Shown piece after piece: positions 1 through 64,000 of a stretch of 64,000 nucleotides of DNA. The position numbers and the translations under genes were made by a program. Location: the NCBI RefSeq assembly GCF_964213995.1, contig NW_027590185.1:62001-126000 (forward strand), given 5' to 3'. This stretch comes from Mustelus asterias. Lineage: Eukaryota. The notes beneath the pieces are model-generated. The model was given only the letters and a program-made list of their open reading frames with translations, did not search any database and had not been told where the DNA came from. The number at the start of each line of letters is the position of its first letter. The first letter of the stretch is position 1.

Positions 1-487
1 ATAACACGAAGGGCCGATAGTTAACAGTGCTATAAAACAGGTGGATGTAATCGTCAACAGAGCCCAATTCCCTAAACCTTTCTCATATAGACTTTCACCC
101 GTGCCCTCCTGGCGACCCCACAACATCTCCATCTCCCGTGGTCCAGCGCCACATCAACGCATCCCCCCAGGATGCACATCAGAACTGGAGGCAGCCAGCT
201 GCACTCCGCACCCATTTGCCTGTGATGCCCCTGGCAGGCGTCTGCTGGAGAGCTGGGACCTAGAGGGGTCCAGCCGTCTTCCTGGTGATATGGATGTATC
301 CTTGCCTTGCTGTTCACCCTGCTGCTCTTGAGATGCTCCGGTGTCAGGAAAGGGGGAGTCGGAAAGCCCTGCATCCCATCGGCCGGAATCCCCCGGGTGG
401 AAGGCCCCAGCACCGTCCCCAGGCCCCCCTCCTCCCTCGAGGCGCCAATGGACCCCTGGGTCACTCCGTGGGACGGTGAAGCTGACT

Positions 488-775
488 CGGGGGAGGGAGT
501 GGTGATTGGGAAATTCTGCAGGGGTGGTGATTGAGGAGGGGGATAGCGGGGGGGGGGGGGGAGCTCTGCAGGAGTCCTGATGGGGGAGGGAGCTGGTGAT
601 CGGGGAAACTCTGCAGGGGTGGCGATCGGGGAGGGGGCGAGAGGGGGAACTCTGCAGGGATGCTGATTGGGGGGAGGGGTTGGTGATTTGGGGGAAACGC
701 TACAGATGAGGAGATTGGCGGGGCGATTTCTGTGGGGAGGGGGGGATGTCCACTGAAGATGGAAACTGGGAGGAT
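488..775 (+). repeat. G-rich imperfect tandem repeat (unit like ggggaaactctgcaggggtggcgatcg), G-quadruplex-prone
   Basis: Recurrent 'tctgcagg' cores separated by G4-G13 runs; explains the Pro-rich minus-strand ORF 72..788. Confidence 0.65.
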
Positions 776-1134
776 GGAGCGCCTGCACAATGACACCCCT
801 CCAGATCAGCAGCTGGCTTCCCCAGCAAGTTTAGGTTCCTCCCCTTCCTCCTGCAGTGAGGATTATATTGTGACTGTTTTTGACTAAGTGCCACAAGATT
901 GATTTTTTAAATTTGCCCAAGAAATGAGTTTGAAACTTTTCTCACTCATTCAGCACTTCGAATTTTTTTCATGAAATTCCACCCGATGTCTTTTGGTTCT
1001 AAACCAGTGGAAACAGACATGCATTTTATCAAAACCTCGCAAAAGTTTGAATATCACTATTAAATCTTTCCTTAACCTTTCCTGCTCTATAGAGTGCAAT
1101 TCCAGCTTCTCTAATCTCTCCATATGGATTATCC

Positions 1135-1720
1135 ATCCTGAGGTCCCCAGTATCACAGATGCACATCTTCAGCCAATTCGATTCACTTCAAGGGATATCA
1201 ATAAGCAGCTGAAGGCAATGGATAAGGAAAAATCCAAACTGGCCAACTGCCCTCCAATGTCTCTCGTCTCGATCATCAGCAAAATGATGGAAGATGTTGT
1301 TGCCAACGGTGCGATCAAGCAGCATTTATACAGCAACAACCTGCTCACTGATGCTCAATTTGGGTTCCACCGAGGACCACTCACCTCCTGCCTCATTTAC
1401 AGCCTTTGTCCAAACATGGACAAAAGAGTTGAACTGGGTGATGTTGGAGTGATTGCCATTGACATCAAGGCAGCATTTGACTGTGCGTGGCATCAAGCAA
1501 CCCGATTAACATTGAAGTCAATGGGAATCAGGGGGTAACTCTCCACCGGCGAGAGCCACATCCCGCACAGAGGAGGATGATCGCGGTTGTTGGAGGCCAA
1601 TCATCTCAGCCCCAGGGTAGTGTCCGAGGCCCATCCATCCTCAGTTGCTCCACCAATGACCTTCCCCCGATCATAAAGTCGAAAGCGAAGCTGTTCATTG
1701 ATAATTGCAGTCCTCATGGC
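1135..1720 (+). mobile_element. Degenerate non-LTR retrotransposon (CR1/L2 group) reverse transcriptase fragment
   Basis: Translations PEVPSITDAHLQPIRF, SLVSIISKMME, LLTDAQFGF, AIDIKAAFD, PQGSVRGP are LINE RT motifs; frameshifted and internally deleted. Confidence 0.8.
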
Positions 1721-1749
1721 TGAGAATGATACCAGGGATGAGGATTTTG

Positions 1750-2665
1750 TTTTATTCTTTCAGGGGATGTGAATGGCTGGCAAGGCCAACATTCATTGCG
1801 CATCACTAATTGCCCCTGTGAAGAAAGTGAGCCACTTTCTTGAATCGCTGCAATCCATCTGGTGTAGGTATACCCACAACGCTGTTAGGGAGTTCCAGGA
1901 ATTTGATGCAGTGACAGAGAAGGAATGGTGAATGAGTTTCAAGTCAGAATGGTATGTGATGTGGAGTACAATTTACAGATGGTGGCATTCCCATACGCTG
2001 GCTGCACTTGTTTTTCAAGTGGTAGAAGTTAGAGGTTGGAACATGCTGTGAAAACAGCCTTGGTGATTTCTTGCAGTGCATCTAATCAGTGGGATACACT
2101 GCCACCATTGTGGGCTAATGGTGGAGAGTGAATGTTTAAGGTGGTATTTGAGATGCTGATCAGGCGAGCTACTTTGTCCTGGATAGGATCTACAAAATTG
2201 TTGCAGATACACTCATCCAGGTAAAGAATATTCCCCCTTACTCCTGATTTATACCTTGTGAATCATGGCAAGCCTTTGGGGAGTCATTAAGTGAGTAACC
2301 TGCCACAAAACTCCCAACCTCTGATCTGCTCTTGTAACCTCAGTATTTAAATGACTGGTCAATGGTAACCCCAAAGTTATTGCTGGTGGGGCATTCCCTG
2401 ATGGTAATGCCATTGAATACCATGGGAAGATGGTTAGATTTTCTTGCTGGAAATAGATATTTCCTGATAATTATGTGGTGTCAATATGAATTGACAATCA
2501 GCTCCAACCTGAATGTTGTCCTGGTCCTGCGCTGCATGCGGGCAGCTTCAGTATTCAGAGTTGTGAATGGTAATATACACTGCAATCATCAGTGAACATC
2601 CCCATTTCCCACCCTACGGTGGGGAGACGGTAATTAATGAAGCCGCTGAAAATGATTAGGCCCAG
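1750..2665 (-). mobile_element. Degenerate 3' part of a CR1-group LINE, antisense
   Basis: Similar to other copies at ~10900-11020, 42090-42360 (opposite strand) and 62040-62560; minus-strand translation includes 'EMGMFTDDCSV' (YADD-like). Confidence 0.65.
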
Positions 2666-2674
2666 GAGACATGA

Positions 2675-3165
2675 GGAACAACAAAATATATTTATATAGC
2701 GCCTTAAAGTAATAAAACATCCAAGGAGCATTGTAAAATAAAGTATGATATTGAGCCACAAAGAAGATATTAGGTTAGATGACCAAAGGTTTGGTCAAAG
2801 TGGTAGATTTTAAGGGGTGTGTTAAAGGAGTAAAGCGAGGTGGAGAGTTGGAGACGTGTAGGGATGGTATTCCAGAGGTTGGAGCCTAAGCAACTGAAGG
2901 TAGAGCTTGCAATGGTGAAGCAAGGTCAGGGACAAGCTAAAGACCAGAATTAGAGCCGTGTAATATATTGAGGGTTGTGGGGCTTATAGGAGATTATAGA
3001 TATTGGGACAGGCAAGGTCATGGAGTGATTTGAAACCAAGGATGAGAATTTTAATATTAAGTTGTTGCTTTACTGGGTGGATCATCGTGCACGAGGGTGA
3101 TAGTGGAATAACACTTAATGTGAGTTTAAACATGGCCAGCAGAGTTTTAGATGAACCCTGCAGTG
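2675..3165 (-). mobile_element. L2-type LINE 3' end
   Basis: Begins 'aacaacaaaatatatttatatagcgccttaaagtaataaaacatccaagg'; homologous to 27345-27600 (+), 33460-33925 and 35295-35855. Confidence 0.6.
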
Positions 3166-3394
3166 ACCCTTGCAGTGATGACTGACCTCCAACAACCACA
3201 GCCATCCTCGTCTGTACCTGGTATATCCCCAACCGGCGGAGAGTTCCCCCCCCCCCGAATCCCACCGACTCCAACCCTGTGTCGGTCCCTTTCTGCCACA
3301 CTCAGTCAAATGATGTCTTGATGGATTTTCTTTGTTCTTTTTTTTGTTTTTTTTTTGTTTTCTTTGAGAAAACAAAATTTTCTTTGTTCTTCGT

Positions 3395-3710
3395 TCTGTT
3401 TGGAACATCCCAAATGCCCATCCAATTTCCTTTTTAATTGTTTATTGTCTCCACTTCCTCCACCCTCGTAGGCAGCGAGTTTCAGGTCATTACCATTCGC
3501 TGCATCAAAATATTCTTCCTCACATCTCCGCGCCCCCCACCTTGCATCTCTGACCCAAACCAAGAAATCTGTGTCCCCCTCGTCCTTGTCCCTTCAGCTA
3601 ATGGGAACAGCTTTTCTTTATCCACCTTATCTAAACCTGTCAGAATCTTGTCCACCTCTATCAAATCTCCCCACAGCCTCCTTTGCTCCAAGGGGAACAA
3701 CCCCAGCCTG
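3395..3710 (-). mobile_element. CR1/HER1 LINE 3' fragment
   Basis: Minus ORF 3482..3730 LGLFPLEQRRLWGDLIEVDKILTGLDKVDKEKLFP...TRTRG is the CR1 ORF2 C-terminus. Confidence 0.8.
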
Positions 3711-4290
3711 ACATTGACAATAAAGAACAAACCAACAGAATATGTTACTGTCTGGAATCAAATGGGAATGTTTAATTTCTGTTTTAAAGAGATTGTGAAT
3801 ATATTGTCCTGGACAATAAAGGAATCAGCTATAACTGAGCAAGAAGAAGTCGGTTTCAATGTGGAATTGACTGGAATATTGTCTCTGGATTTAAACAATG
3901 GAGGAACTACAAACATGGAAGAAAATAAATTTCAAAATGTGAACTCTGTACAGACTGTTTTCAAAATAGAACTTGAAAATTCACAAATGAACAGCAATGA
4001 AGACTCTCCTTTTGCAGGAGGAACTTTGGACTATAATTATTGTAAGAAGAAAACCGTCAGAAAAGACTGCAAGCAGTAATTTCCATCTTCAGTGGACTGA
4101 ATTCCTGGACATGGAACCCAGCAGTGTGCTGTTACCAAGCTGGATTTGTGAATGTGAAGTGGACAATGGAGGGATTATTATGTCTGTTGCAGGTTATAAG
4201 ATAGATCAACAGAGGAAAACAGTGGATTTAGGAACAGGAGGAGGCCATTTGGCCCTTCGAGCCTGCTCCACCATTCAATAAGATCATGGC

Positions 4291-5483
4291 TGTTAAGATA
4301 TACAGCATGTTGTATATTGTAATATTCTAAATGGGATATTATGAAGGTGATACATTTCCATTTCTTCCTGTTTTTGTTACAAAAATCTAATTTTATGATT
4401 CCTATGTTTTAGAAATATGAATTAGTTGCAAGAATTGCTTTTAAAAAATGGAAAACCTGGATTGAGAATCTGATGAAAACACCCTCAGGGAATTCGCAGT
4501 CACAAAGCATGGCCCATGTTGGTTTAAGAAGTCAAAACTCGAGAGGTAAGAACTGTAAAAGGTCAGCTGGATCTTTTCGCTGGAGACATTGGGTCTGACA
4601 ATTATTGTACTGTTTTTGTTAGGTGAGTTCTTCATGCAGACCTCAGGAAAAAGGTTTAGTTTTGAAGCTAAATATCTGTCGGACATTCCACCTGGTCTCT
4701 GTTACCATGGGGATATGTGATTCAGGGTGGAGCCTTGGTTAGAATTAGACCATAAGATATAGGAGCAGAATTAGGCTATTCGGCCCATCGAATCTGCTGT
4801 GCCATTCGATCATGGCTGATAAATCTCAACCCCATTCTCCTGCCTTTTCCCTGTAACCTTTTGAGTCCTTTCCAATCAATGACCTGGTTCCACAGATAGA
4901 CAGCGGACAGTCTGCAGTTAGCTTGGAAGCCACCAGTTGTGGGATCAGGAGCTGTGAACCAGCTGTGGGACTAGAAGCTGAGCGGACCATTAGAAACCAG
5001 GGGTGTTTCCAACATTTAAATCCCTCAGCAAGAATGCAGTGAAGCCCATGTTTGGACTGAGGAGTCCACAGTTTGAGAGCTTAAAGGAAAATTGGAGGCT
5101 TGTTTAGTGAAAAGATAATGGATGGACTCCCATAAACTCTTGGAGCTTGGAGAATATCTGGAGTACTGGGGAGAATTAAAGTGAATTGTGGAGAGCTTTG
5201 ACATACCTTTGGGATGGTCCTAGGAACAGAAGTGAATGAAACTTGAAGATATTGTTAAATATAAAGAAACTCTTGGGGTGAGGTAAAAAAACAGAACTAG
5301 GTTTATATCATAAATCTTTATTGTATTCAATTTGTAGTGTTGGCTTTTTAAATTTTATTTAAACATACAGTAAAGTTTGTTTTTGTTTAACAATGTGGAA
5401 TCTTGTGATGTAATTCTTTCAGTTAATCACTGGGTGTTCGAATTTCTCTGCAAACGTTAACAGTCCTGACCGGGATCGCAAGA
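4291..5483. mobile_element. Solo LTR candidate, with a CR1 3'-tail insertion at ~4740-4880
   Basis: Starts tgttaag and ends gaccgggatcgcaaga (decayed ...taaca); paralogous copy 47657-49246 has intact TGTTA...TAACA termini. Confidence 0.6.
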
Positions 5484-6292
5484 ATTCACACAGTGTTTCA
5501 AAACAAATCGAAGAAAAAGATGTTTATTCTCCTTCAGTACAAACGTTACACATGAAGAGACCCTCTTCTGGTATCTCCAATAATTTGTTGCTTCGAGCAA
5601 TTCTTTTCATGGAACAATCAGATAATTGATGACTGAAAATGGAACTAATTGTATCCCTTTAAAGCAGGAGGGCGATCGCCCGGCACAGAGGGTAATTAGG
5701 GATTTCTCCCATAGACCAATTGACAGGGATTCTACCCTCCAACCACCTGAAGTGAATTCTTTACATGAATCATCCGTGCCAGTGCAGTTATCAACCTGCA
5801 GTTTGGCTGATCAGAAAATGCTTTGTTGCTGATTTTCCTTGTGTTAGGAAGTGACAGTGCCAAGGCCAGATCTTGTTTCCTCCTTGATCGGGATGTAACC
5901 CGTGTCCACATCGCCACTTCATTCTTCCACTGGTTGTATGGTTCAGACTCCGAGAGCATCAGCAGGTAATCAGACCCTGACAATTCCCACTGCCTTTCAG
6001 TCATTTCTCACAAAAGCTGCTGGGATTGTAAGCTTCTGTCTGAAATATACTTTCTTTTAGTTTCCAACCTTCACCATGAGACAAGCATTTTCTGTTACCA
6101 TGTTATAATCCTGACAGCCTTGGGGTGGAGTCAATCTTTATTTGGTCTAGATTTGTTCACAGAATCAAACATTACAGGTTCAACTCTGACTCCAAGCTAT
6201 ATTAGTGAGTCCCACTTTTTACCTGCTCATTATAACTATCTAATCAGTGCCCTCCATCTGAATAAACTTCACCTCCATTGATATAATTAACA
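5484..6292 (-). mobile_element. Internally deleted Copia-like LTR retrotransposon: LTR 6101-6292, PBS 6083-6100, gag fused to integrase remnant
   Basis: LTR termini TGTTA...TAACA; PBS TGGTAACAGAAAATGCTT matches 14/18 the complement of the vertebrate tRNA-iMet 3' end (TGGTAGCAGAGGATGGTT); ORF SESEPYNQWKNEVAMWTRVT...ALALSLP (gag-like) joined to DQPNCRLITALA...KNSLQVVGG (integrase-like). Confidence 0.75.
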
Positions 6293-7606
6293 GCCACAGT
6301 CAGAGCACCGGAAAGGTCACTAATGGGTGTGACTGCCATGGTGTCTCAGCAGCTTGGGTGAACAAGTGAATCCTTTCCCACACACTGAGCAGGTGAATGG
6401 TCTCAGTTTGGAAACTAAGGGAAAATAAAATTTCAGGCAGAAGCTTCCAATCTGGTAGGTTTTATGAGAAATCGCTGAAAGTGAGTGGGAATTATCAGGG
6501 TCTCTCCCCAGTGTGAATTCCCTGATGTTTCAGTAGGTCAGATGATGTTCTAAACCTCTTTGCACAGTGAGAGCGCCTGACATTTCAGTCATCCTCAGTG
6601 TGAATGCGCTGGTCGAACCTCAGGTAGGCTCAGGTTTTAAAGCAGCTCCCACAGTCAGAGCATTGAACAGGTTTCTTATTGGGGGAGGTGCCTCAGTATT
6701 CCAGCAGACTGGATGATTGACTGAGTCACTTCCCACACACACATCAGATGAATGGCCTTTCCCCAGTGTGTAATCCTTTGTGTCTCAGCAGACTAGATAA
6801 TTGAGTGAATCCCTTCCCACACTCGGAGCAGATGAATGGCCTCGGCCCAGTGTGAATGGGTTGGTGTGTCAGCGGGAGGGATGAGTGAGTGAATCCCTTC
6901 CCACACTCTGAGCAGGGGAACAGCCCCTCAACCGTGTGAAATCGCTGGTGGTTCTGCAGGGTAGATGACTGAGTGAATCCCTTTCCACACACACAACAGG
7001 TGAATGGTCTCTCCCCATTGTGAACCCGCTGGTGTGTCAGCAGGGCAGACGAATCGCTGAATTTCTTCCCACACTCAGAGCAGGTGAATGGCCTCTCCCT
7101 GATGTGAAGTCGCTGGTGATTCCTCAGGGTGGATGAATCACGAAATCCCCTTCCAAACTCAGAGCAGGTGAACGGTGTCTCCACAGTGTGGCTGCATCGA
7201 AGGGTTTCCAGCTTCGAGGGACAATTGAATCCCTTCCCACAGTCCCTACATTTCCATGGTCTGAGTGTCTTTGTACATCTCCAGGTTCAGATGAAGGTTT
7301 GACCCCACAGATGACACATACATGGTCTCTCTCTTCACTGTGAATCCTTCAATCTTTTCCAGGCTGTGTAACTGGTTAAAGCTCTTTCCACAGTCAGTTC
7401 ACTGGAATACTCTCACTCGAGTGTCTGTGTCTCAGTGATTTTCCAGTCACACTGATGTTTAAACAGTTTGAAGGGACAGACAAACATTTTCCATTCTAGT
7501 TTCAAATGCCGATGGTATTCAGATCCTGAATAATTGGGTGACTCTGTCAGATCCTAACGTCATGTTTGTTGAGATTTGTGTCTGTAAATTCTCCCCTTCT
7601 AATAGC
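6293..7606 (-). pseudogene. C2H2 ZNF pseudogene (locus Z1), paralog of Z9
   Basis: ORF 6744..7184 holds ~5 fingers; finger-like sequence continues both ways with in-frame stops, lost Cys/His and indels; acceptor tttcacag|g at 7606; array cut by the LTR at 6292. Confidence 0.85.
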
Positions 7607-8266
7607 CTGTGAAAGAAATTCACAAAAATCATTGCTGTCAGTACAGGATTAAAAACTCAGAACAGACAATTCTAGTTTCTGTGGAACATTCTTTCCTCTC
7701 ATTCTTGAAAATTTGTAAATCTCCATCCCAAACACTCTCCCTCCATTCTCACTTTGCTGGACCTGAAATAGACATTGTCCTGAGGGTGCTGATTCATCCT
7801 AATCGACAGATCCGTGCTGACTGTTTCATGTACTGGACACATATTCCTGAAATCTTGTGTCTTAGCATATAAAAAATTTGCATATTTAGTGAACTAAAAA
7901 TGTAAGCAATATTCAGCACTCTATTACATGATTAGAGATACAGATGGGTGCGGAAGAACTTGACTTGGGGAGCAAGCAATCATGTTCTGGAACTCACTGA
8001 CGATGAGAGTGGTGGAAGTGGAGATGACCAGTGATTTCAAAATAAAATTGGTTGGGCACTTGAAGGAATGAAACGTACTGGGGAACAGGGATATGGAGGA
8101 AAAATGGCACTGAGTGGATTCCCCGACAGAGACTTGGCACGGACTCAAGTTGCTGAATTGATTTATCTTGTGCTCTGATGACTCTTTGACTGGAAAATAT
8201 ACAGTGTAGTTACAACATCAACTGTAATACAAATCCATAAATAACATACCTAATATGCACCATATA

Positions 8267-8466
8267 GTAAGAAGTCTCCCAACACCAGGTTAAAGTCCAA
8301 CAGGTTTATTTGGAATCACAAGCTTTCAGAGCGCTGCCCCTTCATCAGGTGAGAAGGAGCAGCGCTCAGAAAGCTCGTGATTCCAAATAAACCCGTTGGA
8401 CTTTAACCAGGTGTAGTGAGACTTCTTACTGTGCCCACCCCAGTCCAACACCGGCATCTCCACATC
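8267..8466. mobile_element. Penelope-derived foldback element with hammerhead-like core and 14-bp target-site duplication (TSD)
   Basis: Inverted arms across 8266-8430; TSD atatgcaccatata at 8253-8266 and 8467-8480; minus strand CTGATGA-aggggcagcgctct-GAAA at 8348-8324; absent at the paralogous site ~52400. Confidence 0.75.
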
Positions 8467-8832
8467 ATATGCACCATATAACAACACCAGACATATCAAT
8501 GTTGTTACGATCCTCATGGTCACCTTATAATAAACACATTCCCACAAATCCCAATCGAATAAACAAAGACAATGTTTCATTTTTTAAAAATGTTACTTTA
8601 AAAATTAATCTAAAATTAACATCACTGAATCATGCATTAAGAAACAGTATTTGAATAGACAGGATAAATTACACTTTAAAAAGCTCGGACAATAAAAACA
8701 GGTTCCACAAAATCACAAACATTTCCCCCTCAGTATATTTGGCTCTAATTCCAGTTCCAGAGAATTTCTCTGTCTCTGTATTTCCCAGGGGGAGAAAGAA
8801 AGTGTTTTCCTCACAGATGTTGTCCAGAGGAG

Positions 8833-9415
8833 GAAGTTGGAGTCTGTATGTGAAGTTTGAGTCTGTGGTGAAGTTTGAGTCTGTGGTGAAGTTTGAGTCT
8901 GTGGTGAAGTTTGGGTCTGTGGTGAAGTTTGAGGCTGTGTGTGAAGTTTGAGTCTGTGTGTGAAGTTTGAGTCTGTGGTGAAGTTTGAGTCTGTGTGTGA
9001 AGTTGGAGTCTGTGGTGAAGTTTGAGTCTGTGTGTGAAGTTTGAGTCTGTGTGTGAAGTTTGAGTCTGTGTGTGAAGTTTGAGGCTGTGTGTGAAGTTTG
9101 AGTCTGTGGTGAAGTTTGAGTCTGTGTGTGAAGTTTGAGTCTGTGTGTGAAGTTTGAGTCTGTGTGTGAAGTTTGAGTCTGTGTGTGAAGTTTGAGTCTG
9201 TGTGTGAAGTTTGAGTCTGTGTGTGAAGTTTGAGTCTGTGTGTGAAGTTTGAGTCTGTGTGTGAAGTTTGAGTCTGTGTGTGAAGTTTGGGTCTGTGTGT
9301 GAAGTTTGAGTCTGTGTGTGAAGTTTGAGTCTGTGGTGAAGTTTGGGTCTGTGGTGAAGTTTGAGTCTGTGTGTGAAGTTTGATTCTGTGTGTGAAGTTT
9401 GAGTCTGTGGTGAAG
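8833..9415 (+). repeat. 20/21-bp minisatellite (gaagtttgagtctgtgtgt / gaagtttgagtctgtggt variants), ~28 units
   Basis: Direct reading; only a single seed unit at paralogous 53768-53787. Confidence 0.95.
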
Positions 9416-9499
9416 CTACAAACAGAAGCTGTTCTGTTTCAAATCAAACTGCGGGACTTGGAAGAATTTGATGGGAAGAGATTTTGCAAAGTCCCCTCC

Positions 9500-10060
9500 C
9501 CCACTCCCTCAGCTGGCAGCCCAGCACGCAGGCGCAGAGAGCGCTGCTGAGCCGAGCTGTCCGGAGCAGGCGCAGAGAGCGCTGCTGAGCCGAGCTGTCC
9601 GGAGCAGGCGCAGAGAGCGCTGCTGAGCCGAGCTGTCCGGAGCAGGCGCAGAGAGCGCTGCTGAGCCGAGCTGTCCGGAGCAGGCGCAGAGAGCGCTGCT
9701 GAGCCGAGCTGTCCGGAGCAGGCGCAGTGCGGCTGCCGCCAGCGGTCGCTCTCGATCTCTTTTTGGAGCAGCAGCCGCCGTAGAGAGAGGGGGGAGGGGG
9801 AGATCACCGAGCGGCTTCTCGCTCTGGCCGGAGCCGCCAGCCGGTTGCCTGGAAACCTTGGCTCGAGGAGATGGCAGGGGGCGGGGGAATCAATGGGAGG
9901 GGGCGGGGCTCCCATGTCTGCGCGCCCGGGCCTGCGCACTGGAACTCCAGGACGTCACATCGGTACAGACTTATTCCTATTGGCTAATTCAGGCTAGGTT
10001 CCATTGTGACGTCACAATGCGGAAGTTGGCCAACGAGGTTCAGAGTGAAACTCCCGCTTC
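9500..10060. promoter_or_regulatory. CpG-rich bidirectional promoter of Z1(-)/Z2(+)
   Basis: High CpG density; NRF1-like gcctgcgc, ATTGG, 18-bp palindrome cattgtgacgtcacaatg (10002-10019, CRE core), ETS gcggaagt; candidate donor cag|gtatct at 10232. Confidence 0.7.
9528..9727 (+). repeat. 38-bp GC-rich tandem repeat, 5 identical units plus 10 bp
   Basis: Unit gcaggcgcagagagcgctgctgagccgagctgtccgga starts at 9528, 9566, 9604, 9642, 9680, partial at 9718. Confidence 0.97.
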
Positions 10061-11119
10061 TCGACAACATCTGGGAGGAAATCAATGTTTCCCCCTTTCC
10101 ATTTCTTTTCTCATTCTGGGAGAAATTGGGGACTTGCAGCAACTGAAGGGAAAGGAAGTGAATCCAGGGAGGCTGCAGACTCTGAAAACGTTACAGACGA
10201 ACATCGGAATTAGGAGCAAGACTAGGCCCAGGTATCTTTTTCTCTCTCAAAGACATTGACATCCTTTAGCTCCCTCACTTTGACACGTTTATATAGCTGG
10301 CGAATAGGATGGCCTCTTACCCAATGTTCATAATTCAAGGGGGAGTTTTCTCAGGAGAGGGCTAACATTTTAATGAACAGTAAATTTGTATGGGAGAGAG
10401 ATATGTTTAATGTAGTTACATGGTATATACTATGTTATTTACGATTCCCTATTTCTTGTCTTAAAATATATAGCAGTGTATCAACATTATCTATTTTCAG
10501 TGATGGAAACATTACAACATAGATTAGGCAACTCAGATCCATGCCAACTCTCTGTGGAGTAATTCAGTCAGTCCCATTCCCTCTCTATATCCCCATTCCC
10601 CTGTGTTTCATGTCACAATGGAATGGATGAGAGTTCCAAAGGAGCTGAGACTGGAGTAGAGTTGATCAATGGCACTGAGGTGGAAATAGGCGGTCTTGAT
10701 GATGATGTGGCTGGAAGCTCAACTTGGGGTGAAATATTTTACCATGGTTGTAAACAGTTTGCTCCAGCCTCAGACAGTTGCCAGGAAGAAGGAGAGAGTT
10801 GCTGGCGAGGGAGTGAGTTTGTAGTGGGGACTGAAGACAATGGGTTCAGTCTTCCCAGTGTTTATATGAAAGAAATTTCTGTTCTTTTAGTACTGGATGT
10901 CAGATAAGTCAGGATGGTGTGTGAGTTGGAGAGGAACTTGAAGGTGATGGTGTTCCCATCTATTTGCTACCCTGGTCCTTCTAGGTGGGTGGAGGTTGAG
11001 GGTTTGGGAAACTTTCTGTTAAAGTTCCAATTGAGTTGTCAATGTACAAAATCCCTCTCCTTCACCCTGACCTCTCCTACTTCTCTCTGTCTTCTCTCTG
11101 TGTCCAGAGTCTTGTGTCC

Positions 11120-11265
11120 AGACCGTGTGGCAGATTTCCTGCCCTGAAGGATATCAGTGAACCCGCTGGGTTTTTATGACAATCCAGCAGTTTTCATGAT
11201 TACTTTTTCCGAGTGCCAGCCCCACAAATGACCAGATTCATTCAGCTCAATTTCACAAACTGCCT
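11120..11265 (-). mobile_element. tRNA-SINE remnant just upstream of the ZNF acceptor (shared with Z7 and Z10)
   Basis: ggcagatttcctgccctgaaggatatcagtgaacccgctgggtttttatgacaatc matches the antisense of the SINE at 33940-34200 and 35870-36212. Confidence 0.65.
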
Positions 11266-11432
11266 TTGTGTTTTTGTGGGTTCTCTCTCACTTCCTTTTT
11301 TCTGTTTTAAATCAATTTCACAGGGCTTTAGAAGAGGAGGATTTGCAGTTGGGAAACTGAAACCAAATATTATATCAAAACCTGATGGAGTTAGCCAATT
11401 TGTTGTAACCTGAATATCATTGTGTTTTGAAC

Positions 11433-12302
11433 ATGGGAGGAAATAGCACAGTTCACAGTGAAGAGAAACTGTACACGTGTTCTGTGTGTGGACAAGACTT
11501 CAACCAATCATCCAGCCTTTCGGAACATAATTGCAGTCACAACAGGGAGAAGCTGTGGAAATGTGGGGACTGTGGGAAGGGATTCAATTACCCTTCCCAG
11601 CTGGAGATTCATCGGCGCAGTCACAGTGGAGAGAGACCATTCACCTGCTCCCAGAGTGGGAGGGGATTCACTCAGTCAAACAGCTTACATATACACCAGA
11701 GAACTCACACTGATGAGAGACCATTCAACTGCTCCCAGTGTGGGAAAGGATTCAGTGCCTCATCCCATCTGCTGAAACATCGGCGAATCCACACTGGGGA
11801 AAGGCCGTTCACCTGCTCTGTGTGTGGGAAGGGATTCACTCAGTCTTCCAACCTCGCATTACACCAGCGAATTCACACTGGGGAGAGGCCATGCACTTGC
11901 TCCCAGTGTGGGAAGAGATTTCCTCAGTCAGCCACCCCCTTCACACACCAGCGGATTCACACTGATGAGAGACCTTTTAAATGTCCAGACTGTGGGAAAT
12001 GCTTTAAAAATTCTGTAAATCTGCACTACCATCAACGTGTTCACACTGATGAGAAACCATTCAGGTGCTCTCACTGTGGGACTGGGTTCAAGCAATCATG
12101 TCAACTCACTGTACACCAGCGCACTCACACTGGGGAGAGACCGTTCACCTGCTCCCAGTGTGGGAATGGATTTGCTCACTCATCCACTCTGCTGACACAC
12201 CAGCGAATTCACACCGGGGAGAAGCCGTTCACTTGTTCCAAGTGTGGAAAGGTATTCAGTCAGTCATCCAATCTGCTGAGACACCAGCGAGTTCACAAGT
12301 AA
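11433..12302 (+). CDS. C2H2 zinc-finger protein (Z2), 10 fingers (third has Cys->Ser), no effector domain seen
   Basis: ATG in aacATGg at 11433; repeated CxxC-x12-HxxxH with TGERP linkers; acceptor tttcacag|g near 11323; ends HK*. Confidence 0.85.
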
Positions 12303-12415
12303 CTGTTGTGATTGGATTTTGCTGTTTTCGTGTTCAGACTGAATCATGTACCTTTGGGTCTGTTTCTGCTGAATTGAAAAGTGACTCCAGCTCTGTTATA
12401 GGTGTTGATATAATT

Positions 12416-12550
12416 GGTCTTAGAAGGGGAGGATTTGGGGTCAGGAAACTTGCACAAAACATCAGACCAGGATTGGATGGAATTGCACAATGTATTGTAA
12501 CCTGAACAGCAGAGAATTTTGAACATGGAAGGAAATAGCACCATTTTAAT
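12416..12550 (+). pseudogene. Truncated start of a further tandem ZNF exon (MEGNSTI...), cut by a CR1 insertion
   Basis: Re-copy of the Z2 exon leader (tagaaggggaggattt...ttttgaacATGgaaggaaatagcacc); paralog at 58990-59320 continues into fingers. Confidence 0.7.
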
Positions 12551-12554
12551 GATC

Positions 12555-14590
12555 TAAAAGTCATGAGATTTGAGGATGATTCCAGTCGATTGCAAAATAG
12601 CAAATGTAACTCCTTTATTCAAAAAAAGGAGGGAGGCAAAAAGGAAACTAAAGGCCAATTAATCTAAAACCTGATGTCGGGAAAATATTAAAGCTTTATT
12701 AAAGATATCATGAGAATGAGAAAAATTCAGACAACCAGAGAGAGTCAGCACGGTTTGAGAAAGGGAATTCATATTCAACCTATTTATTGGAGTTCTTTGA
12801 AGGAGTCACATATACTTTGGATAAAGGGGGTCGGTTCGCTCAGTTGGCCGGGTGGCTGGTTTGTGATGCACAGCGACACCAACAGCACGGTTTCAATTCT
12901 CGTGCCAACCAAGGTTATTCATGAAGGTGCCGTCTCCTCAATCTTGCCACTCACCTGAGGTGTGGTGATCCAAGATGATGAAAGGTATGGATAAAGCAGA
13001 CGTGGAACGGATGCTTCCTTTTCTGGGGCATTCTAAGACGAGAGGTCATAGCCTTAGGATAAGGGGCAGCAAAGTTAAAACAGAGTTGAGGAGAAACTGC
13101 TTCTCCCAAAGGGTTGTGAATCTGTGGAATTCGCTGTCCCAAAGGGTGGTGGATGCTGGGACAGTGAGTAAATTTGAGGAGGAGTTGGACAGATTTTTAA
13201 TTGGTAATGGGTTGAAGGGTTATGGGGAGAAGGCAGGAAAATGGGGATGAGGAGGTTATCAGCCATGATCGAATGGCGGAACAGACTCAAATGGTCTAAT
13301 TCTGCTCCTATATCTTATGAATTTATGATCCTCAGGTTAAGTGACCACCAGTCAGCTCTCCCTCTCAAGGGGACATCTGGGAGATGGTGACTTTATATAT
13401 TGGATAATAGGGCAGCAAAGGTGAATGTACTGTACTTAGATTTCCAAAATGCATTTGATAAGCTGCCACATCAAAGCTTAATGTGAAAAATAGAATCTCT
13501 CAGTGTGGGGGTAATATGGCATGGAAAGAAGATTAGCGAGCTAATGGGAAACAGTTGGCACACATGGATCTTTATCTGGTTGACAGGATGTGACGAGTGA
13601 TGTGCCAAAGCGATCAGAACTGGGACCTCTACTTTTAACAATTTATATAAATGACTTGGATGCAAGCATGGTCGCTAAATTTGCTGAGGACACAAAGGTA
13701 GAAAAGTAAGTGTGAAGAGGATGTAAGGAGGCCACAAAGGGATGTAGATAAGTTCAGCTAGTGGGCAAAGATTTGGCAAATGGAGTATAACGTGGGCAAA
13801 TGTGGAATTATCAATTTTGGCAGAAATTCCTGCCAAATTTAAAAAACACATTAAATATTGAGAGATTGCAGAGCTCTGAGATTCAGAGGTGTCCTAATAC
13901 ATGAATCACAAAAGGCTGGAATGCAGTTACAGCAAGTAATGAGGAAAGTTAATAGAATGTCATTGTTTATTGTGAGGAAATTGGTTACAAAAGGAGTGAG
14001 TTTATGTTTCAGTCATACAGGACACTGGTGAGACCACATCTGGAGTGTTGTTAAAGTATGGAACTCCTTATTTAAGGAAAATGTAAATGCATTGGAAGCA
14101 GTTCAGAGAATGTCTACCAGACTAATACCAGAAATTGGCAGGTTGTCTTATGAGGAAAGATTGGAGAATCTGGGCTTGTTCACTGGAGTTTAGAAGAGTA
14201 AGAGGGGCCTTGATTGAAGCCTTTTAAGTTTCTGAGGGTTATTGACTGGGTTGATGTGGAAAGGATGTTTTTTTCTTGCAGGAGAATTTTGAACAAGGAG
14301 ACACTGTTTAAAAATGTGTTTAAGACAGAGGTGGGGAGAAGTGTTTTCTTTCAGAGGATCATGGATCTTTGGAACTCTCTTTCTCAAAAGGCAGAGGAAG
14401 CAGAATCTTGGAATATTTTGAAGAAGAGCAAGATGGTCTCCTGATTAACAAGGAGATGGAAGATTATTGGTGAGAGTAGTGGGCAGGAGTGTGGGGTTGA
14501 GTTCACAATCAGATCAGCCATGATCTTATTGAATGGTGGAACAGCTCGAGGGGCCGAGTGGCCTCCTTCTGTTCCTAATTATTATGTTCG
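12555..14590 (+). mobile_element. Old CR1 LINE with nested tRNA-SINE (~12828-13395) and younger CR1 3' end (12972-13325)
   Basis: RT remnants (FQNAFDKLPH, FAEDTK); ORF 12975..13250 is the CR1 C-terminus with a ttatga-type tail; tgatcc repeated either side of the inner insertion. Confidence 0.8.
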
Positions 14591-14713
14591 AATGGGTCTG
14601 TTTCCATTGCTGTTAATAAACAACAGTCCATTTATAGATGTTAATATTGTGGATAATAGTCAAATAAATTGACTTAGTGTTAAACACACGGCCTTTTTAA
14701 TATCTTCAACACA

Positions 14714-14892
14714 GGTTCGTCCAATGATGTGCGGGTTAGGTTGATTGGCCGTGGTAAAATTGACCTTAGTGTCAGTGGTAATAGCAGGGTCATTAAATGG
14801 GGTTACGGGAATAGGGCCTGGGTGGGATTGTGCTTGGTGCAGACTGGATGGGCTGAATGGCCTCCTTCTGCACTGTAGGGATTCTATGATTC
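14714..14892 (+). mobile_element. HE1-type SINE, 3' half
   Basis: gggttaggttgattggcc...gggctgaatggcctccttctgcactgtagggattctatgattct tail. Confidence 0.8.
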
Positions 14893-15802
14893 TAGTCTTG
14901 TAATAGAACATTGTAACTATGTTAATATATTTCCAGGCATCGTTATTCCAATAGAGAAGGAGTCCATGTCAACTCCTTATAGAGCAATCCAGTCAGACCC
15001 ATTGCCCCTCCATCTACCCATTCTCCTGCAAGATTATTTCCTTCAAGTGCGCATCCAGTTTCATTTTGAAATCTTTAATTGCTTTCACTGCCACCAGATC
15101 CATGGGCACCCAGTTCCAGATCATGATCACTTGCTGCACCCACCACATCTCCAACCAAGTAATGAGTGCTGCATATTACACACATTTGAACAGGAAGTGA
15201 TGAGCATGGATTGGTTAACCAACATGAATTGGCACCTTTAGGAGAATTGGGAGGGTGTATTGTGGGATACAGCAGGGTAAGAATAGTGGGAAAAAGTAAA
15301 GAATTTTCTCTAAAAACTGGAATTGTCTTTTCTGAATTTCTAAGTTGCACTGACAGTGATGAATTTTGGAAATTCGTTTTACAGGATATCAGAAGAGGAT
15401 TTCCAGACAGAACATAGAACATAGAACAGTACAGCACAGAACAGGCCCTTTGGCCCACGATGTTGTGCCGAGCTTTATCTGAAGAATCTCAGAAATCTCA
15501 AAACAAACACTCATGGTGATCTGACAGATTAACTCCATTCATCGGGACCTGGACAACATCAGCCTTTGGAATCTACAAAGAGAAATATTTGTCTGTTCTT
15601 CTGCTTCAAGAGATTTCAACCATAAATGTGATTGGAAAAGCATGGACGCACATAGATCGGAGTGAGAGCGTTCCAGTGAACTGACTGTGGAAAAAAACTC
15701 AAACACAGCTTGAAAAGACAGCACCAGTCACATTGGGGTGAGACCGTTCGGGTGTTTTGTTGTGGATGAGGCTTTAGCTGACTGTCAAACTGGGAGAGAC
15801 AC

Positions 15803-16744
15803 ATGGACACCAGCACCATGGAGAAGCCGTGGAAATGTGGAGACTGTGGTAAAGGATTCAATTTCTCACACCAACTGGAAACTCATCGATGTAATCACAC
15901 TGGGGAGAGGCCGTTCATTTGCTTGGAGTGTGGGAAGGGATTTGCTCATTCATCCTCCCTGCAGACACACAAACGAGTTCACACAGGGGAGTGGCCATTC
16001 ACCTGCCCCGAGTGCGGGAAAGGATTCACAAGTTCATCCCACCTGGAGACACACAAGCGAGTTCACAGCGGGGAGAAGCCATTCACCTGCTCCGATTGTG
16101 GGAAGGGATTCAGTGAATCATCCAACTTGCTGATGCACCAGCGAGGTCACACCGGGGAGAAATGGTTCACGTGTTCAGAGTGTGGGAAGGGATTCACTCA
16201 GTTATCCCACCTGCAGACACACGAGCGAGTTCACACCGGGGAGAGGCCATTCATCTGCCCTGAGTGTGGGAAAGGATTCAGTAATTCATCCAACCTGCAG
16301 AGGCACCAGCGAATTCACACCAGGGAGAGACCGTTCAGCTGCTCCGAGTGTGGGAAGGGATTCACTGATTCATCCTATCTGCTGATACATCAGCGAGTTC
16401 ACACTGGGGAGAGGCCGTTCATCTGCCCTGAATGTGGGAAGCGTTTCCCTTATGCATCAAATCTGCAGAAACATCAACGATTGCACACTGGGGAGAGACC
16501 ATTCACCTGCCCAAATTGTGGGAAAACATTCACTCAGTCATCCCACCTGCAGACACATCAGCGAGTTCACACTGGAGAGAGACCATTCACCTGCTCTCAG
16601 TGTGAGAAAGGATTCAGTAATTCATCCAACCTGCGGACACACCAGCGAGTTCACACTGGGGAGAGACCGTTCACCTGCTCTGACTGTGGGAAAGGATTCA
16701 CTAAGTCATCGCAACTGCTGAGACACCAGCGAGTTCACAAGTGA
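15803..16744 (+). CDS. C2H2 zinc-finger protein (Z3), 11 fingers
   Basis: ATG at 15803 and Kozak accATGg at 15818; 11 intact fingers; ends HK*; acceptor tttacag|g near 15384. Confidence 0.88.
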
Positions 16745-16771
16745 TGACAGGGGTTGGATTCTGCTGTTATT

Positions 16772-17113
16772 GTCAGAGGCTACAGAAGGATATAGATAGG
16801 CTGGAAATTTGGGCAAAGAAATGGCAGATGGAGTTCAATCCGGATAAATGCGAAGTGATGCATTTTGGTAGGACTAACGTAGGGGGGAGCTATACGATAA
16901 ATGGCAGAACCATAAAGGGTGTAGATACGCAGAGGGACCTGGGTGTGCAAGTCCACAGATCCTTGAAGGTGACGTCACAGGTGGAGAAGGTGGTGAAGAA
17001 GGCATATGGCATGCTTGCCTTTATAGGACGGGGCATAGAGTATAACAGTTGGGGTCTGATGTTGCAGTTGTATAGAACGTTGGTTCGGCCACATTTGGAA
17101 TACTGCGTCCAGT
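16772..17113 (+). mobile_element. CR1/HER1 LINE fragment in the Z3 3' UTR
   Basis: LQKDIDRLEIWAKKWQMEFNPDKCEVMHFG...LVRPHLEYCVQF. Confidence 0.9.
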
Positions 17114-17114
17114 T

Positions 17115-18093
17115 TGTGGTGACTGTTGTAAAATGGAGGAAACTGCGGACCTGGGTAATCAAATTTAGTTTTAAAATTCAATCATTTTTATACCATATTC
17201 ATTGCTATAAGTAGCAAGGTCAAGGAAGCCATTTTAAACTCAAAACATGTGGCTTCTAACAGTCTATTCACCTTCTGTCAGTTGGCGTTATTCGCTATAA
17301 ATTGATTTTATATTAACAGCCAGTCATGAAACATATGATTATTCAGTAATGAACCTTGATTAAGATATCGTTCGTGACTCAGTGCAATAGACAACTATAT
17401 CATAAAGGCTAGATCTTTATTTTAAAATATTAACACTGAATCACCTGAAATGTTTCCAGAAACCGCAGAGCCGGCAGAAATTGTTTAAAGGAAGAAATTA
17501 TTCTCTAATTTTGATAAACTACAGGAAATCATATTCTTCCAAAGTCCAGCTGAAGAATAAGGTTCATTGTTCAGTCTGGTCAGGATTAGTAAGGAAGAAA
17601 GCTGTTGTCTTTCTACAAACTGTCTTTTTGAACTCGTCTATCTTGTAGTAACCAAGTTTATTATTTAAAGATTACTGTATTAATTAGCTAGCAGTCAGCA
17701 ATAGATGATTGGAGAAGTAGTGAGATTTAATTGAGTTACAATTAATAAATCAATCAAGAATCAGTCGCTATTTTTAAGTTTATATATTAGTATCACATGT
17801 CGGCTTATAGTAAAAACTGAGTTTTATTTGCTGTAAAAGTGTATAATCTGAATTGCTGTGTATGTGAAGAATGTGCACTGATGATAAATGTACTGGTAAG
17901 AGAGACCTTCAAGCTCTGATTTGTCTCAGAATTTGAAATTGTCTGAATACCTGATTGTATAGAATCAGATAAAGGGTTAGTATGAAACTGTGCAATTGTA
18001 TTCCTGTCTAAGATAATGAGAGAAGGTGGTGTCAGTAATTGGGGATCCGGTTAAATTAATCTGGTCACCAAATTGACCAAGTGTCATGTCACA
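17115..18093. mobile_element. AT-rich solo LTR candidate
   Basis: Abruptly ends the CR1 fragment; termini tgtggtgac...gtcaca; internal AATAAA; no TSD confirmed. Confidence 0.4.
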
Positions 18094-18109
18094 ATCAGCC
18101 CAACCCTGA

Positions 18110-18285
18110 TGTCAGGTAATGGTCACTTTGGGGATAAAAGGGGCAGATGGGGTACTTGGGTTGGCATCTCATCCTAAAGGCAGCAGCTCTAATAATGCAG
18201 CACTCCCTCAGTGCTGGCACTTTGAATGTTGGCCTCAGGTCAATGGACTGGGATTTGAAAGAACAATCTTCTGATTCAGAGTGTA
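18110..18285 (-). mobile_element. SacSINE1-like (Deu-domain) SINE fragment
   Basis: catctcatcctaaaggcagcagctctaataatgcagcactccctcagtgctggcact...cttctgattcaga resembles the recalled antisense SacSINE1 consensus. Confidence 0.6.
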
Positions 18286-18700
18286 GATTTGATTTATTAT
18301 CGTCACATGTATGAACATACAATCAAAAGTCTTGTTTCTTGCACGCTATACAGACAAAGCATACCGTTCATAGAGAAGGAAATGAGAGAGTGCAGAATGT
18401 AGTGTTACAGTCACAGCTAGGGTGTGGAGAAAGATCAACTTTATGCAGGGCAAGTCCATTCAAATGTCTGATGGCAGCAGGGAAGAAGCTGTTCTTGAGT
18501 CAGTTGGTATGTGACCTCAGACTTTTGTATCTTTTTACCAACAGAAGAAGGTGGAAGAGCAAATGTCCAGGTTGTGTGGGGTCCTTAATTATGCTGGCTG
18601 CTTTTCCAAGGCAGCGGGAAAAGTAGACAGAGTCAATGCATGGGAGGCTGGTTTGTGTGATGGACTGGGCTTTGTTCATGACCCTTGTTAGTTTCTTGTG
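18286..18700 (-). mobile_element. Rex1/Babar LINE 3' end
   Basis: RCLGKAASIIKDPTQPGHLLFHLL..KRYKSLRSHTN; tail (aatca)n; sister copies at 26425-26715, 43105-43300, 44120-44640, 53050-53400, 63700-63880. Confidence 0.8.
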
Positions 18701-19419
18701 CAAGAGTGTGATCCACTGTGCCGTGGCTGATACAGTAGACAATACAAAGTTAGAAAGGGAAAGTTATTCTTCACCTCCAGTGCCTCAATGTAAAAATAAC
18801 AACCTCATACAAAAACAGGTATTGAATGCACAAATGTCAAAGAGTTTATTGAAAGCTACAATTTTCAGGTTCCCACTTGAGCCTGGGGCACCTTTCTGTC
18901 TCTACTGCTTGTGTCAATGCCAGCCAGGCAACGGAGCTAAGAGCTGAATTTAGCTGAGAATAATGGGGCCTGTGCCCCAGTTGGGAAACTGCCCTGGACG
19001 TCGCACTGATAGAGAGACAGGTAGGTGCTGGAGGACTGACTGAGAAATGGGCCTCCAGCCAATTGGGGCAGGAGACGGGGCGATTGGGGCAGATGGTGAC
19101 GGAACCCCTGGGGTTCAGTCCATGTGCCCAAAGTGTGGAGTCACAGTAACAGGGTGCAGAGGAGCTGGAGAGAAACCATTTGGGCCCAGAGCATTGTGAA
19201 CATCCTTTTAATCTATAGAATTGGGATTCGGGGAGTCCATTAACCCTTTATTCTCTTTTCCCAAACTCTGAAATGATTCCCAGTGATAACCCTTATTGGT
19301 GACAGTGGTTAGATTTTATTCAGTATCAATAAGAGCTGACACAGGTTAATGTCTGAGCAGTCGTATCAAAGTGCAGCAGCATTACCATTACACTCTGGGT
19401 AGAAGCAGCATCTCCATGT

Positions 19420-19660
19420 AAATGCTCCCTGGTTGCCTCCCACAGTGCAAAGATGTACAGGTTAGGCAGATTGACCAATGCTAAATTGCCCCGTAAATGT
19501 CCCAGGATGTTATGGTTCGGGGGATTAGTGGGGTAAATGCGTGGGGTTATGGGGCCTGGGCGGGGAGGGGTGTGTCTGGGTAAGATGCTCTGACAGAGAG
19601 TCGGTGCAGACTCGATGGGCCAAATGGCCTCCTTTTGCATAGTAGGGATTCTATGATTAC
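19420..19660 (+). mobile_element. HE1-type SINE, 5'-truncated
   Basis: cctcccacagtgcaaagatgtacaggttagg...gggccaaatggcctcc...gggattctatgatt. Confidence 0.75.
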
Positions 19661-19953
19661 CATAATTACCACAATCAGTTCCAGACAGGAAACTTAAACC
19701 TGCTGTTTCACTCTCACTCAGGAACAGATCCCAGTTTTACACCAATCTCTGATTTGACAGCATGTTTCCAGCATTCACTGTTGTTCTTACTGACTCTAAA
19801 CACAGTTGTAAAGGAGCCTCTGTTCCGTGCCGAGGAGCTCTGAACCATGGAAGAGCAGCTGGGACACATTTCTTACACACCTCAGGTTTAACCCACACAT
19901 TTAGTCCTCAATGTGATCAACAGCAGCAATACAGAGAACTCCAACCTCTGCAC

Positions 19954-20712
19954 TCACTTGTGAATTTGCTGGTGTGTCAGCAGGTTAGAAGATTGAGTGA
20001 ATCCCTTCCCACACATGGAGCAGGTGAATGGTCTCTCCACAGTGTGAGTGCGCTGGTGTTTCAATAGATGAGATGAACAAGTAAATCTTTTTCCACACTC
20101 GGAGCAGGTGAATGGCCTCTCTCCGCTGTGAACTCGCCGGTGAGTCAGCAGTGCGGCTGATCGAGTGAATCCTTTCCCACACTCGGAGCAGGTGAATGGT
20201 CTCTCTCCAGTGTGAGTGCGTCGATGTCTCAGCAGATTATCACGGTTTTTAAAGCTCTCCTCACAGTCAGGACATTTAAAAGTTCTTGCATCAGAGTGAG
20301 TGCGCTGGTGTCTCAGCAGGTTGGATGAATTAATGAACCCCTTCCCACACATGGAGCAGGTGAACGGCCTCTCCCCAGTGTGAGTGCGCTGGTGTACAGT
20401 GAATTCAGATGATTTCCTGAACCCAGTCCCGCAGTGAGAGCACCTGAATGGCCTCTGGTCAGTGTGAACACGTTGATGGGACATCAGGTCCCCAGAACTT
20501 TTATAGCCCTTCCCGCAGTCTGGGCATTTAAAAGGTCTCAGGTCAGTGTGAACTCGCTGGTGTTGCAGCAGGTTGGATGACTCTCTGAATCCCTTCCCAC
20601 ACATGGAGCAGGTGAATGGCCTCTCCCTAGTGTGAGTGCGCTGATGGATTTCCAGCTGGGACGGCCATTTGAATCCCTTCCCACAATCCTCACATTTCCA
20701 CGGTTTCTCCAT
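19954..20712 (-). CDS. C2H2 zinc-finger protein (Z4), 9 fingers
   Basis: Kozak ggcaccATGg at 20712 ([10 protein letters not shown]); 9 intact fingers; ends HK*. Confidence 0.88.
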
Positions 20713-21737
20713 GGTGCCGATGTGTCTCTCCAGGTTGTTGATCAGTTGAAGGCTCCACACACACACAACACGTGTACAGTTTCTCCCCAATGTAAATGGC
20801 GTGATGTTTTTTCAGGGTGTCTAACTGGTTAAAGCTCTTTCCAGCCAGAACACCTTCACTCGGGTGTATGTGTGTGTGTCTCGGTGCTTTCCCAATCACA
20901 CTGATGTTTGAAATCTTTTCCCACAGACAGAACAGAAATCCTTTCTCCTTCCACATTCACATCCCGATGCCTCAAATAGCTCCGTCAGATCTTGACGTGA
21001 TGTTAGGTTTGAGTTTCCTCTCCTTCCAATATCCTGGAAAAGAAGTTTACAAATGTCATCACGGTAAATCCAGGATAGAAATTCAGAACAGGCAATTCCA
21101 GTTTCTGTGGAACATTTTTGTTCCCCATCCCACACAATCCCCCTGCGCAGAATCCAGTGAAGTGTCTTTCCTTCACTCCCAGTTTTCCCTCCCCCATTTC
21201 TCTGGCTGTGTTCAGATCTCCAGCTGCTGTTTGCAGAATAAGAATAAAATCAATCATTTTCTCTCCTGGTCACTGCTCCCTGATGCCCCGCCAACCCAAT
21301 GCCCCTTCACTAACACGGCCACACATGTACACTGTTGGTTGGACAAGACTCGCCAGCTTCCTCCCTCAAGTGGCACCTAGTCACCTGAGTACCTTGGGCA
21401 TGACACCAAAAGAGCCCCACCTTCCCGATCTGCCCTGACTTCCTATTTCATTGGTAGTCTCTTGGGTTTGAGGATGACTTGCCTGATCTGTTTGTTAAAT
21501 CCATCCATCTCCCTTGATTCCATAATCCTTAACACTCTCATCTCACAACCTTCTTACAATCTGTTTTTAAATTTTCTGTTGACTGAATCTGATCAGAATT
21601 CCAGATTTCTATTTCCCGTGAAGTGATTCCTGACATTGCTCCTGAACAGCCCAGTCTCAGTTAAACAAATAAATATCGCTGATTTGTATATTTAAATTGT
21701 GACAATTATTTTACTCTGAACTTTAAAAAAAACACGA

Positions 21738-22010
21738 CATGGCGGCACAGTGGTGAGCACTGCTGCCTCAGCGCCAGGGACCTGGGTTCAATTCCAGCCT
21801 TGGGTCTGTGTGGAGTTTGCATGTTCTCCCCATGTCTGTGTGGGTTTCCTGTGTGCTCCGGTTTCCCCTCTCAGTCTGAAAGACATGCTGGTTAGGTGCA
21901 TTGACACAAACAGGTGCCGGAGTGTGGCGACTCGGGGAATTTCACAGTAACTTCATTGCAGTGTTACTGTAAGCCTTACTTGATATTAATAAATAAACTT
22001 TAACTTTAAA
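21738..22010 (+). mobile_element. SINE with HE1-type head and alternative 3' tail
   Basis: tRNA-like A/B boxes, then ggcgactcggggaatttcacagtaacttcattgcagtgtt...aataaataaactttaa; same type at 34915-35190 (-) and 57596-57855 (+). Confidence 0.75.
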
Positions 22011-22020
22011 AACAAAAAAA

Positions 22021-22332
22021 GGCACAGTGGTTATCAATGCTGCCTGACAGCTCCAGGGACCCGGGTTCGATTCCCGGCTTGGGTCACTATCTGTGTGGAG
22101 TTTGCACGTTCTCCCCGTGTCTGCGTGGGTTTCCTCCGGATGCTCCGGTTTCCTCCCACAGTCCAAAGAGGCGCAGGCTAGGTGGATTGGCCATGCTAAA
22201 TTGACCTACTTAGTACCCTCAGGGGGATTAACAGGGTAAATAGGTGAGGTTGCAGTGATAGGGCCTGGGTGGGATTGTTGTTCGGTGCAGGCTCGATGGG
22301 CCAAATGACCTCCTCTGCACTGTCGGAATTCT
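22021..22332 (+). mobile_element. HE1-type SINE, full length
   Basis: ggcacagtggtta...gggacccgggttcgattcccggc...ggtttcctcccacagtccaaag...gggccaaatgacctcc. Confidence 0.85.
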
Positions 22333-22659
22333 TTAATAATCGCAGTGAAAGACTGGAGAAGCTGGAAATGGGAACCAAAAACAGAAAGTTCTGGAAATGA
22401 GAACTGAAAACAGGAAGTTGTGGAAATCCTCAGCAGGTTTTGGCAGCTTCTGTGAAGAGAGAGAAACAGAGTTAACATTTGCAATGCCAGAGGCTTGTTG
22501 TTGATGAGCTGAGTGTTTGCAGCATTGTGGTGAGCTTTGAGAAACATACTGAATGTGAGTTTCTAGTTCTCACACAGATCTGGATGTCAATCTGATTTCA
22601 CACCTTCCTCTGAACACTTTCCAAACTCAGCTCCAGCTCATTGTCCATCCCTTCACTAA

Positions 22660-22980
22660 ACACCCGGATGGACAATCACCACCTCAAGATGGCGGCGCCC
22701 GCATGTTGCCCGGGTAACCCGGGCCCAGGCAACAGGGAGCAGCCCCGCCCACTCCCCCCTCCCTTAACAAGATGGCCGTCCCCGCGCATGCGCTCCCTGA
22801 ACAAAAGACACGCCTTCCTCTCCCAAGGTGGCGGCCGGTGACCTGGTTCAATCCGGGACCCGGATGACCCTCTTCCTATTGGTCTGGAACTACCCGTCAA
22901 TCACTCCCCGGCCCATTGTGAGCTGGAGCATGCGCGGTGTGGCTGTGAATCTGGACTCAGGCGGGTGAGTGCAGGAGGTT
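22660..22980. promoter_or_regulatory. CpG-island bidirectional promoter of Z4(-)/Z5(+)
   Basis: YY1 caagatggcggc 22685-22696; NRF1 gcgcatgcgc 22784-22793; GC box ccccgccc; ATTGG; donor gg|gtgagt at 22975. Confidence 0.78.
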
Positions 22981-23164
22981 CCAAACCTCCCAGTAAGACC
23001 CATTGGTTTTATTGTCAGTCTGCAGACAGGAGCTGGAGAACTGAACCCAGACAGAGGAGAGGGAGGGAGAAAACTGGGAGTGGAGGAAAGAAATGGTGAG
23101 ATGGGTTTGGATTTCAGCCCAGGGAGGAGGGAGAGTGTGTGGGACGGGGATTTACAGATTCAGG

Positions 23165-23757
23165 AGAACAAAGAACAATGCAGCACAGCAACAGGCCCTT
23201 TGGCCCACCGAGCCTGCGCTGATTCCTAATTTACACCCACTACTTATTGTCCCTATATGGATTCTATCCCTCTGTTTGTCTCCCGTTTGTGTGTCTATCA
23301 ACATACGCCTTGAACGTTGCTAACGTGCCTGCTTCCACAACCTCCATTGGCAGCATGTTCCAGGCACCCACAACCCTCTGTGTGAAAAACTTTCCCCACC
23401 TCACCTTGAACCTGTGCCCTCTCATAGTCAACCCTTCCGCCCTGGGAAAAAGCCTCTGACTATCCACCCTAGCTATGCAACTCATAATTTTGTAGATTTC
23501 TATCAGGTCACCCTCAGTCTCCATCTTTCCAGTGAAAACAATCCAGGTTTATCCAACCTCTTTTCATACCTTAAACCCTCCAGACTGGGCAACATCTGGT
23601 AAACCTTCTTTATACTCTCTCCAAAGCATTCACGTCCTTCTGGTAGTGTGGCAACCAGAACTGCATGTAATACTCCAAATGTGGCCTAACTAAAGTTTTA
23701 TACAGCTGTAACACATCTTGCCAACATTTATACTTGATGCCCCGGCCAATGAAGGCA
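23165..23757 (-). mobile_element. CR1/HER1 3' end in the Z5 intron
   Basis: Minus ORFs GDLIEIYKIM...FFTQRVVGAWN and LVRPHLEYYMQFWLPHY. Confidence 0.85.
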
Positions 23758-24201
23758 AACAAGAGAGGAAAGAATGTTCCAGAGAAACTAAAATTGTTCA
23801 AAATTTCTATCCTGGACTGACTGATGACTTTTGTAAACTGTTTTACAGAATATTGGAAAGGAGGAATTACAGACAGAAATAGATATCACATTGAGATCTG
23901 ACAGAGTCACTCGATTCATCAGGGTCTGAATATCATTGGCCTTTGAATGTGGAAGGAGAAAGGTTTGTTCTGTCTGTGGGAAAAGATTTCAAACATCAGT
24001 GTGACTGGAAAAGCACTGAGACACACACAAATACCTGAGAGAGTATTTCTGTGAACTGACGATGGAAAGAGCTTTAACCAATTACACAGCCTGAAAAAAT
24101 GGCACACCATTCACAGCAAGGAGAAACTGTTCACATGTTCTGTGTGTGGACGAGGATTCAACTGAGTGTCCAACCTGGAGAGACACAAGAACACCGGCAC
24201 C

Positions 24202-25182
24202 CTGGAGAAACCATGGAAATGTGGGGATTGTGGAAAGGGTTACAGTTACCCTTCTGAACTGGAAATGCATCGACGCGCTCACACTGGGGAGAGGCCGTTC
24301 ACCTGCTCCACCTGTGGGAAGGGATTCACTCAGTCATCCAGCCTGCTGACACACCAGTATGTTCACACTGATCAGACACCTTTCAAATGTTCTGACTGTG
24401 AGAAAACATTTAAAAGCAAAAAGTATCTGCTGAGGCACCAACACATTCACAGTGAGGAGAAGCCGTTCACCTGCCCCTTGTGTGGGAAGCGATTCACTGC
24501 TACATCCAACCTGCAGAAACACCAGCGAGTTCACACTGACAAGAGACCGTTTAAATGTCCGGACTGCGGGAAGTGCTTCAAAACCTCCGGTGAAGTGACG
24601 TGTCATCAACGTGTTCACACTGACGAGAGACCATTTAGATGTTCTCACTGTGGGACTGGGTTCAGACGATCATCTGAACTCACTATACACCAGCGAATTC
24701 ACACTGGAGAGAGACCATACACCTGCTCTGTGTGTGAGAAGAACTTCATTCAATCATACCACCTGCTGAAACACCAGCAAATTCACATCAATGTAAAACC
24801 TTTTAAATGTTTTGACTGTGAGCAGAGCTTCAAAAGCAGCAAAAGTCTCGTGATGCACCAGCGAGTTCACACTGGGGAGAGACCGTTCACCTGCTCTGTG
24901 TGTGGGAAGGGATTCACTCAGTCATACAACCTGTTGAAACATCAGCGGATTCACTCTAATATAAAACATTATAAATATTTTGATTCTGAACAGAACATTA
25001 AAAGTAGCAATGATCTAATGATACCCCAGCAAGTTCACACTGGAGAGAGACTGTTCACCTGTTCCGAGTGTGGGAATGTATTCACTGACTTACAGCAAAT
25101 GCTCAGACACCAGCAACTTCATGAGTGTCTGCAGGGGTTGGATTCAACTGCTTTTGCTGCTGTTAATCACATTGAGGACTGA
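24202..25182 (+). CDS. C2H2 zinc-finger protein (Z5), 10 intact + 1 degenerate finger; start codon uncertain (CTG at the family ATG position)
   Basis: ggcaccCTGgag at 24202 where paralogs have ggcaccATGgag; first Met lies inside finger 1; C-terminus extends through the usual stop (HECLQGLDSTAFAAVNHIED*). Confidence 0.72.
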   Translation: MEKPWKCGDCGKGYSYPSELEMHRRAHTGERPFTCSTCGKGFTQSSSLLTHQYVHTDQTPFKCSDCEKTFKSKKYLLRHQHIHSEEKPFTCPLCGKRFTATSNLQKHQRVHTDKRPFKCPDCGKCFKTSGEVTCHQRVHTDERPFRCSHCGTGFRRSSELTIHQRIHTGERPYTCSVCEKNFIQSYHLLKHQQIHINVKPFKCFDCEQSFKSSKSLVMHQRVHTGERPFTCSVCGKGFTQSYNLLKHQRIHSNIKHYKYFDSEQNIKSSNDLMIPQQVHTGERLFTCSECGNVFTDLQQMLRHQQLHECLQGLDSTAFAAVNHIED

Positions 25183-25739
25183 ATGTGTGGGTTAATCCTG
25201 AGGTGTGAAAGAAATGTTTTCACCGCTCTCTTCCATGGATCAGAGCTCCTTATCTGGGGAGAGAAAACAGGTCCATTCTGGGTTTGTCATCCAGCAAGCT
25301 GCTGTGGAAGCTTTCTTCATAAGAGGGAGAGAGGGAGGGACAGAGAGTGCTGTTCTGTTAATTTTCAAGGAACTTTTTTACATGTTATGAAGATTATTAG
25401 ATAGTGATTGTTTACAAAGCATGCTCTGAAATCAGATTGATATAAAACTGCGAGCTGTTCCTGACCACAAGTGACTATTCCAGTCTGAAAATGTCTCTGA
25501 TCTGAAGTTTCCAAATGTTTTTGTGGCATTCCTGAGTTTTCAGATGAAAAGCGGTGACAACAATTGGTATTTACCCAGTAACAGGTTAAAATGTACCGAG
25601 ACCCTTCACAGACGGTCAGAAGCTGGGTTGAAAAGGTAAGGAGCAGGTTTAGTGAGGGATTTCCATCCTTTCGGACCTCAGCAGGTGAAAGTACAGGTGG
25701 AGTGAAGCCGGTTGGGGGAGCTGAAGAGGGTCAGAACAT

Positions 25740-26715
25740 TTTATTTTATTGTCTCCTGGGATGTGGGCATCACTGGAAAGGCCAGAACTTGTTACCCATC
25801 CCTTATTGTCCCTGAACTGAGTGACTTGCTCGGCCCTAGACCCAACCACATTGCTGTGAGTCCAGAGTCACACGTAGGCCAGACCAGATAAGGATGGCAG
25901 ATTTCCTTCCCTAAAGGACATTGGTAAAGTTTTACAACAATCGATGATAACTAACATGGACATCATTACTGAGACTAGCTTTAGAATTCCAGATTCATTA
26001 ATTGAATTGGGGATTTGAACCCATGTCCCCAGAGCATTAGGCTGGACTTCTGAATGTCTGTTCCAGAAGTGGAAATGGTTGAGAGCTTCATGATTTGAGG
26101 TGTCCAGATCACCAACAACCTGTCCTGGTCCCTCCACGCCAACACTATAGTTAAGAAAGGCCACCAACACCTCTGCTTTCTCAGGAGGCTAAGAAAATTT
26201 GGCATGTATTTTACACAGAGGGTGGTGGGGGCCTGGAATGTGCTGCCAGGCAAGGTGGTGGAGGCGGACACACTGGGAATGTTTAAGACTTATCTAGATA
26301 GCCACATGAACGGAGTGGGAATGGAGGGATACAAAAGAGTGGTCTAGTTTGGACCAGGGAGCGGCACGGGCTTGGAAGGCCAAAGGGCCTGTTCCTGTGC
26401 TGTATTGTTCTATGTCTGCTACGACTCTCATTAGCTTTTACAGATGCACCATAGAAAGCACTCAAGTCTGAGATCACGGACCAACCGACTCAAGAACACC
26501 TTCTTCTCTGCTGCTATCAGACTCTTGAATGGACCTACCTTGCATTAAGCTTTTCTCTACACCCTAGCTATGACTTTAACACTATTTTCTGCACTATCTC
26601 CTTTCCTTCTCCCTGATGTACTCTATGAACAGTATGTTTTTTGTCTGTATGTTGTGCAAGAAACAATACTTTTCACAGTATCCCAATACAGATGACAGTA
26701 ATAAACCCAATCAAA
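25740..26715. mobile_element. Nested SINE (-, 25740-26060), Rex1/Babar (+) and CR1 3' tail (+, 26210-26415)
   Basis: KKGHQHLCFLRRLRKFGM (Rex1), FTQRVVGAWNVLPGKVVEA (CR1) and antisense SINE body. Confidence 0.7.
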
Positions 26716-28305
26716 GACATTACCACTGTGTCACCTTCTTCCCTAATTGGAGGAGGGCAGGGAGCTCGGAGGGTTGTGGGGCTGGTGGAGGTTCCAGAGA
26801 CTGTCTATCATGGAGAAAGTGGCTGCCTCCATGGAGCTTCAAGCACGGCTCTGACTTGCCTCCAAGCAGGTCATGACCATAAACTGTAAACTTCCAGCCC
26901 TTGTCCATTGTTACATCCCGAGGACCGGCTCCCCCTCTCTCTGGCTTTGTGCTGATTGTCGATCCGGCTGGGAGCCACTGGGTGGATGAGTGGGTGAAGG
27001 AATGTTCAGTGAACATGAAGGGGGTTGTGTCTGTTTCCCCATTTTTGTTCTGTTCACTTTTCCAATATTTATTTATTTTCATTTTTAACCAAAACATATT
27101 CAAGTTGTAACACTGAAATCCAGAGGAGTTTAAATCTGTTAAAATCAATCCCATCCTGTCCACAGGAGGACTGGACTGGCCCCAACTTTTTATGGTATCA
27201 ATAAACACAGATCTTACAAGATGTTTATTGGGGGAATTGTTTTTCTCTGAGACCAGGGACGGTCAAACACTGTCCCAAAGTTCAGATTAGAGCCGTGAGC
27301 CTGTGCTATGGGGCCACACACATGGAGCACCGTTCCCAGATGTCCTTTCCCGGATGTCCTTCACCCCTGATATAAATCACCCCACCATTGGTGGCCGTGC
27401 CTTCAGCTGCCTGGACCCTAAGCTCTGGAATTTCCTCCCTAAACCTCTCCACCTTTCCACTTCACTTTCCTGCTTAAACACTCTCCTTATAACCAATCTC
27501 TTTGGATCATCTGACCCAATATATCCTTATGTTCTTGTGGAACTGCTTAGGACATTTTATTAAGTGAAAAGCTCCGCATAAATATTAGTTGTTGTTGTAG
27601 TTCAGTGAGATCTGATCACTTACTGAGTGAGTGTATCTGTATAAATGTAACTCAGGTGGACACAGTTTGTTAGAACAGACTGAGGGAGAAGGAAGTTTTG
27701 AACTAACCACTGGACCTTTTGTTCTAACTTGCTTTTACACCCTGCAGCTAAATGTTTTCCAGACACACTGGCTGCCTACAGAATAAATCTGAAATTTTAA
27801 ACATCACCCCCCCCCCTCCACCAACAAGAAAAAAAACAATATAAATACATTGATATCAAGTGCATGGCTCTCATTGCAACATTCTTTTATTCATTTGTGG
27901 GACATGGTCATCGTTGGCTGGCCAGCATTTATTGCCCATCCCGAGTTGCCCTTGGTGGGCATTTAAGAAACAACCACATTGCTGTGGCTTTGGTGTCACA
28001 TGTAGGCCAGACCAGGTAAGGACGGCAGATTTCCTTCCCTAAAGGACATTAGTGAACATACATGCAGATATAGGAATTAGGAGGAGTCGGCCACTTGGCC
28101 CCTTGAGTCCGGCCTACCATTCAATAAGATAATGTCTGATCTGATTGTAACCTCAACTCCATATACCCACCTATCCCGATAAATTTTCACCCCCTTATTT
28201 ATTGTTACGATCCTTGACCAGACCCTGGGATGTGAGGGGAGATCCAGTTAGGGACAATAAACACTTTGATTGAAATAATGGTTGCGATTCAAGACACTTG
28301 ACAAG

Positions 28306-28617
28306 TGGCACGGTGGCACAGTGGTTAGCACTGCTGCCTCAGCACCAGGGGTCCAGGTTCGATTCCCGGCATGGGTGACTGTCTATGTGGAGTTCGCATA
28401 TTCTCCCTGTGTCTGTGTGGGTTTCCCCCGGGTGCTCCGGTTTTCTCCCACAGCCGAAAGTGTGCTGGTTAGGTGGATTGGCTGTGCTAAATTGCCCCTT
28501 AGTGTCAGGGGGACTAGCTAGGGTAAATGCATGGGGTTATGGGTATAGAGCCTGGGTGGGATTGTGGTCGGTGCAGACTCGATGGGCCGAATGGTCTCCT
28601 CTAGGGATTCTATGAGT
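28306..28617 (+). mobile_element. HE1-type SINE, full length
   Basis: ggcacggtggcacagtggttagcactgctgcctca...gggccgaatgg...gggattctatga. Confidence 0.87.
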
Positions 28618-28654
28618 CTAACATGTGAATAAAGGCACAAGATTCCACAGATTC

Positions 28655-28860
28655 TGGAGCAGGATTGGAGGGGGCACTCCGCTCCCTCTCGGTCCTCCAG
28701 CCCCGCCCCTCATTCACTCTAGTTGGTTGGAGGACCAGCCGCTCCCACTTGGTCCTCCAGCTGCTCCCTCTCGGCTCTCCAGCCAACCAGCGAATCCTCT
28801 CTTTTCATTGTTGTGGAATCATAACCTGGAGCAAAGGCCCAACTGAGAAAAGGTGATTAT
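28655..28860 (+). promoter_or_regulatory. Eroded promoter/first exon of Z6
   Basis: ggtcctccagccccgccc and ggttggaggaccagccgctccc match 42748-42792 of the Z7/Z8 promoter; candidate donor aag|gtgatt ~28853. Confidence 0.5.
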
Positions 28861-29064
28861 TTCTGGATATTTAAAATCAGTAATAAAGTCATTAAAGTTG
28901 ATTTGTTGTTGTGAGCTGCATTATTTGTTGGGATGAGAGTGAAGGAATGGACCCACAGCCTGAGTCACCAGTTTAAGGACAGGAGGAGAGAGAATCAGAC
29001 TGAATTTGGAGCAATGAGCAGAGAGGGACAGGAGTGTGTGGGACACAGTTACACATCTGGGGAA

Positions 29065-30400
29065 GTATATATGGGGGAACTATAAGTATATAAAGAGGAA
29101 GAGAATACCTAAAGTAAATGTTGGTCCTTTAGAGGACAATACTGATGATGGGGAACGCAGAGATGGCAGAGACACTAAACCAATATTTTGCCTCTGTCTT
29201 CATGGTAGAGAATCATGAAGAATTTCCAAAAACTATCGTTAATGTAGAGGAACTTGGTACAATAACCATCGCTAGGGAGACAGTGTTGAATAAACTAAAA
29301 GGATTAAAGGCAGATAAGTCTCTGGGACCTGATGGCCTGCACCCTCGGGTATTAAAGGAGGCGGCAGCAGAAATAGTGGATGCATTAGTTGTGATATTTC
29401 AAAATTCCTTGGTTTCTGGTAAGGTCTCGGTGGATTGGAAACATGCTAATGTGATGCCCATATTCAAAAAGGTGAAAAGGGAAACAAAGTAGGAAAGCAA
29501 AGGCCAGTTCGCTTGACCTCTGTAATGAGGAAGTTGCTGGAATCAATCGTTAAGGAGGAGATGAATGAGCATTTGGAATGGCAAAGCTCAATCCATTATT
29601 GTCAGTCTGGTTTTATTCAGGGTAAGTCATGTTTAACAAACTTGCTTAAATTCTTTGAGGACAGAACCAGCAAGGTAGATAGAGGGGAACCTGTGGATGT
29701 GGTATATATAGACTTCCAGAAGTCGTTTGACAAGGTGCCACACAAAAGACTGATCCAGAAGTTGAGATCACAGGGGATTGAGTGTAGAGAACTGGATTGG
29801 ATTGAGGATTGGCGAACTGACAGAAAGCAGAGGGTCGGGATAAATGAGTCCTTCTCTGGCTGGCAAAATATAACTAATGGGGTGCTGCAGGGGTCAGTCC
29901 TCGGACCTCAACTGTTTACAATCTATATAAATGATCTGCAAGCAGGGACAGAGTGTAACAGCAAAATTTGCGGGTGATACTAAAATAGGTGGGAAAGCAG
30001 TCAGTGAAGAGGATATAAAGATTCCACAGATGGATATAGATACGTTAGGAGAATGGGTGAAAGTTTGGCAGATGAAGTTTAGTGTGGACAGGTGTGAGGT
30101 TATCCACTGACAGAAAAAAATGGAAAGGCAAATTATCTAAATGGAAAGCAGCTTCACTATGTGTCCAGGCAGAGGGAATTGGGTGTCTATGTTCATGAAT
30201 CACAGGAAGTCGGTCTGCAGGTGCAGCAAGTAATAAAAAAGGCATATGGGATGTTGGTATTTATTGTAAAGAATCTGGAGTATAAACAGGTGGGGAGGTG
30301 GGTTTGAGATCAGGGAGAGATCAGCCGTGATCTGATTGAATGGCGGAGCAGGCTCGAAGAACTGAATTTGCCGACTTCTGCTCCTAATTCCTATGTTCCC
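29065..30400 (+). mobile_element. CR1 LINE ORF2 remnant with 3' tail
   Basis: LGPDGLHPRVLKE, GKSCLTNLL, IDFQKSFDKVPH, GVLQGSVLGPQLF; stops and deletions. Confidence 0.9.
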
Positions 30401-30488
30401 TTGAAAGCTTCCACAGAAACTAGAATTGTCTGCTCTGAATTTCTGTCCTCTATTTACATTGATAACTTCTGTAAACTCCTTTTACAGG

Positions 30489-31602
30489 GGGTGAGAGGGA
30501 GAGGAGTTCCAGACAGGAAAGTCAGAACAAACATCATGTCAAAATCTGAGAGTCACTCGATTCATCAGGAGCTGAATATCATTGATCTTTGAATGTGGAA
30601 GGAAAAATGTTTGTCTCTTCTGTCTGTGGGAAAAGATTTCATAAATCTGTGAGACTGGGAAAGCACCGAGCCCCACACACACCCGAGGGAGAGTGTTCCA
30701 GTGCACTGAGTGTGGAAAGAGCTTTAAACAGTTACACAGCCTGAAACTACATCACATTCACAGAGGGAAGAAACTATACAACATGTGTGTGTGGACGAGG
30801 ATTTAACTGATCATCCAACCTGGAGAGACATGATGACACCGACACCACAGAGAAACCGTGGATATGTGGGGACTGTGGGAAAGCATTCACTTGCCCATCC
30901 AAACTGGAAACACATCGACGCACCCACACTGGGGAGAGACCCTTCACCTGCTCCATGTGTGGGAAGGATTTCACTCAGTCATCCAACCTAGCATTACATC
31001 AGCGTGTTCACACTGGAGGGGCCGTTCAGCTGCTCTGTGTGTGGTAAAAGGTTTATTCAGTCATACAATCTAGCGTTACACCAGCGGGTTCACACTGGGG
31101 AGAGGCCATTCACCTGCTCCGTGTATGGGAAGGGATTCATTAATTCCTCTAACCTAGTGGCACACCAGCGAGTTCACTCCGGGGAGAAACCATTCAGCTG
31201 CACTGACTGTGGAATGAGCTTTAGGCTTTCATCCACCTGCTGAAATACCAGCGAGTTCACACTGAGGAGAGGCCATTCAGCTGCACTGACTGTGGAAAGA
31301 GTTTCAGACACTCAGGCAGTCTCACTGTACACCAGCGAGCTCACACTGGGGAGAGGCCATTCACCTGCTCCGAGTGTGGGAAGGGATTCACTGATTCATG
31401 TCAACTGCTGAGACATGAACGAGTTCACACCGGGGAGAGGCCGTTCACCTGCTCCGAGTGTGGGAAGGGATTCATTGATTCATCTCAGCTGCTGAAACAC
31501 CAGCGAGTTCACACCGAGGAGAGGCCATTCACCTGCTCCGAGTGTGGGAAGGGATTAACTGATTCATCTCAGCTGCTGAAACACCAGCGAGTTCACAAGT
31601 GA
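30489..31602 (+). pseudogene. C2H2 ZNF pseudogene (Z6)
   Basis: No ATG at the family start (accACAgag); 2-nt deletion ~31017 leading to TAA; further shift ~31232; last three fingers are near-identical 84-bp copies; terminal HK*. Confidence 0.82.
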
Positions 31603-32211
31603 GGGCAGGGATTGGATTCTGCTGTTATTGCTGCTGTTAATGACAACCAGGCCCTTTCATTCTGACAGCTGGAGTTTGTTTATACTCAGTAACTGGGCTG
31701 GAGTTTAATATTCTGGATCTGGAGCTGATTGTGCTCCCGGGGCTGCAGTGTCCCTTTAAGAACCTCTGTCTGCGACCTTTCCCCATAATTCAGCAACTCG
31801 CATCAGAAATTAATTTACAACAGGATTCTGAACTTCTTACTTCAATCCCAAATTGATCTTTGGTACAAAACTTTACAATTCAGTGTCTGAGAGGTTCCAC
31901 TGATTAACATCTCCAATTAAAATGCTGATTAATCCTTGTTGACAATTCTTACTGACCTGCACATTACACCCAGTGACACCTCCATTATCCACCAGAAAGA
32001 AGGGGAATGGAAATTGGTGGAGAATCGAGAGTTCCCAAATGTTACCTCTCCCATCTGGTACAGAATTCCCCTCAGCCCGGGAGTGGAGACAAGTTCAATC
32101 CAAGTAACGGATTGTAAGAAATTGCTATCTAATAACTTTATAAAATTTTCACAAATTTCTGGATTATAGAAGTAGCTCACTCTCTGTCTTATGAAGAAAG
32201 CTTCCATCACA

Positions 32212-32312
32212 GCTCTGAGAAAGGGTCATCCAGACTCGAAACATCGGCTCTATTTTCTCTCCACAGATACTGTCAGACCAGCTGAAATTTTCCAGCATTT
32301 TCTGTTTTTGAA
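32212..32312 (+). mobile_element. Penelope pseudo-LTR fragment with decayed hammerhead-like motif
   Basis: ctgagaaagggtcatccagactcgaaacatcggctc...ttccagcattttctgttttt; same family as 54540-54820 and 61503-61713. Confidence 0.55.
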
Positions 32313-32739
32313 ACACAGGACAGGCCTGTTATCTCTGCCAAGGACAATGTCTCTAGACCCTGAAACAAGAGATTTCTAACCCTGATACGATCGGATCTCA
32401 TGACCCGTACATAAACCAGCTGCCTGTGTGAAGTTTAAAACAGGCTCTTGAGAGCAATGAGATTTTGTAGTGATCCGTACTGACTTCAGCCCAACACCCG
32501 CACTCTGGCTCACACCAGTAAACCATTCAGAGGAGACTGCAGCCACCAGCTACAGAGACCAGCACTCTCTCTGTGTCATCTGTCTGTTTGTCCTCTGGGA
32601 CTGGTAAACCATTCTCATCTGCCAGTTTGTGGGTTTTTCCTGTTTATTTGGCTTCTGCATCATATTCAAAGTGTTGCTTCTCAATGAAATACTTCAAATC
32701 ACTTCTGAACTCAACACCCTTTTTGGGTAATCTGTGATT

Positions 32740-33360
32740 TATAGAAACATAGAAAAACTACAGCACAAAACAGGCCCTTCGGCCCCACAAGTTGTGCCGA
32801 ACATATCCCTACCTTTTCGGCCGACCTATAACCCTCCATCCTATTAAGTCCCATGTACTCATCCAGGAGTCTCTTAAAAGACCCTATTGAGTTTGCCTCC
32901 ACCACCACTGACGGCAGCCGATTTCACTCGCCCACCACCCTCTGTGTGAAAAACTTCCCCCTAACATTTCCCCTGTACCTACCCCCCAGCACCTTAAACC
33001 TGTGTCCTCTCAGAGCAGCCATTTCCACCCTGGGAAAAAGCCTCAGAGTCCACCCACTGCTAACCACTGTGCTACCGTGCCGCCCTGTACAAGTTGTACA
33101 AGACATTGGTGAGGCCACACTTCGAATACTGTGTGCAATTCTGGTCACCCTATTATAGAAAGGATATTATTAAACCCTCTGCAAATCCCTGACACTAGGG
33201 TCAATTCAGCATGGCCAATCAACCTAACCGGCACATCTATGGACTGTGGGAGGAAACCAGAGCACCCGGAGGCAACTCACACAGACACGGGGAGAATGTG
33301 CAAACTCTACACAGACAGTGACCTGAGGCCAGAATTGAACCCAGGTCCCTGGCGCTGCGA
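32740..33360. mobile_element. Chimeric CR1 tail (-), short CR1 (+) and HE1 SINE (-) fragments
   Basis: LRGHRFKVLGGRYRGNVRGKFFTQRVV on minus; gtgaggccacacttcgaatactgtgtgcaattctgg on plus; antisense HE1 body 33175-33360. Confidence 0.7.
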
Positions 33361-34204
33361 CCAAAATTCGTGTTTTAACTAACATCACCATGGATTGATC
33401 AGTTGGTCTGATTGCTGTTTGTGAAATCTTACTGTGTACAAACTGACTGCCAGGATCAGTAACAACTTGTATTTAAAGAACACGTTTAATGTAATAAAAC
33501 ATCCCAAGGTGCCTCAGAGGAATTTTGTAACAAAATACTGAGTCACACTGGGTGATATGTGAACAGATGGTCAAAAGCTTGATAGGAGTGGGAGATTTTA
33601 ATGAGAATCTTTAATCAGGAGGGAGGGAATGGAGGGGCGGAGAGGTTTAGGGAGGGAATTTCAGAACTTCACACCAGGACACAGACATTAATGACGGAGT
33701 AATTAAAATCAGAGATGTTCAAGAGGCCAGAATGAGAAGAGCACAGATATCTCAGAGGGTGTGTTATTGGAGATTAGAGATTGGGAAGGACAGGCCATGG
33801 AGGGATTTGAAAACAAGGATGCAAATGTTAAAATCAATGCATTACCTGATGTGGACCCGATGTAGTTCAGTGAGCACAGGATGTGATGGGTGAACAGCAC
33901 ACGGGCAGCAGAGTTTTGGATAATCACGAATGTGGGGAGGTGATGGGCTGGTGGTATTGTCGCCAGACTATTGTCAATGTTCTGGGGACCCGGGTTCGAA
34001 TCCTGCCACGGCAGGTGGTGGAATTGGAATTCAATAAAAAATATCTGGAATTAAGAATCTACTGATGACCATGAAATTATTGTCGATTGTTGGAAAAACC
34101 CATCTGGTTCGCTCATGTCCTTTAGGGAAGGAAATCTGCTGTCCTTACCTGGTCTGGCCTACATGTGACTCCAGACCCACAGCAATGTTGACTGACCCTC
34201 AACA

Positions 34205-34670
34205 ATTCGGGACATTTTTTGGGTCCAACCAAATCAACAAAATCAAATTAACTTTGGGGCAACACAAAAGGGGCAGCTCCCTAAAAGGTGGGGAACCGCC
34301 CGAAACAAAAAAACTAAGCGCAAAGGAAACTTAAAACACCAAATTAAAATGTGATTAAGGGGGACACCCAGTCCCTGTGGTGCCCAGCGGGCACGGAAGG
34401 CATCAACTGTGCCCTCGGACACTGCATTCTCCCTCTCCAGGGACACCCGGTCACAAATATAGCTGCAGTAGAGGGGCAGACAGGCAGGTTGGACAATCCC
34501 CTCGGTCGCCCGCTGCCTGGACTTGTAGATGGCACACCTTCCCAGGCCCAGGAGCAGGTTCACGAGGAGGTCCTCCTCCTCCATCCACCCCCCTCTCCCT
34601 TGCACCGGGTGCCCATAGATCAGGAGTGTGGGGCTGAAGTGCAAACAAAACAACAACAAAAGGATTTTTA
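34205..34670 (-). mobile_element. Tx1-clade (L1 group) retrotransposon ORF2 C-terminus and 3' end
   Basis: FCLHFSPTLLIYGHPV...DLLVNLLLGLGRCAIYKSRQRA...RVSLERENAVSEGTVDAFRARWAP resembles recalled Tx1 ORF2 ends. Confidence 0.72.
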
Positions 34671-34914
34671 GAAAACTGAGAAGGTTTATACGGTTGCAAC
34701 ATTGAGGCTCGGATAATGTTCAGTAACAAACTGAAATTATGCAGATTTCCGTCACTTAATGAATGCTTCTGCCTGGTTTCGAACGGGGGACCATTCGCAT
34801 GTTCGGCGAATGCGATAACCATTACAACACAGAAACAAGTGACAAAGAGAACAACAGGAGTGAACCATTCAGATCCTGGAATCCCTTCCGCATTTCAATG
34901 AGATCATGAATGAT

Positions 34915-35190
34915 CTATAAAGTTTATTAGTCACAAGTAAGGCTTACATTAACACTGTAATGAAGTTACTGTGAAATTCCCCGAGTCGCCACAGTCTGGC
35001 GCCTGTTTGGATTAATGCACTTAACCAACACATCTTTCAGAATGTGGGAGGAAACCGGAGCACCCGGAGGAAACGCACGCAGACACGGGGAGAACGTGCA
35101 GACTCCACACAAACAGTGACCTGAGGCCGGAATTGAACCCGGGTCCCTGGCACTGTGAGGCAGCAGTGCTAACCACTGTGGCACCGTGCA
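34915..35190 (-). mobile_element. SINE with HE1-type head and alternative tail
   Basis: Reverse complement of the 21738-22010 type. Confidence 0.8.
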
Positions 35191-36214
35191 GTGGGACCAA
35201 CATTCATGTTTTAACTAACATCACCATGGATTAATCGGTTGGTCGGATTGCTGTTTGTGGAATCTTACTGTGTACAAACTGACTGCTGGGATCAACAACA
35301 ACTTGTATTTATAGAACATATTTATTGTAATAAAACATCCCAAGGTGCTTCAGAGGAATTTTGTAACAAAACACTGAGTCACACTGGGAGTCAGTGAATT
35401 GAGGAAAGATTCCAGACAGCGGCTCTTCGAGGTCCACTACAGGCCCAACAGCTCAATCAGCTCCAATCTCAGCTCAGGAGAGCTCGACAACCCCACATAC
35501 TGTCCAAAGCTTGATAGGAGTGGGAGATTTTAATGAGAATCTTTAATCAGGAGGGAGGGAATGGAGGGACAGAGAGGTTTAGGGAGGGAATCTCAGAACT
35601 TCACACCAGGACACAGACATTAATGATGGAGAATCAAAATCAGAGATGTTCAAGTGGCCAGAATGAGAAGAACACAGATATCTCAGAGGGTGTGTTATTG
35701 GAGATTAGAGATTGGGAAGGACAGGCCGTGGAGAGATTTGAAAACAAGGATGCAAATGTTAAAATCAATGCATTACCTGATGTGGACCCGATGTAGTTCA
35801 GTGAGCACAGGATGTGATGGTGAGCAGCACACAGGCAGCAGAGTTTTGGATAATCACAAATGTGGGGAGGCGATGGGCTGGTGGTATTGTCGCTAGACTA
35901 TTGTCAATGTTCTGGGGACCCGGGTTCGAATCCTGCCACGGCAGGTGGTGGAATTTGAATTCAATAAAAAATATCTGGAATTAAGAATCTACTGATGATC
36001 ATGAAATTATTGTCGATTGTTATAAAAACCCATCTGGTTCACTAACGTCCTTCAGGGAAGGAAATCTGCTGTCCTTACCTGGTCTGGCCTACATGTGACT
36101 CCAGACCCACAGCAATGTTGGCTGACCCTCACCTGCCCTCCAGGGCCAATTAGGGATGGAGAATTATTGCTGGGCAGCCAGTGATGCCCACGGTCCACAA
36201 ATGAATAAAAAAGA

Positions 36215-37190
36215 CATGTTTAATGTGGGGGTGGGGTGAGTGAGAGAGGCTGGTCAGGAATGGATTGGAATCATCCAGTTTAAGGGTAACACGGGTATGG
36301 ATGAGGGTTTCAGCAGCAGGTGGGGTGGAGACAGGCGACATTATGGAGATTGAAATATCTGGGATCAGTGATGGGGTGGAAATGTGGTCAGAAACTCATC
36401 CTGACATCAAATCTGGCACGGAGATTGTGAAGAATGTGGTTCAGCCTCAGACAGTTCCCAGGGAGAGGGATGGACTCAGTAGTTGGGGAATTGTAGTGGT
36501 GACTGATCTTCCCAATTTTTAACTGGAAGGAATTTCTGCTCATCCAGTAGTGTATGTGGGATAAGCAGTTTGTTAATTTAGCAACAGTGGAGGAATGGAG
36601 GGGGATGGGGGTGAGGTAGAGTTGGGTGTTGTCAGTGTACAGGTGAAAACCAACACAGTGCTTTTGGATGATGTCACCTAGTGGCAGCATGTGGATGGGA
36701 AATAGGAGGGGCCAAGGGTAGATCCTCGGGAGACACAAAGTTCAGGGGCTTTGGAGAGGAAAAGGAGGTTGGAGAGGAGGTCAAAGCTTGTTTTTTCAGA
36801 GTGTGTGGTGACAATGTATTTAAAGGTGAGAAGGCGAGGACTAGAAGAGAATGAGAACTGTAAAGAGTATTGATTAATATGGAGGAGGTGAATGGTCAAC
36901 AGCTTCGTAGGAATAAGGTCAATGGAACAGAGTGGGGGATGGGGGAAGGGGGGAGACTGTCATGGACAAGCTGAGGTCTGACAGGACATAAGGGAGAGAT
37001 GGGAGGGAAACTGGAAAAAGATGCGAGTTCCAGACTTAGTGGAGGACAGTTTGGCCGAGTGTGAGAGGGAAGCAGCAGAGGCAGCTGATCAGATTGCCTC
37101 AATCTTAGTGACAAAAAGCTCTTTGAGCTCCTCACACTTGTTGTTGGAGGTGAGGATGTAGGAGACAGGGGAGGGGGTGAGAATTTTAAC
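36215..37190 (-). mobile_element. L2 LINE RT remnant
   Basis: LLFPIHMLPLGDIIQKHCVGFHLYTDNTQLYL (L2-type YADDTQLY), AAETLIHTRVTLKLD. Confidence 0.82.
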
Positions 37191-37374
37191 AGGAACTAAC
37201 TTGTAACAGCTGTTTAAAAGATTCAGCACAGTGTACTTGACACAAACTATTTTTTCAAAGCAAAAATATTAGCCCCTGTAACTGGGCTGGAGTTTAGAAA
37301 TAGGAGCAGAAACAGACCCCAATGAACACGGTTCAGTCCTGGATGTGATTAACAGCAAAATCCAGTCACTGTAG

Positions 37375-38130
37375 TTACACATGAAGTTGCTGGTGTCTCA
37401 GCAGGTAGGATGACCGAGTGAATCCCTTTCCACATTCGGAGCAGGTGAATGGTCTTTTCTTGGTGTGAGTGCGCTGGTGTACAGTGAGTTCAGATGACTG
37501 CCTGAACCCAGTCCCACAGCTGGAGCACCTGAACAGTCTCTCGTCAGAGTGAACTCGCTGATGGCCAATCAGATCCCAGCGTCTTTTATAACACTTCCCA
37601 CAGTCCAGACATTGGAAAGGTCTCTCGTCAGAGTGAACTCGCTGATGGCACATCAGATCCTCAGAACCTTTAAAGCCCTTCCCACACTCCTGACATTTAA
37701 ATGGTCTCTTGTCTGCGTGAACTCGCTGATGTCTCAACATGTTGGATGAATCAGTGAATCCTTTCCCACACTTGGGGCAGGTGAATGGTTTCTCCAAAGC
37801 GTGAATTCGCTGGTGCTTCAACTGGTTGGATAAATCATTGAATCCTTTCCCACACACAGTACAGCTGAATGGCCTCTCCCCAGTGTGAACTCGCCGGTGT
37901 CTCAGCAGGCTGGATAAATCACTGAATCCCTTCCCACACTCGGAGCAAGTCAATGGTTTCTCAGCGTTAGTGCGTTGATGAATTTCCAGCTCAGATGGGG
38001 AACAAAATGACTCCTTCCAAGTGTGAACACATTTATGTTGCGACAAGCCTGAGGATCGACTGAAGCCTCGTCCACACACAGAACAGGTGTATGGTTTCTC
38101 CCCACTCTGAACGGTGCTTTTTCCTTCCAT
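37375..38130 (-). CDS. C2H2 zinc-finger protein (Z7), 8 fingers plus one half-deleted finger
   Basis: aacATGg at 38130 ([16 protein letters not shown]); in-frame deletion removes the Cys half of the WKC finger ([16 protein letters not shown]). Confidence 0.83.
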
Positions 38131-38646
38131 GTTCAATACTCGATGATATTCAGTTACAATAACTTGGGCAACTTTGTCGGATCCTGATGTGATGTTTGGT
38201 TTCCCGTCTCCCTAATACAAACCTTCCCCTTTGAAGACCCTATAAAACTGATTTAAAACAGAAAAGAGTGAGTGAGAGAGAACCCACAAAAACAGGTTGT
38301 GAAATGGAGCTGAATGAATGCAGTAATTTGTGGGGCCGGCACGAGGAAAGAGTGACCATAAAAACTGCTGGATTGTCATATAAAACACAACTGACTCACT
38401 GATGTTCTTCAGGGAAGGGAAGCTGCCACACGGTCTGGGTCTTCACAAGACTCTGTCCTCTTTGAGGGGAGGAAAGTGAGAGGGGATTTGGGAGCAGAAC
38501 AGAGGAGAGGGATTTTATATTTGTACAAATAAACCAGGATTTTAACAGATTCTCCTAAGACCAGGATATCCACACTAACTCCCTGTTGCACCTTGATTGT
38601 CGTCATTGTCAACAGTCCCTCGATTTGAGGATGATATTTATCATCA

Positions 38647-39635
38647 TAGAATCCCTACAGTGCAGGAGGAGGCCATTCGACCCATTGAGTCGACACTGAC
38701 TCTCTGACAGAGTACTTTACCCAGGCCCTCTTGCCCACCCAAGACATTGGTAAGGCCCACACTTGGAATACTGTGTACAGTTCTGGTCACCCTATTATAG
38801 AAAGGATATTATTAAACTAGGAAGAATGCAGAAGAGATTTACTCGGATGCTAACAGGACTTGGTGGTTTGAGTTATAAGGAGAGGCTGGATAGATTGGGA
38901 CTTTTTTCTCTGGAGCGTAGGAAGCTGAAGAGTGATCTTATAGAGGTCTATAAAATAATGAGGGGCATAGATCAGCTAGATCGTCAATATCTTTTCCCAA
39001 AGGTAGGGGAGTCTAAAACTAGAGGGCATAGGTTTAAGGTGAGAGGGGAGAGATACAAAAGGGTTCAGAGGGGCAATTTTTTCACGCAGAGGGTGGTGAG
39101 TGTCTGGAACAAGTTGCCAGAGGTAGTAGTAGAGGCAGGTACAATTTTGTCTTTTAAAAAGCGTTTAGACAGTTACATGGGTAAGATGGGTATAGAGGGA
39201 TATGGGCCAAATGCAGGCAATTGGGACTAGCTTAGGGGTTTAAAAAAAAAGGGCAGCATGGATAAATTGGGCCGAAGGGCCTGTTTCCATGCTGTAAACC
39301 TCTATGACCTATCCCTGTAGCCTCACAGATTTATCTTAGCCAAGTCCCCTTATCTCCACATCTTGGGAAACTAAGGGGAAATTTATCATGGTCAATCCAC
39401 CTAACCTGCACATCTTTGGACTGTGGGGGAGAAACTGGAGCACCCGGAGGAAACCCACGCAGATGCAAGGAAAACATATAAACTCCACAGAATTTCACAG
39501 TAACTTAATTGCAGTGTTAAAGTAAGCTTACTTGTGACACTAATAAATAAATTAACTTAAGTCACCCAAGCCAGGAACTGAAACTGGATCCCTGGCACTG
39601 TGAGGCAGAAGTGCTAACCACTGTGCCACCATGTC
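38647..39635. mobile_element. HE1 SINE (-) split by a young HER1/CR1 3' end (+, ~38742-39308)
   Basis: ORF 38763..39230 is an uninterrupted CR1 C-terminus; SINE halves flank it. Confidence 0.85.
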
Positions 39636-39845
39636 GCTCATGTCTACTTAGGGTTGTGAGTTTCACCATGGTTCTTCATGTGACTGAACAAACCCACAGA
39701 TCTATAAATACTTAGCCAAAAAGATGTCTAGGTTAGCTGGATTCGCCATCCTAAATTGCCCCTTAGCGTCGAAAGATGTGCAGGTTAGGGGGATTGGTGG
39801 GGTTACGGGGATAGAGCGGGCGTAAAATGCTCTGTTGGAGAGAGA

Positions 39846-40156
39846 GTGGCACAGTTGGTTAGCACTGCTGGCTCACAGTGCCAGGGGCCTGGGTTCGATT
39901 CCCAGCTTGGGTCACCTGAGTGGAGTTTGTACATTCTCCCGGTGTCTGTGTGGGTTTCCTCCGGGTGCTCCGGTTTCTTCCTACAATCCAAAGATGTGTG
40001 GATTAGGTGGATTAGCCATGCTAAATTGCCCCTTACTGTCAGGGGGACTAGCTAGGGTAAATGTATAGGGTTATGGGGATAGGTCCTTGATGGGATTGTA
40101 GTTGGTGCAGACTCGATGGCCAAATGGCCTCCTTCTGCTCTGTAGGAATTCTATGA
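39846..40156 (+). mobile_element. HE1-type SINE
   Basis: gtggcacagttggttagcactgct...ggccaaatggcctccttctgctctgtaggaattctatga. Confidence 0.83.
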
Positions 40157-40261
40157 TGCCAGGACGTTCCATGAGGGAGTGGGATTCGGAGAGCAGGTTT
40201 TGCTTCCTTTTCTTTCCTGCTCTGGCACCACTCTGTCTGATCAAGAAGACAGTGGGACTCA

Positions 40262-42012
40262 GAGAACAAAGAAAATTACAGCACAGGAACAGGCCCTTTG
40301 GCTCTCCAAGCCTGCACCGACCATGCTGCCCAACTGAACTAAAACCCCCTACCCTTCCGGGGACCATATCCCTCTATTCCCATCCTATTCATGTATTTAT
40401 CCAGATGCCCCTTAAAATTCACTGTTGTATCTGCTTCCATTACCTCCCCCGGCAGCGAGTTCCAGGCACCCACCACCCTCTGTGGAAAAAAACTTGCCTC
40501 GTACATCTCCTTTAAACCTTGCCCCTTACACCTATGCCCTCTAGTAATTGACTCTTCCATCCTGGGAAAAAGCTTCTGACTATCCACTCTGTCCATGCCC
40601 CTCATAATCTTGTAGACTTCTATCAGGTCTCCCTTCAACCTCGGTCGTTCCAGTGAAAACAAACCAAGTTTCTCCAACCTCTCCTCATAGCTAATGCCCT
40701 CCATGCCAGGTAACATCCTGGTAAATCTTTTCTGTACCCTCTCCAAAGCCTCCACATCCTTCTGGTAGTGTGGTGACCAGAATTGAACACTATACTCCAA
40801 GTGCGGCCTAACTAAGGTTCTATAAAACTGCAACATGACTTGTCAATTTTTAAACTCAATGCCCCGGCTGATGTTACATTTTCTTCAAAATCATTTATAT
40901 ATATTACGAACAGCAAAGGTCCCAGCACTGATCCCTGAGGAACGCCACTTGTCCCAGCTCTCCATTCAGAAACGCACCGTTCCACTGCTACCCTCTGTCT
41001 TCTATGACCGAGCCAGTTCTGTATCCCTTGCCAGTTCACCTCTGATCCCATGCGACTTCACCTTCTGCACCAGTCTGCCACGAGGGACCTTGTCAAAGGC
41101 CTTACTGAAGTCGATGTAGACAACATCCACTGCCCTACCCTCATCAATCATCTTCATCACTTCCTCGAAAAACTCGATCAAGTTAGAGACATGAACGCCC
41201 CTTCACAAAACCAGGTTGCCTCTTGCTAATACATCCACTTATTTCCAAGTGGGAGTAAATCCTGTCTCGAAGAATCCTCTCCAATAATTTCCCTACCATT
41301 GACGTAAGGCTCACCGGCCTGTAATTACCTGGATTAATCTTGCTTCCCTTCTTAAGCAAAGGAACAACATTGGCTATTCTCCAATCCTCTGGGACCTCCT
41401 GTGAGACTTCTTACTGTACCTCCCCTGTAGCCAGTGAGGATACAAAGATTTCCCTCAAGGTCCCAGCAATTTCCTCCCTTGCCTCTCTCAGTATTTTGGG
41501 GTATATCCCATCAGGCCCTGGGGACTTGTCAACCTTAATGTTTCTCAAGAACCCCAATACCTCCTCCTTTTTGATCTGAACATGACTCAAACTATCTATA
41601 CACCCTTTCCCAGATTCATCATCCACCACCAAGTCCTTCTCTTTGGTGAATACTGACGCAAAGTACTCATTTAATACCTCGACCATTTCCTCTGGTTCCA
41701 TGCATAGATTCCCTCCCCTGTCCTTGAGTGGGCCAACTCTCTCCCTGGCTACCCTCTTGCTCTTTATATATGTATAAAAAGCCTTGGAATTTTCCTTAAT
41801 CCTGCTGGCCAATGATTTTTCATGACCCCTTTTATCCCTCCTTACTCCTTGCTTAAGTTTCTTTCTAATTTCCTTGTATTCCACACTTGCTTCGTGTGTT
41901 CCCAGCCTCCTAGCCTTGACAAATGCTTCCTTTTTCTCTTTGACTAGGCTGACAATATCGCTCGTTATCCAAGGGTCCCAAAACTTGCCATACTTATTCT
42001 TCATCCTTACAG
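40262..42012 (-). mobile_element. CR1/HER1 LINE, 5'-truncated with internal deletion
   Basis: ORFs 41411..42076, 40812..41051 and 40339..40836 give PWIT, KSPGPDGIYP, GVPQGSVLGP, LVRPHLEYSVQFW motifs. Confidence 0.92.
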
Positions 42013-42364
42013 GGTTTATGCAGTTTGATGGACAAGTTGTCTCCATTCTGAACAATGAGAAACAAGTTCCTCTCACCGAAGCTCAGTAGCAGCCGTGTGT
42101 ACTATCTACAAGACGCACTGCACGAATTCACCAAAGGTCCTTAGGCAGCACCTTCCAAACACACAACCACTTCCATCTAAAAGGACAAAGGCAACAGAGG
42201 CATGGGAACACCACCAGCTGCAAACTCCCCTCCAAGTCACTCACCATCCTGACTTGGAAATATATCACCGTTCCTTCGCAGTCGCTGGGACAAAATGCTG
42301 GAATTCCCTCCCGACCAGCAGGGTGGATATACCTGCACCACATGGACTGCAGGGGGTTCAGGTC

Positions 42365-43085
42365 ACAAAGGTCGCCGCTCCTGCGCCGTACTGCCCCCTA
42401 CAAATATGGCTTCCGCGCCTGCCTGCTGCTACACTTCGCCCCTGACAAAGATGCCGGCCGCACATGCGCACTGATGGACATTGCCACCGACAGATTGGCG
42501 GCCGTCAGCCCAGGCCCAACGCGACAAGTTGCGCCACTAGTTTGGTACTAACTGGGCGCCCGGGAAGTTATTTTCCGAAGTTTGGATTTGAATAACATGT
42601 TTACGAAGCCTCTCCACCCACCCGCCACATTCATCGCTCTCTACGCGCCGCTCTCCACCTTGAACTAATCTCGGATCCAAACTAAAACCGTCCGTCCGCC
42701 GCCATTACGCACACTGCGCATGCCTCAGACCCTCCCCCATTCACTCTGGTTGGAGGACCACCCGCTCCCGCTCAGTCCTCCAGCCCCGCCCCCTTTACCT
42801 ATTGGCCCGGAGCCGCCGTCAATCAGTCCCGGGCATTGTGACGTTGAGCATGCGCAGTGCGGCTCATGTCCAGGGACAGGCGCTTGTTTGTCTGATCGTC
42901 AGGCGGGAAGGAGGCGGATAAGCGGAGGCAGCGTTAGGGGCAGTGGGTGGGAGGGGAGGCTCCACACACCCAGTGGAGGCTTCAACACCCCCAATAAGGA
43001 ACTAGCGGCACCGCCTCAACACCCAACACAACGGCAGCTGCAGCGCTTTCTCCCGGGGCCAGGCCCCACTGGACAAATGTGGCTT
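42365..43085. promoter_or_regulatory. CpG-island bidirectional promoter of Z7(-)/Z8(+)
   Basis: Dense CpG; NRF1-like gcacatgcgca, tgcgcatgcc and gagcatgcgcag; YY1-like ccgccatt; GC box; ATTGG; 42795-42865 is homologous to 22872-22945. Confidence 0.78.
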
Positions 43086-43299
43086 CAGGAAGGAAATGCA
43101 GCAATGGGTTTGATTTGATTTATTGTCACATGTATTGGGATACAGTGAAAAGTATTGTTTCTTGCGCGGTGTACAGACAAAGCATACTGTTCATAGAGTA
43201 CATAGGGGAGTAGGAAAGGAGAGAGTGCAGAATATAGTGTTACAGTTACAGAAAGGGTGAAGAGAAAGATCAGCTTAATATGAGGTAGGTTCATTCAAA

Positions 43300-44118
43300 A
43301 GGAGGGGGCTTTGGAGAGGGTACAGAAAAGATTTACCAGGATGTTGCCTGGTATGGAGGGTATTAGTTATGAGGAGAGGTTGGAGAAACTTGGTTTGTTC
43401 TCACTGGAAGTCTACAAGATTATGAGGGGCATAGAATCATAGAAACCCTACAGTGCAGAAAGAGGCCATTTGACCCATCGAGTCTGCACCGACCACAATC
43501 CCACCCAGGCCCTACCCCCACACCCCTACATATTTACCCGCTAATCCCTCTAACCTACGCATCTCAGGACACTAAGGGGCAATTTTAGCACGGACCAATC
43601 AACCTAACCCGCACATCTTTGGACTGTGGGAGGAAACCGGAGCACCCGGAGGAAACCCACACAGACACGAGGAGAATGTGCAAACTCCACACAGACAGTA
43701 ACCCAAGCCAGGAATCGAACCCGGGCCCCTGGAGCTGTGAAGCAGTGGTGCTAACCACTGTGCTACCGTGCCGCATGGACAGAGTGGATAGTCAGAAACC
43801 TTTTCCCAGGATGGAAGAGTCACTTACTAGGGGACACAGGTTTAATGTGTGAGGGGCAAGGTTTAAAGGAGATGTATGAGGCAGGTTTTTTACACAGAGG
43901 GTGGTGGGTGCCTGGAACTTGTTGCCGGGGGAGGTAGTGGAAGCAGATATGATGGTTACTTTTAAGGGGCATCTTGACAAATACATGAATAGGATGGGAA
44001 TAGAGGGATATGGTCCCCGGAAGGGTAGGGGGTTTTAGTTCAGTCGGGCAGCATGGTCGGTGCAGGCTTGAAAGGTCGAAGGGCCTGTTCCTGTGCTGTA
44101 ATTTTCTTTGTTCTTTGT
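43300..44118 (+). mobile_element. CR1/HER1 3' end with an HE1 SINE (-, ~43432-43772) inserted
   Basis: Near-identical inverted counterpart of 40262-40750; gcat repeated at both SINE junctions. Confidence 0.87.
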
Positions 44119-44119
44119 T

Positions 44120-44640
44120 TGTAAAAGTCTGGTGGCAGCAGGGAAGAAGCTGTTCTTGAGTCGGTTGGTTTGTGACCTCAGACTTTTGTCTCTTTTTCCC
44201 GATGGAAGAAGAGAGACAAGAGAATGTCCAGGATACGTGGGGTCCTTGATTATGCTGGCTGCTTTTCTGAGGCAATAGGAAATGTAGACAGTGTCAATGG
44301 ATAAGAGGCTGATTTGCGTGATGGACTGGGCCACATTCGCACCCCTTGTAGCTTCTTGCGCTCTTGGTCAGAGCAGCAGCAATACCAAGCTGTGATACAA
44401 CTGGATGGGATGCTTTCTGTGGTGTCCCTGTAAAAATTGGTGAGAGTCGTAGCTGACATGTTGACATGTCGAATTTCCTTCGCCTCCTGAGAAAGTCGAG
44501 GCGTTGGTGGGCTTTCTTAACTAAAGCAGCAGTATAGAGGGACAGGTTGTTGTGATCTGAACACCGAGAAACTTGAGCTCTCAACCATTTCCACTTCGTC
44601 ACCGTTGATGTAGACAGGGCATGTCTTCCACTACATTGCC
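44120..44640 (-). mobile_element. Rex1/Babar LINE fragment
   Basis: VKKAHQRLDFLRRRRKFDMS, TLTNFYRDTTESIPSSCITAWY, TNRLKNSFFPAA. Confidence 0.88.
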
Positions 44641-45496
44641 TGAAATTTTGTATATATTCCAGTGATAGTTGGAAGGAGTCCATGCTGACTCTCTGTACAT
44701 CAATCCACTCAGTCCCATTTCCCCTCCATAACTCTGTTCCCTTTTTAATTCCTTTACACCTATCTGATTTATTTTTCAAATCATTGATCATTTCTGATTC
44801 CACCAAGCACAGAAGCAGTGAGGTCAGGTCGTGACCACTCGTGAATAAAATTGTTCCTCACATCTCCTTTCTATTGCTGATCAAATAATATGTTTAGTAA
44901 TGTGGACATTGGCTAGCAGCCTGCATGAAGATTTTCAGGTCTCTTTGTACTGGACAGGAGCCTGAATCAGCACCTTCAGGAGAATTGGGAGGGTGTGTAT
45001 GAGGTACAGCAGTATGACAATGGGGGGAGAGTGTGTGGGATGGAGATTTACAACTTTGGGGAATGAGAAAGCAAAGAATATTTCATGGAAACTAGAATGG
45101 TCTGTTTTGAATTTCAGTCCTATACTTACACTGATAACTTCTATAAACAGGATATTAGAAGGAGAGAATTTACAGACTGAAATCTCACACCAAACGTCAC
45201 AACAAGATGTTACAAAGTCACTGGATTCATCAGGACCTGAATATAATTGCCGTTTGAGTGTATGAGAAGAAATGTTTGTTCTGTCTGTGGGAAAAGATTT
45301 CAAACATCAGTGTGACTGGACAAGAATGGAGACCCCACACACCTGAGTGAGAGTGTTCCAGTGAACTGACTGTGGAAAGAGTTTCAACCAGTAACACAGC
45401 CTGAAAAACATCACCCCATTCACAGCGAGGAGAAACTGTACATGTGTTCTGTACTTGGATGTGGAATCAACTCATTATCAAAAGGACACTGGCACC

Positions 45497-46339
45497 ATGG
45501 AGAGACCATGGAAATGCGGGGACTGTGGGAAGGGATTCCAGTGCCCATCTGCACTGGACACACATCGACGAGTTCACACTGGGGAGAGGCCGTTCACCTG
45601 CTCCGTGTGTGGGAAGGGATTCAGTATATCAACCACCCTGCTGAGACACCAGCGAGTTCATTCTGGGGAGAGGCCGTTCACCTGCTCCGTGTGTGGGAAA
45701 GGATTCACTCAGTTATCCAGCCTGCTGACCCACCAGCGAGTTCACACCGGGGAGAGGCCTTTCGCCTGCTCAGACTGTGGGAAAGGATTCAGTGATCGTT
45801 CCACCCTGTGGAGGCACCGGCGAGTTCACTCTGGGGAGAGGCCGTTCACCTGCTGTGTGTGTGGGAAGGGATTCAGTCATTCATCCACCCTGCAGACACA
45901 CCGTGTCACCCACACGAATGAGAGACTGTTTAAATGCTCAGACTGTGGGCGTAGCTTCAAAAGCTCTCAGACTCTGATGGGCCACCAGCGCATTCACACT
46001 GAGGACAGACCGTTCAGCTGCTCTTACTGCGTGAAGAGATTTAGAACATCATCCCAACTGCTAATACACCAGCGAGTTCACACTGGGGAGACACCCTTCA
46101 CCTGCTCTGTGTGCAGGAAGGGTTTCAGTTATTCATCCACCCTGTTGGCACACCAGCGAGTTCATACTGGGGAGAGGCCATTCACTTGCTCTGACTGTGG
46201 GAAGGGATTCACTCAGATCTCCAATCTGCTCACACACCAGCGAGTTCACACTGGGGAGAGGCCGTTCAGCTGCTCTGAGTGTGGGAATAGATTTAAACGG
46301 TCGTCTCACCTGCTAAGACACCAGCGAATTCACAAGTGA
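45497..46339 (+). CDS. C2H2 zinc-finger protein (Z8), 10 fingers
   Basis: Kozak ggcaccATGg at 45497 ([10 protein letters not shown]); 10 intact fingers; ends HK*. Confidence 0.88.
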
Positions 46340-47656
46340 TGACAGGGGTTGGATTCTGCTGTTATTGCTGCTGTTAATCACATCCAGGACTGAACCATGT
46401 TCATTCTGACAGTTGCTGAAGTGAGAGGGTCGGAGGGTTTCTTTCTGCTGGCCTGACCAACCTCACGGCTTTGCTTCCAGTGGGTCGATGCTGTTTGAAT
46501 TTGGGAGTGCACATTTTACTGAGATGATCCACAAACAGGAGGTAAATCGAAAATAAATATATTTGTCTCTGTTCCAGTGAGTCTACAGCACAGGGCCGGG
46601 CCAGTCGGCTCAATTGGTCTGTGTCAGTATTTATGCTCCACATGAGCCTCCACCCACCCCTCTTCATCTCCCCCCATCAGCATATCCTTCTATTCCTTTC
46701 TCCCTCATGTGTGTATCTAGCTTCCTCTTCAATGTATTCATGCTGTTCACCTCAACCACTCGCTGGTCGCGAGTTCCACATTCGCATCATCTTCCTCATC
46801 TCTGGAACCATTCTGGTAAATCTCCTCTCGACTCTCTCAAGGACCCTCACATCCTTCCTAAAGTGTGGTGACCAGAACTGGGCTCAGTATTCTGTTGTGG
46901 CCTCACCAGAGCTTTAGAAACTATCAGAATAACTTCCCTGCTTTTGTTCTCAATTCCCCGATTTCTGAAGCCCAAGATCCAAAATACTCCAAACAAGAAT
47001 ATCGGACCTTTTTGCTTCACATAAAAAGCATTTTAACAACATTCTTAAAATGGCTAAATAAGATTTTGTCCAATGAAGGAACGAGTTGTTGGCACAGAAA
47101 AAAGCCGCTATGAACTTGCTCTCTCCAAAAGAGAATCCAGAATGTTTGAGCCTGGGAAATGGGAGTTAAAAATGAAGCTGCAGCTACAACAGAGCAAGAA
47201 GAAGACATTTCAATGTGGAATTGACTGGAATATTCTCTCTGGATTTAAACAATGGAGGAACTACAAACATGGAAGAAAGTAAAGTTCAAAAGATGAACTC
47301 TGAACAGACTGTTTTCAGAATTGAAAATCCACAACTGAACAGCAATGAGGACTCTTCTCTTGTAGAAGAAACTATAATTATTAAAAATTACTATAATTAC
47401 TGAAAGAAGAAAACTTTCAGAAAACACTGAAACCAATAATATTTTCCATCTTCAGTGGACTGAATTCCTGGACATGGAACCCAGCAGTGTGCTGTTACCA
47501 AGCTGGACTTGTGAATGTGAAGTGGACAATGGAGGGATTATTATGTCTATTGCAGGTTATAAGATAGTTAAACATAGGAAAACATTGGACTTAGGAACAG
47601 GAGTAGGCCATTTGGCCCTTCGAGCCTGTTCCACCATTCGATTAGATCATGGCTGC

Positions 47657-49246
47657 TGTTAAGATATACAGTATGCTTTACATTGTAATATTCTAATTGG
47701 GATATTATAGTGATACATTTTCATTTCTTCCAGGGAATATGTTGTGAAGATCTAGTTTAATAATTCATGATTTTCAGAAGTAAATTAGTTTTGGATTTTT
47801 TTTTAAAAATGTAACAACTGGAAAACCTGGGTTGAGAATCTGACAAAAACACCCTGAGGGAATCCGCAGTCACAAGGTGTGGCCCATGTTGGTTTGAGAA
47901 GTCAAAGCGAGAAGGGTAAGAACAAGTGTAACACGGCAGCTGGGCTCTTTTAGCTGGAGACATTGGGTCTGACAGTTTTTCTCCTGTCTTTGTTCGAGAG
48001 GGGAATTCTTCACGCAGACCTCAGGAAAAAAGGTTTGGTTCTGAAACTAAAAGTTAATTAATTTAAACATCTTTTGGACATCCCAACTGGTCTGTTACCA
48101 TGAGGATAAGTGATTCAGGGTGGTCTTGGTTGGAATTCGGGGTGTTTTTCACAGAAAGCAGGGAGTCTGCAGTTAGCTTGGGAGCTGTGGGAGCGGGAGC
48201 TGTGAACCAGCTGTGGGAGTGGGAGCTGTGAACCAGCTGTGGGACCGGGAGCTGTGAACCAGCTGTGGGAGCGGGAGCTGTGAACCAGCTGTGGGAGCGG
48301 GAGCTGTGAACCAGCTGTGGGACCGGGAGCTGTGAACCAGCTGTCGGAGTGGGAGCTGTGAACCAGCTGTGGGAGCGGGAGCTGTGAACCAGCTGTGGGA
48401 GCGGGAGCTGTGAACCAGCTGTGAGACCGGGAGCTGTGAACCAGCTGTGGGACCGGGAGCTGTGAACCAGCTGTGGGACCGGGAGCTGTGAACCAGCTGT
48501 GGGACCGGGAGCTGTGAACCAGCTGTGGGACCGGGAGCTGTGAACCAGCTGTGGGACCGGGAGCTGTGAACCAGCTGTGGGACCGGGAGCTGTGAACCAG
48601 CTGTGGGACCGGGAGCTGTGAACCAGCTGTGGGAGCGGGAGCTGTGAACCAGCTGTGAGACCAGAAGCCGAGGAGGTCATTAGGAACCATGGGTGTTCCC
48701 AATGTTTAAATCCCTCAGCAAGAAGGCAGTGAAGTCCATGCTTGGATTGAGGAGTCCATGTTTTGAGTCAATTTTGAAATCTCAAAGGAAAGTTGGAGAG
48801 TTGTTTAGCCGAAAGCTAATAGAAGGATCCTCATGAAATCTTGGAGTCTGGAGAATCGCTGGATTACTGAGGAGAATTAAAGTGAATGCTGGGAGCTTTG
48901 ACATACCTTTGGGATTTGTCCCAGGAACAGAAGTGAATGCACATTCAAGATATTAAGTATAAGGGCATTCTTGTCGAGGAGTAAGGGTTTAAAAAGTACA
49001 AAAACTGAAAAATGCTGCAAAATCTCAGCAGGTCTGGCAGCATCTGTAGAGAGTGAAAACAGAGTTCATGTTTTGAGTCAGAACTGAGTTTACAGAATAA
49101 ATCTTTACAAAATATAATTCATCGAGCTGGTTTTTAATATTCTGTTTATATTCAGTGAAGTTTGATTTTGTTTAAAAACCTGGAATCTTGTGATGGGTGT
49201 TTGGATTTCTCACTGAACGTTAATGTTCTCGACCCGAATTATAACA
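47657..49246. mobile_element. Solo LTR candidate containing a 26-bp minisatellite
   Basis: TGTTAAG...TATAACA termini; homologous to 4291-5483. Confidence 0.62.
48195..48662 (+). repeat. 26-bp minisatellite (gggagctgtgaaccagctgtgggacc), 18 units
   Basis: 468 bp / 26; single unit in copy A at ~4948-4972. Confidence 0.96.
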
Positions 49247-50226
49247 ACACACACAATATTTCAAAACTATTTGAAAAATAAAAACATGGTCTTTATTTTG
49301 TACAAAGTATTACATTATAAGACACCCCTCATCGAGGATCTACAATAATTTCTTAGCTTGAGCACCAGTGAAACAATCAGATAAATGAATAAAAATTGTA
49401 CTCATTGTCGTCCCTTCTGAATCAGGAGGGTTATCCCCAGCACAGAGGGTCATTTGGAATTTTTCCCGCAGACCAATTAACAGGGATTATACTCTCCAAC
49501 CATCTGAAGTGAATTCTTTACATGAATTGTCCAGGCCGGTGCAGCTATCAACTTGCGGTTTGGCTGATCAGCTAAGATTTTCTGCAGCATTTCATCGATC
49601 ACCGAGTGATTCCTTTCACAGAGTCCATCACTGAAAGGACTTTCAGCTGCCGTGTTCCTGACCAGAATGTTCATGTTTTCACACACGTCTCCAAACTCAT
49701 CATTCAGAAACTGAGCTGGTGCCACAGCTCCAGCCCCAAGGGCCAAAGGAAGGTTTACTATTGGGATGTGATGGCATCCTCCAATAATTTTTATATTGTA
49801 CGCTTTGTCTCTTGTATGAGTCTCGTGTATTCTTCATCAACTGCTCCTGCATCTTGAAGCAGGATTTTTAATCTTTGGCAAGTAGTGTGAACAAATTATC
49901 TGTGTAGTTTTAATATAATTTGCATCTTTCCCTTCTGATTTTTATCAAAGATGTCATTATTCCTTCTCAAACATTCAGATTGGAAATGTCAGGTATTTTT
50001 AAACATTCTCTGTTACCACGTTATAATCCTGACCGTCTTATGGTGAAGGAGGAAACTGGTTCCAATCTTTACTTGGTATAGATTTATTCACAGAGTGAAA
50101 CATTACAGGTATATAACTCCTAATACCATTCCATGCTCTGTCAGTAAGTGTCTATATGTGCTCATGTAAACATCTAATCAATGTCCACTGCTTGTATATA
50201 TTTAACCCCAAATTATACAATTAACA
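49247..50226 (-). mobile_element. Internally deleted Copia-like element: LTR 50019-50226, PBS 50001-50018, integrase remnant
   Basis: PBS TGGTAACAGAGAATGTTT (15/18 to the tRNA-iMet complement); NDEFGDVCENMNILVRNTAAESPFSDGLCERNHSVIDEML is an rve integrase core. Confidence 0.8.
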
Positions 50227-50279
50227 CCCGCAGGCAGAGTATTTAAAAGGTCTCTAATCGGTGTGACTGCCATAATGTC

Positions 50280-51473
50280 TCAGCAGGTTGGATGACTCAG
50301 TGAATCCTTTCCTACACTCAGAGCAGGTGAACAGCCTCTCTCCTCCGTGTGAACTTGCTTGTGTTTCCGCAGGCTGGAAGGATCAGCAAATCCCTTCCCA
50401 CATTCAGAGCAGGTGAAAGGCTTCTCCCCGGTGTGAACTCGACGGTGTGTCCGCAGACTGGACGACTCAGTGAATCCTTTCCCACACACACAGCAGATGA
50501 ATGGCCTCTCCCCGGTGTGAACTCGCCGGTGTTTCCAGAGGCTGGAGGAATCAGTGAATCCCTTCCCACACTCAGTGCAACTGAACGGTCTCTCTCCAGA
50601 GTGAATTCGCTGGTGTGTCAGCAGACTAGTGGACCTAGTAAATCCCTTCCCACACACAGAGCAGGGGAATGGCCTCTCTCCAGTGTGAACTGCTTGATGT
50701 CGCAGCAAGGTTGATAACTGAGTGAATCCCTTCCCACACACGGAGCAGGTGAATGACCTCTCCCCAGTGTGAACTGCCTGGTGGTTCTGCAGGGTAGATG
50801 ATGCACTGAATCCCTTCCCACACACGGTGCAGGTGAACGGCCTCTCCCCGGTGTGGACTCGCTGATGTATCAGCAGGTGAGATGACCGAGTGAATCCCCT
50901 CCCACAGTCAGAGCAGGTGTATGGCCTCTGCCCGGTGTGAACTCTCTGGTGCTTCTGCAGAGCAGAGGAATCACTGAATCCCTTCCCACACTCTGAGCAG
51001 CTGAACAGCTTCTCCCTGGCGTGTATTCGCTGGTGTCTCCGCAGGTTGGATGAAAGAGTGAATCCCTTCCCACACACTGAGCAAGCAAATGACCTCTCCC
51101 CAGTGTGAACTCGCTTGTGTCTCCGGAGGCTGGATGAATCCCCGAACCTCTTCCCACACTCAATGCAGGTGAAAGGCCTCTCCCCCGTGTGAATGCGTCC
51201 GTGTGTCAGAAGACGGGATGAATCAGTGAAACCCTTCCCACATTCAGAGCAGGTGAATGGCCTCTCCCCAGTGTGAATTTTCTGATGTGTCAGCAGGTTG
51301 GATAACTGAGAGAATCCCTTCCCACAATCAGGGCAGGTGAATGGCTTCTCCCCAGTGTGACTGCGTCGATGAATCTCCAGCTCACACGGTGCTTTGAATC
51401 TTTTTCCACAGTCCCCACATTTCCACTGTTTCTCCCTGATGCGGGAGGCCGCCTGTCCCTCCAGGTTTGACAA
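50280..51473 (-). CDS. C2H2 zinc-finger ORF (Z9), 13 intact fingers, no in-frame ATG
   Basis: Open for 397 codons with all 13 fingers intact; no Met in the ORF; bounded by in-frame TGA at 51476-51474; 2-nt slip near 50340 cuts off a 14th finger. Confidence 0.62.
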
Positions 51474-52711
51474 TCAGATGAAGCCTCGTCCTCACTGAGA
51501 ACAGATGTACAGTCCCTCTCAATGTAAATGGGGCAATGCTTTTCAGGCTGTGTAACCTGAACACACACTCAGGTTTGTACTTCTCAGTGCTTTTCCAGTC
51601 ACACTAATGTTCAATCTTTTTCCACAGACAGAAACAAACCCAAACAATTCTCCTTCTCGAGTCAAAGGCCAATGATATTCACGTTGTGATTAATCGAGTG
51701 ACTGTCAGATCTGAACGTAATGTTTTGTTTTGATATTTCTGTTCTGTAAATCCTCCCCTTCTAATATCCTGTGAAAGAAGTTTACAAAAGTGAACACCAT
51801 GCACATAGAAAAGAAATTCAGAATGGACAATTCTCGATTCAATGAAACTATTTTCTATTCTTTTATTCCTGAAAAGTTGTAAATTTCTGTCCCACACATT
51901 CTGCACCGAATCTTCACCCTCCCGATTCTGCTGAAGCTGCTGGTTCATGCTCCAGGACACACAGACCTGAGAATCTTCAGGCAAGCTGTTCACCGATATA
52001 TCCCTTATATTCATATAGAACTGGACTATCATTTGTGTAAAAGTGCTATATTACTTTATTAGAGAGAGGTCGGGAATATGTGTAGAAGGTTATTTTGGAC
52101 TTCAAGTAGTCATAAACTGGAATTCACCCCACATGCGGATGGTGAAAGCAGAGAGAACCCATGATTTCAAATGATGTTGGTCATTCAAAAGAAATAAATG
52201 TAGGACAGTGATACAGAGGGGGAATGGGACCCACTGGATTGTTCTATGGAGAGTTGACATGGACTCGAGTTGCCAAATGGACTCTTTTTGTGCTGCAATG
52301 TCTCACTGACTGGAAATATATAACATAACTATATTACTATATTCCAAGAATAGAAATAAAAAATAAATACTTTACTGCAGCACCAAAAATAATACATCTA
52401 ACATGTACAATAACAAAACTAGAAACACCTCTGTTATGATCTCCATAGAGACTGATAATCTTCAAATAAACAATTCCCAGACAATCCCAATGGAATAAAC
52501 CAAAGAATAAGGTTTCATTAATTTCATACTTTTACTGCAATAACCAAACTAAAATCAACATAAATGAAGCATGCATTCACAGACAATGGTACTTGAACAG
52601 ACAGGATAAATTTGACTTTAAATAGTTCAGACAATAACAACAGGTTCCACAAAATCACAAAGATTTACAAATATTTACAAGCATCACAAACCAGCCTCCC
52701 ATCCATTGACT

Positions 52712-53400
52712 CACGGTAGCACAGTGGTTAGCACTGCTGCTTCACAGCTCCAGGGACCTAGGTTCGATTCCCAGCTTGGGTCACTGTCTGTGTGGAGTTT
52801 GCACATTCTCCTCGTGTCTGCGTGGGTTTCCTCCGGGTGCTCCGGTTTCCTCCCACAGTCTAAAGATGTGCGGGTTAGATTGATTGGCCATGCTAAAATT
52901 GCCCCTTAGTGTCCTGGGATGCGTAGATTAGAGGGATTAGTGGGTAAAATATGTAGGGATATGGGGGTAGGGCCTGGGTGGGATTGTGGTCGGTGCAGAC
53001 TCGATGGGCCGAATGGCCTCTTTCTGTGCTGTCGGGTTTCTATGACTCTGATTACACTTCTCGCTGCCTTGGCAAAGCAGCCAGCATAATTAAGAACCCC
53101 ACGCACCCCGGACATTCTCTCCTCCACCTTCTTCCATAGGGAAAAAGATACAAAAGTCTGAGGTCACGTACCAACCGACACAAGAACAGCTTTGTCCCTG
53201 CTGCTGTCAGACTTTTGAATGGACCTACCTTGCATGAAGTTGATCTTTCTCTACCCTAGCTATAACTGTAACACTACATTCTGCACTCTCTTGTTTCCTT
53301 CTCTATGAACGGTATGCTTTGTCTGGATAACGTGCAAAAAACAATACTTTTCACTGTATGTTAATACATGTGACAATAATAAATCAAATAAAATCAAATC
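52712..53400 (+). mobile_element. HE1 SINE (52712-53047) followed by a Rex1/Babar 3' end
   Basis: Full HE1 body; RCLGKAASIIKNPTHPGH; (aaatc)n tail; absent from copy A. Confidence 0.85.
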
Positions 53401-53799
53401 AAACATTTCCCCCCTCCACATATTTGGCTCTAATTCTAGTTACATAGTCCCACAACTCCCTAAATTTCCCAGGTATAGGTTCAGCTCCTTTCCCTTTACA
53501 GGAGGTTCGACTGGACTCTTTCCCTACAGCCCATTTCCACAGGCAGCCCCAGGAGTCACAGCCTCTGGATCTCTCACTGGTAGATTCTCCCAATCAGCCT
53601 TTTTGTTCTCCTTTTTCCAGCTGCTCAGACTCCCTCCCCATCTCCCACTCACAGCTTCACTGTTCATTGAACTCTTCCCTTCCCTCCTGAACACCTCTCA
53701 CACCCTGCCTGTTCTTTATCTGCAACACAAACAAACTGTTTTACTCACAGATGTGGGACACAGGAAGAAGGTTCAGTCTGTGTGAAGCTCAACCTCCTA

Positions 53800-54240
53800 T
53801 GTCACAAAGCCCACCCACTGATTGGCTGGAGTACAAGAGTCCTTCCGGTCTGCCAGGGCTCCCGATTGGCCAGACCTCGGAGGAGGGGCATCAATGGATC
53901 TCTAGCCGGGGGGAGGGGGTGGAGAGACGACAGCTTCCGAGCCTGCGCACAGGACGTCACCGTGGAGCAGATTGATTCCTATTGGCTGCTTCAGGCAGGG
54001 CTCCATTGTGACGTCACAACGCGGAAGTTGGCCAACAAGCTTCAGAGTGAAACTTCCTCCTCTGGGCCAACATCTGGGAGGAAATCAATGTTTCCCCCTT
54101 TCCATTTCTTTTCTCATTCTGGGGGAAATTGGGGACTTGCAGCAACTGAAGGGAAAGGAAGTGAATCCAGGGAGGCTGCAGACTCTGGAAAGGTTACAGA
54201 CGGACACCAGAATTAGGAGCAGGACTAGGCCCAGGTATCT
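53800..54240. promoter_or_regulatory. Bidirectional promoter/first exon of Z9(-)/Z10(+)
   Basis: Three ATTGG boxes, gcctgcgc, palindrome ttgtgacgtcacaa (54006-54019), gcggaagt; donor cag|gtatct at 54235; paralog of 9930-10235. Confidence 0.7.
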
Positions 54241-54539
54241 TTTTCTTTCTCTCTCAAAGACATTGACAACCTTTAACTCCCTAAGTTTGACAGATTTATT
54301 TATCTGGATAATAGGATAGCTCTTACCCAATGTTCACAATTAAAGGGGGAGTTTCCCAGGAGAGGGCTAATATTTAAATGAACAGTAAATTAGTATGGGA
54401 CAGAGATATGTTTAACGTAGTTATATGTTATATACTATGTTATTTATGATTCCCTATTTCTTGTCTTGGAATATATAGCACTTTGTCAATGTTACCTATT
54501 TGATTCAATTTATTATTGTCCCTTGTCCAAAAATGTGCG

Positions 54540-54820
54540 GATAAAAGCAAATTACTGCAGATGCTGGAATCTGAAACCAAAAGAGAAAATGCTGGAAAAT
54601 CTCAGCAGGTCTGGCAGCATCTGTAAGGAGAGAAAAGAGCTGACGGTTCGAGTCCAGATGACCCTTTGTCAAAGCTAAAAGGCATAGAAAGTGGGAGATA
54701 TTTATGCTGCAGGGTGAGGGACTGAAAGATGAGTCATAGCCACAGAAACCAGGGGAAAAGGCTGCTAATGGCAGTCCATAGAGAGAATAAAGGGTGTGAA
54801 TGGCCTAATGGCAGAGAAGC
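54540..54820 (-). mobile_element. Penelope-like element fragment
   Basis: aaatgctggaaaatctcagcaggtctggcagcatctgt...gagtccagatgaccctttgtcaaa; insertion absent from copy A. Confidence 0.6.
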
Positions 54821-55854
54821 TGAAAAGTATTGTTTTTTGCGTACTATACAGGCAAAGCATACTGTACATAGAAAAGGAAAGGAGAGGCAGAGTATGTAGT
54901 GTTACAGTCATATATATTTTCAGTGATGCAAACATTACAGCATGGAAAGAATCCATTTGGCAACTCAAATCCATGGCAACTCTCTGTAGAGCAATTCAGT
55001 CAGTTCCATTCTCCCTCTATATCCTCATTCTCCTGAGTTTCATGTCACAAATAGGCAGTCTTGATGATGATATGTGGCTGGAAGCTCATCTTGGGGTGAA
55101 ATATTTCATCCCAAGACAGTTGCTAGGAAGAGGGGTAGATTTGCTGGTGAGTGAGTGGAATTTGTAGTGGGAACTGAATTCAATGGGTTCAGTCTTCCCA
55201 GTATTTATATGGAAAAAATTTCTGTTCTTTTAGTACTGGATGTCAGACAAGCCAGAATGGTGTGTGAGTTAGAAGCGAACTTGGAGGTGATGGTGTTCAC
55301 ATCTACCTGCTACCTTGGTCCTTACAGGTGATGGAGATTGAGAGTTTGGGAGATTCTGTAAAAGTTCCCATCGAGTTGTAGATGTTTGAAATCCTTCTTC
55401 TTCACCACTGCCTCTCCTACTTCTCTCTGTCACCTCACACAGTGCCCAGATTCTTGTGTAGATCCAGACCAGGTGGCACATACCCTTTCCTGAAGGACAT
55501 TAGTGAATCAGTTGGGTTTTTATGACAATTCAGCAGCTTTCATGATTCATTCAGCTCAATTTCACAACTTGCCTTTGTGTTTTTGTGGGTTCTCTCTCAC
55601 TCCCTTTTTTCTGTTTTAAATCAGTTTGACAGGGTGTTAGAAGAGGAGGATTTGCAGTGGGGAAACAAAAACCAAACGTGATATCGGAACCTGATGGAGT
55701 CGGCCAAGTTATTGTAACCTGAATATCATTGTGTTTTGAATATAGAAGAAAACAGCACCATTCGCAGTGGAAACTGTACACGTGTTCTGTGTGTGGACAA
55801 GACTTCAACCAATCATCCAGCCTTTCGGAACATAATTGCAGTCACAACAAGGAG

Positions 55855-56439
55855 ATGGCATGGAAATGTGAGGACTGTGGGAAGGGATTCAAGTACCCAT
55901 CGCAGCTAGAAACTCATCGACGCAGTCACACTGGGGAGAGGCCATTCACCTGCTCCCGATGCGGGAGGGGATTCATTCAGTCATCCAGCTTGCGTATACA
56001 CCAAAGGATTCACACTGAGGAGAGACCATTCAGCTGCTGTGTGTGCGGGAAGGGATTCAATCAGTCATTCAACCTAGCATCACACAAGCGAGTTCACACT
56101 GGGGAGAGGCCGTTCACTTGCTCCCAGTGTGGGAAGAAATTCAGTCAGTCAGCCAACCTAGCAAAACACCGGCGAATTCACACTGAGGCCAGACCATTCA
56201 CCTGCTCTGTGTGTGGGAAGAAATTCAAGGAGTCATCCAACCTAGCAAAACACCAGCGAGTTCACACTGGGGAGAGGCCATTCGTCTGTTCCCAGTGTGG
56301 GAAGGGATTTACTCACTCAGCCAATCTGCTGAGACACCAGCGAGTTCACACTGGGGAGAAGCCATTCATCTGCTGTATGTGTGGGAAGGGATTCAGTCAG
56401 TCATCCACTCTGCTGACACATCAGCGAATTCATAAGTAA
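55855..56439 (+). CDS. C2H2 zinc-finger protein (Z10), 7 fingers from a newly gained ATG; paralog of Z2
   Basis: Z2 start is ATA here (55742) and frameshifted; first in-frame ATG is gagATGg at 55855 (MAWKCEDC); ends HK*. Confidence 0.78.
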
Positions 56440-56536
56440 TTATTGTGATTGGATTTTGCTGTTTTTCATATTCAGACTGAACCACATTCATTTGAGTCTA
56501 TTTCTGCTGAATTGAAAAATAACCCCAGCTCTGTTA

Positions 56537-58975
56537 CATAGAAACATGCATCGAAAATAGAATCAGGAACAGGCCATTCGGCCCTTCGAGCCTGCTCCAC
56601 CATTCATTGTTATCATGGCTGATCATCAAAATCAATATCCTGATCCTGCCTCTTCTCCCCCACCCCTCCTCATCCATATCCCTTGATACCTTTAGCCCCA
56701 AGAGCCAAATCTACTTCCTTCCTGAAATCCTTCGAGGAGGAGTGGTCCGAAAGCTTATGGCTTTTGCTACCAAATAAACCTGTTGGACTTTAACCTGGTG
56801 TTGTGAGACTTCTTACTAGATGGAATTTAACACAGACAAACGTGAGGTGATGTAATTTGGAAGGTCTACTGCAGAAGGAAAGTATACAGTAAATGCTAGA
56901 GTCCTTAGAAATGTTGGCGTACAGAGGGATTTAAGTGTGCAGATCCACAGTACCCTGAACGTGGCAACTCAGGTGGACAAAGTGGTCAAGAGGGCGAATC
57001 GCATGCTGGCCTTAAATCGGTCGAGACGCTGAGTATAAGAATTGGGAAAACATGTTGCAGCTGTATAAGACTTTGGTTATGCTGACCCTAGCAACTTCCC
57101 TACTACCTACATTAGGCTCAGTAATCTATCGTTCCCCATTTTCTCGCTTCCTCCCTTTTTGAATCATGGGATATTCTTTTGTGAATTCAGAAGCAAAGTA
57201 CGAATTTAGTTCCTCAGCCACTTCTTTATTCCCCATTATGAATTCTCCTGTTTCTGACTGTAAAGGGCCTACATTCGTTTTGTCAGCCTTTTTCTCTTTA
57301 CGTACCTGTAGAACCTTTTACACTCAGTTTTTATGTTCCCCACTAGCTTACTTTCATATTCTAATTTCTCCTTCTGAATCAATTCCTTGGTCCTCCTTTG
57401 CTGTATTTTAAACTGCTCCCAATCCTCAGGTCTTTTGCTTTTTCTTGCCAATTTTTATGCTTCTTCTTGGAATCTAATGCTCTCTCTAATTTCCCTTGTC
57501 AGCAATGGTTTGGCTACAGTTCCTTTTCCACTCTTGTGCCAAATAGGAGTAAACAGCTTTGAGTTCACCTACTTGTTCCTTAAATGCCTACCGTGGGTGG
57601 CACGGTGGCATAGTGGTTCGCAACGCTGCCGGGTTCGATTCCTGGCTTGGGTCACTGTCTCTGTGGAGTTTGCATGTTCTCCCTGTGGCCGCGTGGGTTT
57701 CCTCCGGGTGCTCCGGTTTCTCCCACTTTCTGAAAGACGTGTTGTTAGGTGCATTGACCCAAACAGGCGCCGGACTGTGGCGACTAGGGGAATTTCACAG
57801 TAACTTCATTGCAGTGTTAATGTAAGCCTTACTTGTGACTAATAAACTTTAACCTTGTCTGTTCACTGTCCTTCCTTTCAGTCATGTTTCCCAGTCCATC
57901 ATAGCCAATTCATGTCTCAATCCATTATAGTTCCCTTTACTGAAACTCAGGACTCTGGTGTCAGAATCAACGACATCATTATCCACCTGACAAAGAATTC
58001 TGTCATATTATGGTCACTCATCCCCAAGGGTTCTCTAACAACTAGATTGTCAATCCTTTCTCATTGCACAATACCCAGTTCAAGATGGCATGCTCCCTTA
58101 GTCCCTCAAAGTTATTGGTCCAGAAAACCACTCCAAACATTCCTCCTCTATTGTAATGTGATTAATTTGATCACCCAATCTATATGCAGATTAAAGTCAC
58201 CCTGTAATCACAGATATTCCTTTAACACATGCATCTCTGATTTCCTGTCTAATGCTTTTCCCAACATTACCATTAATTTGGTGGTCTGTATACCACACCC
58301 ACAAATGTTTTTTGCCCCTTGGTGTGGCTTAACTTGACCCATACATATTCCACATATCATCTTTAATCAACAATGCAACTCCACCACGTTTTTGTTTATG
58401 TCTGTCCTTCCTAAACACTGAATAGCCCTCAATGTTTAGTTCCCATCCTTGGTCACCTTGGAGCTATGTCTCTGTAGTCCCAACTGTATCATACCCCTTT
58501 ACATCTAACTGTGCAACAAATTCATCCATTTTATTTTGAATGCTCCAAGCGTTCATGTACAAAACCTTCAGGCTAGTCCTTTTAACATTTGTTGTCCAGT
58601 TCCTACCATTTTTTACTGTGTCCGTATCTGATTCTGGCTCTCAATTCTCTGCCTATCACTTTTCTTATTCTTCTTGCTGTCTTTTTCTCTTGTTCTTGAT
58701 ACCCTCTGCTCTGAATCCTTACATAGGTTTCCATCTCCCTGCCATTTTAGTTTAAACCTTCTCAATGACTCAACAAGTACACCCCCAACCCCCCAAGCAC
58801 ATCAGTCCTGGCCCTGTCCAGTTTGTACTGGTCCCACCTTCCCCAGAACCAGTCGCAATGTCCCAGGAATCTGAAACCCTGCCTCTCACATCATCTTTTC
58901 AGCCAGGTATTCACCCAATATATCCTGCTGTTTCGACTCTGAATAGCACATGGCATTGGTAGTAATCCTGAGATA
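56537..58975. mobile_element. Stack of CR1 fragments (both strands), Penelope arm (~56730-56817) and alternative-tail SINE (57596-57855)
   Basis: Interrupts sequence that is contiguous in copy A (12387-12420); ARKSKRPEDWEQFKIQQRRTKELI is CR1 ORF2. Confidence 0.72.
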
Positions 58976-59940
58976 ATGTTAATGTAGTCGGTCTTAGAGG
59001 ATTTGTGGCCAGGAAACTCTCACAAAACATCAGATCAGGATTGGACGGAGCCACAGAATTTATCATAACCTGAAAAGTAGAAAGTTTTGAACATGGAAGA
59101 AATCAGCATCATTGATAACCAGTCACATTTGGCAGAAACCATGGAAATGTGGAGAGTATAAAGAGATATTCAATTAACCATCAGAGCTGGAAACGCACAC
59201 TGGGGAAATGCCCTTTACCTGCTCTGAGTACGGCAAGGGATCATTCAGTCTTCTCAGCTTGTTAGACACCAGTGGGTTTAAACTGGGGAGATGCCATTTA
59301 TCTGCTTCAAGTGTGGGAAGCGTGATGATAGTATTGCAGTGGGTGTATGTTTTTCTGCTGAGGGGGAATGTTTAAAAATCCAGCTTTATTCTGCAGGTAT
59401 CTGGTGTGTCTGTGTCTCTCAAGGGTTGTGAAAGCTGGGAATCAGTTACTTTGATAGAGCAAACGGGCTTTTGTTTAAACAAGACATTCCTCTGGGATTT
59501 CTAGATTTGATTGACAGGTCATGTGATAGTGGGTCTTTGCAGGAAGAAGCTTTTGCAGTTCTAATCGTTTGAAGATAGAGGGTTTCTACAAGCTGCTCTG
59601 AGACTTGTTGTCTTTCTGAAAGCTTTAAGACTATCTACACTCAACTATATTTATGGTTACTAACTATATTTAAAGTGGCACTTACAACTATAAGAGTAAT
59701 GTAGCTTATTTGGAACTGAAATAGTGATAAGTTAGAAATTAAGATTGTTTCTTTGCATTTTTAAATGTTGTTCAACTGTTAATGATTAAGCTGATTCATT
59801 TGTTAGAATTATATTTAAACTGTGATATTAAATAAAGTTAGCTTTACTATGAAAGATCCCTAATTTGTCAGTGGAATTTCTCCTCGTCAGAAGCATCCTA
59901 TCCTCACATTTATGCCAAAATAAAAAAATTGCTGGGGTCT

Positions 59941-61150
59941 CATAAGAACATAAGAAATAGGAGCAGGAGTAGGCCATCTAGCCCCTCGAGCCTGCCCCGC
60001 CATTCAATAAGATCATGGCTGATCTGACGTGGATCAGTACCACTTACCCGCCTGATCCCCATAACCCTTAATTCCCTTACCGATCAGGAATCCATCCATC
60101 CGCGCTTTAAACATATTCAGCGAGGTAGCCTCCACCACCTCAGTGGGCAGAGAATTCCAGAGATTCACCACCCTCTGGGAGAAGAAGTTCCTCCTCAACT
60201 CTGTCTTAAACCGACCCCCCTTTATTTTGAGGCTGTGTCCTCCAGTTTTAACTTCCTTACTAAGTGGAAAGAATCTCTCCGCCTCCACCCTATCCAGCCC
60301 CCGCATTATCTTATAAGTCTCCATAAGATCCCCCCTCATCCTTCTAAACTCCAACGAGTACAAACCCAATCTCCTCAGCCTCTCCTCATAATCCAAACCC
60401 CTCATCTCCGGTATCAACCTGGTGAACCTTCTCTGCACTCCCTCCAATGCCAATATATCCTTCCTCATATAAGGGGACCAATACTGCACACAGTATTCCA
60501 GCTGCGGCCTCACCAATGCCCTGTACAGGTGCATCAAGACATCCCTGCTTTTATATTCTATCCCCCTCGCGATATAGGCCAACATCCCATTTGCCTTCTT
60601 GATCACCTGTTGTACCTGCAGACTGGGCTTTTGCGTCTCATGCACAAGGACCCCCAGGTCCCTTTGCACGGTAGCATGTTTTAATTTGTTTCCATTGAGA
60701 TAGTAATCCCATTTGTTATTATTTCCTCCAAAGTGTATAACCTCGCATTTATCAACGTTATACTCCATTTGCCATATCCTCGCCCACTCACTCAGCCTGT
60801 CCAAATCTCTCTGCAGATCTTCTCCGTCCTCCACACGATTCACTTTTCCACTTATCTTTGTGTCGTCTGCAAACTTCGTTACCCTACACTCCGTCCCCTC
60901 CTCCAGATCATCTATATAAATGGTAAATAGTTGCGGCCCGAGTACCGATCCCTGCGGCACGCCACTAGTTACCTTCCTCCAACCGGAAAAACACCCATTT
61001 ATTCCGACTCTTTGCTTCCTGTCGGATAGCCAGTCCCCAATCCACTTTAACACACTACCCCCAACTCCGTGTGCCCTAATCTTCTTCAGCAGCCTTTTAT
61101 GGGGCACCTTATCAAACGCCTTTTGGAAATTATCAAACGCCTTTTGGAAA
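59941..61150 (-). mobile_element. Young 5'-truncated CR1 LINE with uninterrupted RT/C-terminal ORF
   Basis: ORF 60034..61188: FQKAFDKVPH, GVPQGSVLGP, FADDTK, RNFFSQRVVNLWNSLP; 3' UTR with an 8-bp repeat tail (cataagaa x2 on +). Confidence 0.95.
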
Positions 61151-61321
61151 TGCTGTGTTAAGGCTTTGGCAATGAGATCTAGCTCCAAAGAATGACTCCA
61201 TGCCCATACAGTGCATACAACAAATCACTATCAGTCCCAAAAGGTTTTGTCATTTTGAATACAAGGTATGTAGATGAGGAAAGGGCCAACTGCAGATCTC
61301 AATCTCAAAATTGAGATTTCA

Positions 61322-61860
61322 GAGAATCCCTACAGTGCAGAAGGAGGCCATTCAGCCCAAAAGCACTGCACCGACTTGCCAACAGAGCATCCCACCCAGG
61401 CCCTATCCCATAACCCCATGTATTTATCTTGCTAATCTCTCTAACCTACACATCTTAGGACACTAAGGGACAATTTAGCATGGCCAACCTAACCTGTACA
61501 TCAAGGTAAAGGCAAAACACTGGATGCTGGAAACAGAAAATGCTGGAAAATCTCAGCAGGTCTGACAGCATCCGTGGAGAGAGAATAGAGGCAACATTGA
61601 GTCTGGATGACCAGTTCTGACAAAGGGTTATCCAGGCTTGAAACATTGGCTCTATTCTCTCTCCATAGATGCTGTCAGACCTGCTGAGACCCTCCTGCAT
61701 TTTCTGTTTTTTGTAACCTGTACATCTTTGGACTGTGGAAGGCAACAAGAGCAACTGGTAGAAACCCACGCAGGCAAGGGGGGAACATGCAAACTCCACA
61801 CTGTCACCCAAGGCCAGAATTAAATCCAGATCTTCTGTGTTGTGAGGCAGCAATGCTAAT
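61322..61860 (-). mobile_element. HE1 SINE interrupted by a Penelope-derived foldback (61503-61713, 13-bp TSD)
   Basis: TSD taacctgtacatc at 61490-61502 and 61714-61726; inverted arms 61531-61709. Confidence 0.8.
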
Positions 61861-62860
61861 GCATGATTTGTCACCATGTTGTTTAAGTGGACCAATGTTG
61901 TTTTGATGGCTGCCACTGTAAATGGCTGCCACTGTAAATTGAGCTCTATAGCATAGGTTCGCAAATGTATACTACATTCTGTAGAGATAAGAACTGCATA
62001 TACAAGAGAAAAGTTTACCTTTTAAATTGTTTCCTGGTATGTGGGTGTCAATGATAACACCAGCATTTGCCGCTGTTCCTAATTGCCCTCGAGAATGTAG
62101 CGGTGCGCCACTTTCTTGAACCACTGCAATCCTAAATACACCCACAGTGCAGTTAGGGAGAGGGTTCAGGATTTTAACCTAGTGACAATAAAGGGACTAT
62201 GATGTTGTTCAAGTCAGGATGATATATGGCTTGGTGAGGAAATCGCAGGTGGTGGTGCTCCCATGCATCTGCTGCTCTGCTTCTTCTAGCCAGTAGCGGC
62301 TGTGGGTTTGGGAGATGTTGGAAGGTGCACAGTGCTTCTATTGAGTTAATCAAATGGGGCCAAGCCTCAGGCATTTTTGTTGACGCACTCATCCAGACAC
62401 GCGGGGAGGCATTGCATATTTTTGACCTGTGTTTGTAGATGGTGGTAGGCGGTGAGGTAGTCACCACTTGACCTGCTCTTCCAGCCACAGTATTCATATA
62501 GCTGATCCAGGTACATATCTGATCAATAGTGACCCTCAGGATCATCTTGATGGTAGGGGAGTCAGTGTTGATAAGTCATTATTAATGGACAGTTATTATG
62601 TATATTGGTACACTGGAAGGGGCCTTTAACTCTTAAGTTTACAGGGAATAAAAAAAGCTTTAAAATTTCCAGCAATTGTCGCAATAGTATCACATATTAA
62701 TGATAGTCTCGCCTGGCTTCCGAATGTAATTTAGGGGCTCCGGGTCCAGGATCCTAACAGAAGGGATTCACTCACCCACCCTGTAAACACCCCCAGTTTC
62801 ATACTGAGTAGAAGAGACCTTAAAAATGCCCAGACTGTGGGAGCTGCTATAAAAGTTTTA

Positions 62861-63170
62861 TAGAATCTTTACATTGCAGAAGGGGGTCATTTGGCCCATT
62901 GAGTCTGACCACAATCCCGCCCAGGCCCTATTCCCCACACCCCACATATTTATCCTGCTAATTCCCCTGACACTCGGGCCAATTTAGCATGGCTAATCAA
63001 ACAAACCTGCACGTCTTTGGACTGTGGGAGGAAATTGGAGCACCCGGAGGAAACCCATGCACACATGGGGAGAATGTGCAAACTCCACAGAGACAGACGC
63101 AATGGGCAGAATTAAACCCAGATCCCTGGCGCTATGTGGCAGCAGTGCTAACCATTGTGTCACCGTGCCA
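62861..63170 (-). mobile_element. HE1-type SINE
   Basis: Antisense HE1 body from tagaatc to accattgtgtcaccgtgcc. Confidence 0.8.
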
Positions 63171-63619
63171 CCCCAAAATTGTGGATTACTAATGTCTCAT
63201 CAATGTTTTCACACTGATGAGAGACTGGGTTCAGGGGATCATTTCAACTCACTGTATACCAAGTTCACATTGGGGAGGGGCTGTTCACCTGCTTTGAGTT
63301 TGGGAAAATATTCACCGTTTTGAGGTGGGATTTGCAGTGTCTAGTTTTGGGGTCACTGTGGATAGTTTTCTCTGACTTACCGTTACCTGTTTAAAGATGA
63401 AGAAGGAGTTTTAAGAAGGACACAACAGTAACTCTCATCCTGTTCAACGTGAAACTAATCTCACTGTTAATTCCTCCTCAGTAACAATTTTAAACACAAA
63501 GTTTGCAGGCAGGATTGAAGTGGGGACTTTCTCCTGTAAAACTGCAGTGAGAAGGAGTGCCTGAGGGAAATGAGTGTGAATCCCCCAGCCCCGGACAGAG
63601 GGAACTGACCATCCATCTC

Positions 63620-64000
63620 CAGCTCTAATTCCAGTTTGAAAAGCAACCCTCTACCACCACCTTCTGTCTTCTACCAGCAAGCCAATTTTGTATTCAATTT
63701 TTGATTTGATTTATTATCACATGTATTAGTATACAGTGAAAAGTATTGTTTCTTGCACGCTGTACAAAGTATACCATTCATAGAGAAGGAAACGAGAGAG
63801 TGCAGAATGTAGTGTTAGTCATAGCGAGGGTGTAGAGAAAGATCAATTTAGTGCAAGGTAGGTCCATTTATAAGTCTGGCTAGTTCTCCATGGATCCCAT
63901 GTGATCTAACCTTAACTGGCCAGTCTACCATAGATACCTTGTCGAAGGCCTTGCTGAAGTCCATGTAGACAACATCTACTGCACCATCCTTATCTATTTG
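63620..64000 (-). mobile_element. CR1 fragment with a nested Rex1/Babar tail (63700-63880)
   Basis: ccttgtcgaaggccttgctgaagtccatgtagac encodes VYMDFSKAFDK on minus; Rex tail matches 18286-18470. Confidence 0.75.

Follow-up and report, generated by a model that had tools for sequence, protein, structure and literature searches.

In the window analysed here, a stretch of 64,000 nucleotides from Mustelus asterias, the leader in front of clustered zinc-finger arrays probably represents (at a probability of about 0.75) the dead front end of an ancestral gene that survives elsewhere with its spacer and three fingers intact. Two stop codons would have been fixed in one founder, after which the gene would have multiplied, and in most copies translation would likely begin at an ATG in the former linker that follows finger 3, giving a protein made of fingers alone. 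This reading draws on the homology of the leader to the intact gene, the tryptophan codon which that gene carries at the first stop site, neutral protein evolution within the leader and selection acting on the array. About 2,500–3,000 first-look candidates for the family were counted in the genome.

The genes of the window consist of tandem C2H2 (Kruppel-type) fingers with TGEKP-type linkers, and Pfam models zf-C2H2 and zf-H2C2_2 matched five of five window proteins. Seven loci carry the leader, with the helix +3 codon of finger 1 (site 1) and the helix −1 codon of finger 3 (site 2) as its two stop positions. On the forward strand, the Z3 leader (15385–15817, with a short insertion inside) has TGA at 15629 and 15779 and is followed by an array of 11 fingers (15818–16741) beginning with an ATG in strong Kozak context. 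The Z5 leader (23849–24201; TGA at 24002 and 24163) precedes 10 fingers (24202–25179) with CTG as start codon, where eight of ten close relatives have ATG. In Z6 (leader 30488–30846) site 1 is AGA at 30652, a nested revertant, and site 2 is TGA at 30808; its array (30847–31599) has ACA at the start, is broken in frame after two fingers and is a probable pseudogene. Ahead of Z8 lies a remnant of a conserved upstream block (44959–45047, 90% identical), followed by the leader (45151–45496) with TGA at 45313 and TCA at site 2 (45472), and by 10 fingers read from ATG (45497–46336). On the reverse strand, Z1 (leader 7260–7606, acceptor 7607/7606) has TGA at 7449–7447, has lost site 2 and the ATG by deletion and continues into four fingers of what is probably a pseudogene. 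The Z4 leader (20713–21033; TGA at 20898 and 20744) precedes nine fingers read from ATG (19957–20712), and the Z9 leader (51438–51768; TGA at 51601 and 51476) contains a CTG in strong Kozak context (51464–51462), a candidate non-AUG start, ahead of 13 fingers (50283–51437) in an open frame without methionine, AGG replacing the ATG. Only Z3, Z4 and Z8 among the seven thus keep the ATG. The remaining three loci belong to a different, sister subfamily, termed type B, in which fingers 1 and 2 are absent and finger 3 is coding: Z2 (11433–12299, forward, own ATG; CAA at 11505), Z7 (37378–38130, reverse; CGA at 38058) and Z10 (55723–56436, forward; CAA at 55810), the ATG of Z10 having become ATA followed by a 4-base deletion.

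All 12 leader codons listed in the original prediction were confirmed on re-reading the sequence, and their assignment to helix positions +3 and −1 was correct; the TCA of Z8 and the deleted site of Z1 are additions to that list. To sample leaders independently of these codons, 864 kb of tiles gave 115 profile hits, from which 70 full leaders were retained and 45 partial hits discarded. Site 1 was TGA in 68 of these, TAA in one and AGA in one, and site 2 was a stop in 67 (TGA 51, TAA 16, other 3). Genome-wide, a fixed-flank pattern for site 1 gave 759 matches, with TGA in 703, TAA in 24, TGG in 14 and TTA in 12, and with TAC (2), CGA (2), AGA (1) and CAG (1) among the rarer codons. The shared TGA codons are therefore not a chance occurrence. 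A third stop, TAA at position −2 of finger 1, was present in 30 of the 70 leaders. That the stops fall at base-contacting positions stands as a description, but as a pattern the placement is weak: contact positions hold three of the 11 transition-prone leader codons (chance about 0.055, computed after the fact), and none of the remaining common leader stops lies at one. The dead leader causes automatic gene models in several sharks to read it in wrong frames, and such off-frame models from two shark orders suggest that both stops are old.

The intact gene (G000:C1, locus L208:4898-6025(-)) matches the cluster leaders in acceptor, spacer and fingers; across the leader its identity to the family majority is 80%, with TGG (Trp) as its codon at site 1 and CAA as that at site 2. 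TGG likewise occupies site 1 in L213, a second intact relative. These were the only stop-free leaders among 150 scored matches. Both are two-exon genes that share the acceptor and its phase, the spacer and fingers 1–3 with the cluster copies, but differ from them in being single finds in the genome, in having open frames from the acceptor (376 residues in L208, 418 in L213) and in the strong purifying selection on fingers 1 and 2 (pN 0.15, pS 0.78). Other candidates for an intact ancestor were rejected: copies whose site 1 reads CGA, AGA or TGG are degenerate and nested, the CAG match (L113) yielded no full leader and L240 is only a short fragment. A database search with the front end of the intact gene yielded 19 zinc-finger proteins of a generic kind, none of them a shark orthologue.

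In a tree rooted with L213, L208 branched off as the sister of the cluster copies as a whole, which carry TGA and form a star-like radiation, although support for the monophyly of the cluster copies was low (52 in one tree and 47 in another). The 12 cluster copies with TGG lay nested within two clades; frameshifts and a TAA further upstream mark these copies. This topology with its nested revertants supports the proposed fixation of the stops in a founder, and they were likely fixed once before the gene multiplied. The proposal that site 1 arose from an arginine CGA was not borne out, since both intact relatives have TGG; the stop at site 1 would derive from TGG, and that at site 2 from CGA through CpG decay. 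The latter part agrees with the codons of the sister subfamily, where site 2 is CGA in nine and CAA in nine of 27 copies, with mostly CGA on the basal branches. What is lost from the cluster copies, by comparison with the intact gene, is the spacer and a strongly conserved finger pair, a pair which the sister subfamily lost by deletion. Independent CpG deamination in decaying copies would offer another source of the TGA codons, and such decay does occur: three true CGA codons of the leader have become TGA in 15, 18 and 13 of 70 copies, and TGA also occurs at site 2 in two copies of type B. However, site 1 was not a CpG, its TGA is common to 68 of 70 copies where the real CpG sites are divided between CGA, TGA and CAA, and the sense variants are nested in the tree, which makes independent origin highly improbable.

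As a protein, the leader shows no sign of constraint. All 70 full leaders contain a frameshifting indel, omega for its parts was 0.97 (the spacer), 1.47, 0.99 and 1.01, and nonsense changes occurred at the expected rate (71 copies; the site-conservation and omega tests left out the forty tiles centred on pattern matches). The leader thus evolves as non-coding DNA, as had been proposed. The array is live, fast-diversifying coding sequence. In the same 71 copies its omega was 0.59 and nonsense changes were at 0.39 of expectation, and in fingers 2–3 the Cys and His positions showed 0–3 changes against 30–42 at helix −1, +3 and +6; the zinc ligands are thus under purifying selection and the contact residues fast-changing, as in Kruppel-type arrays. 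Indels per 100 bases numbered 1.3–1.6 in the leader against 0.2–0.5 in the array (68 copies). Among 66 close pairs, divergence was 0.048 in the leader, 0.042 in the flank and 0.097 in the array, twice that of the flank. The acceptor AG was found in 106 of 120 copies, and 72 of 115 arrays had at least five fingers and a clean end.

The frameshifts in every leader and an omega of about 1 largely refute read-through of the stops, whether through a leaky UGA-C, through selenocysteine or through A-to-I editing that turns UGA into UGG; for read-through this bears out the original prediction, and we regard recoding of any of these kinds as very improbable. The tryptophan ancestry of site 1, which UGG editing would restore, the CTG which follows it in 45 of 70 copies and its rank as the least changed of 328 triplets (71-copy sample) would fit recoding. 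Site 2 was not ancestrally Trp and is TAA in 16 of 70 copies, nonsense changes are at the neutral rate, and stable RNA structure was absent from five stretches (mean z −0.04 to +1.0), with none in the upstream block or leader. No Rfam match, SECIS included, was obtained in four loci of 3 kb, a range that excludes distant 3′ UTRs. Special selection on the TGA triplets, as suggested by the sample, was not upheld across the genome: 42 matches showed variation in the first two bases of site 1, and 26 in the two preceding bases, in a comparison whose control pattern omitted one base change and whose copies are non-independent. The leader may also still be recognisable through being kept for a non-coding job, as an upstream ORF brake or an element of splicing or transcription, which is considered unlikely. 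Leader bases 211–270, within dead finger 2, change at 0.53–0.64 of expectation in every frame (shuffle p 0.0005), and the ends of the upstream ORFs described below would fit a brake; against this, divergence over the whole leader resembles that of flanking DNA, indels strike bases 211–270 as often as elsewhere, and gene conversion or low mutability would yield the same dip.

If the dead leader serves as a 5′ UTR, an old internal ATG would open an upstream ORF of 11–15 codons ending at site 1 or at a nearby TAA. With such an ORF in front, ribosomes would have to scan past its start leakily or reinitiate in order to translate the array. Of 97 copies with the linker ATG, 93 had one or more upstream ATGs in the exon and 19 had an overlapping one; among these 97 copies, 54 upstream ORFs ended at site 1 and 27 at the nearby TAA. 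The linker ATG was present in 100 of 115 arrays and was no commoner in intact (63 of 72) than in broken ones (37 of 43). It shows nine changes where the table of neutral rates predicts about 10.7, a loss at about the neutral rate. In two lineages without it, another ATG has arisen in frame after site 2, in 16 of 16 copies in one of them. In the Z9 subfamily AGG replaces ATG in 22 of 22 copies and the frame of 20 is without methionine, yet the leader holds eight distinct frameshifting indels while the first 900 bases of the array are free of them (omega 0.54). This subfamily keeps its frame without the ATG, which counts against a simple linker-ATG model. The proposal of a 5′ UTR before finger-only proteins accordingly holds for the non-coding nature of the leader and is less settled for the start site.

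These observations lend some weight to the possibility that a number of copies, perhaps many, splice the leader out or bypass it, with the array entered either from the short first exon by way of an acceptor downstream of site 2 or from a CUG start. The AGG change in Z9 makes CAG/G in the phase of the ancestral acceptor, the CTG with its strong Kozak context stands unaltered in all 22 copies, and the main ATG is without detectable conservation. Site 2 also fits the branch-point consensus CTRAY, which would tolerate TGA to TAA. Against bypass, when four runs of other organisms (guessed to be RNA) were aligned to locus L134, with 1,123 joints and 1,149 differences in all, some of the contigs spanned array, site 2 and leader unbroken, although these could be pre-mRNA or DNA; the conservation of site 2 is not unusual (p 0.16), and typical copies have no polypyrimidine tract. 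On balance, bypass seems doubtful, slightly more so than a non-coding job for the leader.

The leader had further been proposed to insulate the fingers from an upstream effector exon. This finds no support: the first exon of the intact gene, as predicted from its sequence, is short (12 codons and two bases) and no Pfam domain was found in the spacer or upstream. The Pfam scan covered 16 translations, of the spacer and of three sense frames of five upstream stretches (1.9–2.9 kb), and matched none, KRAB included; its sensitivity is limited, since a visible retroelement fragment was also missed. A protein search with the spacer gave one candidate and none that scored, which is weak evidence. The conserved upstream block was rejected as a coding exon on its mixed changes and deletions of 10 and 19 bases, and the first exon of one type B subfamily was rejected as an effector domain on frameshifts among close copies.

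The family resembles KRAB-ZNF clusters in its tandem clustering, single array exon, invariant Cys/His with hypervariable contacts and many broken copies. It differs in that no KRAB exon was found in the 16 translations and in that the whole shark family has its start after an inherited, dead part of the coding exon itself. The whale shark genome paper reports that losses in cartilaginous fishes are enriched for KRAB-domain families (PMC8455134). The FiNZ-ZNFs of cyprinid fishes, as described by Wells et al. (2023; PMC10547256), have a conserved 28-residue acidic N-terminal domain on its own exon and repress mobile elements. They share with the shark family a lineage-wide growth to hundreds of clustered genes, a two-part plan and fast-evolving arrays, but the N-terminal part of the shark family is without protein constraint. 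For the KRAB-like ZNFs of ray-finned fishes, the N-terminal domain is proposed to bind TRIM33, in a lineage said to lack TRIM28/KRAB-ZNF (PMC11603059); tandem C2H2 arrays are common to both, but that domain is kept there and none was found here. A representative protein search was swamped by the long arrays and gave five hits with family motifs. No paper on the leader was found in a literature search, which did not extend to subscription papers; the supplements of PMC10547256 may list sharks.

The most likely role of the family, by analogy with the KRAB-ZNF and FiNZ-ZNF clusters, would be that of diversifying sequence-specific DNA binders aimed at mobile elements, the arrays acting by occupying sites or through a partner. 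It is conceivable, but rather unlikely, that losing the N-terminal finger pair twice in sister lineages, by stops and by deletion, allowed an ordinary single-copy gene of sharks to expand into a defence family of a thousand copies without an effector, with the dead fingers as a translational control leader and some subfamilies, such as that of Z9, on a CUG start or a new acceptor. The expansion and function of tandem zinc-finger families are poorly accounted for in lineages without KRAB. With the family set beside its intact relative, the founding events can be read, namely that a conserved finger pair was lost, that a start was gained and that the contact residues then changed rapidly, with no known effector. 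Two questions thereby become testable: whether arrays on their own are able to counter mobile elements, and by what route translation proceeds on an mRNA that has several ATGs upstream or none in frame.

A direct check of the window found all twelve codons at the positions and with the helix numbering of the original prediction, namely the helix +3 codon of dead finger 1 (site 1) and the helix −1 codon of dead finger 3 (site 2). The leader which carries them, a spacer and three dead fingers ahead of the live finger array in the same exon, belongs to the type A zinc-finger loci (Z1, Z3, Z4, Z5, Z6, Z8 and Z9); it gave 2,983 first-look candidates in the 3.68 Gb genome, with shark proteins as its nearest named relatives. 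In 864 kb of tiles selected without regard to these codons, 70 full leaders were kept from 115 hits. Site 1 was TGA in 68/70 and site 2 a stop codon in 67/70, and a third leader stop (TAA), absent from the original prediction, was present in 30/70. Genome-wide, a pattern with fixed flanks returned TGA at site 1 in 703 of 759 matches. Site 1 was the least-changed triplet in the sample; genome-wide, its first two bases varied at least as much as the two preceding them (42 versus 26), and site 2 showed no unusual conservation (p 0.16). The chance of both stops lying at contact positions, computed after the fact, is about 0.055. At loci L012–L019, L026, L027 and L030 the full leader is preceded by a second, partial one in tandem, six scored loci among these having TAA at site 1.

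The leader is not protein-coding. Each of the 70 leaders has an indel not divisible by three, no codon-position bias was detected in the leader, and indels are several times more frequent there than in the array. With changes mapped on a 71-copy tree, omega was 0.97 for the spacer and 1.47, 0.99 and 1.01 for the dead fingers, the informative part of these values being the even silent/non-silent split, as the rate table was derived from leader and intron. On the same tree, leader nonsense changes occurred at the expected rate and the first three live fingers had an omega of 0.59; the Cys and His residues of these three are near-invariant and their contact residues hypervariable. Among 66 close pairs, divergence of the leader was about that of the upstream flank, and that of the array was twice as high. 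Given frameshifts, omega and flank-like divergence, read-through, selenocysteine insertion and editing have nothing to rescue, and the low likelihood originally given to read-through is upheld. A 60-base stretch of dead finger 2 changes slowly in every frame (p 0.0005), with no RNA structure found in it.

Searching the genome at the protein level with the stop-masked leader detected a stop-free copy, L208 (4898–6025, minus strand). It lies on a 202-Mb contig, and the surrounding 60 kb hold no further finger array. It shares the acceptor and spacer of the family, its three fingers are live, and its codons at sites 1 and 2 are TGG (Trp) and CAA, respectively; a first exon of 12 codons and two bases, predicted 1,753 bases upstream, would join it in frame. 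A second, GC-rich relative (L213) likewise has TGG at site 1, and these two were the only stop-free leaders among the best 150 matches scored. Between them, the contact residues of fingers 1 and 2 are kept and silent sites are saturated (pN 0.15, pS 0.78). As both carry TGG, site 1 is a TGG to TGA change and not the Arg CGA to TGA decay first proposed. That proposal does fit site 2, where type B copies have CGA (9/27, including most basal branches) or CAA (9/27). An open frame 40 kb from the intact gene (L212:6528–6910), presumably resembling ATP synthase subunit alpha, is perhaps a pseudogene fragment.

Rooting the tree on L213 places L208 as sister to the whole of type A, whose copies radiate almost simultaneously; most tips are 0.1–0.2 changes per site deep. 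The AGA, TAA and TGG variants of site 1 are nested within this radiation, favoring fixation of the stops in a founder, as predicted, over independent origins, with a type A clade support of only 52. In Heterodontus francisci (P0115, P0154; Heterodontiformes) and Cetorhinus maximus (P0005; Lamniformes), automatic gene models translate the leader out of frame. The residues of these models, which constrain no more than two of three bases, match an off-frame reading of stop-bearing copies rather than one of the intact gene or type B. This suggests that both stops are old and, with a Chiloscyllium model starting at the linker ATG, would place the events at the base of Galeomorphii or earlier.

The acceptor AG is retained in 106/120 copies, and 72/115 arrays have at least five fingers and a clean end. 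The ATG in the old linker behind finger 3, the likely start of the array, is present in 100/115 copies, mostly in strong Kozak context; the nearest in-frame stop is site 2, 13 codons upstream, in 72/97. An old internal ATG would open a short upstream ORF, closed by site 1 or by a nearby TAA. Pfam gave no effector domain in the spacer or in five upstream stretches of 1.9–2.9 kb. CpG-rich stretches, some of them retroelement ends, lie one to a few kb ahead of many copies. Among the matches listed, contigs from other organisms cross from array into leader unspliced, their status as RNA being a guess. At array ends, a shared tail of 18–20 codons follows the stop codon in most copies and is part of the protein in a few, such as Z5 (window 25130–25179).

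A simple start at this ATG is opposed by its near-neutral loss (9 events against about 10.7 expected); it is gone from four of the seven window copies with the leader, which the original prediction had not recorded. The Z9 subfamily (22 copies, 93–100% identity) also counts against it, as AGG replaces the ATG in 22/22 and the frame lacks any Met in 20. Three copies have an early stop, and frameshifting indels number eight in the leader and zero in the opening 900 bases of the array. The start may here be a CTG behind site 2, or the AGG change may have created a new acceptor. In two lineages the lost ATG has an in-frame substitute that arose at this CTG, which supports initiation there. Z9 (window 50283–51768) and Z5 (window 23849–25179; 11 copies, 94–100%) lie within recent large duplications, and some of these duplicates may be assembly duplicates.

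The type B sister subfamily (Z2, Z7 and Z10), which the original prediction had not set apart, lacks fingers 1 and 2, and finger 3 is translated from its own ATG, present in 22 of the 27 full copies. These came from 43 hits in 1.26 Mb, which also gave 120 type A copies from 187. A tree on shared columns grouped A with B (99) and B as one clade (91); on this tree the protein has lost the conserved finger pair on two occasions, once through stops and once through a deletion. One type B subfamily has an open spacer which can join a first exon (L178:5644–5781 and 8044–8205), the ATG of which sits in what we take to be a YY1-like motif; this exon is frameshifted among close copies.

A block of about 130–200 bases upstream of the acceptor (L134:1795–1924, minus strand) is conserved above 80% identity in 47/120 copies and above 93% in 38, with remnants at window 44959–45047, 7719–7841, 15190–15291 and 51910–51951. 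It diverges about half as fast as its flank and has exon-like ends and a short ATG-led frame, with no Rfam match or RNA structure. The reverse complement of the Pbx/Prep DECA motif, TGATTGACAG, occurs in 31 of the 47, the motif being as given in PMC6023610. The intron of the intact gene holds a degenerate homologue of the block. In two unrelated copies, retroelement 3′ ends lie just upstream of the conserved block (L134:2130–3025 and L058:7900–9300). The retroelement is presumably Tx1-like. Z1/Z2, Z7/Z8 and Z9/Z10 are head-to-head pairs, each of type A and type B; Z1/Z2 and Z9/Z10 share an 88% identical intergenic stretch (window 9948–10496 and 53950–54501), and CpG-rich stretches lie between Z1/Z2 and between Z7/Z8 (listed window interval 42401–43200). 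Young tandem arrays of 19, 38 and 26 bases occur at window 8833–9415, 9528–9727 and 48183–48662.

That a gene loses its N-terminus and recruits a later start is ordinary; the literature searched gave no case of a family of this size inheriting such a loss as a whole, next to an intact relative. The KRAB-ZNF and FiNZ-ZNF expansions, as described in PMC10547256, PMC11603059 and PMC8455134, resemble the shark family in layout and array evolution. However, no KRAB domain was found in the upstream stretches scanned for the shark family, and no constrained N-terminal domain was seen in it. In zebrafish, tandem fingers are reported to stall ribosomes (PMC11620358), and such stalling is a possible reason for a translational brake.

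Follow-up and report, generated by a model that had tools for sequence, protein, structure and literature searches.

We analysed a 64,000-nt window of the Mustelus asterias genome (contig NW_027590185.1 of assembly GCF_964213995.1, positions 62,001 to 126,000). The longest zinc-finger array of this window lies in a stop-to-stop open reading frame of 397 amino acids on the minus strand (51473..50280, the 397 codons spanning 51473-50283) that contains no methionine. All cysteines and histidines of its 13 C-x2-C-x12-H-x3-H fingers are retained in a single frame, between a 12-aa lead and a 22-aa tail. Pfam assigns 13 PF00096 and 12 PF13465 stretches to the gene, and both the fingers and their TGEKP-like linkers are those of tandem Kruppel-type C2H2 proteins. 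The original prediction had described 13 intact fingers without an ATG, two upstream in-frame TGAs and an AGG in place of the family start codon, all of which we recovered; it had overlooked a 14th finger, which is out of frame (Table 1). The 2-nt shift responsible is common to all 22 genomic copies with the AGG, hereafter the AGG subfamily, and to an ATG-bearing sister family.

Table 1. Features of the AUG-less zinc-finger gene and its surroundings (window positions)
Feature	Position	Strand	Remarks
AGG replacing the family ATG	51437-51435	-	from comparison with paralogs
In-frame TGAs closing the frame upstream	51494-51492, 51476-51474	-	
Candidate start CTG	51464-51462	-	fourth codon past the TGA; A at -4, -3 and +5, G at +4
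13 tandem C2H2 fingers	50349..51419	-	1-6 private to the AGG subfamily, later ones common to the ATG-bearing sister
Frameshifted 22-aa non-finger tail and stop	50280..50348	-	
Intact 14th finger, out of frame	50263..50325	-	preceded by a GA run (near 50340) that has gained 2 nt
Out-of-frame 12-codon ORF at the first AUG of exon 2	51382..51420	-	ATG is part of the family WKC motif
Untranslated fossil-finger leader (5' part of exon 2)	51474..51769	-	about 300 nt, ATG-free in the window copy
Predicted intron	51770..53748	-	about 2 kb; ends at the family acceptor 51770/51769
Likely non-coding exon 1	53749..53800	-	ends at the family donor; predicted 5' end
Sole candidate exon with ATG and donor in the window copy	53653..53667	-	MNSEA, phase 0, T at -3; in 5/22 copies
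Promoter-like region	53800..54060	.	head to head with Z10; putative function
Possible polyadenylation signal AATAAA	50083..50088	-	

The predicted splicing pattern follows that of the family. The donor motif of exon 1 is identical in 14 of the 22 AGG copies and in ATG-bearing paralogs. For the acceptor, we compared the stretch 51250-52700 (the exon-1 junction lies outside it) with contigs from other organisms; in two runs tentatively classed as RNA, the contigs break off at 51768 and 51770, leaving 20 and 27 letters, and DNA runs continue past this point, a weak hint of an exon-2 splice site. The promoter-like region carries CCAAT motifs at 53985, 53869 and 53825, TGACGT at 54016 and 53959, and CCGGAAG at 53848. 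Head-to-head pairs are formed by Z9/Z10 (53500-54700) and by Z1/Z2 (9948-10496), and their promoter-side blocks are homologous (88%), the block being the Z10-facing half in the Z9/Z10 pair. Z2 resembles Z10 and Z1 resembles Z9, including the out-of-frame last finger. A tandem array of ~28-nt units lies between Z8 and Z9 (48180-48660).

At an identity of at least 90%, the genome contains 22 copies of the gene, one of which (L015) is 99.98% identical to the window copy over 5.4 kb; some of the 22 may be uncollapsed haplotypes, and 18 can be told apart in the lead and fingers 1-6. A genome-wide search with the middle base of the start codon left free returned AGG in 22 of 22 matches, and a sequencing error or a fresh loss, which the original prediction had asked to be checked in the bases, was rejected on these grounds. 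Both TGAs are likewise kept in every copy. The frame is open in 19 copies, 17 of which lack methionine altogether, and the other three copies share a single CGA-to-TGA stop. Fingers 1-6 were found solely in AGG copies and have no ATG-bearing counterpart, the next matches being ~81% alike. By contrast, nine ATG-bearing sister copies (L052-L058, L061, L062) with first fingers of their own match the 3' flank and the later fingers at ~98% identity; seven of these nine are broken late in the array.

The loss of the ATG does not appear to be recent. AGG is found on two haplotypes of the lead that differ 14 nt away from it, and a second organism (B) has each of the two alleles of the distinguishing position, 51451; together these observations suggest that the loss predates the split of the two haplotypes. 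The orthologous intron DNA is ~96% alike in organisms B and C. Three protein searches returned generic zinc-finger matches and no ortholog, no public sequencing run was listed as RNA holding the AGG gene, and a pattern scan of metagenomes gave no match.

Variation among the 22 copies indicates that the array is under purifying selection. Distinct variants were counted against the majority sequence and weighted by mutation class as derived from the 3' flank; the 10% divergence of the 5' part was rejected as a neutral yardstick since it reflects a second 5' haplotype in seven copies. For the AGG array we obtained 51 synonymous changes (S), 50 nonsynonymous changes (N) and two stops, corresponding to an omega of about 0.38 (p 5e-7), and a recount without three misaligned changes in copy L031 was nearly identical (S52/N52/stop2). 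The same script returned omega values of 0.43, 0.47, 0.43 and 0.33 for four ATG-bearing subfamilies, and 1.02 (S17/N44/stop3) for the decayed Z1 family, represented by 21 copies (20 of 40 listed matches and the window copy), which differs from the AGG array (Fisher p 0.004). None of the eight indels in the AGG arrays shifts the frame, compared with 6.5 expected (P 0.0014) from the small indels of three other arrays (Z1 2, Z6 5, sister 3; long boundary artefacts left out). Changes of zinc-ligand codons number three against 15 expected, and two of them fall in copies that contain a stop or are missing the exon-1 donor. Such copies have omega values of 0.64 and 0.69, compared with 0.31 for the remainder (p 0.058). 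A codon model also rejects an omega of 1 for the whole array (IQ-TREE likelihood ratio 37.9) and for fingers 1-6 (5.8, p 0.016), a result that rests on likelihood ratios from a model weakened by recombination among copies. The array thus probably evolves like the ATG-bearing subfamilies and unlike Z1; an omega near 1 with background levels of stops and frameshifts, as expected of a pseudogene, was approached loosely only by the three-copy stop clade. Selection had been proposed earlier from the contrast between intact fingers and the decayed paralog Z1; the conclusion stands on the 22-copy variation and the calibrated Z1 control, whereas the argument itself does not support it, as a recent loss would also leave the fingers intact. 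The Z1 family (window 6329-7260; L070-L089) comprises at least 40 copies at an identity of at least 98%, evolves neutrally and has neither ATG nor CTG in frame before its fingers.

This constraint could still be a relic. Though improbable on balance, the most serious alternative to translation holds that loss of the ATG left the copies dead or decaying, their apparent constraint dating from before that event or reaching them through gene conversion by functional zinc-finger genes. The ATG-bearing sister has almost the same fingers 8-13, 13 of 63 late-finger variants of the AGG subfamily also occur there, and fingers 7-13 recombine with that family. Trees of three regions disagree. Copies therefore recombine, and variants could be older than the loss of the start or have bypassed it. 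Fingers 1-6, private to the subfamily, yield S17/N22/stop2 and an omega of 0.47 (p 0.019), but on their own do not differ from Z1 (p 0.14), and p is 0.085 once variants convertible from finger to finger are left out. A stop or the loss of the exon-1 donor affects eight of the 22 copies, and exon 1 of a ninth is interrupted (among L016-L020 and L025, five have lost the donor together with ~1.3 kb of intron, and one is the interrupted copy). The family ATG is itself under constraint, and amplification proves nothing, since the decayed Z1 also reached its high copy number. Against a relic, Z1 was exposed to similar processes and shows no constraint, although its fingers are more decayed and conversion may be rarer there. 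With variants shared with the sister removed, omega is still 0.43 (S43/N48/stop2; p 0.019 vs Z1); for singletons it is 0.51 (p 0.012), and L031, the copy that has diverged most, shows S9/N8. None of the frameshifts of the sister copies has entered an AGG copy, and the age of the loss suggested by the two lead haplotypes also speaks against this alternative. We consider the AUG-less AGG subfamily to be real and old, and probably under constraint.

If the array is translated, the start has to be sought in a short stretch. Exon 1 has no ATG open to its donor, and none of the 22 copies revealed an ATG-bearing upstream exon shared between clades, three having no ATG-plus-donor candidate at all; the near-cognate codons within the 12 codons after the TGA therefore remain. 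The CTG at 51464, put forward in the original prediction in its aacCTGg context, is the best candidate among these. Its context is unchanged in all 22 copies, and the 27 nt from it to the old start contain neither a stop nor an indel. The 10 nt around it are free of variants, in a stretch too short for statistical power. The leader is ATG-free in 15 of the 22 copies, compared with 0/33 and 3/60 at other loci, which amounts to one lineage event, and seven copies do contain upstream ATGs. The context is inherited from the family, in which CTG occupies this position at 21 of 30 loci; special family-wide conservation was not found. A stable hairpin ~15 nt downstream is helpful, though not required, for a non-AUG start. 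The segment following the CUG forms a 5-bp stem from 14 nt downstream, but folds less stably (-9.6) than in ATG-bearing paralogs (mean -11.4), and we rejected this hairpin as specific support. Many such paralogs (L037, L040-L042, L047-L050) have a start AUG that, by prediction, falls within a hairpin of ~-17 kcal/mol beginning ~16 nt after the -9 codon position. The available text of two studies ranks CUG as the best near-cognate start and AGG among the worst (PMC3105428), and describes G at +4 and A or C at -4 as favouring near-cognate starts and mattering most (PMC9082881). Frameshifting from the out-of-frame AUG was rejected, as the A-run varies among copies.

An upstream ATG exon could instead be spliced to an AG within the 12-codon lead (51459, 51453, 51436, 51432 or 51426), a route that we regard as unlikely. 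The changes from ATG to AGG and from CCG to CAG each created a new AG, pyrimidines make up eight of the 12 bases before the AG at 51436, and the window copy does have a phase-0 candidate (53667-53653). The ATG of this candidate exon is, however, present in only five of the 22 copies, the possible acceptors have further AGs just upstream, and a contig from one run tentatively classed as RNA extends unbroken from 51463 to the family acceptor, a weak hint as it comes from another organism and is 89% alike. With no ATG exon common to the clades, the unseen coding exon of the original prediction is disfavoured. Use of another near-cognate codon, or of several, is about equally unlikely: UUG (51473), AUC (51440) and a CUG inside finger 1 are all in frame after the last TGA, and multiple near-cognate starts are described for EIF4G2 and PTEN in the accessible part of PMC9082881, but UUG and AUC lack both G at +4 and a purine at -3, AUC reads CUC in two copies, and finger 1 itself shows few amino-acid changes.

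Start codons elsewhere in the family put this loss into perspective. Among 2112 canonical start sites, 2048 have ATG, and the 64 that differ (3.0%, vs 10.8% at the next codon) include 38 ACG, nine AGG with an upstream ATG and five CTG; 44 of the 64 loci were examined. The family ATG is strongly conserved, and genuine start turnover is rare. Two further lineages in which the family ATG has gone carry ATG at the CTG position: the Z6 family (window 30820-30849; L090-L109) in 16 of 21 copies, where the old start reads ACA or ACG and the new ATG lies nine codons upstream, and an ACG lineage in nine copies (among 40 non-ATG loci). The window copy of Z6 has CTG at the -9 position and is frameshifted. 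To judge from these sequences, the recurrence shows that a start at this position is usable. Such an ATG may also arise first and free the old one without a CUG stage, and L045 and L046 carry both. The idea that Z5 and Z10 mark start turnover as a regulatory feature of the family is borne out by the two lineages as regards turnover as such; any regulatory role is conjectural, and Z10 (55742-55857), whose subtype start now reads ATA, has an in-frame ATG at 55855. In Z5, the family start is CTG (24202-24204) and the first methionine is codon 21.

Two small ACG lineages without an early methionine show mostly synonymous change. They comprise L191 and L202, and L197, L199, L204 and L208, with an ACG start, CTG at -9 and no methionine before codon 133 or 187; their counts are nine S to three N by codon, and six S to four N, in few copies. 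In a third ACG lineage, which has GTG at -9, an omega of 0.86 suggests neutral change. Start-less loci without an upstream methionine are intact in 18 of 24 cases, and at least four fingers are in frame at 39 of 56 ATG-bearing loci, but we dropped intactness as evidence because recent neutral losses would be intact too.

Weighing these alternatives, we put the chance that the AGG subfamily is still translated, most likely from the CUG at 51464, at about even. The CUG would formerly have encoded a leucine of a fossil finger, with a strong context in place from the outset. In the window copy, scanning ribosomes would not encounter an AUG ahead of this CUG, and a fraction of them would initiate there, nine codons upstream of the old start, to make a 394-aa, 13-finger DNA-binding protein, presumably at low output; the rest would enter the 12-codon out-of-frame ORF. 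More tentatively, a start relay is possible, in which the AUG is lost, the protein is kept via a fossil-finger CUG or ACG, and a new AUG is sometimes fixed at the CUG, as a recurring, dosage-lowering state of multi-copy transcription factor subfamilies.

To our knowledge, few genes, all ancient, start solely at a non-AUG codon. The AGG gene resembles them in having no usable in-frame AUG, an upstream in-frame stop, a near-cognate codon in a strong context and coding constraint, weaker for fingers 1-6 alone. In the parts of PMC9082881 and PMC3105428 available to us, EIF4G2/DAP5 (GUG) and TEAD1/3/4 likewise combine a near-cognate codon in a strong context with an upstream in-frame stop, an out-of-frame AUG downstream and constraint from the near-cognate codon on. 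Those are experimentally proven cases of ancient origin, each a conserved single gene that has in-frame AUGs further downstream, whereas the AGG subfamily is young, has 22 copies that mostly lack any methionine, arose by loss of the family AUG and is a candidate proposed from sequence.

Within cartilaginous fishes, the first finger resembles that of proteins beginning MEKPWKC or MAKPWKC, and is the same as in finger-only MEKPWKC C2H2 genes (P0130, P0175, P0191). ATG-bearing finger-only paralogs in the same genome share the exon-1 donor, the TGA-containing fossil-finger leader and the single coding exon with the AGG gene, which has the donor, acceptor and leader of that family but AGG in place of the ATG before EKPWKC, a diverged lead and a mostly ATG-free leader. 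Like KRAB-ZNFs and cyprinid FiNZ-ZNFs, as far as the consulted part of PMC10547256 describes them, the shark family comprises hundreds to thousands of clustered tandem-finger genes, gains and loses fingers in 84-nt steps and includes many broken copies. The AGG gene itself was rejected as a KRAB- or FiNZ-type ZNF, as it has no N-terminal effector domain and no shared upstream coding exon; KRAB was absent among the 25 of 31 Pfam families listed for it. The literature searched, covered in part and in main texts, contained no report of AUG-less shark zinc-finger genes.

If the AGG subfamily is indeed translated, this young group of transcription factors would show how non-AUG starts originate, namely by loss of the AUG and takeover by a pre-existing CUG. 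Ancestral, intermediate and CUG-to-AUG states coexist in the genome, opening this path to reporter tests. Functional zinc-finger genes would then also be among the loci that annotation sets aside as pseudogenes.
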